From Pocillopora damicornis (taxonomy: Eukaryota), in the NCBI RefSeq assembly GCF_003704095.1, contig NW_020845340.1, positions 186,001 to 248,941 of the forward strand: 62,941 nt of DNA, in the 5' to 3' direction. Of this stretch, positions 1 to 62,941 are shown one piece after another. The notes under the pieces are model-generated. The model saw nothing but the letters and a program-made list of their open reading frames with translations. It was not told the DNA's origin and searched no databases. Within the stretch, counting starts at the first letter, position 1. Every line of letters starts with the position of its first letter. Made by a program: the position numbers and the translations under genes.

Positions 1-3000
1 AGATTTTAAAATGTCCTCAGATTTGCATGTTATTCTGGATAAGTTTTCCTTCCTTACCAAGGGTATTTATCAAAATAAAGACAGCCAGCATGTTTGTATA
101 TCACACAGTATCAGACTAATCCCCATAATCTCAATAGGAAAAATAAACCCAGCCGTGTTCTATACAAAAAACTTCAGCCACGCTGCACATATTCACGAAC
201 ATGCATTTGTTGGTGGAACATATTTTTACCCTGTATAAGCTAATGAACGAAATACAAAGAGATATTCATGTATAGTTAATGTTCCTTAAATTTAGTTCAA
301 ATACTCTACATGTACCTTTGATAAATAACGCGTTCTTAATCTTGTTTTTTTTAAGACACCAAGAGACTTGATCCTATGTGAAGCCATGTACTTATTAACG
401 ACTCCTTACAAGAAATTTTCAAAACAAAAGGACAGTTGCCAGAACTTAAAAATAGAGTTTGTATGAGACTCAATATCTCAACAATAGTGGTTTCAAGGCA
501 CTGTTGTGATACTTATAAATATCACGAACAGCTATAGGGAGATGAGTTAATGCAGAAATCTGAAAAAATCTGTACTTTGACCAACCTGATTTCATAATAC
601 TATAAACAGGAAGTGAAGACATTAACATAAGGAAGTCTAAAGTAGCAGTAATCCTTTTTTATTTATTTAATATCTTCAAGACCTAAAGGAGCTTTAAATT
701 CCCCAAATTAAGCTAATATCAGACTTAAATCTGTTAACCTGATATCACTTTTTGGACAATTATTTTAAAGCAGTCAACTGAATGTTAAATGAATGGTAAA
801 GTGTAGGAATCTGGTCTGTTTAACCCCTAAATCCTACAGTATGAATTTTTATTCTCTTGTCTCACTATCTTATGTTTCCTTTCCAAAATTAATTGAATGG
901 AAGCAAAGATGTATCTATATAATTATGTAAGTGGTAATATCTCCTGCCCTCTCATCCAAAGGCCTTGAGACTTGAACCTTCAAAAAGCTCTGTTGTATTT
1001 TTTTCCCTTCTTAAGAAACTTTGGCAAATATAACAATTTACAATTTATCCTAATCTTGGATCAAACCTTTTCATTTATAACAATGGCTCATTTCCATGCT
1101 ACTCAAATAAATTTTAATTTGAATTATTTTGCAAGCCACAAGATGAGAGGGAGAGATAGAAATTTTGAATGACTAATGTTATATGAATCCATGCCAACAT
1201 AGGCCAAAACAAATTCTCAAAATTGTTTCACAAATGTCTTTCAACCTGCCCATCAAATATTGGCAAGAAAAGAAATCAACATCAAATTTCTGTCTAAAAA
1301 AACAGGCAAAGCCTATGCTCTGATTACACTCACCACACCCAGAGACAAGCAAAGAAGCAAGTTTTCTACCATTCTAATATGCAAATTTGCCAGGTGACTT
1401 GGAAATTAGTCAAAACAACATGATGATTATACAGATAATAAACACAAATGTTTCATTCATGTGCAAATCATGATTCATTTACATCTAAAACTAATGATAA
1501 AATATGTGATATGTTTATCTAAACTGATCTATTAGAATATTCCATAACTAGCTATTATCAACAAGATGGCAATCCTGGATACTAGCATTCTGTCACGAAA
1601 TGTGTAGACTTGATGTCTGCAAATACTCAAATAATGCATAATGCAGTACACCATGATTGAACATTCTTGATTACATGCTCACTAGAAAAGGTGCTAGCAG
1701 AAGCAAGTGAATTAAGTTACAAAAATTACATCTTAAAATTTATGAAAAGAAGTGAACATGACATTGCGATGTAAATGGCTTGAGGTAACAAATGTTAGTG
1801 CTGAAGCTAACGAAATCATGTGATTTAAATTGTTTTCAATCACAACATGTTGTCAAGCACACTGCTGACAATTCCTTGAGATATTACAATTCTCAGGAAA
1901 ATTGATAAATACTGTCATACACAACAAATTAAATCGTTAAATTCATAATGAGAGAAAGATTCCAAAGGTTTGTTTGAGTTTCTGCTCGCTAAGATGAATA
2001 TGTTGAGGCAAGAAAACAAGTGCAAGATAATTAAATAATGTGAACGGAAAAACTATTCTCAAGATCTTCAGGATGGTCATTCAAATCTGTACGCAATCCT
2101 TTACCCCAATTTTTGTCCGCAGATTTGGATTGATCCCTTTTCATCCAAAAATTTATACGTTGATTATTGATTGAAAGTAGGAATTTCCAAATTTTCTGCA
2201 TAAGTCAAGCGGTAAGAGGTATAAACACTCTATTGTGTGGTTAAATACGACCTGGAGTCTTGTCATTTTAGGAAACCACATGATTTCCCACTTGTGCAAA
2301 ACACTAACTGACGATATAATGAAAAAATTATCGCACGCTCGGGGTAAAATGCTCCTCAAAACTCCCTCCCTCTTTCAATCGATTTAATTTGTTCGTGAAT
2401 GTGTTTAACAAGAAATAATTAAAACAACCGCGCTAAACTTACAAGAAATCGATCAGTCGATACCGACTGATTTACATGCAAGACTTTGTAAGGATGAACT
2501 GGCTTGTTCCAGAACAACAAATCAGGCATGACAACTTAAACGAACCATGACATGAAGAAAAGGAAAGAGTCAGCAGATTACGAATTTTGCTTTTTAATCT
2601 TCAGAGGAAATGTAAGAATTAACCTACAAATGTTTGGAGTACAACAATAAGCTAAGGCTATAGGCAATCAAGACGTGATCGGATCGAAGTTTTTCCCAGA
2701 TATTTTTCATGCCAGCACATACTTCTATAGTTGCCGTAAATTCTTGTTAACAAAGAGGTGATCAAAAGCTCAAGCAAGAGATCAGATGTACTATTTGAAA
2801 CGTCCCTTGAAGGCAAAGGTATCAACTGTTTTCATCCCAAATGAATGCCAGAAATTGCAGGTGGCCCTTAAACATCGCAACTCTGCGAGCCCGGGGCGAA
2901 CAAAATTGCACAACCACTCAATTAAAACTTCACCGACAAACACGAATATGTTTTACCACTAGCAACCAATAAAGAAATTGAAACAGTTTATAAGTAAAAT

Positions 3001-3074
3001 GGTAGAAGACTAAATATCTACGATTGATCTATAAGACCATTTCGACATAATGAAGTTATGTTGTTTTGAACTCA

Positions 3075-3434
<360 letters not shown>

Positions 3435-3504
3435 TTATCCAGGGCTTCTAAGATTATATTTCCCTCTCCTACCTGCCGACGACATTTTCTCAATAACAAA
3501 ACAG

Positions 3505-3590
3505 TAACATCTGCCAAGATGGTACCCACAGTTCTCTCTGCACCGCAGCGGAAGTCAGCACGTATTTGACATATGACTTCCGGTGAAATG
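3505..3590. promoter_or_regulatory. Probable FAM102 core promoter (ETS-type and YY1-like motifs)
   Basis: CGGAAGT (~3549), ACTTCCGG (~3576) and AAGATGG (~3516) lie in a CpG-containing patch just upstream of the first exon. Motif match only. Confidence 0.4.
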
Positions 3591-5629
3591 TTTCTCCTTC
3601 CTTCGCGCTGCTACGACTTGAGCATTTAAATGAAACTTATACAATTATTCTTTTGATAAAATGAATTGGGAGAAATGAAAACAATTTTTTTCTAGAAAAA
3701 ATTTCTCGGAGGCTTGAAACTTTGGTGGGTAGTCGTGGAATTCTTAGAAATTCCCGATTGTTCGGAAGTTTGAATGTTTGACCCGAAACAAGGAAATGAT
3801 AGTAACACGTGACACACAAGGTCTCCAGGTTTGAATAATCTGGTGGTTTCAGTACGTAAGAATGTTTTTTGGGAATTCTGACACGTCTAAACTTAAAATC
3901 GATATATCGAAAGTTTTCGTTTCTTCGATATCATGAGACCATTAAACAGCATTTCACTCTCGAGATCGAAACCTAATATCGCGTTATTCTTCAACTGCCA
4001 TGTTGACCGACTAAGAATAAAGCCAGGGAACAATCGAAAGGAAAATTTTAAAAGTAATTGTAACATCGTCACATTTCCTTTAAGTGAAAAGGGTCTTGAA
4101 ACTTTATTTAAAAAGAAAAGTACGTCAGACCATGTTATATTGGTAGATAATTTGACTGTGACGGTTAGGGTAAAGTACTTCAGTGTAAGTGACTCGATGA
4201 AGTTGCAAAGATCTTTGCTACTTGCGTGTGTAATTAGGTATCGACGTAAGATAATGACACGTCATCCGACATGCATGTTGCCTTTCCGCTTAAAAATAAA
4301 GTATGATTCAAACTAGATAATCATTTCCGGATGTTGGTCTGTTTGTACAATATAGTCTTCTCAGAATTGTTACTTTGCCTTCTTGAAAGGGTTTTCAAAT
4401 TCAAAGCGCTGGTAGAGAACAAAAGGGTGATAGAGGGTACTTTTCTCCACTTAATTACTCCAAAAGAAATGACTATGTAGATACTCAGGAAAATGTAAGT
4501 TCAGAACAATTTATCATCAGTGGATACCACAAAAATGAAAAAAATGGGCGTCAGTTATTGACCTCGATATTTTATGTAAACATGGCTTAATCAGCAGGAT
4601 TCTTTGACCAGAGACCCGTTTATCCGCACCCGAGTGAAACTCACAACAACAGACAAAAAAGAGCTAAAAAAACATCACGCAAATTTTTCTCATAATTCTA
4701 AAGGTCACAGCAATTTCACGCTTGGTGTTAGCTTTATCGTGTTTTGATTGCCACAGCACTTCACAGCGATAGACCTCCGGCTGTACTTACCGCATAAAAT
4801 TGGATCACAGCTTCTGGAAAGAGCATAAAAGAGGCCCACCTTAAGACTTTGCAGGCGGTTATTTTTTTGGCGTCATAAGTGGCATAAAATTAAAGCGGGT
4901 TAAAACTGGCCAGACTGACCGAATAACGTCCCTTCAAAATCTTTGTCACAACACTGTGCGATGCAGCTCCAACATGGACAATACCAAAGGGATTACCGGG
5001 GCCCTCCTGGTATATTTTTCCCCCTATTTATATCTAGAAATAGCGACACGTTATGAAAATTTCGACCTGCCAGTGGTTTGTTTTCGTTCCCCGGTAGTTG
5101 AGGCAATTTTATCCATTGCATGCCCGATGCCCCTCTACGCGGGGTGGGGATTAAGTAGGTAATGAGTTTAACTGTCACTTGTTTGCGAACTCGTTTTGCA
5201 GACTGGACTTGAATTTTTACTTAACAGGAAATCAGAAATTTACAAACGAGAACAAGATATTATTTTAATTCATTGTATAATTTAAAAAATTTAAGGAGAA
5301 AAAAATGAAAAGAGGAACTGACTTTGTTATATTTTCCTCGGGAGTCGGGCCTTTCATTGCCTTTCACTGGCAGTAAAAGTGGATACCCTGGTAACCTCGA
5401 GAGAGAGAGAGAGGAGGGGAATTATCGATTGGTCTCAAAGGGTTAGGGAGTGTCTACAAATAATATGAAACAAATCTATTTACAAAAGTAAACTTCCTAA
5501 AGCTAGTAACTGATGCCAAACAAACAGGACAGCTTCTTGACCCCTTGTGTTCAAATTAAAGGCCTAACAACAAAGAAAAAAAAGAGCCTCGTTCAGTTCC
5601 TTTGAAACCAGGAATATCGCTGCTTCCTC

Positions 5630-6124
5630 TTAGAATACACGGAATTGGGCGGTTTCTTGACGCATGCGTCGATTACTTGATCGTCGAGACTTATTGAAAA
5701 GTGTGCAATTCCTGGCGGTTCGTTCGATGATTTTCTGCACCCTCGTAACAAAGCAAAATGTGAGGTATAAGAAGACTGCCAACACGCCTCCACTCAACAT
5801 CACAGGGGATAGAATGACGAGTAAGGAGAATGACGCTACAGTGACGGTTCCCCCGAAAACTAGAAGTGCGCAGAACGATATGGAAAGAAACGAGCCTAAT
5901 ACAAAGGCTAAGAAAACCAGAAAAGGCAAAAAACCAAGAACGACCAAGATGACCAAAAATAGGCACATAAAAGGATGGTTCTCAAGAAAATGTTGAGCTT
6001 GCCTGATCACAGGCATTGCTTGACAGTCTGCTTTCAGACTGGATGCGTATTGAATCGTTTGTCGAACATTACTCTTCAGCCTTAAGCTTGGAAACACCTG
6101 TTCCATACGCTCGATCCAAACCAT
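5630..6124 (-). CDS. LDAF1: Lipid droplet assembly factor 1 / promethin (TMEM159)-like protein, 164 aa, intronless CDS
   Basis: Strong start context gtcgccATGG. QHFLENHPF is followed by an ~75-residue uninterrupted hydrophobic stretch with an internal Pro (LGFLPFLVF) and a basic C-terminus, resembling promethin (YLDSHPFL...SAVPVGFF). Confidence 0.75.
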   Translation of the reverse strand: MVWIERMEQVFPSLRLKSNVRQTIQYASSLKADCQAMPVIRQAQHFLENHPFMCLFLVILVVLGFLPFLVFLAFVLGSFLSISFCALLVFGGTVTVASFSLLVILSPVMLSGGVLAVFLYLTFCFVTRVQKIIERTARNCTLFNKSRRSSNRRMRQETAQFRVF

Positions 6125-6209
6125 GGCGACAAAAAACTAGGGAAGAGAACACAACAACAACAAAATCATTATAAAGAAACCAATTCTCGGTAACAGGCTA
6201 GAAAAGTTC

Positions 6210-6486
6210 CTAGATAAAGGGGGTAAGTTTCCGAAGAAACTGTAGTGCTGCGTCGGTGGGAGAGTATAACAGGGTAATTTAGTATTATCAACCGAGTTGA
6301 TAACGTATATTAGCCACTTAATTCGATCTCTTTAATTTCTCTTTAATTCTATGGTTTGGATATTCGTCAGAGCGTTAGCTTTTTGTCAATCGCTCTGAAG
6401 AAGGGCTAACGCTCGAAACGTCAGCTTTTAAACTCTTTACGGTTGCCAATTTACGTTATCAACTCAGTTGATAGTACTAAATTACT
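6210..6486. mobile_element. Hammerhead-carrying repeat (Penelope-like/retrozyme-type) in inverted two-arm arrangement with a 12-bp target-site duplication
   Basis: CTAGAAAAGTTC flanks both sides (6198-6209 and 6487-6498). The left arm is the reverse complement of the same repeat family as the right arm, and both match copies at 29445-29593 and 32445-32592. Confidence 0.7.
6392..6425 (+). ncRNA. Minimal type I hammerhead ribozyme motif
   Basis: GCT-CTGAAGA-A-GGGC-TAAC-GCTC-GAAA-CGTC-AGC: CUGANGA and GAAA cores, 4-bp stem II, palindromic ACGU stem III, GUC cleavage triplet, short GCU/AGC stem I. Confidence 0.6.
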
Positions 6487-7957
6487 CTAGAAAAGTTCTC
6501 CGTTCGTCAGCAAACGGCTGATATTTTTCTTACCCAACATACGAACTTTTAAGTTACTAATGTAGGTGAAACAACTTCCTTGAATTCATAAAACAGCTCT
6601 ATATTTCCCTAAGCATTACTCTTCAAAACAGATTTCAAATAAAAAAGGATCCTATGCAGAATTGCGCTTACTTGCAATTCCAGTGGTGAGTTTCATATGT
6701 CGCTTATGTAAAGAAAGACTTTAAATATTCGTCTATGCAGGGGAAGTTGTTAAACCTACATCTTTTTCTGTAATCATACTAAAACTGCAGGTGGGTTTAA
6801 ACTGCGGGTGGGTTTAAACTGAATTTGCACCATTACGACAGAGCTAACCTGGGTAGAAGTCTTTTTGCGTTTCCCCGTAGCCAAGTGAAGTGCGGGCTCA
6901 GAAGTAGGTTCCGTGAAAATATAGGGCGAAAGGGAGCAAAGAAATTGTCTTTGCACCACTAGCGCTCTTCTCTCTTTAGCTCCTTCTTCTCCCTTATGCC
7001 TCCACGCTTCTACTGCTTGGCCTGAGGGGAACGAAAAGGACATCTATGCAAGCCAAGGAAGATATTTTGATGAGCAAAGTCGCACGAGTCAACCTTACTT
7101 TTACCCTTAGCCATGTGCGCTTATACTACGAAAAATTCTCTTTCCAGAAGGTCTGCATTTTCAGGACCATTCCATTTCCATATCAGAATCTATCTTTCCT
7201 GTCAAATTTTAGAAGGTCTATTGAGTAAGCCCCTTTTTTTCTTCTTAAACAAGTTAAAATTCACCAAGAGTCTTCTAGCTTACCTCACAAAGTTGAACTC
7301 GTAAATCCACTTGTTTCAATTACGTAACAGTCACTTAATAGGCACACTGACAGCGCCTGACGTCCCCGCGCGAGCGCGCTAAATTCAACAGTTAACTCGT
7401 TTCTACTCCAAAGTGGAGAAAGGTTTTTAAAGAGCATATGGGAAATTCTTTTGAGCAAGAGTGTACCGGCTGGAGCTTACGCCAAAAATTTAGTTGAAGC
7501 AGCACCATAGTAACCGTTTGGTTATCTTAAGGTACAAATGTAGCACACTGTACTTTGCTTTATTTAATTACATCTGCCTTCCTCTTCAAGCTGATTACGT
7601 TGTTACATAAAATCAGTTTTACAAGCCTTCCAAAAGATGAATTATAAATTTTATTCATCGATTGCATTAACTCCAAGCTACCTGGCTGTTAAATTGTCAA
7701 ACAGGTTAGGATTAGGGTTCTTTTTAACTTCTATTTTACTAGGTTACGACAACATGTAGTATTTCTAGTGTTTTCATATATTCAATCATTAAAAAAAAAG
7801 GGAAACCAAATCATGTAATCAAATCAATAAACATTGACTGTGCATAATACATAATCTGAAAAACCTTCAATCTACGTGACAAATATTTATATGACTCAAC
7901 CGGCGTCAGCTGCGTCGCTCTACCACCACAACCTAACGTTTAATTGCATTAAAACTG

Positions 7958-8081
7958 CACAGCACCGGTATTGCAGAGGTCATGGGTTGAAATCCCGTAC
8001 AGGCCTGAATTTTTTTTAGGCCCTATTTTCACTACTCCTCAAGTGGTGTTCATTACTGCGAAGATCGCTTTCATATTCACG
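7958..8081 (+). mobile_element. 5'-truncated tRNA-derived SINE-like insertion
   Basis: B-box-like GGTTGAAATCCC inside; flanked by the 12-bp direct repeat GCATTAAAACTG (7946-7957 and 8082-8093). Confidence 0.65.
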
Positions 8082-8951
8082 GCATTAAAACTGTTCAAAT
8101 GAAATGAAATTACAAAGTTTCCTCTCCTCCATGGTAATTCTTAGAGAAGACTCCAAGTGATAAAGTGTCCGATGGCGACTGTTTTTTAATAAAAGATCAG
8201 TATACCACGATTTGTTCTTTAACGGATAAACCTAAAGTTGATACGGAGTTTTCTCCATATTATTCTCCCAGCTGATTCAAGCATCTTACAACGACCACTA
8301 AGAGCATGATATCTGAACTGGTGGAGTGAGTTTCTTTGCTTAACACCACATTTTGTAACCATTTAATCTATTGCCAGCTAACGACAGCAACATCTGCATT
8401 TCTTAGGAATTAATTTTTTCTACTTCTTTTAATCGAATTAAAGTTATTTTACTCAGTTTTGTTACAAGAAAATTTGTCCACTCTAAAACTGTTCAAACAC
8501 ACAAAAAAAATGTCACTAAACTTCTTGAAAGTCTTCGACGCAATGCTAAAGATTATAATATCCTTCCGATGTTACTTTAGAAAGTAACTTCATGACTTCA
8601 AACCGCGACCGAAGTTATACTTTGTTTAAAACCAGGCAAATTAAATTTTACCAAAAAAAAAAAAAAAGAGAAAAAAAGCAACCTTAGGCAAAGGCGTTTT
8701 TGAGCCTTACATAGCGATCATACGTCTTCCCCAGCTATCTATCGAACACTTTGACTCCTCTGTTTAAACGTAATGCTAAAAAAAGCACAATAGGAAGAAG
8801 GGAACGAAACATTTAACTTCCAGGTGTCAGTGAGACGTCCACAATTAGGGAAAGTCATAGGTATATACTTATAAGTTGTTATGATTTACACTTTATCGAA
8901 AAACGCATTATTTCCGTTACTAAAAAACAGTTCCCTAGAAACAGTTGCTCT

Positions 8952-11900
8952 TTACAAATAATCAGCTATGATTGGGTAATCTAGTTCAACAAGAATATCA
9001 TACAGTTTTCCTACTGTGCTATGAGCCTTGACCTCCCAATTTCTTAAGACTTCATCAGCTGGATTTTCTATTCTTCTGTTGTCAAGGTATTGGATGGTGG
9101 TGTTGTCCAAACCAAGTTTCTCTGCTAAAGCTTTCCAATTGTCGTTCGCTGAAAATCCCAATGAAAAATGAACAAGGTTGGATTTTCGCCAATCTAAACA
9201 TTAAACTATCTCTAACGCAACCATCCTTGGAACAGTCAATCATCAAGAACGAGAACGACAACAATTCAAAACAAACAAACAGACAAACAAATCAGGCAAA
9301 TTGGCTCGTGGATAAATGATTCTTCATAGATCAGACAGCTTGCACACAGTAAGAAAGGGTGGCTCCACACAGACATAGATCTGGGAATTAAACTCATCAT
9401 GACATTTGAACGTCTGACATCTTTTTGGTCAATATTGAATGAGAAGTATGCATCGGAAACAATACACAATATAATTATTGTCTTAGCCACTGCCTGAGTT
9501 TTAAGATTGCACTGTAGCTGACCGTAAGTTATCCTCCTTTAACGAAAATTGTGAAAAGGGATGCCACAATTTTGAATCTCTTTTTAGCATCCTGGAAGTT
9601 TTTACATTGACGTAACAAAAGTCTTATTCTTCTTTTCCCATCTCTTGGCGATCTGTTCTACTCAATTAATCATAATCATTACAGTTTCCTCAAATGTGAT
9701 TGGTGCAGTAGCTGCTATATTTTTTTCACTAATCATTCGTTCATGAAGAAGACGTGACAAGACGAAAAAAACATCTTTCTCTAAAACATTTAATGTTACT
9801 CAAGCTTATTCTTAGTCTTTTCACGAAAGCGCCTGCTATTTGGGAATAAGCCGCACTGTTGGCGTTTCATACAGTTAAAAGTAATTCTAGCTGTTCTGAA
9901 TTTTAATTGATAGGCAGATTGAGATGGAACATACCACACAAGTTTCTGGTCAGGTCTCTTCGATGGGAGTAGCGTATCTCTCTTACAAACGTATGGGGTG
10001 ACAGCAGTGGACCTATCAAAGTAACAACAACACATTGTTTATTGTTATGAAAGGAACTGCAAAGCTTTTCCTAAGAGCAGAGATAAAATACTTGTTAGCT
10101 ATCCACTGCCAAGCACGCTGTACGCACGTTTTACTACCCTACGCCTTACTTCGCACCACTGTACACATGCATATGTACAACACCCAACCTGCGCCTTAGT
10201 GTATAACAAGCCGACTGGTCTATCAGAACTCGAGCTAATCCTAACTCCTGTAGCATACAACGAATAGTACAACTTTATTACTCCGACTGGACAGGTTGAT
10301 TATACTTTACAAGTGAGCCCCCTCACCTACCCTCCCCCAAAGTAAAGTATGTCAAGCACAGCATAATGACCAGCTCAGGAAATAAAATATGACCTCCCCC
10401 CCATGTTTTATGATAGACCAAAACCTATAGCTTTATACTCATGCAGGGCTAAATCAACATCATTACTGCAAAACTCACCAATGACTCCCTTATGAGCAGG
10501 CAAGGCCTGCCTAAATGTCTTTATCACACTTGGTCTTTCACCATCTGTAATCAGGTTTGTGTATCTACGAATGGAGTAATTTTTGCTTTCTAGCATCATT
10601 TCTGGTAGGGACGTTTTGTTTTGCCCAGGCACTTTTTCAAGTTCACTCCTCAACCGGTTTATTGCAAGCTGTCCCAGCTTATTTGTGATACGAGTTGCTT
10701 CATCGAGGGTTAGGTCTCCAAAACATTTAACTTCTCTCGGACCTGAAAACAATATTAAATGCAGTTAAATGCAATTTCACAGAGTTAACAACAAAGAGCC
10801 TCAGCATTCTCTAGTAGTCAGCGGTTTAGTATATGCACGTGTCGGAATTCCATGTGCTTTTCATTCGAGGCATTCTTGCGTGTGCTTTGGGCGTGAACTT
10901 TCAGTGCTGTTCGGAGTGGCAGCTCATCGTCCACGCAGTTTTCCCCACCCCTTCCCTCCCTCTTTCCTCTGTTTATTCAGTGTGATGGGTGCCTGTTTCC
11001 CTTTCCTGCGTGGGGGCCCATGGCTGGGTTATCAGGATTTTCCAACCATGGGAGCACACTCCATCTAGGAGCTGGCTGCCAATAGTCAAGCTCCTCACAT
11101 TTTTTCCACATTTGATCTTGTTATGTATTTTTAGTTTGTCGAGCGTTTTTTTTAACATGAGCCTCTGGCAAACACTTCCCACATCTTCAACATTAAATAT
11201 TAAACTATTCTATTCTATTCCCAGATGTCTTGGGCACCCAACCTCCACTTGGTGATTCAGTTGTTAAATTGATATTGGTATGTACATGAGCCAAAAATCA
11301 TAACCTACATGTACAATGCAGGTGTACTTTTTGGTTAGCAATGGCAAAGTATAAGTATTCTCTTATTACATATACAGTAGCCATCTTTAATACAAAAAGC
11401 AAACACAAGTTGGGGTGTGAAATAAATTCAGACCAAACTGATGGCTGACAGGCAGAATGAAAGAAGGAGGATGGGTAAAGTGAGCATGTGCTCAACTTTT
11501 TGTGCTTATCTCCTTAACCCTTTAACTCCCAGATCGAATTTGTCATTCTCCTCACTGTCAACCACATTATTCTTACGATGTTAGTTCAGAGAATTTAGTA
11601 TTGGATCCGCTAATTATCCCCGAATTGATATTTTTCTTTATTCTCATTACTTATCTGGTTGATATAGTATTGATATTGTAAGGAGAAATTCTGTGTTGGT
11701 CACTCATGGGAGTGAAAGGGTTAATTAGTGTCTTCTTCTACCTTAATCTAATATGGTATCTGAGCAAACTATTCCTAATAGCACCCCTAATTTGATTCAA
11801 TGTGAGCTATGCAAATCCTTGTCCAAAACTATTATAACACTTTACCCTCAAGGTGATAATGGGTGACAATCAAGTAACCAGCCCCTTTTCTGGATAAGCA

Positions 11901-14900
11901 TGAAAAGAAATGATGAGCAATGATGAAAGAAAAAAGGAGTGGAACTTGGCATGGTAGCCTTGCCTTTTGCTTTAGTGTTTGTTGTTTCACTTCAATTACA
12001 TCCAAAAGAGGAGCTCATTAAATGGCTTACAACATGAAAATTAGTCAGAAGGAAGAAACAATTACTAGGGATGAGATGCACCATTTACATACATACACCT
12101 AGCTATGGGTAGACAACAAGATTGAGGCATGTAGTATAAATAGATTTGGTACTTTGATAGACAGTCATGTGAATTGTGATTTGAACCTTTAACTACTGCA
12201 CAGAGATTGAGGCAGTGCAAGCAACTTGCCTCCTGAGGGACCTGATATTAGGTTGACCAATCCAAGCATTCATTCAGATGCCAGTATTGGCAAAGTTGCA
12301 TACTGCACAGAGAAGTTACATGTAAATAACTTCTGGGAATTGAAGGGTTAAGGCAATTAATAGTATATTTTATTTCACTCACTTAAACTCTCAAATTTCT
12401 TTGTCATATCATTAACAGGGCTATCAACATTGTCCTGGCCAAGGTTAAGAGGTTTCAGAAGGTAGCGTACACAATCTTTGCGCTGAGAACGATTTACAGC
12501 ATCAAGGAGAGTCTGAACAGTAGCCCTACTTCCATCAAGAGAAATCCAGCCCTTGATAACATTGAGTGTATGGCTTCCAGGTTCTTTTTCCACAAAAGAT
12601 TCTCCCTCAGCTGGCAAGCCAAGTTCTTTGAAAAGTCTGAAATAAAAGGACAATGGGCCGAGGTGAAGAGGTGCTATATCACAGGAAACAAGCCAAATTG
12701 CTCATACCACAGAAATCTTTTGCAGTTTCTGTAGGTTAAGCACATAGGACTAATGCTACTCCCCTTGATTTTACCAAGTTTGATTACAGGCTACCTTAGG
12801 CGTTTTGTCATATTCTCTAATAGCTCCTTGATACCAGTTTAAACTCCTGGATTGAGGAGTTTCATTGAAGATCAAACTACAAAATTCAAAATTTTTGTAC
12901 TAATAACACTACAGTGTAAAATGAACATGAAATTCTGAAAAATAAGCCAACCTTTTCCATCCATTCCCAAAAATTTCTTTGTCCATTTCTTTACAGAATT
13001 TTCCAAACACCTCGGGTTGCTCATCTAAAATATCTTGGACTTCCGATTTTAATGAGTAAACAGAGGTTTCTTGTATGGAACCAATATGTGTGGATGATTT
13101 TTCATCATTAGGAGATCCTACACATATTAAGAAAAAATTAGTATATAATTCACTGACTGATTGCTCAAGAGATAAATGCAAGAAGCACCTTGACAATTGC
13201 TTAATGTTAGACTGTGCATATAAAAGAATACTTATAAAATAATGCAAAAGAGTGTTGTAAGAAGAGAGGCACAGTTCTTGAAAATATCCACAAATAGGTG
13301 AATTTTGAAGTTAGGGGCCATTTAAACTTGTGATCTATGTTCTACTTTTCTGAAATGCCTTGGATCTGGGCATCTAATAAATAAAGTGAATAAAATGAAT
13401 CACATCCTTTCAATCACAATTACTGATAATTAATGTGACCCTTAAAACCAAATGAAATAATTCAAATGTTTTCTACGAGGTTCACAGCATGACCATTCCA
13501 AACTGACAAGTAACATCTGTTATGAATCATCAAGAACATCATGTGGTTCACATGTTATAAAAGATGCTGAAAATAGTGTTACATATACAGAACCTTCTCT
13601 TCCAGATTCCTGTATTTTTTTAGCCAATGGTGAATCAAAGATCTCTAGTGCTTTCACAAAATATCTAAATGCTTCAGGACCCTTTTTTGGAAGTATTTCA
13701 GTCAGCAGTTGATCCATTTTGGTGCAGTTTGACTTTTGATCACTTTGCAGTTCTTGTTTGTCATACTCATCAAGCACTTTGGTTAGATAAGGTAGCAACT
13801 TTTTTATATCCATGGAAGAAAATTGATCTGAACTTGTGCGAAGCACTCTCTTGTGTTCTTCTGTCATACCAACCTCATCTGAACAAAACAAAAATTTTTC
13901 ATGCAATCTCTGCCAAGGTAGCTATACTAAATATTAGCGGATAGAAAGGAGATAATATCTTCATATATGAATCCTACTTTTCCTGTTTTTTCCTCACACA
14001 CATGTGAATGAAATTACTGATAGAAGCCTTCCTCAATTACATTCATTGTGTTACAGAAAACCGTATATATGCATCAGTAAAAAAAGCCTGTGTTGTGTGG
14101 GGCTATTGACTCCTATGCAACACTCATAGACCTACAGTTACAGAAAGTTGTTTTGTGAATTATACAACTGGGTCTTACCAAATTTTTGACCATGCCAAGC
14201 ACTTATATACCTCTGTTTAAATAACAGAAGTACTTATTTGGGTATTTAATAAATACATGTACTGTTAGTTAACATATATTTACTTCAGTAAATGGTTTGA
14301 ACCCAGGGGTAACATGTAATAGTGTAGTCTGATCAATTGGGAGATTATAGTCCTTAGCATCACAAACAATCTGAACACAAAGACCAAACTTTACCAATGG
14401 ATCAAAACTGACCACTCACAACTGACTCACAACACTTGAGTCTCACATCCAATAACATCATGGCTACACTGACCAATCAGTTTACACGAATTGGACTTAG
14501 TACATTCAACTGACATCATCTATTCACTTGACTCTTATAACGACTTCCACTCAGATTGTCAAAACATCAGTCACTACTACCCACAACAGTCCTTCTCAGG
14601 ACAACAATCACCCGGGCAATCAGAATACACTATCACATACATGAACTTGTAACATTTGGTTATCTGCTGCTGTAAAACAGGCACATCTTTTTCTTGCCAA
14701 CATGCAGGCATGCCTTCTTTCCTACATAGTTTATCATTTTCTTTTGCACACTTAGAAGAACAAAAAACAACTAACACCAATATGGAAGAATGTGCATGGG
14801 TCAGCAAAAGGAAGTGGGTACAGAGAAAGACAAACATTGGGTCTGTTGTACAGTTCCTTGGATTTTATTGTGTGAACCAGTAGGGTAAGTGAGCAAGAAT

Positions 14901-15521
14901 TTCTCCACATCAAAGAAGTTTTCAGTATCAGTCTATGACCTTTAAATCTACAGATCTGATTACCAATTCCCCTCTCTAACTGCCACATTTTTTTTCTGAG
15001 TAGAAAAAGTTGGTATTACACCCTCTTGAAGATAATCTTTTCGATTTCCGTCACCTATTGGCAGAATAATGTTTTGAAATCACGAAGAGAACTTACGTGT
15101 TGATCAGTTTTGGGAGTTTGTATGGACATAGGGAAATACAGATGAGGAGTAAACGTGAACGATGTTGTTATCCATACTTCTTACTTGCAAACCATACTTT
15201 TGTCGGTGAACAAACAAAAACAACCTTACCTTTCAAAAAACTTGACTCGTCCATTCCTGAAGCCCTTATGAGAGGCTCCGCGAGGAATCTCTGGCTACTA
15301 TTGTACAGAGCTGTGATAAAGTTCTGAAAAGCATCATCTCCCTTTCTGGGAAGCATGTCGAGTAATTCTTCAGCCTGTTCTGATCGTGTTTTCTTTGCTT
15401 TCACCAGCTCCCGATCATCATCACCAAGAACGTCAAGTCTGTTTAACAGCTTCAGAGGTTCTAGGTCCCTTACAAGCACTTGTCGATGCTTTCGAAGGAT
15501 TTTTCTGTGTTCCTCTTCCAT
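8952..15521 (-). CDS. Multi death-fold adaptor protein: CARD-CARD-DD-(degenerate DD)-DD, 7 exons, 511 aa
   Basis: Exons are 15521-15230, 13878-13594, 13117-12952, 12636-12383, 10742-10479, 10012-9935 and 9148-8952. All introns are GT..AG with consistent phases (1,1,2,1,1,1), summing to 1536 nt. Exons 1 and 2 each carry a CARD signature (LLDMLPRKGDDAFQNFITAL; LLTEILPKKGPEAFRYFVKAL). Exons 3-4 (GWKRLFKELGL...GW...ATVQTLLDAV...RKDCV) and exons 6-7 (NWKALAEKLGL...VLRNW...STVGKLYDIL) carry death-domain signatures. The exon 2 donor (GTTCTG) is weak. Confidence 0.88.
11514..11724. mobile_element. piggyBac-type MITE (TTAA target, CCCT..AGGG ends) in intron 4 of the death-fold gene
   Basis: TTAACCCTTTAACTCCC ... 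GGGAGTGAAAGGGTTAA; related copies at 20048, 30612 and 58246. Confidence 0.8.
14390..14635 (+). repeat. Decayed hammerhead-type (Penelope-associated) repeat in intron 1 of the death-fold gene
   Basis: GACT-CTTATAA-C-GAC...GTC-AAAACATC-AGTC (14530-14572) keeps the stem I and stem II pairing, but the catalytic cores are mutated. Boundaries are approximate. Confidence 0.4.
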
Positions 15522-15932
15522 TTTAGAAGGCAAAAGCGGAAGCACAGAGAGTCTTCTTTAGTTATCAATTACGAAATGACTTCTTTCCGAAACCAAATAT
15601 TTCCTACATAAATGACATTTAAATCACAGAAGAAGAAGCCTATTCACAATACCAAAACACTTCGAGCTCCGTCATCTCTTTGACCCAGAGTTTGCCAGAT
15701 AATCAACGAAAGACGACGAGATTGGGGTGGTTGGGCAACGATGAGGGAATTTGTGAGCCTGCGAATAACAGACAAACTCTATATTAAATAACTATCATAT
15801 AGTGTACCAAAATATATGCTAAATCCAACATGGCGGACATATGGCATAGGTAGAACCCCACAATAAGTCTAATTTATTTCTTCTCTTTGAGGTGACGCAT
15901 GAAATATGCAGTGTGCTTTGTTCCTGCAAACC
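15522..15932. promoter_or_regulatory. Short bidirectional intergenic/promoter region between the death-fold gene and PIGC
   Basis: The divergent start codons are ~410 bp apart. The region is CpG-retaining and has a YY1-like AACATGGCG at 15827-15835. Confidence 0.6.
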
Positions 15933-18900
15933 ATGATTAATGATTCTGGGAAGGATAACGACTTCCTTCCAGTTCAGATGAAAAGGAGGAAGCCATGGAG
16001 AAAAGTGTTATATGAAGACCAAGGTGTTCCGGATAATTATGTAGACAAGTCGTTTCTTGATGAAATGAGGAAAAATCGTGAGTACAGCACTTTATGGATG
16101 AGGATTTATATCAAATTGCTATCTCTAGTGTACCGATTTTGCGATGCTCTGTATTGGTGTGCTGCATGTGCCCCATTCGGTTGTAAAGAGATTCCGCACT
16201 GAGCAGCCGTCAAATATTGAAGTTTATGAGAATGTTGGCAACTGATATGTTATTTGGTTCCTTCTCAAGAATTTGAATATATTTTTGGAATGATTTGAAG
16301 CCTATGCATGCTTAATTTGAAAACAAATTATCGGGCAACCTATAAGATATCTGCAAGTACGAGTTTAAATGGGATTTACGAATGTGCGGTGTAGCTAGTT
16401 GATCACGTTGTGGTTCAATTTATCATGGTTTCAATTATTTTTTTTGAAATGTAAATGTCACATCAGATTTTACTAAGCCTGAAGACGACAGAAAAAGAGT
16501 AGCTTAGGATATGAACCCACAACAGATATAGATTTGACAGACATATGAAAAGCAAATGAAAGTTAAAGGTAAATTTCTGATAAACTTTTAGTAAATACAA
16601 GAACCTACCAGTTCTGGTCAGTGGTTTCAGAGTCTGGAGCAGTGTCTCAACAGTTAAGCAGGTTAGAGGAATAAAAGTTACATTTTTTTTAAGAGCTGAT
16701 GTACTGATGTCTGGCTGTTTGTGTCTTGACAGCTAAGCCATTCCAAGTAAGATCATCATGCTAGCAGTGGTTCTGATCCTATTCCATGCACCAATTTAAG
16801 AAAAAAGTCACGCACAACTTGTAATATGAACGGCATTTCACACATCACCAATTAAAGATGGAGAACTTAAAATCTCACCCTACCTTGCTTTTCTGTAAAT
16901 TCACACATCACGTATTAATTTTGGGCTTAATCGTAAGTTTTAAAAATAGAAACCCTTTGCCACCTTCAGAGAGGGTTTTGANNNNNNNNNNNNNNNNNNN
17001 NNNNNNNNNNNNNNNNNNNNNNNNNNNNNNNNNNNNNNNNNNNNNNNNNNNNNNNNNNNNNNNNNNNNNNNNNNNNNNNNNGGGGAAATGACTACAGGTT
17101 GTTTTTAATGGTCTGGCCTCATCCATATGCATGCTCTCCATCAGTTCATGCCATAGAAACAGTAGGTGGTAATCAGCCAATTTTCTATGAATAATAAGAA
17201 TTCAGTTAGGTCCCCCAGTTCTGCACATGATATCTTGTACTTCAAGGTAGTGCTAGAAGAAAGAGAAACTGATTTGTGAACCATCTGTTATTAGGAGGAT
17301 AGTGTGTGAGTATTGGTAGTACTCAAAAAAATGTTGCTCATGTTTGCAGGAATGGATGACATTAGAATTTGTGTTGTGGTGCTTTGCTCTGTGTATGTAC
17401 TTTCCCCAGTTTTGAAAACCTTAACTGATACTATTAGCACAGACACCATTTATGCCATGACGGTAAGGACTGGCCTAAGTAAGTTACATTGTACAATGAA
17501 TTTGTATGAAAGAAACAATGTGAAAAGTGGATTACTCTGTGGCATCCAATCTTTTTTTTATTTTTTAAGTTTTATAATGGCCACCAGTCAAATTATTCTG
17601 AATCACGACTAAAAAAATGTCCACAACTATTTTAAAATATACAAGTTGTCTTTCACTTTCATCCTTGGCTCAAATGCTCACAAGTCTTCCTTTATTTTAC
17701 TAGTATTTTAGAATTTTTCAGTCTTTTTTTGCCTACATCTTTCTTACAACTTCACAAGTAATGTATGTAGCATAGTACATCACACTTGTGAATGATAAGT
17801 TATGAATTTATCCAAAAAAATAAATTTGCAATGAGTAATTGCATAAATTGAAGCCCAAGAGAGGAATTTAGTTGTCAGCAGTGTTAAAACTCAATTTGCC
17901 CTGAAGATAAATACTCCTTAGGTGCTATTACCAAATGTGCTAGATATTGAGGCATATGGTGGGAGTGAGAAAATTTTTAGTGAGTTCTCACTCCCCAAAT
18001 CTGATCTCAAATAATAGCTCTTTCAGCAAATGCTCTTGTTACATTTTTTTATGGAGAACCTTCACTCAGTTCCCTACTTTGATGGTACTGTTTTTCTTAT
18101 TCAGACCTTCATGCTTGGGATGAACCTTCTTCTGTATGACTATGGAACACATGCTGCAATGTAAGTGATAGAAACTATGTGACCGTCGTCTAATTCATAA
18201 CTTAGAACCATTAGTTAAGGGAATGTTCTTTTCAGTTAGCTAATTTAAAAAAAATTGTTGGATGTAATTGATTCTTTAACTTCTTTGCAAGTGCTAGGAT
18301 GGCAGCTCTTGAGCTATGGGCATTGAATCTTTTTCCAGCTAATACATGAAAGTTGTTTCATTATTTTTTGACAGAGTCTCAAGGTCTGCCTCCCTAAATG
18401 CCTCCATCTTTGCTTCAGTGTGTCTAGCATCACGTCTCCCCTCCTCCTGGCATGTCTTTGGGACTGTCACTTTTGCTATGCAATTGTTTGCTTTGTTTCC
18501 ATCACTGAGAAGACAGCTTAAGGTACACATATTTTTTGTCTTGTGAAATTATAGAGCATTGTTCAAATAAGTGTTGAAATTAATGCAAGACTCTGCACTC
18601 TGTTTTCACCTCTCTGTGATTGGTTTAGAAAACTTGTGGAACCATCTCAACCAATCAGGGGCAAAGCTTTAACCAAACACAACTTCATTACTCACATTTT
18701 TTCATGCACAGTTTGGGCCTTTTACCATATTCTCTCTGAGTTCTCATTGGCTCCTTGTGTTGTTTACTGTGGTGCTGATTTGTTTTTGTCAGTAATTAAT
18801 GTTGTTGGTTCTGTGTATGAAAAGTGCCCTTTATTTGTTTATTGGGATGTTTTCCAGCAACTTTTGTCAGTTTTTTGGAAAGTTTGGCATGTTCTGAATA

Positions 18901-20826
18901 TACTCAAGATTTGTTGTTTTCCTTTTATTAAAAATCAAAAAGGGTAACCAAAGGTTATTCAGTACTACAATGTAATTTGTTTGTAGATGTTCTACACCGT
19001 GTGAAGGGCAGTGTTATTTATAACCCTGTAGTGAAAAAGACACTGATAGTTAGAAAAAGGCTCCTTGAAAACGACTGATGAGGTCATAATTTTTTTGTTT
19101 TAATTATTATTTAGTAACCATGTAAGCTTATATTTGCTTTCCTTTTGGCAGTGGTTTCAAGAAACACAGTCTTTTGGCAAATGTTGAATATGAGAAGGTT
19201 TTAAAATTTGTGATTTCAAATTTTCTATTCTATGACCTTTGAATATTGTGGCACCAAAGAGAACTACCTAGGTATAAATCAAACAAAACCTTCAATTCTT
19301 GTCTTGGTTTGTTAGGATAAGAAAACACCATTGAGGCAAAATGAATGAGCATGGTTAGCATAAAAAAGATTGACACCCTTTACAAAAAAGAAAACTTGGA
19401 AAATTTAGGGAAGATATTCAAGTCATACAAGTTGTGATGCAGCTCCTTAAATTTTGAATGAGAGTTTGATAATTGCTAAGTGACAGATTTTGTACCAACA
19501 TTATTTGTACCAATTTTTTTCTTGCACCTTCTTTAGATGCAGCTACCATCAAGTCATGTTGTTTTGACCTGGACTCTGGTTCTAATTGCTGTAGCAATGC
19601 TATGGCCACTTTCCCAACTGTTTGCATTGTTGCTGGCTCTTGTTCACCTGGCTGTAACATTTTTATGTCCGTTCTGGTTAATTAAATTGCAGAGATTCAA
19701 AAAGTAAGCATGTTTGCATATAAATCTAAGAATTAGAATAGATTTTAAGATTCAAATGGTTTTATAATCTTGTATCCTAAGTTAAGATGACTCAGAGTTA
19801 CATTGAAATTAGTAACTAACTGGCTGTTGTCAATAGACAGTGATTTTCAGGTGACACCATGAGCTTAAAATGAGCAGATGGAAAGGTGGAAAGATTATGA
19901 TTATTGTTTTGATAGAGTTAAATCATTCTTGTGATCCTCATAATCTAATCTTTTTCCAGTCTTGTTGAGGACATCCTATGATTGAGGTTTGACTTAGGAC
20001 TCTTCTCTTCAGATTTCTGCTCAAAATAACTAAGAAACCATTGTTGCTTAACCCTTTACACCCTGACATCATTATACATATTCTCTATACTGTTCTCCAT
20101 ACATTTCTTAAGGTGCTTTCAAGGAGAATTTGTTTAACAATCAAGAGCTTCTTTAGTCACTGATCATTTCCTTTATTCTCATGACCTTGATGTATGATTC
20201 AGAGGTGATATTGTAGGGAGGAATTAGATGCTAGTCACTCTTAGGTGTTAAAGGGTTAATTTGCTGTGGCCTAATGACCAGTACACAAAACTCCAGATCA
20301 GAAGGTCTGAGGTCAAGCCTAAGCTGGATCAGTGGGTGGTGTTCTTGGGCAAGGCACTTCTCTCAAAGAGGGATTCTCTCTGTGGAGGACTGTTGATAAG
20401 TACCAGCAAACTTTCAGGGATACTTGATAAAATGTTGGGGGGAGGCTTTTGCTGGATTGCTTAGTTTCCAAGCCCCACATCAGTGTAGTTTTCTCAAACT
20501 TTGCAAACTCAAAGAGGTGTCTCATGCAGATTGTTGAAAAAATTTATGATTATAAAACAATTACTAAATTTGGTTTTCACATGATATCATGTATTATAAA
20601 ACCTTGCATCTGTGTCATCTACCTTAGCCTTCTGCTTTGGCAGATAACTCAGACCTTGGTTTTGATAATTCATGATATCATGCTCAACCTCACTCAATAG
20701 TTGCTACCTTGTTGGCGTCAGTTGGTTGGCTAATTCCTTGTTGTTGTATTTTATCTCTGTAGTAATATACATGGTCCATGGGATGAAGCTGTTATTGAAG
20801 AAGAGCTTGAGGCAAAGCAGAAATAA
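15933..20826 (+). CDS. PIGC: Phosphatidylinositol N-acetylglucosaminyltransferase subunit C (GPI2/PIG-C), spliced; at least one exon probably hidden in the gap at 16982-17081
   Basis: Exons: 15933-16077 ([17 protein letters not shown]; start could be 15906, 15933 or 15978), 16592-16661 ([18 protein letters not shown]), 17350-17462 ([19 protein letters not shown]), 18105-18160 ([13 protein letters not shown]), 18375-18522 ([17 protein letters not shown]), 19537-19703 ([13 protein letters not shown]) and 20763-20826 (NIHGPWDEA). These are hallmark PIG-C motifs with GT..AG borders. The phase mismatch between 16661 and 17350 implies missing exon(s). Confidence 0.95.
20048..20259. mobile_element. 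piggyBac-type MITE in the last PIGC intron
   Basis: TTAACCCTTTACACCCT ... AGGTGTTAAAGGGTTAA; internal similarity to 11514-11724. Confidence 0.8.
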
Positions 20827-21409
20827 CTACAGTAAAAGTTTTATAGGCTTTCTTATTCTCCTAACATGTGTATGTGGCAATTACACATTCCGTTCCAACT
20901 GTCAGTTCAGGAAGTTGCCTAGAAACACCCCTTCTGTAATTTAGCATAAGCCTACCTTCCATATGTTTGGATGTGAGAAACTTTTGTTTGCATGGAAGCA
21001 GTTTCTCCTTGCACAATGGCACTTAGTGAGAAAGCGAAAAGATGATATTTGTTGTTGCATGGTATTTCTCATGGCAAAATTACTAAAATGACAGGACTTT
21101 ATGTGCTCAACCTATTTTTATTGACTTGAATCCAAGCTATTAAATGAAGGTTGTTTAAAATAAAATTACAGAAATATTACTTACAATGTACTGTTATATT
21201 TTCATTTCTATGTTACTCTCAGTACATCATTTATTGACAAAATTGATTTTTCATCAGTTTCCACTTAAGAATTTTTCCTGAAGGGAAGTTTTATTGTTCT
21301 AGCTGAAGCTTGACATAAGCTTAAAATGAAACTTGACTCAGCTTTTAAAAAACTTTAAGTTATTAAATGTTCTTGAAAAGTGAGGAAATGACCCCAAGAC
21401 TGTCATATA

Positions 21410-21580
21410 CAGGGGCGTAGCCAGGATTTTTCAAAAGGGGGGGGGGTCACACTGTGTCAAACAGAGGGTACTCACCAGATTTTCATGTCGACCTCTATGC
21501 CGTGTTTTACTTAATACGACAAAAAATGGTTTACTAAGGGGGTCACAGGCACCCAAGGATCCTCCTTGTCTAGGCCATTG
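21410..21580. mobile_element. Degenerate hAT-like MITE
   Basis: Starts CAGGGGCGTAGCC and ends with an imperfect inverted TCTAGGCCATTG; no clean TSD. Confidence 0.45.
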
Positions 21581-22439
21581 ATGTACGAGTTGCAAGAAGT
21601 ACACAAAGATATTTTCCACCAAATAAGACATATCAGCTGAAATTTCCGTCTTGTTCATTAGGTCCCACCTTTTCACCCTTAGGAAAACTACGAGAATTCT
21701 TATTTTTTTTCCCCCATGCCATTGAACAAATTAATTTTTTAACGGAACCCTGTTAGATTTCGACCACTTTCTTTCTGTGGCTTGGTTAAATGAAAATTCT
21801 CAAACACTCAATCGATGATCATCTTGTAACTCATCCCACTTGAAAGCAAACCGAAAGGGATGCCCCGTTTTCTAACAAAGACAGGGAAATGGGACAAACA
21901 GCTTGCGTCACGCTGGCCTTCTTTCGCCAGTTCTTACGCTTTGCTGTTTGTGGTGTCCTTCCAAGGATTCATGACAGATCTACCGATAGTGTTTTTCACT
22001 TTTTTTTTTTCACTAAGCCTTGTATTCGAAACTGCAAACTTTGATTGTTCTTCAGTGTACCCTCCAAGGTTATCATCTGATTGGTCAAAAACAGTCTCTT
22101 AATGTAATTTATTTAAGAAAAATTTCGTCAAAATGTTACCAGCTTTTCAATACGAATTTAATGTTTTCTTGTTTGTTAACCTCGTCCCTTTCAACTTAAT
22201 CCATAGGTAATTTAAAACTGTACCTTCGCTGTTCTCTAAAACTTTAAATCGAGTCTACTCCCTCTGGCTGTTAATCAGCCTTCATAATCTTCATGCACTC
22301 GAAAAGAACCGCCGCGGCACGAAACACTTTTTGCCTCTAATTTACACGATCCTTAATCCGCCCGTGGGCATAGCTTTTTTTTTTTTTTTTTTTTTAAATT
22401 TTATTTTTATTTTATTTTTTAAAATTTTTTTAAATGTTT

Positions 22440-22528
22440 AATGCCCTACTCTGATCTCTGTTTTGAGGGCCACAGAGCCATCAGTGTCTTAGGGCTACTG
22501 TTAAGTGTTTTACCCTCTCTAAATAAAG
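22440..22528 (+). mobile_element. 3' tail of a LINE (CR1/L2-like)
   Basis: GAGGG...CCCTC inverted pair, then AATAAA, then a (TATTAC)n-type microsatellite tail. Confidence 0.4.
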
Positions 22529-23336
22529 CCTATTACTATTACTATTATCTCGCTCTGAGCCAATCAGAGTGCGCGTTATATCGGCCTCAAGCCTAAGCCA
22601 TTTAATAAAATATTTTCCTTTTCAGATACTTTTGTCTGTATTCTGTAGTTATTCCCATAGTGTGTCTGTATCAGCCGACAATTACTTTAATTTAACTTAA
22701 TTAACAATGAATGATCTACCTCGGTTAATAAATGTATTTACATTTAACCTTCGAAACTGATTATGATTGTGGAAAGCCACCTGCCAGGTAATAAAATAGG
22801 CAAAGCTCAAATTCTACTCCACATTTCAAAGTCGTGAGACAAACATTGTTCAAGACAACTCCTGTTAAAAGAACCGTTCAAATTCGAACAGATCTCCTCT
22901 TCCATTTTGAAAACTCAGTGGTGATTGTTAATATCCGATTGCCCATGAAGAATATAATTTTATGATTCATTGAATTTCATCTATATTAAATTGCATAAGA
23001 AAACATGTATGTGAACACTTAACGCTAAGCCAAATGCTGTGCATATTAATACTTCATTTTGGAAATGTCGATGCAGACCTCGACTACAAAAACGAAAAAC
23101 TTAAAAAAAAGGAACGCTCTCTTACTCGTCTCTTTTTCTCGTGTTTTGATCGCAACGCAAGAGTTTAATCTTGGTGATTTGAAATGTTCAATGCATTTAC
23201 ATAAATCTACATTACAAAGCATTGTCGCTTAATTCAGAATTTAGATTAGATTGAACTGATGTTAACGCTCTGTCGTGTATTAAAAAAAAAAGAGAAAAAC
23301 TAGTGAACTCTTATTGTTTACCCATTATACCAAGGT

Positions 23337-24212
23337 CTACGTAGAAGTATTTAACTTAATTTTCCATTTGCGAACGAGTATTGCTAGTTCTCTCTTGATA
23401 TCCTTTTTTAAACAAGCGTAGACGAAAGGATTCACAACGGAGTTCAAGATAAGGAGAATAGTTATCACCTGTCCAGCTCTTTCGGAAACATTACAGGAAA
23501 AATTGATGCATAAAACTAAACCGTTTACCGCTAAGTAGCATCCCAAGAAGAAAAAGACTACAGCAACGATGAAAGGAGCTGAGTTCTTCTTGTTACGTCT
23601 GAGACACAGTGCGTTGTCTTCTCCGTCAGTAAATAATTGGTTGCAGCGCAGTTGAAGTTGTATTATCACTTCCTGCTGCTTTTGCTTGTGTGCTACCATA
23701 ATGATGCGAATAGCTGCATAAAAGAGTAGCACACAGGACAGTAGAAGAAACCCAGGGACGGTAATAAAAAATAGGATGTTCAATGCTGTGTCGGATTTCG
23801 TCACGTACTGTGTCACCAAAGTTGACGACGAAATTGTGAAAGCAAGCAACCATGCTGTCACAATTACCAGTCCAGGGTGACGCTTTGTAAATGAAGTGTT
23901 GTATTTTAAAGGGTGAACAATGGCGATGTAGCGATCCCAAGTCAAGTTGCAAAGATTCGAGACCGATGAGTGCAGGGAAAACCAAAAAAATGCCGAGACC
24001 ATTTTCAAGTTGCACTTTTCTGCGGTACAAAAATAGGCCGGTGGAAATACTGTGAATCCGAGCATTGCGTCGGCCACTGCAAGAGAAAGGACGAACCAAT
24101 TGGCAGTGGAGTGAAGTCGACGATTTAAGGCTATCAGAACGATCACTGAACTGTTCCCTATAACTGCTGTGACTGAAAGGAACCAGCCGAAAAAATTAAG
24201 GGCATTTTCCAT
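23337..24212 (-). CDS. Class A (rhodopsin-family) orphan GPCR, array paralog 1, intronless CDS (291 aa from MENALNF)
   Basis: Seven hydrophobic segments with GN (TM1), LAVAD (TM2), WDRY (TM3), W (TM4) and NPFVY (TM7). Start chosen by alignment to the paralogs; an in-frame ATG exists slightly upstream. Confidence 0.92.
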   Translation of the reverse strand: MENALNFFGWFLSVTAVIGNSSVIVLIALNRRLHSTANWFVLSLAVADAMLGFTVFPPAYFCTAEKCNLKMVSAFFWFSLHSSVSNLCNLTWDRYIAIVHPLKYNTSFTKRHPGLVIVTAWLLAFTISSSTLVTQYVTKSDTALNILFFITVPGFLLLSCVLLFYAAIRIIMVAHKQKQQEVIIQLQLRCNQLFTDGEDNALCLRRNKKNSAPFIVAVVFFFLGCYLAVNGLVLCINFSCNVSERAGQVITILLILNSVVNPFVYACLKKDIKRELAILVRKWKIKLNTST

Positions 24213-24532
24213 ATCACTGATCTTCAAGAAGTAAAACATGTATGATGGCCTGCTCGGCAATGTCAGACAATACCTTTTGTTCTTAAAAACAATTGTCCGG
24301 AAACATAAGTTATAATATGGGCCTTCTTGGGCAATTTGAAGTTGCTACAAATACGTCTTGCGGTTGTTCGCGTTGACGCAGTTGATGTTTCAACTACCCG
24401 TGTGGCAATGAACTTTACATCCAACGCATCCTGAGTAAATCGCTTACGAGTAAAATATTGAATTGTAGCTTAATCAAATTATTCAAATCGGTAACTCCAG
24501 TCAAAACATATTCGCTGTTAAAGGGGGGTTTT

Positions 24533-24564
24533 GTATAATTCATGACTGCTGTCATGAATTATAC
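24533..24564. repeat. Perfect 14-bp inverted repeat with 4-nt loop
   Basis: GTATAATTCATGAC-TGCT-GTCATGAATTATAC. Confidence 0.8.
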
Positions 24565-24809
24565 GTAATAATTATCATGGTAAAAATGATAGCTTTAGCT
24601 AATCAACCAGTTTCTCAAGTAGAAGAAGCTGTTGTTGAAGACTTCAAATGCGAAACGCTGTTACCGTAGTCGTCAATCATTCGCAAACCTATAGTTATGC
24701 TACACGGTATGTTTAAATACAACAAACACAGGTCGGAGAAACCTTTTTTTTCTATGTACAATTGCATAGGAAGTTTGCCGTTTTGTGAGAGACAATGGAT
24801 TAACTAACT

Positions 24810-26496
24810 NNNNNNNNNNNNNNNNNNNNNNNNNNNNNNNNNNNNNNNNNNNNNNNNNNNNNNNNNNNNNNNNNNNNNNNNNNNNNNNNNNNNNNNNNNN
24901 NNNNNNNNNTATTCATCGGCTTGAGGTAGTGACCGACGTGTTTGCTTAAAAATACTGCCCAGCAGGAAAAACGAGAAATGTTTATCAAAAATGGCAACGA
25001 AAGTTGGGATGTATTTGGCGACTCACGAAAGCGTTACCGTGGCCGGTGGGCAGAGATAGGAAAATACTGACCGGGTAAAGANNNNNNNNNNTTGCAAGAT
25101 TCGTTACCGTGCCCTCTCAAAAAAAAAATAAATCGCGGTATTTTCGCCTTCCTTTTCAGGATTTTTATGGTTGAAATTTTGAAATTAAAATCTCGGAACT
25201 GAAATGGGGTTGCAAACGAAAGCTTCACCCAACTGCAGTTCATTAGACCATACTCAANNNNNNNNNNGCAGGCTGGAAGGTTTCAATGAAAGGTTTGATT
25301 CTTTTTTTTTACCGATTATTTCAGTGTAGTAAGAGTATAGGCGACAANNNNNNNNNNTCAAATGGGAAATTTCTTATTCCTGTAACACAGTTTTCATATA
25401 CTTTTCAACTACTTCTTGAAGACCAAGTGTGAAACCTTGCCCTTACGCATGCGCTTTAGAGCCTCGACGNNNNNNNNNNNNNNNNNNNNNNNNNNNNNNN
25501 NNNNNNNNNNNNNNNNNNNNNNNNNNNNNNNNNNNNNNNCTGAGTAGCATGGGAGGTTATGGGTGCTGCTTAGCCGCGACAGCGAGTGCCTGATGCAAGC
25601 TTCGATAATAGGGTTCGGTCGGGGCACGCTTCATTTAAAGAATTTATTTAAAAAATATAGGTCATAGTCCCTATCATGCTTCAGGCCTCTAAAGGAGCAA
25701 CTGACTGAGTTGAATATTATTTAGCCGTCACGGTGACCTCAAAGGCCTTGACATAAGCTTTAATCAAAGGCACGTTTCGTTAACGCAGTTTTCAAATTAT
25801 CGGTTATACTCATTTTTATCATGTGGCAACAAGTATGCGGCACTAAAGATGTACCTCGCAGGACTCAAAAACTCCCAATAGTGATACTGGTCAACATCAA
25901 TACCAACGGAGACTCTCTTGCGTAACTGAATAATAAATCATGGTTTTATTGTGTATTNNNNNNNNNNCGAAAGTCGGCTGTTATTCACTCGCTCAGAAAT
26001 ACTCAGTTCAACAAAAATTACAAATGCCGCCTTTCAAAAGCCCGGAAGATTTTTCATTCGACAGATTATTTTTATTAGCAAAACAGCCTGATTTCCGANN
26101 NNNNNNNNNNNNNNNNNNNNNNNNNNNNNNNNNNNNNNNNNNNNNNNNNNNNNNNNNNNNNNNNNNNNNNNNNNNNNNNNNNNNNNNNNNNNNNNNNNNN
26201 NNNNNNNNNNNNNNNNNNNNNNNNNNNNNNNNNNNNNNNNNNNNNNNNATGTGACGAAGACGATCAATGCCTACAACAGACTCTTCGCCTAAGACAATTA
26301 TCATCAGTCCATAGGTCACATTTCGCACGTAGAGAGAACGACTAACGATTTGGAACGAACTGATTTGTTTAAAGTTTTTAGTCTGGGGATTGAAAANNNN
26401 NNNNNNNNNNNNNNNNNNNNNNNNNNNNNNNNNNNNNNNNNNNNNNNNNNNNNNNNNNNNNNNNNNNNNNNNNNNNNNNNNNNNNNNNNNNNNNNN
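24810..26496. other. Poorly assembled segment with many N gaps
   Basis: N runs at 24810-24909, 25470-25539, 26099-26248 and 26397-26496, plus several 10-N runs. Confidence 0.95.
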
Positions 26497-27453
26497 TTGA
26501 TCTTTTTCTGATGTGATGACACTTGATTTTTTAGTTATGGAAATTTCGTTGGCAGTGAATTTTAAAAAATTTAATTCAAATACATGTGTTGGTGCTTGTT
26601 TTCAAATTTATTGATTTTGGAAAAGAACACAAGCAAAGAAAGAAAGAAAGAAAGAAAACACGAGAAAAAAGAGAGATTTTCTGCCAAAGGATGTAATTAG
26701 TCCACTCGTGTTCTTGACTTCCCTTGACCTGACCTTGACAATTATTTAAGAGAGGCAATTTGTAGCTCTTCTAGAACCATTAGTTAAGGAGAGTTTTATC
26801 GTTGCGACGCAAGATGGCACAAGCCGAAACTCGTGATGATGGTTTGTTTAAACAAGATCTTAACAAATTCTAATAACATAAGTCTTAGAATGACAGATGA
26901 CGCGTCAATTGAGTAAATAGTAATAACCTCAGATCCTGTCTGCGTGAATAACTGTTATAATGGCGATGTTTAGAGTGTTAACACCTGTTCGTTAACTCTT
27001 CAAAAATCAGACAGAGTGAATCGAACCATGCAGCCCATAGAACTGTCTGATTATGGCTGAAATTCGTCTTATTAAAGTCTACTTTCTCATCGTCGCCCAC
27101 CTATAGATACTGGAAAACAAACGGCACATTAACATAAAAACAAAAGTTTTTTCTTTGTCGAACCGGTTAATAAATATAACATCCCACGCTCCGTTCAATC
27201 TATTATCTACGGACCGAATCTTATCGTAGTAGAAACTCTCTCCACTTTCATGATGAAAACGTGAGTCAATTAAATACTTTTGACGCTGTTCTGAAGTAAA
27301 GGGACACGTATCTCACCAAAATACCTCTATTTTCCATTACTGTTGAGATCGTCGGTTACTTACGTTACACACGCAGTACTTTCTAACTTATATACTGTAT
27401 AACCTTTTTTGGTATAGCAAATCACCAGCATTATGGAGAAGTCTTTCACTGAC

Positions 27454-28323
27454 TTATTTTCGCCTTCGAATGAGCTTTGTAAGTTCCCTCTTTACGTCCT
27501 TTTTCAAACAAGCGTAGACAAAAGGATTGAACGCAGAATTCAAAATCCACAAAGTAGTGAGGACATGTCCTCCTAGTTCAGGAATATTGCACGAAAAATT
27601 AATGCACAAAATCAAACCATTCGCCGTTACACAGCATCCCAAAGAGAGCAAGACTAAAGCAATTATGAAAGGAGCTGAGTTTGGCTTTTTGTGTCTGCGA
27701 AGCGGGGCGGCGTCTGTTGCAGCCGTGACTGATTGGTCGGCTTGGTTGCTGTGCGTGAGTTCGAGATGTAAGGCAGCTTCTCGGCGCGTTTGCTCGCGCG
27801 CCGCAACAAGGATGCGAATGATCGCGTAAAGTAGAAACGTGCAGGACAGTATTTGAAAAACAGGGATGCTGATGAGGAATAGGACTAATAATGCCGTGTG
27901 GGAATCTGTAATGTAATATCCCACAAAATTCGACAGTGATAATGCAAAGGCAATTAACCATGCTGTCATGACAATCAGTCTTGTGTGTCTCATCGTTAAA
28001 GAGGAATGGTATTTCAAAGGCCGAACGATGGCGAAGAATCGATCCCAAGTCAAGATGCAGAGATTAGAGACCGATGAATTAAGGGAGAACCAAAAAAAGG
28101 CTGAGACCAATCTGCGGTTGCATGATTCATCACAAAAGTATGCTGGTGGGAAGATGGCAAATCCAACCAAAAAGTCGGCCACTGCTAGGGAAAGAACGAA
28201 CCAATTGGCAGAGGAGTGAAGTCGGCGAATTACAATAACTAGAACAATCACAAAACCGTTGCCTGCTACTGTTGAGATTGTGAGGAGCCAGCCGATATAG
28301 TCAAACACATTTCCGACTCTCAT
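27454..28323 (-). CDS. Class A orphan GPCR, array paralog 2 (289 aa)
   Basis: 7TM pattern with GNGFV, LHSSANWFVLSLAVAD, WDRF and NPFVY. Confidence 0.93.
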   Translation of the reverse strand: MRVGNVFDYIGWLLTISTVAGNGFVIVLVIVIRRLHSSANWFVLSLAVADFLVGFAIFPPAYFCDESCNRRLVSAFFWFSLNSSVSNLCILTWDRFFAIVRPLKYHSSLTMRHTRLIVMTAWLIAFALSLSNFVGYYITDSHTALLVLFLISIPVFQILSCTFLLYAIIRILVAAREQTRREAALHLELTHSNQADQSVTAATDAAPLRRHKKPNSAPFIIALVLLSLGCCVTANGLILCINFSCNIPELGGHVLTTLWILNSAFNPFVYACLKKDVKRELTKLIRRRK

Positions 28324-29201
28324 GTTAACTGGACGACGATCTGTTTTGACACATTCAGACGTGTTTTGGCCTAATGGAGGCTTTCGACGGAGGATTGTAG
28401 CTGATCCGTTTTGATTGACTTAGAGGACGTGCATATCTTTACATGTCCTTTGTACCTCACTGATGCCTTATTCAGGAACCAAAATAGCAGTGATCTGGGA
28501 TGGAAGAACCTAGATGAAAGACATTGAATTGCATATAAGTTATCGGTTCAAAACATAGCTAGCATTTGTTATGGTAATCATACTATGAGTTGCACGCTCT
28601 CTGATTGGTAGAGAGTTCAATAATGTATTAATTTAATTGCCCCGAGGAATTGATCATAAAACTGACGCACAAAGACGACGAGAAAAAAATATGGCTTTTT
28701 TCGAAAGCAATGTTAGTCACTTTATAAAAAAATACCCACTTTCCTCTTGGCAGGAAAATAATGTGTAGAACCAAAAAGACTCTTAAAAACTGACAATGCA
28801 ACGCTGTACCAAGACTAAAGCAGCTACTTGAGCCGCCTTTTCGAAATGCGTGATACAAACTTATTCTCACCTCAACGATTATTGCATACTTCTAGTTTCA
28901 AACCTTTCTTATACACATTCTACACCAGATTTACTAGATAACAACAAATTTAGACATTTGAGCGCTAAGTATGAAAGTTTGCAGCAACCGTAGAAATGTC
29001 GGAATCATTTTTAACCTTCCTTTGAATTTTTTGATTATTCAGGTCGAACTATTTTTTTGAAATAGCATGTACCTGATATGTGTCACTTACAGTCTACTAC
29101 TCGTTGTGAAAGGGGTTACATAGAAAATTTCTTCAGTCCAGTAATCAAGATGGTTGCTTTGTTGAAATTTTTTTTAAACGCAGAATTGAGGCAGAACAAT
29201 T

Positions 29202-29338
29202 GGATCAATATCAGTATCTGGGCAACTGCCCACCTGCCCCTCCCCTAACCCAACAACAGTCAATTGATAACAAGCTAGGGTTAATGTTGGGTTAGGGGAG
29301 GGGTTGGTGGGCAGTTGCCCAGATACTGATATTGATCC
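29202..29338. mobile_element. Palindromic MITE with long arms and an 8-bp TSD (hAT-like)
   Basis: GGATCAATATCAGTATCTGGGCAACTGCCCACC... and its reverse complement at the other end; flanks GAACAATT / CAACAATT. Confidence 0.8.
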
Positions 29339-29444
29339 CAACAATTTATGTTTATTAAACGAACATTTATGATTGAAGTTGTTAATCTAAACTGGGGTCT
29401 CCCTCAGCTGAATTAACTTATACGAATTAAAAACAGGTGCTTCT

Positions 29445-29593
29445 CGCTCTGACGAAGGGCTAACGCTCGAAACGTCAGCCTTTAAACTCTTTACGGTGGC
29501 CAATTTACGTTTTCAACTCAGTTGATAAAACTAAATGACCCTGTTATACTCTCCTACTGACGCACCACCGCAGTTTCTCAAGAAACTTACCCC
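29445..29593 (+). mobile_element. Hammerhead-carrying repeat copy with intact core (29446-29479)
   Basis: GCT-CTGACGA-A-GGGC-TAAC-GCTC-GAAACGTC-AGC followed by the same tail sequence as the 6.2-6.5 kb element. Confidence 0.7.
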
Positions 29594-29754
29594 GTTTACA
29601 CTTCTCAATATGACTACATCTCTAAGAATGATAGTGGTAGGCAAAGTCGTTGGATATAAGGGGAGCCAATTGAATCGACCCAATAACACAGCTTACTTTT
29701 CACTTCACGAGGGGTAGGGAGTGTACGGTCGGCGAAGACAACGAAAGAGCCGAA

Positions 29755-29900
29755 CCCGGTTGTCCGAAGGTTGGATAACGCTATCCACTGGATAAAACTC
29801 TATACGGTGGATAACGTTATACGTTTTGCTATCACTTATCTACCAGATAATAATTTATCCGCCTGATAGCGTTATCGGACCTTTATACAACTGGGCCCTG
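29755..29900. mobile_element. Imperfect palindromic MITE
   Basis: CCCGGTTGT..AAGGT..GATAACGCTATC at the left and GATAGCGTTATC..ACCTT..ACAACTGGG at the right; internal GGATAA subrepeats. Confidence 0.65.
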
Positions 29901-30611
29901 TAATTAAGATGAACTTCGGCAAATTGCAAGAGATATATACTTTTCTTTTTTCCGGAAATGGCTGTTTCATTTAAAGTAAGAGGTGAAACGAAGCTTTTAA
30001 TTTTTATGCAACTTCATCTCTTATTAATCTGAGAATTTTTTCGCTATATTTCATCGATACAACTTTCTATCATACTCAAATGTGTGGTCTGTAGCACAGT
30101 TGACAGAAAAAGGCCACCACAACACAGCTAGTTTTTCGATGGCATTTCCGTCATGATGTCGGTAGAGGTCACAAGGAGTTCGATTTTTGTTCGAACAGAT
30201 GTGGGTACTAATTCTTTCCTTTTTTAAAATCTGATTCATTCACAGAAATAAAGACTTTTTTATACATCAACGCACCGGTATAAAAGGAAAAAAAAATGTA
30301 AAAAAGGTACTAAAATTACATAAAAAATTATGACTTGGAGACGGTCTCAAAACATGACTCAGAAAACTGCTTTAATTAAATTGGCTTCGAAATTATCGAG
30401 ATGAGTGTATCAAGGAGAAAACTGGAAAATGGAAAAATGATGGAGTATCGCATCTTTATTTAGTTAACGCGGAGAATCCACCTCTCCGATTAGTGTAGGT
30501 CTGCGAAAAGTAGTGGACAAATTGAACGAATATGTTATCATCACAGTTTTGCATTTTGTGAAAAAGCGATTCAATTGCTATTCAAATGTGCTGTTTTGCC
30601 CACCGGCGATA

Positions 30612-30810
30612 TTAACCCTTAAAGTCCCACTATGATACACTGTACGATAGTAGTACGATATCAAGCAGACAATTAATGAGAATAAAGAAAAACATCAATT
30701 AGTGGATTATTTGTTGATCCAATTCCAAATTCTCCAAACTAACATCATATGAATTGTATGAAAGACAGTAAGGAGAATTACTAATGAGATCTTGGGAGTT
30801 AAAGGGTTAA
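30612..30810. mobile_element. piggyBac-type MITE, opposite orientation
   Basis: TTAACCCTTAAAGTCCCA ... TGGGAGTTAAAGGGTTAA. Confidence 0.75.
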
Positions 30811-32270
30811 ATAAATTATATTTCGCTTCGGTTGAATCGTGTTCATTTTCGTCCTTTTTAAGGGAGGGTTGCCTACTCTGAGCCGAAATGAGTACTTAAC
30901 CAACTTGAATGCAAGTGATAGAGACAAACTGCCTCTGAGTAAAGTAGCTTCTCCCGAGCGCATTTTTCCCAAAAATGATGTAAAGAATAAGTAAAAGCGA
31001 CTTGATGCATCCAACTTGACAGACTTGTCTCTTTGGGGAGACATTTGCCGACATAAGCTTTATTTTGTCTCTATGTAATTGTATTGCGTGAATCTTTCGA
31101 GTTCCTCTTTAATTTTTGATCGCGTTTAACATTTTGCATACAGAATCCTATTCCACACGACTCAACTTCGTTCCTTCGTTGTAATGTCACTCATCAAGCC
31201 CTCACATTGCTTCTCAAACAGCTCTATAATGATATAAAATGTGGATTCTACAAGACATCGAAGCACTTTATAAGGATTCATCATTTGAAGCCAAGCCAGT
31301 TATTCAGATTTTCTTGGTTAATATGCAAAATGGTAAATTACATATTTCAAAATTGGTCAAGAAGGCCACGAAAAAAAAAAAAACCTCTCAACTCCTTTCA
31401 TCTTTTCTTTTTTTCGCATGGAAATGTCTGATGTTTAGTCGTCTGGCCGGCTAAGTTCGATCGATGGATTTACCTAAAGGAAACATAAAAGATGACGCCC
31501 CCAAAAGCGGAAAATCATAGTCGGTGGAAGTTACGCTAGGTTTAACATGCGTGTGTACATCACAATAAGCATTTACATACCTTTTGAGGGAAAGAAATAT
31601 ATAAAGTTCCTATAACAAAGAGGTAGGGTATGGGGTCTGTTGAATAGGGAAACACATACAAATTAAAATGCTAAAATGGTAATCATGCGCTGCGCTATAC
31701 AATTATACCCTACATGTTATGGAAAACATGATCATAATGATCAAAATTATTAAAAACACGCTCACCAAGATCACCGCCAGGTTTCGTTAATGTGAAACAA
31801 TTCTAAATTCAAATTTCTTTAAGATAAAAGCAAATGCGACAAACCCGAAGATTTTTACAGAGATGGCTCCTTTCAGCGCTACAGTTTTTACTGCGCTTTG
31901 AGATGAAGATTTAACACTTGCAGAAAGGAAACTATCTGAAAAAGGTTGACCATTAAAATGACGCGCGTTCGCATTTTTAAAAGGTTTCCCTATCTTTATG
32001 GACTTAACAGCGTTACCCGCGTAGAATTGGCTCACTCCTTTCCTATTATCTCTCTTCAAAAAAAGCATAACTAGAGGATTCTCTGCGGAATTATTTAACT
32101 AAAAAGGAAAAGAAAAGGGTCCTACCAGATGCATGGATACCTTTGCAGGTAAACCTTTCCCAGAGAGTTGTCGTGCTTACAGGTACGTGACAACCTTAGT
32201 AAATACACTAACTATATGGCGTGGTGAAGAGAGCTGTTTCTTTACGCCGGCGAACTTAACATCTCAAGTC

Positions 32271-32496
32271 GTTCGGGAGCCGATTGGAAAGCGACTACAA
32301 CTTTTTTCTGTCGTTGATGACGAATGAAAAATAGGATAAGTTTCTAAAGAAATTGTGGAGCTGCATCGGTAGGGGGTGTAATGTTCGGTAGCCGATTGAA
32401 ACGCGACTACAATTTTCTTTCTGTCAGTTGATAACAAATGAATAAAGGGGGTAAGTTTCTAAAGAACCGGTGGAGCTGCATCGGTAGGGGTGTAAT
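32271..32496. repeat. Two-copy tandem duplication (~113-bp unit) including the end of a hammerhead repeat
   Basis: GTTCGG.AGCCGATTG...GGTGTAAT at 32271-32382 and 32383-32496. Confidence 0.8.
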
Positions 32497-32592
32497 AAGG
32501 TGATTTGATCTTATCAACTGAGTGTGTTATGTAAATTAGCCACCGAAAAGAGTTTCAAAGCCAACGTTTCGAGCGTTAGCCCTTCGTCAGAG
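32445..32592 (-). mobile_element. Hammerhead-carrying repeat copy, minus strand
   Basis: The reverse complement reads CTCTGACGAAGGGCTAACGCTCGAAACGTTGGC followed by the family tail. Confidence 0.65.
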
Positions 32593-33271
32593 AAAAAGAT
32601 GCGTAGCGTTAGATGTTTGCTTCACAGTGATATGAGAAATTTTTAAAGAAGTTTCTTCATCTGTAAGATACTCTCACTCGTTGCTAATCATCAGTTGAGT
32701 CACGGAAAGAAAATGGCGAAGGTATCGCATGTTCCATGAAAGTCGTGCGCTTTTTCGAAGTTTGTTTTCAATTAAAGGGGAAGGATCACTTTTCTGATTT
32801 GTAGGCCCGCGATATAACGTGGAAGATTTGAACGAATTTCAGCAGGTTTTTCCTCTTCTGACCGAGAAAAATGTTTCGGAGAGGGCCGCCGAACATGATC
32901 AGATAGGGCGCCTGAAAAGCAAAAGTTTAAGCATTTGCGTATTACGATAGTTTTGGATCGCAATCAATGTGAAACTTACCTCCTTTTTGGCCTAAACTAT
33001 TTTCCCGGCAGGTTAAAAACTTCGATACGACGGGATATGTTTCTTCTGGATACTACACGTGAAGTGTTTCGATCTGAAACGGAAACGAAATAGCTGGTTT
33101 AGAACATCGACCTGCCGGCGACTAACAAGTAAAGTGATGGTCGCACGCACTTAACTTTTCAATCACATTGGCGACCAGTTGGTTGAACTTTTGGACGCAG
33201 ATTAACTAATTAAAGGCTGCCGCTGCCAATAACGTACTACTGCTCGCCGATGATGATAACATTACTGTAGT

Positions 33272-33530
33272 TCAGACACTTGGTATTACTGTTTGCGAGA
33301 CCCAAAGATCCCAATAAACACATTCATCATTTGATACATTTCCGCCTGTTATTTCGTTGGCTGAAAGTAGTGTCTCGTGATATTGGTCTCCAAATGTAAA
33401 ACGCCGTAAAGGTGCGTCTTGGTACAAATAAAGACCCACTCCTGCGTTCGGGTAGTTGCGCTCTTCCGTGAAAAAATTCCCGATTGCTTTCCCAAGCCTC
33501 CGAACATCGAGTATTGAAAATATTTCCAAA
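33272..33530 (-). pseudogene. Possible GAIN/GPS-domain fragment (adhesion GPCR or PKD-like relic)
   Basis: Open frame ...GVGLYLYQD...ETLLSAN...NVSNDECVYWDL resembles the CVFWD half of a GPS motif. No intact second half or 7TM region was found. Confidence 0.3.
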
Positions 33531-36500
33531 AAAAAAAGAAAGAAAAAACACAATCAAGGAAAAAAAAAAGGTTATTGAACATCAAAACAATTAGTTGACT
33601 CGGTTTCCGCAGATCTTCTTTAGTTGTTTCTCGCAGTATGGGAAAGCTGATCTGCTTGAAATTAAAAGCTCACTCAAGGATTGTTTAATGTGTTAGGAGC
33701 AATTCGAATGGTATTCTGAAAATCGGTTGAGTATTAAGCTGAGAAAGCTAGTTATCTATATGGTTGTCCGTGGACCTAGTTTTATTATTTTTTTTTGCGT
33801 TTTGTAGAAGTTAAACTTGTTAAGGGTTCTGCGCTGTATATAAACAGCACATCATCATATATTACTAAAACTTTGAAATATCATGATGCGCCTTCATACG
33901 TGTTCAGCCTTATAATTACCCGTGCCGTCAATTTTTAATTTTTGTTTTGTAAGAATAGCACACTGAAATTTAGAGTGCTTAGAGGATCTGTCATGTTTAC
34001 GATAATTGACGAGTCAAGTAGTACTGGTCGGCACGGAAGGCCGAGAAGGCCTTCGAACGAAAAATTATAGCGTCTTAAAATGTTTTCCTTCCGTTTAAAA
34101 ATGAGCAGAATGTCTTGTCGAAGTTAAGCTTTCACAATTTGCTATGATTACAAAACACAACTCAAGTATCTAGCTAACATCAAGTACTACCCTATACAGC
34201 ATATTAAGGGTTATGACGAATCATATTAAACAGTAAAATTGTGAGCTTTAAGTCATGTTGTCTTTGCAAGTATTTTCATAAATGTAGATATCCTTTTTTC
34301 CGTATTTATTTTTTTTCAGCTAAATAAGCTAAGTAGATATGCAGACATTGCCAACAAAATGGCTTTGAAAACTGTTGCATAATAGATGCACAAGAAATTC
34401 ATCATTGCGTTCTTCTGCTTTGTCATAGCAAATGAGGTGTCCCAAAAAACTTCAGGGAATGATTTTTCTAGTATTATCTAAAATTATTTCAAATTGAACT
34501 TGTCTAAAGGACCTGTATTAAGGGAACCGTATCATATTATTGTTGAACTTTTCTCTGGAGACTTGCTTTGTAAATCAAATGAGCCAATTTTCAAGCAGGC
34601 GTCGTCGGACAGTAGGTCTCCATTTGCTGTGTTTTCATTTCATTTCTTTAAAATTCATCTAATTCTACGGTTCCCTAAGGCTAAGCTGAAAGGAGTACCA
34701 AACGTAAACTTTCAAACCCATCCCTTAAGAATTCATTCGCTGAAAATAGATCATGGACTAGTGACACAAAAGAATTCCTTCCGAATAGATAGCTTTTCTT
34801 AAGCGTAATTATTCGTAACACTGTCTTGAAAATAATTGTTACCATAACTTTCTGACAGACGCTTTCGACTGGACAGACCTGTCTCTCCCGTGAAGCAGTT
34901 GTTGACGTAAGCCTCTTTAGTTAAGGCGGCCTAGATTAGTCTTTGATCAGTCTGTTGAAGTGCAGTATTTCATTCGAATTCGGCGTAGACGTCGGTCTTT
35001 CTTCTTCCAAAAGCGAATGATGTGTTAGCTGGAATGTGCTCTATGTAATCCAGTGAATACTGATTATCGCAGTCAATAATAGAATCAGCCTTGTAATATC
35101 TTTGAGTATTGTAGATTCATATTTTCAATGTTGGCGGGTCGAGACGACTTTTGAATAAGATCACAACCATTAAAACCTCTTGAGTGGAAATGTTAAAGAT
35201 TTCGTTTTTGTGGTAGCTTTTTGCTCACGTAAAGGTAGTGTAAAAGATGACACGCTATTATGCTATTTGCAGTGCAGGAAATACATAAAAGCTTGGTAAA
35301 GTAAAGTAAAAAAAAAACAGGTACAAAAATAAAATTGAAACAAAAGTACCGAAACTATCTTACATTTGTTATTGAATCGAAAATGTCTAAGACAAGGAAA
35401 TTTGGTACACATAATAATCTTACCTTATTTTCAGCTAATTAAACTAAACTCTTCGTGACCAAATAAAAGTCTACAAATCTATATAAAAAGATAAAAAATT
35501 TGTGTTGCGCAACTTTTTGCTTCCGATGCAGCTGCTACCTTTGAAGAATTATTTACAAATTTTTATTCGGGGTACAAACGAGCTTATTCATGTAAGGGGG
35601 GAGGGGGTAGTTTTTCTACGCTCTAGATGTTGACTGAAACGTCAGTTGCACCTGCTTTGCACTTTTCTTCAAATTCTGATCTAACTTCTCTTTTATAGCT
35701 GTTGTTTCTGAATTCGTTAATTTTCGTTCTGTTCCTTTTTGTCATATTTTACAAGTTCTTGAACGGTAAATCACATATGGTAAAATTTCAAATGATACAC
35801 TTCATTCTCGTATCGCTCGATGTTCATTTCTTTTTTGTAGGGCTTAAAGAAAATTTTTACATTTCTCTAGAGGTTAGGGGCTATTCTCAATCAGTCTTAT
35901 ATAAGTGACGAAAATCTTAATTTCTCCCAAAGCGTCTTAAGCTAATAACGGGAGGCAAATTAAACAACACCCTAGGGCCTATTTACTTTACACGCCCACT
36001 TTTAAGTTGAGACCTTTAGAAACAAATTCAATTTTGAAATTACGATTGAAACTCAGTGTAAAACTGATTTTCGAGCCACGAAGCCGCCTTCTCCTTTAAA
36101 AATAGTTGTTAATAAAATATTACTAACAGCAGGCGAATGCAAACACCAACAACTAAAGACAACAACCAAATTACAACCCAAACCAAAAAACGTAACTGAT
36201 AAGTTTTAAAATTGCTATTTTTTCACGAGCCAATGCAGCAATATTTGGCTCTAGTTAATAGTCGTATCACCGTTTGGGAAGAAATCCAGCAAATAGAAAA
36301 AGTGCATGTCCACATCTTAGAAGTGTTAGTTAATTCAGGAAAGGTTTATTCCGGTGTAATAAACATAAAAGTAAGCGTAATTCGAAGAAGTATATTAAAT
36401 CTTGGTTGGCAGGATGCATTAAGGGTTGATCGATAGGAACAACTTGACAAACAGAAAAAAAAAAAAACCGCAAGTCACACCATTACTTTTTATTTAATCA

Positions 36501-36759
36501 TATTATACGGTTGGAATACAAAATAGTCCGGAAACGTATTGTTTCTTTTTTCGTGAACCAATTTTGAATTTAAATTTTCCCTAATGAGTTGAACAAAATG
36601 AACAAAAAGAGGTGAACTAATAATAGAACAACACAGAATACAATAATGAATAAGTTTTTGAAACACAGTTCTTGCTGCATCTTTGAAATGTACATCGCCA
36701 CATGAAGGAACAAAAGATACATAAAAAAAAAACTAATGGATGACACTTGTTTCACATTT

Positions 36760-37662
36760 CTATAATGCCGTTGACGTTCTCATTCTACTTGATGGATTTA
36801 ACGTGTCAAATCCTTCATTAAAGCGTTCTCTGCAGAAAAGCCTCTGTACTTCTCTCTTCATATCCCTCTTTAAAAGCGCATATACCAAAGGATTCCCTGC
36901 GGAGTTCAGAGTGAGTAGGCAAACGATGGTCTGGCCAACTGCAACGGAAGATTGACACGAGGAAAAAGTCACACAAAGAGTAACGGCGCTTACAACTACG
37001 TAGCATCCCAAGAAAAACACAACGATAGCGATGATGAAGAGAGCTGTGTTGCGCAGTCTTCCTCTTCGTAAGGCTTCTGCTTCCGTGGTGGGCCTTCCGT
37101 TTAGCTCCAATTCAGACATCTGGCTTGCCTGTGTCCGAGCCACAATGAGAATACGAACAACGGCATACAAAAGCAGCGCGCAGGAAACTATGTCAAAGAT
37201 GGAGATGTTTAGTATTCGCAAGATCTTCAGGGCAGTGGGGGACTGCGTTGCGTATAATCCCACCAAAAGAGACAAGGCACTCGCAAAGGAAATCAGCCAT
37301 GCGGTCATGATGACCATCCCTGGACGTCTCTCGGTCATGGACGTGTGGTACTTGAATGGATGAACGATTGCGACGTAACGATTCCAAGTCAATGCGCAAA
37401 GATTTGTGGCCGACGAATGAAGGAAAAACCAGAAAAGCGCCACGTATACTTTAAGGTTACACTCTATTGAGCTTAAACAAAAATATGACAAAGGATAAAC
37501 GATGATTCCAACACCAAAGTCGGCCACTGCCAAAGACAGAACAAACCAGTTTGCAGTGGAATGAAGTCGACGAGTTTGGGCCACAATACCAACCACAAAG
37601 CCATTTCCTGCCACTGTAGTGATAGAAAGAACCCATCCAAGAATGTTGAACCACGTCTCCAT
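36760..37662 (-). CDS. Class A orphan GPCR, array paralog 3 (300 aa)
   Basis: 7TM pattern with LHSTANWFVLSLAVAD, WNRY and NPLVY. Confidence 0.93.
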   Translation of the reverse strand: METWFNILGWVLSITTVAGNGFVVGIVAQTRRLHSTANWFVLSLAVADFGVGIIVYPLSYFCLSSIECNLKVYVALFWFFLHSSATNLCALTWNRYVAIVHPFKYHTSMTERRPGMVIMTAWLISFASALSLLVGLYATQSPTALKILRILNISIFDIVSCALLLYAVVRILIVARTQASQMSELELNGRPTTEAEALRRGRLRNTALFIIAIVVFFLGCYVVVSAVTLCVTFSSCQSSVAVGQTIVCLLTLNSAGNPLVYALLKRDMKREVQRLFCRERFNEGFDTLNPSSRMRTSTAL

Positions 37663-38118
37663 TTAAATCGAACCTCTCTTGACGCACTGCCACAACTGTT
37701 CTCGCTTAAATTGGTTTAAAGCGTAAAATAGGTCGCTGTCATATGCCAAGCGAAATGAATAAATACAATCCCATAAATTTACAATTACACGGCAATTTAA
37801 TTTCTTTTCCAGCTGTCACTTAACAGGGAATTGTTCTTCAGATGCTTGTGCCTATCTGTGTTTGCAGAATTTAAACAATGTTTTGAATTGCTCACGTCGT
37901 GTGTTTTCCTCCACTTAAGAGTTATAAGTGGAATATAAATGAATATGCAAGCTTATTGAGGAATTGAAAAGTAAATTCCGCCAAGACTGCTCTAAGACTC
38001 TTTGCTGGTGTAGATTCCATCAAACTGCTCCGAAACAAATGTCAGCTGGTTGAGGTTAACTGAGAACAATCGTTTTTCTTGTTCACAAATTGGACTCGTG
38101 TAGGAAAATTTGCACCGC

Positions 38119-38331
38119 AAAAATTCAAAATTTCTTATCTAAGATAAAATTTCAATGCATAAATCGAAGCTCATTTATCATCACCACCTACTCTTTTGAA
38201 GTTGTCAAAGTGTCTCCTAGCGCACAAAAATTCAAAATTTTTATCTAAGATAAAATTTCAATTTATAAACCGAAGCTCATTTATCATCGCCACCTACTCT
38301 TTCGAAGTTGTCAAAGTGACTCCTTGCGCGC
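38119..38331. repeat. Two-copy tandem duplication (~107-bp unit)
   Basis: AAAAATTCAAAATTT.TTATCTAAGATAAAATTTCAAT...GAAGTTGTCAAAGTG.CTCCT.GCGC occurs twice. Confidence 0.85.
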
Positions 38332-41300
38332 ATTAATCTATTGTGCGGTATGAATGTGTTTATCAAGAGTTTCCGAAATTCTTAATCAATAATCCGGACG
38401 AAGTATATACTTTTTCCCAAGATGACAATAGAAAGTATAGAAAGACACTCTTTGCATATAACTTAGGGCATCACAGCTGCAATTGGAAAGTATGGATGAG
38501 TTACGAGCATGAACCATATTTATGGTTCATGCACGTTATTTTTCTCTAAAAAAATGTTATTTGAAAAGTAGTTTGAAAAAAATTGAATCTATCTTTTTGG
38601 AAAAAGTTAGAAATATTAACCTTTATTTTCCGTCGCTAATTCGGCTTCTACTCTCACACTTTGCTGTCCAGTTCATTAAAACCCCAATTTCAATGCAACG
38701 AGGCTTTTAGTGCACAATCCACCTGTGTTGGTTTCAAAGAAACCGAAACTCCCTGTGTCAGATATTGTTTTGACATTGTTCAGGTATAAGGTCCCCATGA
38801 GAGTACTTCCTGATTAATTGAACTTTAATGGTCAAACACGAGACTTTGGCTTTCCCTTAGGTCGGATTATGACCTTTGCACATAGATTTTATTCTAAAAT
38901 ATTTGCTGACGGTTAAGAATTAGAATGCAATCTAAAGAAAGAAGTAAGAAACTTCAGGTGATACTGTTATCGATGGCGCTTCTTTCATACCTTTGTTTGA
39001 ATTAAGACAAATTAAAACCGAAAAAAAAAAAGCACAGGGTGCGATAAATATTTTTAATCTGTAGGTGTTGTCATGATAATTGCTTCGTTTGTTTCTGTGC
39101 TGACAATGAAGCACTTTTAATTAACTTTCCGTCAGAAAGCTTTCATGATGCTGTTAGATTGAGATAAGAGAAGAAAAGCTTAACTATCATTATTTTTTCG
39201 GTAAAATCTTGGTTTTGAAGGTTTTCGCGACTCATACTCTCTGTAATCCTGCTGAGGAGGACAAAGCATTTGTTATCTCATTCACATGATTTTTTTTTTT
39301 TGTAGGAAAAGACTTTTCCGGTAAACGGATGGGTAAATATTTGTTAGATTTACTTAAAATTTCAGGAGGTCGGCTTTATTTACCCCTTCGAACCTCATTT
39401 TTTCTTACGCACTCGGACAAGGTTTTCAAATTTTTCGTAAACAGCTGAACTGAGCTGAAACGCCGACCGCAAAAGAATCATAACTACTTCTATTTTGCAT
39501 TTGCCGTTACAGTAAACATGTTTCTAAAGTTTTCCATAAATATTTCAGTTAAGATAAAAGAATATAGATTGATTTCATAGTAAAAGGGACAAATTCAGCG
39601 GTTGATTGCTGTCCTGGTGAATTCCCCTTTCTAAGAAATGTCTCGAGCAACTTTTTGGAAAACTCTTCAACAGAAATCTATCTTAAAAATCTATCGGAAA
39701 GACAAAAGTCTTCAACTTTTCAAAATATTCTGCTCTTAGCTTATGTTCTGCTATAATTATCGGACCATATAAGTAAGGGTCAAAACGTCACGATTCTGTC
39801 CGATTAAGCCGCATTTCGTTGGCATTCATTTCAGTCAGAGGCTCTGGAAATTCTATCATGTCACTCGACTCCAGCCTTCAATAGTAAAGACATAGTCTCA
39901 GAGTTTCATAGTTCTGAAACAATCAAGCCCGAGAATCTGACAAGTACTTTCAAAAAGCACTTTTAATGAACTGAAAGAGTGCCAAGAGAATCTCTCATTT
40001 TATGTTCTTTTGAAAAATACAAATTGCATTTTTTCTGAAATCTCTTCTCCTGGGTAGACATTAAAAAAATAGTTCCGGAAGTTTTCCCTTTACTTTGGCA
40101 AACAACCCAATTGTAGAAAATACGTAAGCTATTTTTTTGTTTTTTTTGTTTTTTTTTGTTTTGATGGTCATATATATGGACCAGACAGCTTAAAACGCTA
40201 GAAATGTCTATAAAATATGGTTTTGTCTGGTGCTTGGCAAATTTTTATGTTGCGATTTAGATTCAAACACTTAGGGGAAGCTTATTGCTAAATTTTTGTT
40301 TTTACTTTGCCTTTCTATAATTTTCTTTTCACGTCTTTCTTTTTGCCGTCCAGCGGTCTCTCCTCTTATAACCTTTAAACTCTGTGCTCTTTGTTACTAA
40401 TACTCAGCAGATATGAAGAGGGAAAACTGGGCATTTTATTTATAAACTTGGCGCTTAAACAGAGATTGGGCTTCCAGTCATCACGAATCCGCGAACAAAT
40501 TCAAAGACCATTTCCTAATTATCTGGTCAGCCTCCTCCCCAAAGAGAGTATTCGTGAGCAATCTTTCGCTTAAAAATGAGTTCAGTCAATTTCGACTGAG
40601 CCGTAACACCAAAATTCATGGCAACTTTCTTAATATTTACATTAGTCCAGCCGCGAGTTAGGAATCTTCATGCAGTATTCATGAACAAGTTCTGTGATAT
40701 ATGTTTAACAAAGAGAATGCTAACGTTTTCCTGAGACAGAAGTCCGACTCTGAACATAAAAATTAATGACAGCCAGTCTGACTAGTGAAAGGCAATTGTT
40801 TCTATACGGGAACTTTTAAGAATAAAAAAGGCAAACCAAGTTGTGAATATCAATAAAAAGCTTCCAAATACAGCCTCTTGAGTGCTATTATTGTTACTGC
40901 TGATACTGATTCCACAGTTTCATACAACAAAAGCGAAATCTAAATTTCGTAAAGACACAGGAAAAGGAAGAAAACATTCTTTTAAAGCCAGCCAGTATGA
41001 CCACTTCCTCTCCCACGCATGTCAAATGTTTTTTTGCGTGTGTACATTAAAACTCTGTTTGACAATTAAATTTTTTTTTTTATCGTAATCTTTTAGGATG
41101 ACCTATTTCAGTTTTAGATTATTTGTCTGATTTTCCTTTTTCGGCCTATGGCAGTCATTCAGAATGCTTAAAATTTTGGGGTTTTAGAACAAACGAGCAA
41201 CGTACGTATGTAAGTTATCATTTAAGGAGTCTGAGAGACCGCATTCTTTTTTTTAAAGTGGTTGTTTCGTTGTTCACAAAAGTATGTAAATTGCCATTAC

Positions 41301-41677
41301 AAAATGAAGCAGGTGGCCTCCAATAAACCAAATATGGAATTTACAGCACATTATGTAGTATTAATTCTGTTTTGTCAGTGAAATCTGCCGTGGGAAACAT
41401 CGATTTAAATAAAGTTCGCGCGTGAAACAAAAATTTCAGTTTATCAGTTGTTTCCGTTTTTAACTACGTCCCATCGAGAGTTATCTAATTGTAATAATAA
41501 ACCACACTGGCGTGAATTCAACTCATCATATGATACCTATTTTAAGTGATTTCACACAAGTCTTCAATAGAAGCATATTATTGAAAATAACACCGCTCGT
41601 CTCAAAAAAAAAATTGAAAAATGTAAATGGATACTTGAAAACGATGGACGCACAGAATCTTACCACGGGGGAACTTC

Positions 41678-42550
41678 TTACACACGACTTTCCCCTTGGT
41701 CCTTATTCCAGTTACAAAAAAGCTTTTTCATGTGCGTTTTAATGTCATTCTTACAAAACGCATAAACAACAGGATTCGCAGCGGAATTCAAAACAAGAAG
41801 AACATTAAGAATCTGACCAGCTTTGCCCGGAACTTTGCAAGAAAATGTGAAGCATAAAATTAAGTAATTTACAAGTGCATAACATCCTAGGAAGAACACG
41901 ACTATGGCCACTACGAAGCCAGCTGCGTTGGATCTTTTGCGTTTACGAACTGTTCCTGTAACTTCACTAGATTGGTTAGACTGAAGTTGTAGTTGAATCG
42001 CGTTAGATATTTTGGCTTGGGCGCGAGCTACAACTAAGATACGAACCACAGCATAAAGAAGCAGCATGCAGGATATCATGTCAAAGACAGAGACGCCTGT
42101 TAGACGTAGAATTTTCCATGCAGTTGTGGAGTCTGTTGCGTACATCCCCACCAATAGTGATAGTGAAATCGCAAAGGGAATCAACCAAGCTGCTGTGATG
42201 ACCAATCCAGGGTGTCTTTTGGTTATGAAGTTAGTATACCTAAAAGGGTGAACTATGGCGATATAGCGATCCCAAGTCAATGTACAGAGATTGGTAACTG
42301 ACGAGTGAAGAAAGAACCAAAACATTGGCGTGGTCACGAAGGAGTCGCACTTTATTTTCTCGATACAAAGATATTGTAACGGAAAGACGGCAAATCCGAT
42401 CGTTAAGTCGGCCACTGCCAAGGAAAGGACGAACCAATTTGCCGAGGAATGAAGTTGACGATTCTTGGAGACAAGGCCGACTACAAATCCGTTTCCCACA
42501 ATAGTTACGACGGAAAGTAACCAGCCAAGAATATTGAGCCAAAAAACCAT
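41678..42550 (-). CDS. Class A orphan GPCR, array paralog 4 (290 aa)
   Basis: 7TM pattern with LHSSANWFVLSLAVAD, WDRY and NPVVY. Confidence 0.93.
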   Translation of the reverse strand: MVFWLNILGWLLSVVTIVGNGFVVGLVSKNRQLHSSANWFVLSLAVADLTIGFAVFPLQYLCIEKIKCDSFVTTPMFWFFLHSSVTNLCTLTWDRYIAIVHPFRYTNFITKRHPGLVITAAWLIPFAISLSLLVGMYATDSTTAWKILRLTGVSVFDMISCMLLLYAVVRILVVARAQAKISNAIQLQLQSNQSSEVTGTVRKRKRSNAAGFVVAIVVFFLGCYALVNYLILCFTFSCKVPGKAGQILNVLLVLNSAANPVVYAFCKNDIKTHMKKLFCNWNKDQGESRV

Positions 42551-43127
42551 TTCGATAGTTTCGCAAATAGCTGAGATTTTTGAAGCCGATCCTCAGAGCT
42601 TGTATAAATATGATAATGAGTTTGATATACCAACCAATCGTCAGCTGCGGGTTTATTGAACGCAACCACAGTTATCAGAATGTCCTCCGAGGTCTCGTCT
42701 AGAAAACTGGCATTTTAATGCTGTTGCATTGTTATCTCTTAATTTGCATCCTGATTTCTTTTTCAGCCTCTCAACAATTTGAATGTAAAGGTTATCTTAA
42801 GAAGACATGAGCCGATAAATAATTCAGTGCTCTTTCTATATCAAAACTATCAGTAACGTGGAGTTATTGGTAACATGGACACTGTGTCGTTTCATTTGGG
42901 GTTTAGAAAATTACAGGGTCAACAGTTTCACATGATGATCACCAACTATTAGTTATCAGTCACGCGATTCGGTGTTTATCGGCCGAGAGACTTCTCTGTA
43001 CGGCAACAAAAAAAATATAGACGATGTTACATTGTAAAATTAACACTAGGAGTAGGTTAACACCTCCTGGAGCTTCTCATTTTCTTTCAGCACTCTCCAT
43101 AAATGGAGTTGTTTCTCATGTAGAGAG

Positions 43128-43399
43128 TAAAAAAAAAGCAATTATCTTTACTTTTAATCCTTGGCAATTGTCACAGATCGACTTACACTTCCTAGGGTAC
43201 ACGAAGCCCGTAAACGTTATTTCATCATGCCAGCTGATGGCGTGATTGTCATGTGACAGTTCAATTTATCTCATGCGATATAGGGAACATTGCATGAAAA
43301 GGCGAAAAAGCAAATGCGTTTAAAATACATCGAGCAACGCTTTTTTTTAACAAAATCGTTTACCAATGTACGAAGCAGCTGCTGATAAAAGAGCAAATC
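43128..43399 (+). repeat. ~270-bp segment duplicated in inverted orientation at 60426-60697
   Basis: Near-identical reverse complement, e.g. CACTTCCTAGGGTACACGAAGCCCGTAAACGTTATTTCATCATGCC. Confidence 0.9.
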
Positions 43400-44825
43400 A
43401 TTTCGAAAAAACCGGAAAATAATCATTTTCAGTGAGAGCTTATGTATTATATACCACGTTGATCCTTTGAAGTTCTAGGCCAAGTTGTTGCAAGGTATCG
43501 TGCCGTTTTCATCTACCCCCTGGCATTTGAACAGATGCCCTATTCCGGTACTTAAAAAGCTGGCTTTGAATTAATGTTAATACGCCTAGGAGGCCGCTTT
43601 TTTTTTAATTAAGGGCAAGTCTTCGTTTACAGGACACAGCGTCATTCACCTGTGATTCGTATGTCCGAGAACTCAATATTTTTATCTGCTTTGACACTTG
43701 AAATATTAACTGTGAGGTTGAGAAATGTTTAATGTTACAACATCAGAATACATGATTAATAAAGCGTCACTTCAAGATAACGAACTCCGACAACTTTTCT
43801 TTTTTTGACACTTGAATCCTTCTAGTAATCAATCGAAATGAGACTGTGAAGTGTATGGATGGCAAGCGCGTAAGGAGTAAGAGCATTTTTCAGTAGTGTG
43901 TGTTTTTTATTCACAAACCTTCAAGATGCTAAAAAAAAAACTTGGACAACTCAAGAATTTTTGAGTCATAGCGAAACTCAGTTATCGCACGCGCTTCGAG
44001 TAAAGCAATAGAAACATTGTTACTCGCAGTAAATACAGTCAGTAATCTGAAATAAAATGAAAATAAATCAGTGAAACTTGAACCAAAACGGTATAATCTG
44101 ACTGTCGCATGAGTGACCAGCAAAGGTGTCCTAGATATTTCGAATATTTTCAAGGCTCCTCTAACAGCCTACATATAATCCAGTAGCATTAAGCTTAAGT
44201 TAACCGAACCCATTCTTATAAAGAAGGGGACGAAAGTAGAGCTGCAAGAGGAAGAAGGATTCGCTAATATTGCATTTGCTTTGTTAGGAATGATTTGACT
44301 TTTATCAGTAAGTGGTCGGAAATTTTGAAAGCCTCTGTCTACGACTGGTGTTTTTATGGCCAGAGAAGCTCAGAGAAGTGAAGCGCCATTTTCTACTAGA
44401 AGAGTACTGCGCCTTATCATTTTCTTTCCTTTTTCATAAGTGGCATTTATCCTCACCGGAAAAATAGAGCAATTCCAAGAGCAGAATGAGAAACAATTAT
44501 CATAAACAAGGTCGAAAGACCACACTAACCGAGGAAACTTTCCTAATCAAAATCCGCCCCAATTAATTGCATGTGGCGCCTAAGATTTGCACGTCCAGGG
44601 TTGTCCAACAATTCACAGCATCGGTGTTTATAATTTGGAGAATTTGCTAGATTTCAAGTTTAAATAAGGTTCCCACCACTTTTTAAATCCTCATGGGGAA
44701 TTTTTTGAAAAGCGGTGACGAAGTAAGAGAGTAAGGAGAACATTGAAGGAGATGTAATCATTTCACCTGCTACATTTTGAATTATCAGCCATTGCGCTTG
44801 GTGAAAGAACAGTCACTTTCTGTAT

Positions 44826-45440
44826 GTAGATTACGTTTTTGTACAGCATAGGCGCAAGTCGAAAACAGCATTTAAAGAGTGATATCTTAAGAATAAATTA
44901 TAGAGGTCTCAAACGAAGAAAAAACCGACAAAGGTATACCTTAACTTGAGAAAACTCAAGTTTAAATATTTGAATTCCCTATGTACATATTTGCGAAAAA
45001 GGCGTCATATCAAAATTAAAATTAGAACTGCAGACTAGCAATTCATGATCGATAAAGTCGCCTTTTTGAGGCATTCTGTATTGATGGAAATTTTCTGCTG
45101 CCAAGAAAGTGTAATGAAAAAATAATTAATGAGTAATTGTCTTCTATGTGCCATGATAAAAACAGTAACTTTCATTACGTAGATTATTTTTCTGTGAAAC
45201 ATAGGCGCAAGTTGAAAAAAAACATTTAAGGAGTAATATCTTAGAAATAAATTCTAGAGACTTCAAACGGAGAAAATACCCACAAAGGTATACCTTTACG
45301 TACGTAATTATGAAAAAGGCGTCATATCAAAATTAGATTTAGAACTGCAGACTAGCAATTCATGATATAGTTGCCTTTTTAAGGCGTTCTTTATTAATGG
45401 AAATTTGCTGTTGTTATAAGAATGTGTAAAGAAAAAATGT
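44826..45440. repeat. Diverged two-copy tandem duplication (~350-bp period)
   Basis: GTAGATTA...CATAGGCGCAAGT...CAAAGGTATACCTT...GAAAAAGGCGTCATATCAAAATTA...AGAACTGCAGACTAGCAATTCATGAT occurs twice. Confidence 0.8.
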
Positions 45441-47121
45441 TTATAGTACTTACTAGTTTTTTGAAATTTTTTCCTCCCGTGAGATCCGTTGTGTTTTTTT
45501 CATCTCGTCGATGACAGCAACATTGCAGTTTGATGTGGCTGGCGCTTTTACTCACCCAAAGAGCGGACATTTCCGCTAAATCGGGACATGTTTTATTGAA
45601 TTTGTAGTGAAATGTTTGTCAAAGTATAAGCAAAGTGCTCCAGTTGTCAAGAAAAAAGGAGAGATCTTAATAGAATCGGTACCGTGCCAGCAATATAATA
45701 TTCACAAAACATAGTTAAGTAATAAATGAAGACATGCAGCGTGCATAATTATTTTTTGCCAGTCTTCAATTAATCAAGATTTTACCTTTTTGTGACGGTA
45801 TATGTATATGAAGGTGTGTAGTATATGGTCATTCTCGGGCCCGTTTGGTAGCAATGGGCAATGTTGTGAAAAATAAAGATAACATTTTTTTAATGATAGA
45901 TTTTTTTCTTTAAAGGGTCACTACACTTCTAGTGGGGTTCATACTTCTTTGAGGAAAGCTAACATGCATGTACATTGCTTGAAGCAGAGTTCCCTTCATC
46001 TCTAGTTTGCTAAAGAATTGCTTGGACTTTACAAGTAGCCAAAAAATATTTTCACCTTCCTTAGGCTAATCGAAAAAAAAAACAAAACAAAACAAAAAAC
46101 TGAACGGACTACAACGTGCTTAATCCTTTTTGTCGTGACATGTATGAGCTACTTATACTTACGGAAGTGGTACATCCGTTTACATATCGAGCTGATTGTT
46201 GATCGTAAAAGTCCGGAGTCAATCAAAATTTTTTTCCATGAAAGCTTCTGCATGACAACAAATTTTGTAAGCGAGTGTGTGCATTACTCAGATGTGAGTC
46301 ACGACAGAGAACAGAAGATACTCAACGGGTCTCTATACACAATCTCCAAGGTATATTTTTCCGAGATGGAAATTAATATTTCAATATAAAAATCTCTATC
46401 TTCTATTGAAAATCACTCTGAAAGATAATAAGTTAGACCAAGGTTTTCCGTTTTAGTAGTGCGATTGCATCCAAAGCCATTCTCTTTTGGTGATTTACTG
46501 AAATATTAATATATCATTGAGACTGGATTACGAAGCGAACTACTGCTCGCCTTTTACAGACTGTTTTGAGCGAGAACTAATATGGGAACACTTGATGAAC
46601 TGGCTCAGATCTAGTCTTCTTACGTAACATATGAATTAGAACGAGCCTTAAAGGCGAAGTTCTCGATTTTTTTCCCTTCGCGTTTGATAGATCAGGGTTG
46701 GATCTAAACAATAATTAAAAATGCAAAAAAAAAAAAAAATTGGAGCTGACAATTAAACTCCATTGTACAATTACGTTTGCGAAAAGTATGGGGAGCATTT
46801 AAGCGTCAAGAATCTTATCTGTAGCCATCAGGTTGGAACAGGAATCATTAAAACTTTTCTGGTTATTATCCAATCAGTGGTAATTGAATTTAAAGACACC
46901 TTTTCATGCTTAAAATTATCATCGCAATTTTGAATGGGAAAAGAAAACAAACATTTCGAGCACCAATACTCAAATAATGATCTAAACATTTTCTAGTTAT
47001 TTTTGGAAATGAATTTTTTAAATTGATCTCGCTTTCGCGGATCTAGTTTACACCGATAACTAAGTAATTGTTTTTTATCCTGATATTGAATATCTTTTTT
47101 TTTTAAGATTTAGACGCTTAA

Positions 47122-47658
47122 GGGTGCGTTTCTTTATTAAAATCCAAAACTAGTTCGCCATCTGTATTTGAATAGAGGCACTCAAGAATTCCAGGGATTC
47201 AAAGAAAGATCGACAGTTGTTTCCTTATCTTAGCTGCTGTCTCACACCACTTAGATGTGGCAAGGTTGTCAAGAACAGGAGAGGCATGCTGAGACGTAAG
47301 GAAATGACTACGGAAGTCATTTGCACTGTACCTTGGAGATTTTTATCAAAGTACAGCTTATTTGAAACTGTCTTTTTTGCCTTCGGCTAATGAGGAAAAC
47401 TGAAAAGAGCTCGTCTTCGTTTGGCATGTTAATTGAAATTTCGCTGAGGCAATCTCCGAGAATGAAATCAATCGGAAAACAATAAACTTAGACGGCGGTG
47501 TTCTCGGCGGCCATCTTTTTCGCTGGGATACCGTTCGTATCGTAGCTTGGGTTTAGAAGATAATAAGCTCTCTTGAGACATCATTCCTTTTCTCAGCGAA
47601 AAATCCTAATGATCCGGATTTTTTGTCTGGTCTCGGATTTAAATAAAGAAACGCACCC
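47122..47658. mobile_element. PIF/Harbinger-type non-autonomous element
   Basis: TIRs GGGTGCGTTTCTTTATT.AAATCC / GGATTT.AATAAAGAAACGCACCC with TAA on both sides. Confidence 0.8.
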
Positions 47659-48177
47659 TAATTAGTTTTTCGTTTAGTTGCCTTACGAATAAACTGGTAT
47701 TAGGACCATTTTACGAACCGGAAATACTGGAAGTATAGGAATAAATATCTTTGGCCCAACAACGGTTCAATTCAATCAGAGTTTTTCAAAGGCTGTTTAC
47801 TTGCGATCTATAAACAACTGGAAGCCCAGATACTACGAATAATACCTATTTAACAAGGCTCTTCTATATCGAATTTACAGCATAAATGATATTACGAAAC
47901 GAAAGTCCATGGCAGAAATATGATCTAAATAATCGATAACTCGCTCAGAGAAAGAAACATTATTTTCTGACCACCGGCAGGTGTCAAAGAGGTTTATCTG
48001 CGCCGGGTGTTTCATCGTCGATTTTAAGTTGCAGCGTTTAAAAAATCCCGGTGGACCGGTGGTTCGAATACTTTCAAATGAAGGTTAGTAGGCGAAGAAT
48101 TATTATAACCCTTGAGTTCATTACGTTGACGACAAAGGGGAACTCTCCAATGTAAACCTCAGCAGTTCTCTGTTGAT

Positions 48178-49050
48178 TTAGTTTCCTTTGTTGAAAACTT
48201 CTCTTATTTTTCTTTTGATGTCTTTCTTTAAAAAAGCGTAGACAAGTGGATTCACCGCGGAGTTAAGAACAAAGAGTAAATTGAGGACCTGTCCAGCTTT
48301 CTTTGAGGATTTCTCAGAGAGGTTGCAAGCCCGGAAACTGAGGCACAAGATCAAACAGTTTGCCACAACGTAACATCCCAGGAAAAACAAGATAAGAGCA
48401 ATAATAAAGCGAGCGGTGTTGTGTTTCCTATGTCTACGAATTGCCACATTCTCTCCTTCAGCTATGGAAGAGTGGCCAGACTGAAGCTGTAGTTCGATGG
48501 CAGTTGACCGGTGTGACTGAGCACGAGCCACCTTTAAGATCCGAGCAACAGCATACAAGAGGAGCATGCAGGATATCAAGTCGAAGGCAGAGACACCCGT
48601 CAATCGTAGAACTTTCCGTGCAGTCTCGGAAGTTGTAATGTACATTCCGACAAAAAGTGCGAGCGAAATTATAAATGGAGTTAACCATGCTATCATGATA
48701 ACTTTATCGGGTCGTCTATTGGTTATAGATGCAATGTATTTGAAAGGGTAAACAATGGCGACATAGCGATCCCGGGTCAATGCGCAAAGATTTGTGACCG
48801 AAGCGTGAATAGCAAACCAAAAAAGTGCCATTTCTATCTCTTGGTTGCACGCCATTAGTTTGTTACAAATATACCCCGATGGAAAGACGATCAGTGCAAC
48901 CACAAAATCTGCCACTGCCAGAGAAAGAACAAACCAGTTGGCAGAGGAATGAAGTCGACGATTTTTTGCGATAAGAACGACTACAAAGCAGTTTCCTGTC
49001 GCTGTGGCGGCTGAAAGAGACCATCCAATGGAACCGAGAAAAGCCTCCAT
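48178..49050 (-). CDS. Class A orphan GPCR, array paralog 5 (290 aa)
   Basis: 7TM pattern with LHSSANWFVLSLAVAD, RDRY and NPLVY. Confidence 0.93.
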   Translation of the reverse strand: MEAFLGSIGWSLSAATATGNCFVVVLIAKNRRLHSSANWFVLSLAVADFVVALIVFPSGYICNKLMACNQEIEMALFWFAIHASVTNLCALTRDRYVAIVYPFKYIASITNRRPDKVIMIAWLTPFIISLALFVGMYITTSETARKVLRLTGVSAFDLISCMLLLYAVARILKVARAQSHRSTAIELQLQSGHSSIAEGENVAIRRHRKHNTARFIIALILFFLGCYVVANCLILCLSFRACNLSEKSSKKAGQVLNLLFVLNSAVNPLVYAFLKKDIKRKIREVFNKGN

Positions 49051-52000
49051 TTGAAACGCTGGAAAAATTGCTCCTACAGCAACCTGAAGACCAAAGTTGA
49101 ACGACGAGTTCTTACCTGTGTTTGAATCTATAGGATTATAATGTTGATAATAACATCTTAAATATGTTTAGTGAGGAATACAACGGCGAAGAACGAGGGA
49201 CTGACTATTGATGTTTTTCTCTTCCTCTAAGAGGTTCATATCAGGAAATGCGTTTGCAAGGCGGATGGCGGCTAAGTACACTAAAACTTCATTGAAATGC
49301 AAATAAGTAGGGTCAATCGAACGTCGTAAGTCGCTTTTGATATTTACTTAGAGCAGTGCTTCGTTAGTGAATCGACTGGAGGTTTTTTATTGTGGCGTAA
49401 CCATTCTAATCGACCATGGAAATTTTTTCAGCTGCATCAAGTAAGGACAAAATAAAACCACGAACGAATGTCGAAAAAAATCAACACAAATACTAATTAC
49501 TTAAGCTGAAATTAATACTAACGAAATGCAGACTGTTTATGTCCTTTGTGGAGGAAATTGTCTATTTAGTACAAAACATTTTCATTTCAAAGCTGCTCAA
49601 GGTTTCTTTGATGGCCCGCTGCGGTCACTCAGTGAAAAATGTTACGGAAAAAATTCGACGCCTTTATTGACCGTGTGATGCCATGACAAAGAGAATATCA
49701 TCCTGTCTTCACCCAATCTTTAATTTAAAGCACAATGTTTTTTTTTTGGATCAAAAACTTACGATATTTGTAAGGAGCACTGCCGACTGTCATCAATTAC
49801 ATCTTTAGGACAATATCCGTCTGGCATTGTTTGTCAAGCTTTCCTTCATTTCGGAAGAATAATTTAAAAAACAATATTGTTTACCCCTTGTTTTACAATA
49901 GAAAGAAAAAGTGTCACCTGCTTGGTTTGCGAAATATCCGTCATAGCCAAAATATAGGTGCGATATTGGTTGCTTAGTGTCTTAACGATGTAACTCCCCG
50001 ACAAAAAATAAAATCTACAAGACTATATATCTTTTTAAATGTTCTTCTTAAAAGAAAAAAAAAAAAAAAGAAGTTCACTGACACCCCAACATGTAGATAT
50101 GATGACATGATTTGTCGTAGAAGTCAACTTTTTCCCCCAGCAAGCGCTGTGATGTTTTCATCATTAATTTAAGATACCTATCCTAGCAAACACTCTTTTG
50201 TTTTTTATGTGCTTATTCCGCGATGGTTTAACGAAAAAAAGGAATCGCTTTCAAAAGCGTTTCGAGCGGACGCAGACGTGTTTCTGCGTCATATGTTACT
50301 AAGGAACTCAAGGCATAAGGTGTTTATAGTAATATGGTGCGCTTGACATAAAACTGTACACAATATCATCACAAGTTATCTTGTTTGTCTTGTTTATCTT
50401 CTGACTGTGCCGACTGAAGCAAAAAAATCAGATGTATTTAAAATACTTAATTCGTTATAATTTTGATGACAGATTTCTGAATAAAATAATTATCAATTAT
50501 TTCTCGTTAGTTTGCTTTTCAGCATTTTCGGCATTGGCAGACATGCGAGCAATTTTGGTAAAATTTGCTGAATGAAATTGCTCAGACACAATTTATTAAA
50601 TATTTATAGGACATCGTTTTATTGCCGGTTACGCTGTTCACCTTTAGTTACTTTGCACACGATTTTCTCCACAACTTTCTTCGTTACCGTCCTGTTTAAA
50701 ACAGAGGTTTAATAAAAAATTTAAAACTGAGAACAAACAACTGAGGCCATGCACTTTTTATCGAGCAGTTGGAAAGTTAGATTGTGATAAACATCACTGA
50801 ATTATTTATTCACCACCAGCTAGCAAACCAAGAAAAAAAAAAACAGAAAAATGTGTCCTCTTAGAGAGAACCTTTCCAGTAATGTATGATACTCGTTGTA
50901 ACGCTTTGCCGTGTTTCATTCAGTGGGTTAGATTAGTTGAAAACGTTACTATAATTTAGAGTCAATGACATAAAAGACATGCATGGTATAAATTACATAT
51001 TTGAGTGCCCGAAGGATCCTTTGATTGCTCTCCTTTAAACGCTAATTTTGCTGAGCTTTACAGTTGATGATCAGTACACGGAAAACTTGAAGACTGAACC
51101 AAAACAAATACAACAAAAACGGAGCCATTGTTAAGACTCAATAGGCCCTCAGGTGACTTGGCTGTGCATCAGTAATGAGTAACCTTTCTGTGTAAGTACT
51201 TGGAGTCAGAAAAGCAATCAGCCTAACATTGTGCGAGGACAATCTTTACTTTTCAGCCATCCATTAAAGATAACGCTTCTCTTAAGTAGGAGTTTGTTCG
51301 CAAAGTTTCCTCTCTAAGCTAAGCAAGAGCATACAAAGTTAATCATTCTTGTTTGGTGAAGTTACAAAGAAACACCCCAATCAAGCTTTACTGGAAAATG
51401 ACAAACACAACTGATGTGGAGGTAAAGGTAAGCTTTCAGCAATGGTTGAGTTCTTAACCGTACTAGCTTAAGGGCTTAGATTTCCCGTAAAATGTTCCTT
51501 ACAAGGACTTTTATTAAGCTTGTTGCCCATTGTGAATGTGAATAAAAACGTGATTGGTGGTTTGATTTCATGCCCGATCCTGATCAAACTTTGTCGATAT
51601 CAAACTGATATGACTCCACAGCTGTGTTGATTTTTTTGACTATGGGCACAAGCATGAACAAAATCGTTCGAGATATACTTTAGCGCCACACATTTTCTCA
51701 TCAAGCAAACGTGTTCAGTGTTGTGTTTTTTTCAAATTGAAGCGTTGATAGTTTTAAATCATTTGGTATCCAGTGGAAACTTACTCACTTTTCAAAGAAT
51801 GCATACGCATCTTTTTTGGAAAAAACATTTTCCAACCATCGTTAAATTTTCATGCAATGACAATTTGTAAACGTTTGCTTACCTGAGCAAACTTATTCAC
51901 TATTCAAAGATTATTGCATCTTTTTTCCATCCCCGTAGTTACGAAATAGATTAAAAAACATTAACATTATGCAAAATCGAACACGCATTTGCCGGTACTT

Positions 52001-53572
52001 CATTTGAGTAACGTGTGCAAATTTCAAGAAAATGTGGTCTTTACGATTTTTGCTTTCAGAGATGTATAGATATAAATTTAAAAAGATGATGATCTTAATA
52101 GTCCTTAGTGAAACTGACAAAAGTAAAACAAAAAAAATAAACAAAAAAGGCATTTCATGAAAATTTGCCATCCATCCCCCTCAACATTTTGGTTCAGTAT
52201 TAAATGTGTTAAATTCGCTGAGTGAGCTGACCTCATATTAAGCAGTTAAAAATCCTACGGAAGTGTAAGATTATCATAGCAATCTTACTGTATTAAAGAT
52301 TAATTTATGTTTAAACAATGAAGCTTTACATTACCTATTAAGTCTGAGACTTATAAATTCATTTTCTTAAATTTGAACTCCACGGCGATAGAAAAGTCAT
52401 TGCTGACCGGCATTTTGACGTCGGTTTGTAAACTTTTTACATAATCTGCACTGATCAATGATTATCTAAGGAAACATATCGCAAAAAAGGGCTTTTGGGG
52501 GTAGATTTTTTACCTATGCAAGAATGAAAATCTGTGGCAATAACTGCCTTTCGTAATATCGGAACTGAATTAACATACTGCTTAATATTTCGTATCATTT
52601 GTCCTTTTATTTCTTCAGTGTTTGGAAGAGCTTTTGGCCTGATACCTGATACCTTTACCAACTGTTGACAAGGATGCATGACTGACTTTAATAACGATGT
52701 CAGTGGTTGCAATTATATTTATTTCACTCGCAAAATCTACCTAGGGACTAAAAAGTATGAATAACTAAATTGAAACAGACAGAAGCTTCTGGCTAACATA
52801 ATTTTGTTTGTGGGGTTTCTCTCCTCCCTTACCTTTTGTGATCATTATTTGTACCATCGGCATACCGCCCATGTTCTTTCATTAACATCAGTCTGCTTTA
52901 CTCAGACTGAAAGAGGAGACGTCGCAGGATAAGGCGTCCAGTGGCGATCATGAATTGAAAAGGTCAACCGAAAAAAAAAAAATCTTGACTGCGTCATATG
53001 GACCAAAATATTTGTGAACATTTCAGTAATTGTTAAATGAAGATTTCATTTCTGCTGTTAAACAAAGATATTCCATTTCGTCTTGTTTCTGCTCAGTTCA
53101 AGATCACATTCGGCGTCAAATGAGCCTTAAAGCAAAAGCAGGCTGCCTCACCTGAGTGTGAGTCATCGATGAAGTCGAATCTATGTGTCATATAAAATAG
53201 GCAGAAAAGCGAAATAGGTCGCAAACTTACCTCAGATCAATTGTGTCAGTTTAGGTACTATTTAAGTCAGCAAGAGTTCTTTTTGAATCGGTTTCCTGTT
53301 TTTAGAGGGAGCCAACAGCTCGTGGTTTTCGCTATAGCCTTTCTTTGTGCGATGAATCCGTCAAACGCTTTTAATTTGATAGCTGATAGTCAACAGCCAA
53401 TCAAAGATAATGCGTGTCTCGGTTTATATTCCATTCAAATCAATCGTGCACCTGCACAACACAAAGGTAAAATTGCAGACTGGGCAAAGTCTGGATGATA
53501 GATAAGGAGACTGCGCTTCATCTTTAGCCAGCTAGCGGTGTTTTATTGTGACATATGAAGAACACAGTCTAA

Positions 53573-53778
53573 TACCCCATTCACACCAGCAAAACATGTT
53601 TTGTTAAACTGGTTTTCATTGAATGAAAATTATAAACAGAGAACTGAAAAACTTGATTTTCCATTGGATTCAAGTACTTGCTAACTTGCATTTCCAATGT
53701 GCTACATTCAAGTCAAAAATATTCGGTTAAATAGTTTCTATGAAGAAAAAAAAAATTAAACTGTGTTTAACAAAACAA

Positions 53779-53809
<31 letters not shown>

Positions 53810-53815
53810 GGGGCA
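53573..53815. mobile_element. PIF/Harbinger-type MITE
   Basis: TAA-TACCCCATTCACACCA ... TGGTGTGAATGGGGCA-TAA. Confidence 0.7.
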
Positions 53816-55510
53816 TAAGATACGTAAACTGTGGTCTCCTTATTAAATGAAAACATTCAAACCACGGGGCCTAATTGAAAGGTTAATTATTATTATCATT
53901 TTATCTGGACTGAAATGCAAGTATTTTGCAATTCGTTCGCTATCTTAAGATTTTATTTTTATACCTATCACGATAGAACTAGGCACAAACCTTTTACACA
54001 TTTGCTTAGGTCAGATCCGTGTCTCTAATTAGTTTACAGATTCAAGTTAAACATAATTGCAAATGTTATCGGTGCGGTCAACAAAAAGGAACCATCTCTT
54101 CCAAAAACAGCTTTGTTTCTCGCCCCCTACTGATTACCCTCATGCCAGTTTTGTTTGCATAAGGCCGGGTCGCATTACAGACGATTTTGCGGAAAATTGT
54201 TTTGTCGAGGGACTAAAATCTGTCAACACACCTGTTTTCTAATGCGACCCCTCATTTTTGATTTTTCAAACATTTCAAAATCGGGAAAAAAACATCAAAG
54301 ATGCCGGCGTGCTTGGGTGAGGCTGACCAATTTTTTTCCAAATCTCGAAAAACCAAAAGAGCCCGCCGCCAAAGCTGTCAACAGTTGAAAAGAATGACTC
54401 CCCATATAGACGGCAAGGTCACGAAAGTGAGAAAGAGCGCGAAATTTCATCACTCATGACTGACTCTTTCATTGCGTGTAGTTCGAAGCTACAGCATGGA
54501 CGGGCGAGATTTCCCCTTTCCTTACTACGGCCATCAAATGCCAAGAAGTGAGCAGTATTCCTTCCTTCAAGAGCTAGGCAACACACCCCCAATTTGGCCT
54601 GTTGTGAGAGCGGAACGAAGGAAACCTGAGAGTCACTGTTACCCTAATCGGCCGCATGGCTAGTGCGTGACTGAACACAATTTCACCGCTCAAATTTCCC
54701 CTGTGTGACTGACGCTTGCATTTTCACTTGTTGAAATGCGACCGTAAGAGCTCAAATTATTTTTTATTTCTGGTCTAATGCAATTTGATTTTCTAGCCGA
54801 TTTTTTCAAGACAAAATAAAAATTGGTCTGTAATACGACCCGGCCCTAACGCAATTAGTAGTATTACTTGTCTTCCTGGACGGGATGTTAAACAAACATC
54901 TCAATAACTCGCATTTAACTCTTGACTAATTTAATAAGTTTCCCGCGCGTTCCTGGCTGGAGAGTGGAAATGCGAGAGTCATGAGTCTTGAGAAGAGAAT
55001 GCAACTTGGAATAAAATGACCCAGCCAAGAACTCGATTTAGCCCTTTCGATCCAAGTTCAGCGCTTTAAGCACCAGAGTATCCCATCTCCCAAAATTAAA
55101 GTCAAATATTAATACTAAATATTAATGGTGCGTCTTTAACAACAACACTGAGAGGACCTTTAGAAAAGGTACATTTGTTTATCTCTACCTTTCCTATGAT
55201 AATTGTAAAATCATTTCAACGTCAATTTTTAATTTCGAGCAGTGATGTGCTGAACATAAAAGACGTATCTTTAGATTTGCCTTGGCTGATTATTGTTTGT
55301 CGTATGCATTGTTTCTAAGCAAACAATTGTGAAACTTTGGCGCGTTGTGTCAGGATTTAAAAACATACTCTACAAAAAGTTCTGTTCTTTCTTCCCTTTT
55401 GACGGGTCAAAGGGAAAATTGTTATTCATTGGCTGTATATTCATACTCCTGTTCTATCCCACTTGACAAATAACATGAGATTCTTAAAAAAAAGTTTCAA
55501 ATTCCTGTTA

Positions 55511-56398
55511 CTACTCATGCTCGCCATGGTTACGCTTGTCACCGAAGGTTTTTTCGCAAATGAGAATTTTTATTTTCTTTTTAATGTCTTTCTTTAAAAG
55601 AGCATAAACCATGGGGTTCACCATAGAGTTTAGAACCAGAAGTAAACTAACAACCTGCCCTGCTCTGTCAGACACATTGCAAGAAGGTATGGTGAGGCAT
55701 ACTATGAGATAATTTACAACGGTATGACATCCCAAGAAAAATACATTAACAGCAATTATAAATCCTGCAGCTGTCTCGTTCTTGTTACTTCTGCGTAAGG
55801 TCAAGCCAAAGTTAGATCTAAGTTGTCGTTCCATAAGAGATTTCTGTCGCGATTGTGCTCGTGCAACAAGTAGGATACGAACAACAGCATAAAGAAGAAA
55901 CATACATAATATTATGTAGAAAGCTGAGACACAGGTCAACCGCATAATTTTGTGAACAGTAGTGGAGCTTGTTGCGAACATGCCCAAAACAAGGGCCAAT
56001 GAAACTGCCAGAGGAATCAACCATGCAACTAAGATAGTCATACGAGGCCGTTTTACGGTCATTGAAGTATTGTATTTGAATGGATGAACGATGGCGAGGT
56101 AGCGATTCCAAGTTAATGCGCAAAGATTTGTGACTGAGGCGTGCATGACAAACCAGTATAAAGCCATCCAAAATATCATGACTATCCTGTTGCAATGTGT
56201 TGTGTTTACACAGTAATAACCCGATGGAAAGAGGACGGCACCGACTGTAAAATCAGCAACTGCTAAGGAGACGACAAACCAGTTGGCCGGCGAATGTAGA
56301 TTGCGAGTTTTGGTGATAAGGAAAACTACTAAACCATTTCCAGTTGCTGTAAAAATAGAGAGAAACCAACCAGTAAAATTCAAAATGTTATCTGTCAT
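55511..56398 (-). CDS. Class A orphan GPCR, array paralog 6 (295 aa from MTDNILNF)
   Basis: 7TM pattern with LHSPANWFVVSLAVAD, WNRY and NPMVY; first true ATG at 56398. Confidence 0.93.
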   Translation of the reverse strand: MTDNILNFTGWFLSIFTATGNGLVVFLITKTRNLHSPANWFVVSLAVADFTVGAVLFPSGYYCVNTTHCNRIVMIFWMALYWFVMHASVTNLCALTWNRYLAIVHPFKYNTSMTVKRPRMTILVAWLIPLAVSLALVLGMFATSSTTVHKIMRLTCVSAFYIILCMFLLYAVVRILLVARAQSRQKSLMERQLRSNFGLTLRRSNKNETAAGFIIAVNVFFLGCHTVVNYLIVCLTIPSCNVSDRAGQVVSLLLVLNSMVNPMVYALLKKDIKKKIKILICEKTFGDKRNHGEHE

Positions 56399-57479
56399 TT
56401 CAAAACTGCCAGGGTTGTATTTCAAAGCGCAAGAAGAGTATTAAAAGCGTTGCGAACGGAAGAAAGTTCAGAAGAAAGGTGTCGGGGAGAGGACGATACG
56501 ATCGATGTGTTTTCAGGCCTAACAAGGTGTTTTCCACAACTCCTTTGTTATCAGTTTGCCCTGCGAAAGTTTGGGTCGACCACCTGGTTTTGATAGATTG
56601 TTCAGTACGTTTAACTGTCGTTATTCAGCTCACGCACAGTTAAAAGGCGCCATAAAGGGTGTTCTCTGCCTCAATGTTCTCTGTCTTTAGACCTAAGGCC
56701 GTTGTTGACTAAGGTTACGGGTAAGGTGACGTTCGCTCTCTAATTAAAGAACCTTATTATGTGCATTAATCATCATCTAACAAAGGACTATCGCCCATAT
56801 GAATTGGGTTCCAAATTGTGGGTCACGTCTGGTTGAAATTTAAATTCGAAGAAAACTGAAAATTGGTTCAATCTAGACTGCTGGCAGAGACCATTAAGTA
56901 CGACTGAAAATAACGTACCCGAGGACAAGACAAAAAAAATTGAGGTGACTTCTTATTTATCGATGAATAAACAAAACGCATACAAAGGTTAACGGTTTTG
57001 TATGGGTGATGCAGCTGTTCTTTTTGTCTTGGGTTTACAGCCGTTCGGTTAGTTCGGCAGGACCTTCGTTCGATAATCGACAGTCATCTTTAACATCTTC
57101 TTGAATATATCAAGAGGGTTAAAACGAAGCAAATCGTCTGCTGTGGGTCCTGTAAAACCTTGAGGAAACAATGACCTTAAATCCTAAGATCCTCCTTTGT
57201 CAGCAAACAATAAAATAATAGTCGACAATTTTCCTAATTGTTCGTTTTCTATCTTCTACTTTAGCATTGACGCCATAATGGGAGTTTTCGTACTTACAAT
57301 GCTGCTTGTTAAGCAGAACTGCTTTGAATAAAACTGAAGTGATTTTCGGGATGTGGGCCTTTTTGTCAATTCGTCGAGATTAATTATGCAGTTTTGAATA
57401 TCTGCAAGCTTAGCACAGTAATCACTTGTATGAAATGGACACCATAGCCGTTGACTGGATTTAGTTAGGTATCGTTGTT

Positions 57480-58017
57480 AATAAAGTAAGAAACCTTTAC
57501 TTCAATAGGATAGCTCCTTCAGTTGTTGCACAAGATAAGGACTGCTATCCATAGCGGCCCTACATATATGAAAACTAAATTGACTTGAAATATTAGTGAA
57601 TATTAACGGTACCTGTCGTGTACATGTTTATGTTTTTCCTGAGTCGGGCTAATATTGCTAATCTCTTTCTAACCTTACCGATCAAGTGTTCAACGTGCGC
57701 ATTCCACGTAAGCGATGCATCGAGAACAACTCCAAGATATTTATACTCAGAAGCGCTACTAAGTGCTTTTTAATCAATAACTACAGAGAAAGAAGTAGAA
57801 AGTGCCAGCCTGGGGCCAATGCCAAATAACAGACACTCCGTTTTGCTCTTATGCATAAACAAATCATTATCTTTGAGCCATTTATTTACCAGTGCCAATT
57901 CGTTTGTCAAAGTGTTCACTATTCCTTGAGAATCAAAATTTGGCATTCAGTTAAAACCTTGGAGAGATCATTTATAAACAAAACAAACAATATCGGACCT
58001 AAAATTGATCCTTGGGG
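57480..58017 (-). mobile_element. Decayed LINE (CR1/L2-type) reverse transcriptase fragment and probable 3' tail
   Basis: The minus strand reads PQGSILGPILFVLFINDL...(YADD segment deleted, frameshift)...KWLKDNDLFMHKSKTECLLFG...*...YKYLGVVLDASLTWNAHVEHL. Confidence 0.85.
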
Positions 58018-58245
58018 GCGTAATTAGACTATAATCAGGGGTCTCTTTGCCAACGCTAACAACAATTGCGTATTAAGATATCAATTAATTTACAATTTTG
58101 TAAAAGTAAGCGACCAATGAGGTTTTATTAAATTCTGCTGTTTGCTACAATTGACGAAATCTACCGAAACTTCCCACGCACCTCAATATAATAACTGTAA
58201 CCACAAAAACACTCCTAAAAGTATTTCTGAATTGCACTGGGATTA

Positions 58246-58458
58246 TTAACCCTTACGCTCCAAAGATCTCAAAAGCAATTCTCCTTACCGTTTGTCCTAC
58301 AATTCGTAATAAGTAACTTTGGAGAATTTGGTATTGGATCAACTAATATTCCAATTATTGATAATTTTTTTTTAGTCTTATAACTTTTCTTTTTTATGTA
58401 GTGTTAATTTTGTAAGGAGAAATCATGTCTTGGTCACTCACGAGAGTTAAGGGGTTAA
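58246..58458. mobile_element. piggyBac-type MITE whose TTAA target overlaps the stop codon of GPCR 7
   Basis: TTAACCCTTACGCTC ... GAGAGTTAAGGGGTTAA; the right TTAA is 58455-58458. Confidence 0.8.
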
Positions 58459-59438
58459 TGTGGTAGCCTGTAAGCGCTGGCGGACCTGGGTCTTTTGCAT
58501 CGAATCAACTGCAACATGGAGCGGTGGAAGTCTTTGTTCCTGAGAGAGTAAACTATAGGATTGATAACGCCATTACTACAAGTCAGCCACACACTAACAA
58601 CCCCAAGTTGTCCTACAACACAGGACTGACTACCGATAGCATAAAAAATTTCCAAAATTAAAACTGGCATCCACACAATGACCAGAAACATAAACACAAA
58701 GGCAACAGTTTTTGCCATTTTAACTTCAAGTCTAGTTTCCGTGACGGTATCAGAACTAGTGGCAGTTCCGGGATGTACCTGACCGCGTGACAAGAGTTGT
58801 TGTCGGTTCTCCACTGCCTTCTTGTATATTTTGTAGTAAAATGCACTAATCAAAAGCAGTGGAAGAACTATGTGCATGGCCAAGAACGCGTAATAAAATT
58901 TGAAATTAACGTTCCATTCATATGTTTCTTCCGTAATTGGCTCAAAGGCAAAAAGACCCATTAATACTACGATAGTTACATCGTAGATCCAGACTAATCC
59001 AACGATCACAAATGTTCTCCGCCATGAAGCAATATCCCTGTATCGTACCACGGACATCACTGCTCTGTAGCGGTCTACTGTGATAACTAGCAGGGTGATG
59101 AAAGAACCTGCTATTGAGAATAGCCATACAGAGTTAAGAAAATTTGTTCCTGTGGAGCCAAGTGGCCACTTTGGGTACGACCATACATATGTCATCTCTA
59201 GTGGTATCAATCCGATTGAGATACTAATGTCTGTCAACGCCAAACTCAAAAGATAGCCGTTTGAAGGTCTGCGTAATTTTTTGTCGATGCTAATCACGAT
59301 GGTCACCAAAACATTCTCGGATAAAGACAGCAAAAATGTCGCAACAAACAGAATGGATATGGGAATCCGAAAACTTAACTCGAATATGCACGCTTCTGTG
59401 TCGGCAGTTTCGTTCGTCGAGTCATTCATCGTCCGCAT
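58455..59438 (-). CDS. Class A orphan GPCR of biogenic-amine-receptor-like scaffold (327 aa), not part of the six-paralog clade
   Basis: N-glycosylation sequons NDS and NET; LLSLALTD, WPLG, VDRY, P5.50 (VLPLL), KMAKT, WMP and NPIVY motifs. Confidence 0.93.
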   Translation of the reverse strand: MRTMNDSTNETADTEACIFELSFRIPISILFVATFLLSLSENVLVTIVISIDKKLRRPSNGYLLSLALTDISISIGLIPLEMTYVWSYPKWPLGSTGTNFLNSVWLFSIAGSFITLLVITVDRYRAVMSVVRYRDIASWRRTFVIVGLVWIYDVTIVVLMGLFAFEPITEETYEWNVNFKFYYAFLAMHIVLPLLLISAFYYKIYKKAVENRQQLLSRGQVHPGTATSSDTVTETRLEVKMAKTVAFVFMFLVIVWMPVLILEIFYAIGSQSCVVGQLGVVSVWLTCSNGVINPIVYSLRNKDFHRSMLQLIRCKRPRSASAYRLPH

Positions 59439-60425
59439 CGAATTTTCTTCCGCAAGAGCAGCTGGAAAGATAACATTAGGTAAACATTCTTGACCTGATA
59501 TCGTAAATGTGAAAGAAATACCATTACATATCGCGAATTTTTAAGATTAAGAGAGGCTAAGATCTGTAATAGCTTTCAACGGCAAGATTGTTTCACTTTC
59601 CGTTGCTCATGCAAAGTGCCCGTTGACTTCCGCTATTTCTCAGAAGGATATTAATAGAACTCTTTCCGCCTCAGAAGAAATATCTATCAGTTGTTGTCAC
59701 GGTTTGCGGAAGTATTCACTTCAGGAGAGCAGTTCCCGCATAAAAGCAGAGTATTATAATGGGACACTTCTCCCAATTAACTAATGACAAATACCTGTAA
59801 AATGTCACGTTTCGTTAATAAAAAATAGAACAGAACCTGTGTGACATACTCTAGTGTGACAATACTTTACGCATGGCGCAAAATTTTATGACTTGTGAAT
59901 ACATTTGTTTATTACTGTAGAATACGAAATTTGTAGTGAAACCAAAAGTTCACGTGGATGACTCACATAATGATGGTGTTAACGTTTATTTAATTTGATA
60001 GAAAAAATTGTTAAAGAGTAAATTTTAACGACCTCGTGGACCAAAATACTTGTTCAGAAGTACGAACCTTTGCCAATTCTGTGAGTTCTTCTTACTAATT
60101 ATTCAACAATTAGAATTAAAATTGCAATCTTAGATAATGTGATGCAATGTAAGGTTCTAGAATGATCTTAAATATACTTAAAAAAAAAACATCACGCAAC
60201 GTCAAGCTACGTCAGGCAACTCATAACTGAAGCATTTGCTTAATTGACGCCGCATGACGGGGTCCTACCGATTATCCTTACATCATTGATCAAACGCTTT
60301 GAGGGCAACGCTCTCCTGAATGTAGNNNNNNNNNNNNNNNNNNNNNNNNNNNNNNNNNNNNNNNNNNNNNNNNNNNNNNNNNNNNNNNNNNNNNNNNNNN
60401 NNNNNNNNNNNNNNNNNNNNNNNNN

Positions 60426-60697
60426 GATTTGCTCTTTTAACAGCAGCTGCTTCGTACATTGGTGAACGATTTTGTTAAAAAAAAGCGTTGCTCGATGTAT
60501 TTTAAACGCCTTTGTTTTTTCGCGTTTTCATGCAATGTTCCCTATATCGCATGAGATAAATTGAACTGTCACATGACATTCACGCCATCAGGTGGCATGA
60601 TGAAATAACGTTTACGGGCTTCGTGTACCCTAGGAAGTGTAACTCGATCTGTGACAATTGTCAAGGATTAAAAGTCAAGATAATTGCTTTTTTTTTT
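60426..60697 (-). repeat. Inverted copy of 43128-43399, truncated by an assembly gap
   Basis: Reverse-complement match beginning immediately after the N run at 60326-60425. Confidence 0.9.
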
Positions 60698-61384
60698 AAA
60701 AAAAAAAAAAAAAAAAAAACCTTTCAGTTTTTACGTTTCTAAGTACCGTAATCAAGAATAAAGGATAATCAATAAGACACAAGGATGAGTGCTTGAAATC
60801 AGTAAATCTCTACCTCCGATCAGATATGTTTATGCCCTGAGAACCGAAACCCGCTACAAGAAAAGCAACGTTAATTCATTCAGGAGGATGGGTCTAGATG
60901 GCTTTGAAGTGAACTGAGCTCATATTTTAAAAAGGCATATTGCACCTTCAAATGAGAGCAGCCTTGAGAGGTGTGAGGTGCTGGTATCCCATGAAAAGCC
61001 CCTGGAACTGAAATTTAACAAAACAAGTGAAGTTCTTATCATTAAATTTCATTATGGATACTGGAATGTGAGCGGCATCCTGAAACATTGAACAAACAGG
61101 TGATATATCACTGGGTCCATTGGTTTTAATCATATGTGGACAAATTTGACTTGACATATAAATTTTTCAAGAATTTTTTTTATATACATATTAACTTGGG
61201 CTGTGTTAAATATTGAAATAAACTACCAAATCTCTTTTTGGATCATACATGTATGTGTAGAAATAATTGTGTCATCAAGTTTAATGTTATGTAGGTGGAA
61301 ATCAAGTGACACTTTTTTTAGATACCACACCATAATGGAAAAAAGGTTACATAACCTACACCTAATTGTTTGAGTTCAGGACTG

Positions 61385-62255
61385 ATTTTTCCTCCAGTAA
61401 CACTCCTGCTTAATAGCCTTCATGATATCACTTGAGCAAATCTCACACCCTTCATTATCAACAGTTGACTTTGAAACTCCACAATAGCAGAACCTGTAGT
61501 CACAATCTCAAACTCTCTTAGGAATGTAAGAATTGGTGATATTCCTTTTCTTGATGCTGAATAAGCAATGCTGCTGGAGTCCCTTTCTCTCAGGCACACC
61601 ATGTGGACTAGTCGGTGTCTGAACACTGTCCACCAGTTTAAGTTCTTTTTAATTGGCATTGCATTTGTTTTCCACATACTAAGCCAGCTTAACATGCTTT
61701 GACTCTCTACCCTGCATTGAATTGAGGCCCAATTCATGGCCAAGCCTCAGATGTAACTTGCTAGTGTGATAAGAGATAGCATGTCCAACTCTCCTCAGAG
61801 TAAAAGTGATGACATTAGGAAACAAACAGTTGGCACTGAAAAAGTGTTCGCATAAGGTCTTTAGCTTTTCCACTAGCTTAATGCTCACCTCAACTCTTGA
61901 GTGAACAGAAACTGCAACTCTGAATTTGACTGCAACAAATGCCAGTGTGAAGTTTCACAACTGACCCCTTTGAAAGAGAGCTGATCTTCAGAGGTTCCTG
62001 TATCAAAGTGGCATAATGCCAACAAAAGTACTTAGATTCAAGCCCAGTGAATCCATATGAGAATATTCTTGCTGAACCACTGCAGAAAGGCCCACACTTG
62101 ACATTATCTTTCAGGCACTTCAAAACTGCAAGCAGAGGGGAACTGTGTGGAGGATCAGAGACTGTTGTTGCTACCTTGAGGTGACTCTGGTTTGTGTACT
62201 GCATTACAACAGAGAGTGCAGCTGAAAACTGGTTCTGTCAAGCACTGTTTGTGTT
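61385..62255 (-). pseudogene. Frameshifted relic of a probable DDE transposase (RAG1/Transib/Chapaev-like C-terminal core plus Cys-rich tail)
   Basis: Consecutive minus-strand pieces joined by frameshifts and stops: NTNSA*Q...FSYGFTGLESKYF...LKTLCEHFF...ISYHTSKL...LGLNSMQGRESKH...WWTVFRH...CYCG-x10-CEIC. The H-x(8)-G-x-x-G-x-x-S-x-Q-G-x-E pattern recalls RAG1 [22 protein letters not shown]. Confidence 0.5.
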
Positions 62256-62941
62256 ATATATTTTACATGACTTATTCAGATGCTGGGGATGCAAGAGTTA
62301 CACCAACTTACTTACCATTTCCCTCATAAGAATAATTGTGATTAATCTTAAAATACTCTGTCAATCTCAGTCCCAAGTGACAGCCACACTGCCAACTTAA
62401 AACTGGTTAACAAAGAATAGGAGAAGATGCATTTAACATGTGTATCTTCTTAGCAATTATTGATTGGTCACTTTAGAACAAAGATATGAGGGAGTTCTGC
62501 CCCACTGATATCGATACATTTCATAACCATACAGATAGTGCCCTCCATCTGCTTAACATTCTAGACATTCTAACAGTAACTGTGTGTCAAAACAATTATT
62601 TAAAGGTTTTGCATCCACAGCACAAAGGCCTGCTTAAGTGGATCCTTCCAAATTCATTTTCAATATGCAGGTAATATCCATGGATACAACACCAGATATG
62701 CTTACCAACAAAATTTATGTAAACCTTTAGTGTGCAATAACTGAAAAACACACACTTGTCTATTCAGGAACTAATCTTTATGACAAAATCCTTCTAGACT
62801 CAATATAACTTAAAATCTTCAATTTCTTTGAGCAACACTCTGAACATTTTCCTTATATCTACCTCATCATTATCATAATTAACATTATCATAATTACTAT
62901 TTTCTTTAAGTATAGTTCTGTTATCCCTCATTTGTTTTAAT

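What the first reader, a model, noticed from the sequence alone, without database searches (positions are those of the whole stretch)
8952..15521. Protein built only of death folds: tandem CARDs fused to two or three death domains
Seen: seven phase-consistent exons give 511 aa ordered CARD, CARD, DD, an ~85-aa helical unit, DD, with no NACHT, kinase, caspase, TIR or helicase segment. Established: RAIDD/CRADD has one CARD plus one DD, and tandem CARDs occur in RIG-I/MDA5/NOD2 attached to sensor domains. I know no characterised 2xCARD plus multi-DD pure adaptor. Inference: a signalosome scaffold that converts DD-based (Myddosome/PIDDosome/TNFR-type) assemblies into CARD filaments, in a possibly undescribed cnidarian immune or cell-death pathway.
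Basis: partly seen in the sequence, partly recalled or inferred. Interest (0 to 1): 0.82.

Follow-up and report, generated by a model that had tools for sequence, protein, structure and literature searches.

The report
Five-death-fold adaptor gene of stony corals
This is a real, expressed coral gene whose 511-residue protein is built only from protein-docking "death-fold" modules (two CARDs, two death domains and one orphan death-like unit); it is conserved across stony corals and unstudied, and it is a plausible but untested hub for coral cell-death or immune signalling.

Summary
Seven minus-strand exons (15521..8952) give an open 511-codon frame with GT-AG at every intron. RNA contigs from four independent studies show all six junctions. 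The window is Pocillopora damicornis, and NCBI annotates the gene as "uncharacterized protein LOC113672129". Its isoform X2 matches exons 1 and 3-7 exactly, so it skips the CARD2 exon.

Pfam finds CARD, CARD, Death and Death. The 88-residue unit in exon 5 has no sequence relative outside corals. With an alignment it folds confidently into a six-helix bundle, and its best structural matches are mostly death folds, but at modest Z (5.5 or lower).

Orthologues of about 510 residues with the same layout occur in Pocillopora, Stylophora, Oculina, Orbicella, Acropora and Montipora. The gene tree splits into the robust and complex coral clades. I found nothing outside Scleractinia, no catalytic domain, no paper and no characterised protein with this layout.

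The best reading is a CRADD/RAIDD-like non-enzymatic adaptor, enlarged by exon shuffling, that links death-domain assemblies to CARD effectors such as coral CARD-caspases. That function is inferred, not shown. Rival readings are a decoy or inhibitor, or an adaptor for other CARD- or DD-headed proteins. I class it as a new variant of a known kind, of moderate interest.

The scan had earlier noted related CARD/DD-headed genes elsewhere in this genome.

The parts
15230..15521 (-). Exon 1, coding part (aa 1-97): CARD1. ATG at 15521-15519; ends in phase 1.
   Evidence: Pfam CARD 5.1e-16, 58.9 bits against a cut-off of 23.9. RNA joint 15230/13878 seen in X1, X6 and X8. Orthologues start at the same Met.
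15522..15599 (-). 5' UTR, at least to here. It includes the in-frame TAA at 15560-15558.
   Evidence: RNA contigs run unbroken from 15230 to 15599 and beyond (table 8, records 5, 20 and 28). Sequence read.
13594..13878 (-). Exon 2 (aa 98-192): CARD2. The whole domain sits on one symmetric phase 1-1 exon of 285 nt, which is skipped in annotated isoform X2.
   Evidence: Pfam CARD_2 7.9e-8 and CARD 1.5e-5. Joints 15230/13878 and 13594/13117. P0021 lacks exactly this exon. The best PDB sequence hit is the RAIDD CARD.
12952..13117 (-). Exon 3 (aa 193-247): linker plus the first helix of death domain 1.
   Evidence: Joints 13594/13117 and 12952/12636. In the Montipora orthologue P0016, Pfam Death covers residues 230-308, which is profile positions 2-83.
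12383..12636 (-). Exon 4 (aa 248-332): the rest of death domain 1, plus a linker of about 17 aa.
   Evidence: Pfam Death 2.1e-5, 25.0 bits against a cut-off of 22.6. Joints seen in all four runs. No paralogue in the genome at E<=0.01.
10479..10742 (-). Exon 5 (aa 333-420): orphan unit 'X', a predicted six-helix death-like fold on one symmetric phase 1-1 exon.
   Evidence: No Pfam or PDB sequence hit. AlphaFold2 with alignment A2 gave pLDDT 86.9 and pTM 0.77. The best structural match is the RAIDD DD 2of5_A (Z 5.5, rmsd 3.2, 72 aligned), and about two thirds of the top 50 matches are death folds.
9935..10012 (-). Exon 6 (aa 421-446): first helix of death domain 2.
   Evidence: Joint 10479/10012 in all four runs. 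The loose end at 9935 equals the start of exon 7.
8952..9148 (-). Exon 7 (aa 447-511 plus the stop at 8954-8952): the rest of death domain 2.
   Evidence: Pfam Death 2.6e-10. DD2 is the most conserved part of the family, with mean pairwise identity 0.64. About 19 paralogous exons with the same boundary occur in the genome.

Best explanation
What is shown. This is Pocillopora damicornis gene LOC113672129. It is a seven-exon, polyadenylated, expressed gene that encodes a 511-aa soluble protein made only of death-fold modules, in the order CARD1, CARD2, DD1, X and DD2. X is an orphan six-helix unit that is most likely a very divergent death fold. Each module is bounded by phase-1 introns, and CARD2 and X each occupy a single symmetric exon. 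This is the signature of assembly by exon shuffling, and it allows in-frame isoforms. One annotated isoform drops CARD2. The family is single-copy-like and has been inherited vertically since the ancestor of stony corals.

What is inferred. The protein works as a non-enzymatic adaptor or scaffold on the CRADD/RAIDD principle. Its DD side (DD1, X, DD2) would join a helical death-domain oligomer formed by an upstream DD protein. That would cluster the tandem CARDs, which would then recruit or nucleate CARD effectors, most plausibly the CARD-bearing caspases that corals have in number. Having several folds on one chain could supply several neighbouring positions of a helical assembly at once and so lower its nucleation barrier.
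For: Gene model and expression. Domains. X fold. Conservation across robust and complex corals, with all five modules at 50-64% mean pairwise identity. No catalytic family appears in the exon ORFs or in the orthologues scanned. The gene is boxed in by a head-to-head PIG-C/GPI2 gene from 15906 and a promethin-like ORF at 5630-6124, which leaves no room for further coding exons. The nearest known kind by language-model features is the CRADD family (score 0.87, 172 shared features). The best PDB sequence hit of CARD2 is the RAIDD CARD (2.1e-7 with the profile). Corals have CARD-caspase-3/7-like initiators said to be 'activated on death platforms' that are not yet identified (PMC7586219). That death folds act by homotypic helical oligomerisation is established knowledge (PIDDosome, Myddosome, RIG-I 2CARD/MAVS).
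Against: No binding partner, oligomer or phenotype is known for any member. No domain is clearly orthologous to a vertebrate one. The DD1 and DD2 hits to PDB death domains are weak (E about 3e-3 to 6e-3). X is called a death fold only from a predicted model, at Z 5.5 or lower, which the tool warns can be a common helical arrangement. Foldseek found nothing significant for X. A death-fold-only protein can just as well inhibit as transmit.
Confidence: 0.55

Rival explanations
1. Decoy or brake. As a protein with docking folds but no effector, it would cap or sequester CARD and DD assemblies, in the manner of cFLIP/vFLIP, CARD-only proteins such as ICEBERG, or PEA-15. Isoforms with fewer folds would tune the threshold.
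For: There is no catalytic or membrane-anchoring part. Annotated isoforms lack CARD2 (Pocillopora, Oculina) or DD2 (Orbicella). ICEBERG is among the CARD1 hits (1.2e-4). Tandem-DED regulators are among the best structural matches of X (MC159 Z 5.1, cFLIP Z 4.3).
Against: The known bipartite death-fold-only proteins with two different fold classes (RAIDD, FADD, ASC) are transmitters, not brakes. All five modules are conserved about equally, which fits a bridge that needs both ends.
Confidence: 0.22
2. Adaptor of a coral-specific sensor system rather than of classical death receptors. It would dock to CARD-headed or DD-headed proteins that are expanded in corals: the CARD/DD - coiled coil - discoidin-like genes, Roc-COR-DD proteins, RLR-type CARDs or DD-NLRs. 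In that role it would act as a MAVS-like or ASC-like hub.
For: The closest genomic relatives of CARD1 (50% identity, 1.7e-18) and CARD2 (40%) are the CARD exons of two tandem CARD - coiled coil - F5/8-C genes at C3172:98754-110350. Earlier scan notes describe that family as swapping CARD and DD heads. The nearest non-orthologous relative of DD2 is the DD of a Montipora Roc-COR-DD protein (51% identity), and about 19 DD2-type exons exist in the genome. Both CARDs also pass the RIG-I/MAVS-type CARD_2 model, and RIG-I CARD2 is a PDB hit of CARD1 (6.3e-6).
Against: Sequence kinship of folds is not evidence of binding. The CARD tree is unresolved. No TM anchor or helicase is present. The DD heads of the C3172 cluster were not among the relatives of DD1 or DD2.
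Confidence: 0.15
3. Artefact: two neighbouring genes (a CARD-CARD gene and a DD gene), or a fragment of a larger catalytic gene, wrongly joined.
For: None found. In principle, each exon ORF could be read on past its donor site.
Against: All six junctions are seen in RNA contigs of several studies, and single contigs bridge exons 1-2, 3-4 and 4-5. The NCBI models agree. Proteins of 504-527 aa with the same layout occur in six other genera, including transcript-derived ones. There is a stop upstream of the ATG and flanking genes on both sides.
Confidence: 0.02

Closest known systems
CRADD/RAIDD (CARD-DD adaptor of the PIDDosome)
   Same: It is a non-enzymatic protein made only of a CARD and a DD class of death fold. 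The RAIDD CARD is the best PDB sequence hit of CARD2. The CRADD family is the nearest cluster by protein-language features. The RAIDD DD is the top structural match of unit X.
   Different: CRADD has one CARD and one DD in about 200 aa. This protein has two CARDs, two DDs and an extra orphan fold in 511 aa. The DDs are not RAIDD-like by sequence. The genome has a separate canonical two-exon CARD-DD gene at C1211:170067-171286, whose CARD also hits RAIDD best.
Tandem-CARD proteins RIG-I, MDA5 and NOD2
   Same: It has two adjacent CARDs with a short linker. Both CARDs pass Pfam CARD_2, and RIG-I CARD2 is a PDB hit of CARD1.
   Different: Those proteins carry helicase or NACHT-LRR sensor parts and no DD. 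This protein has no sensor part and has DDs.
FADD (DED-DD) and ASC (PYD-CARD) bipartite adaptors
   Same: The logic is the same: two classes of death fold on one chain, bridging an upstream oligomer to a downstream caspase. The FADD DD is among the DD2 hits (about 5e-3).
   Different: The fold classes and fold number differ, and there is no orthology.
Tandem-DED regulators (cFLIP, viral FLIP MC159, caspase-8 prodomain)
   Same: They have back-to-back death folds with almost no linker, like X-DD2. They are among the best structural matches of X (Z 4.3-5.1).
   Different: Neither Pfam nor PDB sequence searches see a DED in X. A direct X-DD2 contact was not supported or excluded.
Coral CARD/DD - coiled coil - discoidin-like gene family (unnamed; earlier scan notes s1-763558 and s1-763544)
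   Same: Its CARD exons are the nearest paralogues of CARD1 and CARD2 (50% and 40% identity). It is also restricted to corals and built by exon shuffling of death-fold heads.
   Different: Those genes have one head plus a coiled coil and an F5/8-C-type beta sandwich. This gene has only death folds.

Membership tests
Death-fold superfamily, CARD (Pfam PF00619 / PF16739) | Sequence match above the curated Pfam cut-off, twice in the protein | tested here: met
   Exon 1 scores 58.9 bits on CARD (cut-off 23.9). Exon 2 scores 32.7 bits on CARD_2 (cut-off 28.2) and 25.4 bits on CARD. The orthologues show two CARD stretches each. An hhalign comparison of CARD1 and CARD2 gave 99.2% probability.
Death-fold superfamily, Death domain (Pfam PF00531) | Sequence match above the curated cut-off, twice in the protein | tested here: met
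   Exon 4 scores 25.0 bits and exon 7 scores 40.7 bits (cut-off 22.6). Full-length orthologues show two Death stretches, and DD1 covers profile positions 2-83 in P0016.
Death-fold superfamily, unit X as a third DD-like fold | Six-helix Greek-key bundle related to DD, DED, CARD or PYD | tested here: inconclusive
   The confident model has six helices (pLDDT 86.9). Death folds dominate the structural matches, but at Z 5.5 or lower. Foldseek was not significant. There is no Pfam, PDB-sequence or internal profile signal.
CRADD/RAIDD | Architecture of exactly one N-terminal CARD and one C-terminal DD, about 200 aa | tested here: not met
   The protein is 511 aa with 2 CARDs, 2 DDs and X.
CRADD/RAIDD | One-to-one orthology of its CARD and DD to RAIDD | tested here: inconclusive
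   CARD2 hits the RAIDD CARD best (2.1e-7 with the profile, 6.3e-3 as a single sequence). So does the CARD of the separate CARD-DD gene at C1211 (1.3e-3). The best PDB hits of DD1 and DD2 are NRADD/ankyrin-3 and FADD/MyD88, not RAIDD.
CRADD/RAIDD | Binds the PIDD DD and the caspase-2 CARD | not testable with these tools
   This needs binding assays.
RLR / MAVS-type tandem-CARD signalling proteins | CARD_2-type CARDs joined to a DExD/H helicase (RLR) or a C-terminal membrane anchor (MAVS) | tested here: not met
   The CARD_2 matches are present. No helicase or other family was found in any exon or orthologue. The C-terminus is a DD.

The most novel reading that the evidence does not exclude
The protein is a stony-coral invention that acts as the common hub for the coral-expanded CARD-headed and DD-headed putative sensors (the CARD/DD - coiled coil - discoidin-like family and Roc-COR-DD proteins). 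Its covalently linked DD1-X-DD2 and CARD1-CARD2 arrays would act as pre-formed seeds that template helical assemblies and fire the coral CARD-caspases. Exon-2 skipping would set the threshold. On this reading it is a self-contained, lineage-specific death or immune signalosome, with an orphan sixth class of death fold (X).
Probability: 0.12. Interest if true: 0.8.

Novelty: new variant of a known kind. Interest (0 to 1): 0.5.

Why it matters
Coral bleaching, disease and symbiont control run through apoptosis and innate immune pathways. Their wiring is inferred mostly from vertebrate homologues. [quoted passage not shown] This family is a conserved, expressed, coral-restricted protein that carries both CARDs and DDs and nothing else, so it is a concrete candidate for such a platform component and can be tested directly. 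It is also a clean example of building a multi-module adaptor by phase-1 exon shuffling. To my knowledge, five death folds on one chain is more than any characterised adaptor has. Its unit X may be a death-like fold that sequence methods cannot see.

Tried and rejected
Joined-model step left out. The joined 511-aa translation of the window's exons was not sent to any search, scan or fold tool. Exons were searched one by one by reference. In one search they were concatenated inside a script only to count length, phase and stops, and nothing of it was printed. Full-length work used database proteins instead: P0021, which is this gene's NCBI isoform X2, and P0038 and others, which are orthologues.

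- A single-sequence AlphaFold2 run of X gave a poor model (pLDDT 58). It was replaced by the alignment-based model.
- Foldseek against the PDB found nothing at E<=0.001 for X.
- hhalign among the five modules detected only CARD1~CARD2. The positive control DD1~DD2 reached only 8%, so the negative result for X is uninformative.
- Sequence and profile searches of X against PDB and Pfam found nothing.
- Complex prediction of X against DD2 returned no verdict (score 0.00, alignment not used). It counts neither for nor against a rigid X-DD2 unit.
- The tree of all CARD exons in the genome was unresolved, so only pairwise identities are quoted.
- Three word-index searches for relatives found only scleractinian family members (whole X2 isoform, 13-sequence profile, Acropora residues 1-330 at E<=10). 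phmmer of X against 1.84 billion representatives found 20 hits. The three named ones I checked are two coral proteins and one bacterial protein (P0015, HYR/PKD repeats), which I take for a false hit. Most of the rest are short unnamed ORF fragments whose source I did not check. The word index is insensitive below roughly 35% identity, so absence outside Scleractinia is provisional.
- A full-text search for the gene and protein accessions found no paper. A search for the architecture written as CARD-CARD-DD and similar forms found nothing relevant.
- Exon-2 skipping was not seen among the contig joints of the four RNA runs. Contigs drop rare forms, so this says little.
- Rfam found no family in the high-depth intron repeat.
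Full report
**1. The observation**

The finding lies on the minus strand. Reading 16000-8700 in reverse complement and checking phases in a script gives seven exons: 15521-15230, 13878-13594, 13117-12952, 12636-12383, 10742-10479, 10012-9935 and 9148-8952. They total 1536 nt, which is 511 codons plus a stop. There is no internal stop, and every intron is GT..AG with a pyrimidine-rich acceptor. The phases agree (0|1, 1|1, 1|2, 2|1, 1|1, 1|1, 1|stop). An in-frame TAA at 15560-15558 sits 13 codons upstream of the ATG.

The joined translation was not sent to any search or fold tool. Exons were searched singly by reference. In one search the exons were concatenated only to count frame and stops, and nothing of that was printed.

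**2. RNA evidence**

The stretch was found in 24 public runs from 10 studies. Fourteen are on record as RNA and hold 0.29-0.44 of the sampled words, about the share expected for the exons plus UTRs.

I laid contigs of four RNA runs from four studies on 9600-15599.
- Joints appear at 15230/13878 (X1, X6, X8), 13594/13117 (X6, X8), 12952/12636 (all four), 12383/10742 (all four) and 10479/10012 (all four).
- All joints have CT..AC ends on the + strand, which is GT..AG on the minus strand.
- At 9935 all four runs show a loose end of 207-255 letters. Its consensus is the reverse complement of the first 30 bases of exon 7, so the sixth junction (9935/9148) is also seen, although exon 7 lay outside the 6,000-letter limit.
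- Single contigs bridge exons 1-2, 3-4 and 4-5.
- The 5' exon runs unspliced past 15599.

**3. Identity and annotation**

The genome is 234.35 Mb in 4,393 contigs. An exact cluster look-up identifies the gene as Pocillopora damicornis "uncharacterized protein LOC113672129 isoform X2" (XP_027044210.1, 416 aa, P0021), on a contig of 248,941 bases, which is the length of my contig. P0021 maps at 100% to exons 1, 3, 4, 5, 6 and 7. The annotated X2 isoform therefore skips exon 2, which carries CARD2 on 285 nt in phase 1-1. So the gene model is already public. Its function is not.

**4. Domains**

Pfam results on the exon ORFs:

| Exon | Family | E-value | Profile positions |
|---|---|---|---|
| 1 | CARD | 5.1e-16 | |
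| 2 | CARD_2 / CARD | 7.9e-8 / 1.5e-5 | |
| 4 | Death | 2.1e-5 | 20-82 |
| 7 | Death | 2.6e-10 | 15-77 |
| 3, 5 | none | | |

In full-length orthologues Pfam sees two CARD and two Death stretches. DD1 covers profile positions 2-83 once exons 3 and 4 are joined in the natural protein. No other family passes its cut-off.

A profile of 13 orthologues against PDB sequences gave these matches:
- CARD2 matches the RAIDD CARD (2.1e-7).
- CARD1 matches CARD8, Apaf-1 and RIG-I CARD2 (about 3e-6 to 6e-6).
- DD1 matches NRADD and ankyrin-3 (about 3e-3 to 4e-3).
- DD2 matches FADD, MyD88 and IRAK4 (about 5e-3 to 9e-3).

None of these is close enough to call orthology.

**5. The 88-residue unit X (exon 5)**

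X has no Pfam or PDB sequence match, either alone or as a profile. phmmer against 1.84 billion representative proteins found 20 hits. The three named ones I checked are two coral proteins and one bacterial repeat protein that I take for a false hit. Most of the rest are short unnamed ORF fragments that I did not trace to a source.

Folded alone, X gave a poor model. With a 28-sequence alignment it gave a confident one (pLDDT 86.9, pTM 0.77) with six helices.
- An exhaustive structural comparison with 48,161 PDB representatives put the RAIDD death domain first (2of5_A: Z 5.5, rmsd 3.2 Å, 72 of 87 residues aligned). It was followed by MC159, caspase-8, FADD and PEA-15 DEDs, TNFR1/TRADD DDs, pyrin domains and CARDs. 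About two thirds of the top 50 are death folds.
- A second look at Foldseek's own list gave death folds in 12 of the top 13 rows.
- The Z values are modest for a helical bundle, and Foldseek itself was not significant.

I therefore call X a probable, very divergent death-like fold. It is not a proven one, and I cannot assign it to a class. Internal profile comparison was uninformative because the DD1~DD2 control also failed.

**6. Family and distribution**

Word-index searches with the X2 isoform, with a 13-sequence profile and with an Acropora N-terminal region, together with cluster look-ups, found proteins of 504-527 aa with the same Pfam content in these taxa:
- Pocillopora meandrina and P. 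verrucosa
- Stylophora pistillata
- Oculina patagonica
- Orbicella faveolata
- Acropora digitifera, A. palmata and A. muricata
- Montipora capricornis
- several transcript-derived Logan contigs

All are named "uncharacterized" or "Death domain-containing protein".

The alignment is collinear over all five modules. Mean pairwise identity is 0.61 for CARD1, 0.52 for CARD2, 0.60 for DD1, 0.50 for X and 0.64 for DD2. The maximum-likelihood tree has two fully supported halves that match the robust and complex coral clades. This fits vertical descent from the scleractinian ancestor.

Nothing outside Scleractinia appeared, even at E<=10. The word index is insensitive to distant relatives, so this absence is provisional.

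Other annotated isoforms lack one CARD (Oculina X5, 451 aa) or DD2 (Orbicella X2, 426 aa).

**7. How the gene was built**

CARD2 and X each sit on one symmetric phase 1-1 exon. DD1 (exons 3-4) and DD2 (exons 6-7) are bounded by phase-1 introns. This is the classical geometry of exon shuffling.

Evidence on the origin of each module:
- CARD1 and CARD2 are 37% identical to each other.
- Their nearest relatives in the genome are the CARD exons of two tandem genes at C3172:98754-110350 (50% identity to CARD1, 40% to CARD2). These genes continue into coiled coils and an F5/8-C-type domain. This is the family that earlier notes of this scan describe as swapping CARD and DD heads.
- A tree of all CARD exons was unresolved.
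- DD1 has no paralogue.
- The DD2 exon has about 19 paralogues with the same exon boundary. Its nearest database relative outside the family is the DD of a Montipora Roc-COR-DD protein.
- Exons 5-7 (X-DD2) exist as a second copy at G000:C2390:413960-415936, with the introns in place. In this assembly that copy has an in-frame TAA in X and a second in-frame stop in the DD. An intact X-DD paralogue exists in Montipora (P0032, 407 aa). So X-DD2 behaves as a cassette.

A test of direct X-DD2 contact gave no verdict.

**8. Boundaries**

A PIG-C/GPI2 gene starts head-to-head at 15906 on the + strand, and a promethin-like ORF lies at 5630-6124. Together with the upstream stop, the terminal stop and the ortholog lengths, this excludes hidden catalytic exons. 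The genome has 21 CARD and at least 131 DD exon matches. It also has a separate canonical CARD-DD pair at C1211:170067-171286, whose CARD likewise hits RAIDD best. This gene is therefore not simply the CRADD orthologue.

**9. Mechanism**

What is shown: an expressed, conserved protein that consists only of homotypic docking folds of two classes.

What is inferred from established death-fold biology (PIDDosome, Myddosome, DISC, RIG-I 2CARD/MAVS): the DD side enters a DD oligomer, and the clustered tandem CARDs recruit CARD effectors. Corals have CARD-bearing caspase-3/7-like initiators whose activating platform is unknown (PMC7586219). Coral-restricted gene families are enriched in immune signalling (PMC6208414).

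The rivals are a decoy or brake role, and a hub role for coral-specific CARD- or DD-headed proteins. The artefact reading is excluded.

**10. Novelty and score**

The closest known kind is CRADD/RAIDD. The membership test on architecture fails. I found no paper on any member and no description of the layout. Death-fold shuffling in invertebrates is well known (PMC2575513), so the existence of an odd combination is not a surprise in itself.

What is new is threefold:
- a five-fold, death-fold-only layout that has been conserved since the scleractinian ancestor;
- an orphan death-like unit;
- cassette exons that change the number of folds.

I rate it a new variant of a known kind, with interest about 0.5.

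Noticed in passing
window 11514-11725 (intron 4): A dispersed repeat of about 212 bp. The first look found 3,250 candidate copies in the genome, and the 40 scored are 85-92% identical. RNA contig depth here reaches 184,000. No Rfam family matches. It looks like a SINE- or MITE-like element that is transcribed or carried in many transcripts.
   Followed up: partly
window 23337-59438, minus strand: A tandem array of seven intronless ORFs of 289-327 aa. All are rhodopsin-family GPCRs (7tm_1, E 1e-25 to 7e-39).
   Followed up: partly
window 15906-16202 (+) and 5630-6124 (-): The flanking genes. A PIG-C/GPI2 first exon lies head-to-head with the death-fold gene, 385 bp between the two ATGs, which suggests a shared bidirectional promoter. 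A promethin-like ORF lies downstream.
   Followed up: partly
G000:C2390:413960-415936 (+) (L002-L004): A partial duplicate of exons 5-7 (X, DD2) with the introns kept, 61/48/52% identical. In this assembly it has an in-frame TAA in X and a second in-frame stop in the DD. An ORF fragment from another sample (P0002) reads Q where this copy has the stop in X, so the copy may be intact elsewhere.
   Followed up: partly
G000:C3172:98754-110350 (+) (L006-L007): Two tandem genes, each made of a CARD exon, long coiled-coil exons and an F5/8-C / galactose-binding-like domain. Their CARDs are the nearest paralogues of CARD1 and CARD2. The contig is also very rich in DD exons. This matches earlier scan notes s1-763558 and s1-763544.
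   Followed up: partly
G000:C1211:170067-171286 (+) and C1211:190080-190313 (+): A canonical CARD exon followed about 750 bp later by a DD exon, which makes a CRADD-like gene. A second CARD copy 20 kb away carries an in-frame TAA.
   Followed up: partly
G000:C1619:663737-665511 (-): Two CARD exons 1.3 kb apart on one strand, so this is another tandem-CARD gene. No DD hit lies on that contig. I did not examine it further.
   Followed up: no
P0051 (Orbicella faveolata X2, 426 aa); P0043 (Oculina patagonica X5, 451 aa): Annotated isoforms of the orthologues end before DD2 (Orbicella) or lack one CARD (Oculina). Variation in the number of death folds may therefore be a conserved feature of the family.
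   Followed up: partly
P0013 (Montipora foliosa, 347 aa): The X-DD paralogue is annotated as 'doublesex- and mab-3-related transcription factor A2-like', because a partial DM domain sits at its N-terminus. This is probably a mis-joined gene model.
   Followed up: no

Follow-up and report, generated by a model that had tools for sequence, protein, structure and literature searches.

Results

An array of six receptor genes

The window, a 62,941-nucleotide stretch of Pocillopora damicornis DNA, contains six neighboring ATG-to-stop open reading frames of 289 to 300 residues, all on the minus strand (Table 1), in agreement with the original prediction of same-strand genes of about 290 to 300 residues. 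All six match Pfam 7tm_1 above the curated cut-off (E 9e-25 to 3e-32) and share 44 to 58% pairwise identity, with G2 being the sister of G1. An in-frame stop lies 0 to 39 codons upstream of each ATG, and N1.50 is located at residue 20 to 22 in G2-G6 and at residue 29 in G1 when counted from its first Met; in 112 of 116 scorable homologs, the nearest Met is also 20 to 22 residues from N1.50. Database forms of G4 with 329 residues (P0001-P0003) were considered and rejected, their extra N-terminus falling in the 5' UTR of G4 in the window, and they probably derive from a non-ATG start called by the gene finder.

Table 1. Features of the receptor array and its surroundings (positions in the window)
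Feature	Positions	Strand	Description
G1	23337..24239	-	Orphan class A GPCR, 300 aa, second Met at codon 10; TM6 GCYLA, S5.50, A5.58, F3.32
G2	27454..28323	-	Orphan class A GPCR, 289 aa; TM6 GCCVT, S5.50, I5.58, S6.44
G2 5' UTR intron	28510..32979	-	4,470 nt, GT...AG
Pseudogene remnant	32038..32241	-	TM6 to helix 8, frameshifted; nhmmer E 2.3e-10; inside the G2 intron
G2 first exon	32980..33344	-	Non-coding; RNA contig and splice-site check
G3	36760..37662	-	Orphan class A GPCR, 300 aa; TM6 GCYVV, NRY, S5.50, V5.58
G4	41678..42550	-	Orphan class A GPCR, 290 aa; TM6 GCYAL, S5.50, V5.58
G5	48178..49050	-	Orphan class A GPCR, 290 aa; TM6 GCYVV, S5.50, V5.58
Possible second remnant	50622..50842	-	TM6 to C-terminus, more decayed, tentative; nhmmer E 0.0017, high composition bias
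G6	55511..56398	-	Orphan class A GPCR, 295 aa; TM6 GCHTV, NRY, Y3.32, L5.50, V5.58
G7	58455..59438	-	Canonical class A GPCR (VWMP, P5.50, Y5.58), outside the family clade; internal control

Five of the six genes (G2-G6) are covered by RNA, G1 lying outside the stretches compared; these data are assembled bulk contigs, which report presence and allow no ranking of levels, and gaps in their cover prove nothing. Contigs of G2 are found in the four runs compared and short contigs of G3 in three of four, and G4 is covered unbroken across its ATG in four of four, these runs having been picked using G4 itself. For G5, one unspliced contig of 2,293 nucleotides (47776-50039) is present in run X1, with short pieces in X2 and X3, and G6 is represented by a single 360-nucleotide contig in run X13.

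The coding sequences had been described as intronless, which holds for all six, but G2 has an intron in its 5' UTR. A contig of run X1, taken by guess to be RNA, joins 28507 to 32978 across this UTR intron, and a contig of the polyA run X2 ends at the same junction with 135 letters left over; the GT-AG borders are found after a 2-nt shift of the contig junction. The intron encloses a receptor remnant (best nhmmer E of 0.075 for six reversed or shuffled control sequences), and the first exon of G2 appears to sit where the 5' UTR of this dead copy would have been. The neighboring G7 shares 21 to 25% identity with G1-G6. No common upstream motif was found among the array genes, an Rfam search gave 0 matches, and the 40-kb flank of the paralog L001 has no further GPCR, hence no second array there.

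Absence of class A switch residues

The CWxP motif with its P6.50, together with P5.50 and Y5.58, is typical of class A receptors without being obligatory, and a disulfide between C3.25 and ECL2 is also typical. Ungapped alignment to CWxP-bearing coral paralogs and the beta1-adrenergic receptor sets the TM6 register, in which the six TM6 strings of Table 1 are those originally reported and both W6.48 and P6.50 are absent from all six, as claimed. A Pro at 6.50, named beforehand as evidence against the prediction, does not occur, and no Pro is present from 6.36 to 6.60 in any of them; G1 and G2 have one at 6.35. Among class A GPCRs other than olfactory ones, 98% have P6.50 (PMC3610275). Moreover, with the 5.50 register set by paralogs carrying F-E-x-x-P, P5.50 is replaced by Ser in five genes and by Leu in G6, again as anticipated, and Y5.58 is also missing in 6/6. 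The expectation of a non-standard switch set is thereby borne out, W6.48, P6.50, P5.50, and Y5.58 being all missing from the six. Phe at 3.32, predicted for every gene, occurs in five, and G6 has Tyr.

On the other side of the ledger, LAVAD and NPxxY are kept in 6/6 and the [DN]R[YF] motif reads DRY in three genes, NRY in two, and DRF in one, all as originally described; N1.50, D2.50, R3.50, W4.50, and P7.50/Y7.53 are likewise present throughout. The six also keep the sodium pocket (D2.50/S3.39/N7.45/N7.49) and the C6.47-N7.45 pair, described elsewhere as a switch (PMC3610275). No cysteine is found in ECL2 of the six, the extra Cys of G6 being 5.42, in TM5. The ECL1 Cys sits 26 to 32 residues before R3.50, and the typical C3.25-ECL2 pair is absent. 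For all 15 pairs of G1-G6, dN is 0.28 to 0.46 against a dS of 0.9 to 5.6; the genes are under purifying selection.

A large and old anthozoan family

The array genes form one old subfamily within a family whose members in the P. damicornis genome number at least 75, in accordance with the predicted expanded orphan family; 75 copies are spread over 28 scaffolds, 20 of them on a single one. P6.50 is present in 1/75 family members and in 37/38 non-family coral receptors of the same alignment, and its absence is not a matter of chance. The one member keeping it, L024, reads CWIP, which implies either repeated loss of P6.50 or its later recovery. W6.48 and Y5.58 are also mostly lost (kept in 9/75 and 8/75), with Tyr at 6.48 in 55/75. 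R3.50, Y7.53, D2.50, and S3.39 are each kept in 74/75, N7.49 in 72/75, N7.45 and F6.44 in 71/75, and C6.47 in 65/75. Sixty members have both ECL1 cysteines, 14 have neither, and one has a single one; the second of the two lies 26 to 32 residues before R3.50, never 25.

Among the 120 closest database homologs, none has P6.50, W6.48, P5.50, or Y5.58, all have both ECL1 cysteines, and position 3.32 is always F, Y, or L; across the 75 members, this position is varied (R, Y, A, F, S, W, and others). The same motif state is seen in 137 of 141 scorable representative proteins. Such consistency, together with the intact frames, the dN well below dS, and the RNA cover, makes it scarcely credible that the array consists of decaying duplicates or reflects an alignment artefact, even with one or two dead copies within it.

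Relatives are found in Nematostella (among them XP_001635965, XP_001630369, and XP_001630861), Exaiptasia, Actinia, and an octocoral, so that the family spans hexacorals and an octocoral and, contrary to the original proposal, is not narrowly lineage-specific. Neither is the array a recent local expansion: the six are old paralogs (dS of at least 0.9), and G3 and G4 have one-to-one orthologs in Stylophora (XP_022789159 and XP_022789172, the latter at 81%). Species-specific expansions of the family are observed in other corals. The anticipated mis-annotation is real: members carry database names of adenosine, TAAR, octopamine, histamine, dopamine, or adrenergic receptors, and NCBI labels close relatives as, among others, adenosine A2a/A2b-like, TAAR8-like, octopamine beta-like, histamine H2-like, and alpha-2C-like. 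Coral transcriptome studies can be misled by these names.

Pocket positions are more variable than other TM positions in the family (entropy of 2.74 versus 2.07), whereas in the array subfamily the values are 0.82 and 0.86, in a set biased to G4-like matches. Positions 3.37/5.47 are Y-E in 33/75 members and H-D in 4/75, a suggestive covariation whose statistics ignore kinship.

Phylogenetic position and the odorant receptor question

In free trees, the family nests among coral CWxP-bearing receptors with a support of 94 to 96, and W6.48, P5.50, and Y5.58 are still present in the members that branch off early. This arrangement suggests a stepwise loss, P6.50 going first, then W6.48 and Y5.58, and then P5.50. 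A derived clade of 63 members has a support of 100 in one tree and 0.16 in a FastTree run containing two wrong-frame rows.

The best solved relatives of the family profile are adrenergic, TAAR9, 5-HT6, A2A, and H2 receptors. Asp3.32 is the hallmark of aminergic receptors and was sought in the six, where it is absent (F in five, Y in one); with sparse sampling, the family stands apart from the muscarinic, 5-HT1A-like, and alpha2-like rows, and no nesting among bilaterian amine receptors was found. A single clade with TAARs, represented by two fish TAAR13c-like rows, is not supported (AU p 0.015). For adenosine receptors, the AU value of p 0.049 comes from a single long-branched fish A1 row; N6.55 and H7.43, features of adenosine A2A, are absent from the six (6.55 is V, I, or T, and 7.43 is I, T, or V).

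The parallel with odorant receptors (ORs) drawn in the original prediction stands as regards the missing CWxP, the arrays, and the single-exon coding sequences, and does not extend to OR motifs. The five published OR motifs and KAxxTCxxH are found in 0/6 array genes, 0/75 family members, and 0/120 homologs; in a control with 11 ORs, motifs 2-5 and KAxxTCxxH match 7 to 11 of them and motif 1 matches 0/11. Could these genes nonetheless be true cnidarian orthologs of chordate ORs, akin to the 35 OR-like genes that Churcher and Taylor listed for Nematostella? Y6.48 in most members, the missing P6.50, the arrayed single-exon coding sequences, and weak Pfam 7tm_4 matches in 5/6 agree with this, and the AU test does not reject a clade of family and ORs (p 0.54; p 0.30 under a mixture model). 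However, ORs are not grouped with the family in the free trees described above, the family profile gives them 61 to 70 bits compared with up to 154 for amine and TAAR receptors, the five motif patterns that recognize control ORs recognize no member, and Y5.58 is present in 93% of ORs (10.1101/2022.12.20.520951) as opposed to 8/75 here. Orthology is thus very unlikely, and the resemblance is most likely convergent, judging from the lack of OR motifs.

Predicted structures

The AlphaFold models of G4 (pLDDT 77) and of the paralog L002 (pLDDT 89) adopt the class A seven-helix fold (Z about 27), with 3 to 4 non-helical residues separating TM4 from TM5. The G4 model is closest to CB2 (Z 27.1, rmsd 3.0, 273 aligned), closely followed by CB1 (Z 27.0); GPR3 scores 25.4. 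The CB2/CB1 lead amounts to 1.3 Z for G4, and for L002 these receptors tie with CCK1R, SSTR2, and TRHR; no single receptor family is picked out by the fold searches of these models. No OR is among the fold matches listed, which excludes nothing. In the ESM Atlas, cnidarian 7tm_1 clusters come first, followed at 0.95 to 0.96 by a large chordate cluster, GPR119, and adenosine A2c, to be taken as leads only.

Discussion

A possible function

In all likelihood, G1-G6 are signaling receptors, and their ligands are probably small molecules. If so, an external cue is slightly favored over an internal messenger. As a whole, the explanation we prefer, with a confidence somewhat short of even, is that of intact class A GPCRs from an orphan family spread across anthozoans, which would bind small non-peptide ligands, probably outside cues, and signal through G-proteins without a TM6 proline hinge.

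For external sensing speak the 75 copies, the pocket entropy, the remnant in the array, and the species-specific gains in other corals; arrays, remnant, and varied pockets make chemosensing plausible. Tandem GPCR expansion in corals is already published: it accounts for 34 of 192 amplified orthogroups (Noel et al., 10.1101/2022.05.17.492263). Because it is common in corals, clustering says little about chemosensing. The conserved subfamily pocket and the one-to-one orthologs between genera would fit a fixed internal ligand as well. The family may instead respond to small internal messengers (purines, lipids, amino-acid derivatives), having expanded for cell-type-specific paracrine use with no outside sensing, a possible but doubtful alternative. 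Descent from an amine/adenosine-like group, the proximity of the G4 model to CB2, CB1, and GPR3, and the large cnidarian-specific clade near monoamine receptors reported by Goulty et al. (2023, PMC10244343) are in its favor. Against it, 75 or more copies with strongly varied pockets are a large number for a small set of internal ligands, there are remnants of dead copies and gains confined to single species, and the cannabinoid match is not distinctive for L002.

Under the preferred reading, cues from seawater, prey, microbes, or symbionts would bind inside the helix bundle, a location suggested by the almost absent N-terminus and the very short ECL2, against the conserved F3.32, W3.33, H3.37, R5.39, D5.47, N6.52, and Q7.36 of the array subfamily. 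Two short Cys pairs, one joining the end of TM2 and ECL1 and the other the end of TM6 and ECL3, would stand in for the TM3-ECL2 disulfide. The bound ligand would work via Y6.48 and F6.44 on the C6.47-N7.45-N7.49-D2.50 network, which is retained, and a straighter TM6 would rotate about G6.46-C6.47-Y6.48, similar to the FYGx pivot proposed for TM6 of ORs (10.1101/2022.12.20.520951) but independently reached. Gs/cAMP would be the most likely output, with about an even chance, because of the long TM5 and an IxxxARxQ end that aligns with beta-adrenergic receptors.

The OR51E2 receptor needs Y5.58, whose loss abolishes activity (10.1101/2022.12.20.520951), and its absence from the six could mean weak coupling. 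The receptors might then be ligand-independent or weakly coupling, either constitutive tone-setters or atypical (decoy, arrestin-biased, dimer-partner) proteins without need of the switch, as the disappearance of all four switch residues from the array subfamily would allow. This is improbable, since there is almost no variation in DRY, NPxxY, helix 8, or the sodium pocket, and ligand-pocket positions are strictly conserved in the subfamily or diversified in the family, which implies ligand selection.

A bolder version of the chemosensory reading, which we regard as possible though unlikely, is that of an anthozoan counterpart of ORs: an independent chemoreceptor family, derived from an amine/adenosine-like ancestor before the hexacoral-octocoral split, that shed the class A switch stepwise and converged on a Tyr6.48 pivot. 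If true, it would provide settlement, feeding, or symbiont cue receptors of corals and anemones, and living intermediates of a GPCR working without P6.50, W6.48, P5.50, Y5.58, and the ECL2 disulfide. The sensory inputs to which settling corals respond have been called unknown (PMC12225738), and the family offers a delimited group of candidates for coral chemical senses. Also, a family with P6.50 lost and relatives in intermediate W6.48/Y5.58/P5.50 states is a natural test of the switches that class A needs, open to screening and editing in Nematostella, which has members. A full-text search for six accessions found no paper naming them, and literature searches turned up no description of this motif loss.

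Comparison with known systems

Among characterized groups, MECA-type receptors (CB1, CB2, S1P1, GPR3/6, MC4R) are the top or near-top structural matches of the G4 model. Like the array genes, they are not known to have P5.50 or the TM3-ECL2 disulfide; unlike them, they retain CWxP and Y5.58. The best 60 of 921 sequence matches include no MECA receptor, and the tree contained no MECA sequence.

The coral-amplified orthogroups of Noel et al. (10.1101/2022.05.17.492263) are likewise tandem, rhodopsin-like GPCRs of unknown function, but, in the available part of that work, they are described in bulk, with a role in immunity or symbiosis suggested, and without family-level or motif analysis. Similarly, the cnidarian receptors of Goulty et al. 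and the cnidarian subcluster within the small-transmitter cluster of Thiel et al. (2024, PMC11087051) are orphan class A receptors whose nearest characterized relatives are amine, TAAR, and adenosine receptors. The available parts of both sources describe no motifs; compared by description only, the coral family differs in having lost the CWxP that its coral sister groups keep.

Finally, vertebrate ORs resemble the coral family in lacking CWxP, in carrying Tyr at 6.48, and in a poorly conserved PIF motif, as well as in their single-exon coding sequences, tandem arrays, and birth and death. However, the coral receptors have no KAxxTCxxH, MAxDRYxAICxPLxY, LxxPMY, or H6.40, they have lost Y5.58 while keeping C6.47-N7.45 and the sodium pocket, and their ECL2 is very short and without cysteine.

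A TM6-divergent receptor array

The six window genes G1–G6 are best filed as class A GPCRs of an orphan family found across anthozoans; neither a local expansion nor orthology to odorant receptors (ORs) describes them as well. The feature is real and consistent. All six, as well as G7, a canonical neighbor, match Pfam 7tm_1, the pairwise identity being 44–58% within G1–G6 versus 21–25% to G7. The TM6 strings of the original prediction (GCYLA, GCCVT, GCYVV, GCYAL, GCYVV, and GCHTV, all without CWxP) are confirmed in the ORF translations, and so is the absence of P5.50, which is Ser in five receptors and Leu in G6. Their N-termini are short, as first noted, because in-frame stops lie 0–39 codons 5' of every ATG. 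Phe3.32, first noted in all six, is present in five, whereas G6 carries Tyr (counted back from R3.50). Y5.58 is likewise absent (V, A, or I instead), R3.50, NPxxY, C6.47, D2.50, S3.39, N7.45, and N7.49 being retained, along with F6.44 in five of six. Positions carry Ballesteros–Weinstein labels and are read with their customary roles unless a reference is given. Among named homologs, the closest is from Stylophora (81%), followed by Oculina and Orbicella (59–66%), which points to a pocilloporid stony coral as the probable host.

Features of the window, whose end is the end of its scaffold, and of paralog-bearing stretches in the same genome (G000)
Feature	Location	Strand	Remarks
G1–G6, six ORFs (289–300 aa)	23337–56398	minus
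G7, seventh GPCR ORF	58455–59438	minus	VWMP, P5.50, Y5.58 kept; 3.25 and ECL2 both without Cys; dispersed repeat adjoins stop codon
G2 first exon	32980–33344	minus
G2 5' UTR (551 nt)	32980–33344 + 28324–28509	minus	ten upstream ATGs, which could limit translation
1-nt insertion near G2 C-terminus	27505		in a single RNA contig (run X2); either allele or assembly error
Frameshifted remnant of a further copy	32038–32241		within G2 intron
Possible second, weaker remnant	50622–50842
Promethin-family ORF (164 aa)	5630–6124	minus	single exon
Multi-exon death-fold adaptor gene	12375–15557	minus	exons encode two CARD domains plus one death domain; arranged head to head with PIG-C
PIG-C (GPI2) exons	about 15900–21000	plus	two exons confirmed by Pfam
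Short dispersed repeats	29202–29338, 29444–29598, 30643–30810, 53569–53820, 58246–58459		one palindrome (MITE-like); heavy RNA contig cover
Inverted pair	43129–43399 / 60426–60696		96% identical
Cluster of 19 family members	C2447, ~906–1114 kb		stretches L005–L007, L014, L017, L024, L029, L030, L042, L046, L066; one more member far off on the same scaffold
Early-branching member	L024:212–1210		CWIP kept, the sole member with it intact
Three close tandem non-family receptors (L055)	C1548:9600–19500		CYLP (Tyr6.48, P6.50 kept), T5.50; independent W6.48 loss
Candidate true amine receptor (L078)	C2576:96000–97900		sole Asp3.32 among 113 aligned receptors

Extent and kinship of the family

In the search of the own genome, 135 of 1,480 candidates were scored, giving 136 matches, most though not all of which are covered by the 80 stretches analyzed. 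From these came 116 ORFs with a length of 230 aa or more, the window's seven included, and 113 after one truncated and two wrong-frame sequences were dropped. Seventy-five of them form a single clade (SH-aLRT 98) spread over 28 scaffolds, a lower bound, though allelic copies may account for a few near-identical pairs. Within it, P6.50 is found in 1 member, W6.48 in 9, Y5.58 in 8, and P5.50 in 47; P6.50 is present in 37 of the 38 receptors outside. We infer the order of the losses from the tree rooted on other coral receptors: the 12 early-branching members would represent the first stage, with W6.48 in 9, P5.50 in 9, and Y5.58 in 7, followed by a derived clade (n = 63) with W6.48 in none and Y5.58 in 1. 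P5.50 is also lost in the window subfamily (the six genes and the paralog L001), and separately in other branches. Most early-branching members sit in the C2447 cluster, possibly the ancestral one.

Beyond this genome, the family profile has 2,274 matches among representative proteins at a threshold of E 1e-30. Motifs could be scored in 141 of the top 150, and P6.50 is present in 4, two of which are fused receptors from outside the family. Informative names were available for 3 of 20 divergent representatives (Dendronephthya, Actinia, and Nematostella), and an additional search brought in Exaiptasia together with another two proteins from Nematostella, all of them falling within the family clade (support 99–100). 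No named medusozoan or bilaterian member was among the matches of the word-limited searches. The ENA records P0313, P0317, P0319, and P0445–P0483, from other assemblies, are a separate expanded subfamily, several with G3.32 and V/A5.50.

The best solved relatives of the family profile are alpha2- and beta1-adrenergic, TAAR9, 5-HT6, A2A, and H2 receptors (150–163 bits), and in database searches ORs reach 61–70 bits versus up to 154 for amine/TAAR receptors. In free trees, built without MECA receptors, the family is nested among coral CWxP-bearing receptors (support 94–96). Grouping it with TAARs was rejected by the AU test (p 0.015), and grouping it with one adenosine A1 receptor barely so (p 0.049). 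A clade with ORs is not rejected (p 0.54 and 0.30), the constrained tree of the first test being 3 log units better than the free one; ORs are represented by three rows on a very long branch, so kinship with them may hold. The motifs speak against it, as none of six OR patterns (five published motifs and KAxxTCxxH) occurs in the 75 members, five of them being found in 7–11 of 11 controls.

Transcription and history of the array

RNA contig cover concerns G2–G6, from five runs, two taken as RNA by guess. G4 is covered in 4/4 runs, which were chosen with G4, G2 in 4/4, and G3, G5, and G6 partially. The coding sequence of G2 is uninterrupted, as first noted, but its gene is not intronless because one contig links the first exon to it across a 4,470-nt GT-AG intron. 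The remnant inside this intron has an E value of 2.3e-10, against 0.075 for the best-scoring of six controls. The first exon of this dead copy may have been taken over by G2. All 15 pairs among G1–G6 show dN of 0.28–0.46 and dS of 0.9–5.6. Stylophora has a one-to-one ortholog for each of G3 and G4, a single record length is common to 12 Oculina relatives, and some species-specific groups occur among the relatives. The array is old, with slow turnover.

Structure and possible mode of action

ECL2 of G1–G6 contains zero cysteines, and predicted models leave 3–4 non-helical residues between TM4 and TM5. Two cysteine pairs are present, the first shared between the TM2 end and ECL1, the second between the TM6 end and ECL3. 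The first is complete in 60 of the 75 members, 14 lack both cysteines, and 1 has a single one; being nearly always both present or both absent, these cysteines suggest a disulfide. The predicted models of G4 (pLDDT 77, pTM 0.73) and a paralog (pLDDT 89, pTM 0.87) both show the seven-helix bundle of class A.

Because the missing N-terminus and minimal ECL2 offer little surface for a peptide, these receptors likely take a small ligand within the bundle. Among 120 subfamily homologs, W3.33 is conserved in 120, H3.37 in 119, D5.47 in 105, R5.39 in 105, and Y6.48 in 115. At its end, TM5 aligns with the corresponding part of beta1-adrenergic receptors, a weak hint of Gs output. Least certain is an origin of the ligands outside the animal, as in the chemoreceptor role originally proposed. 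The number of copies, their arrays, the remnants, and the higher family-wide pocket entropy (2.74 versus 2.07 at comparison positions) favor it, whereas the conserved subfamily pocket (0.82 versus 0.86) and stable orthology do not.

The literature searches found no description of a cnidarian receptor family without CWxP. Earlier reports already include tandemly amplified coral GPCRs of the rhodopsin-like type (10.1101/2022.05.17.492263) and a cnidarian clade near monoamine receptors (PMC10244343). Expanded lophotrochozoan orphan families reportedly retain little else than DRY and NPxxY (PMC11886862), a precedent for the erosion of motifs in such families. Every residue of the C6.47-N7.45-N7.49-D2.50 switch described in PMC3610275 is retained in the window receptors. 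The OR51E2 preprint (10.1101/2022.12.20.520951) proposes that TM6 can turn on an FYGx pivot that lacks proline and contains Tyr6.48, and by analogy the G-C-Y of TM6 could act as a similar pivot.
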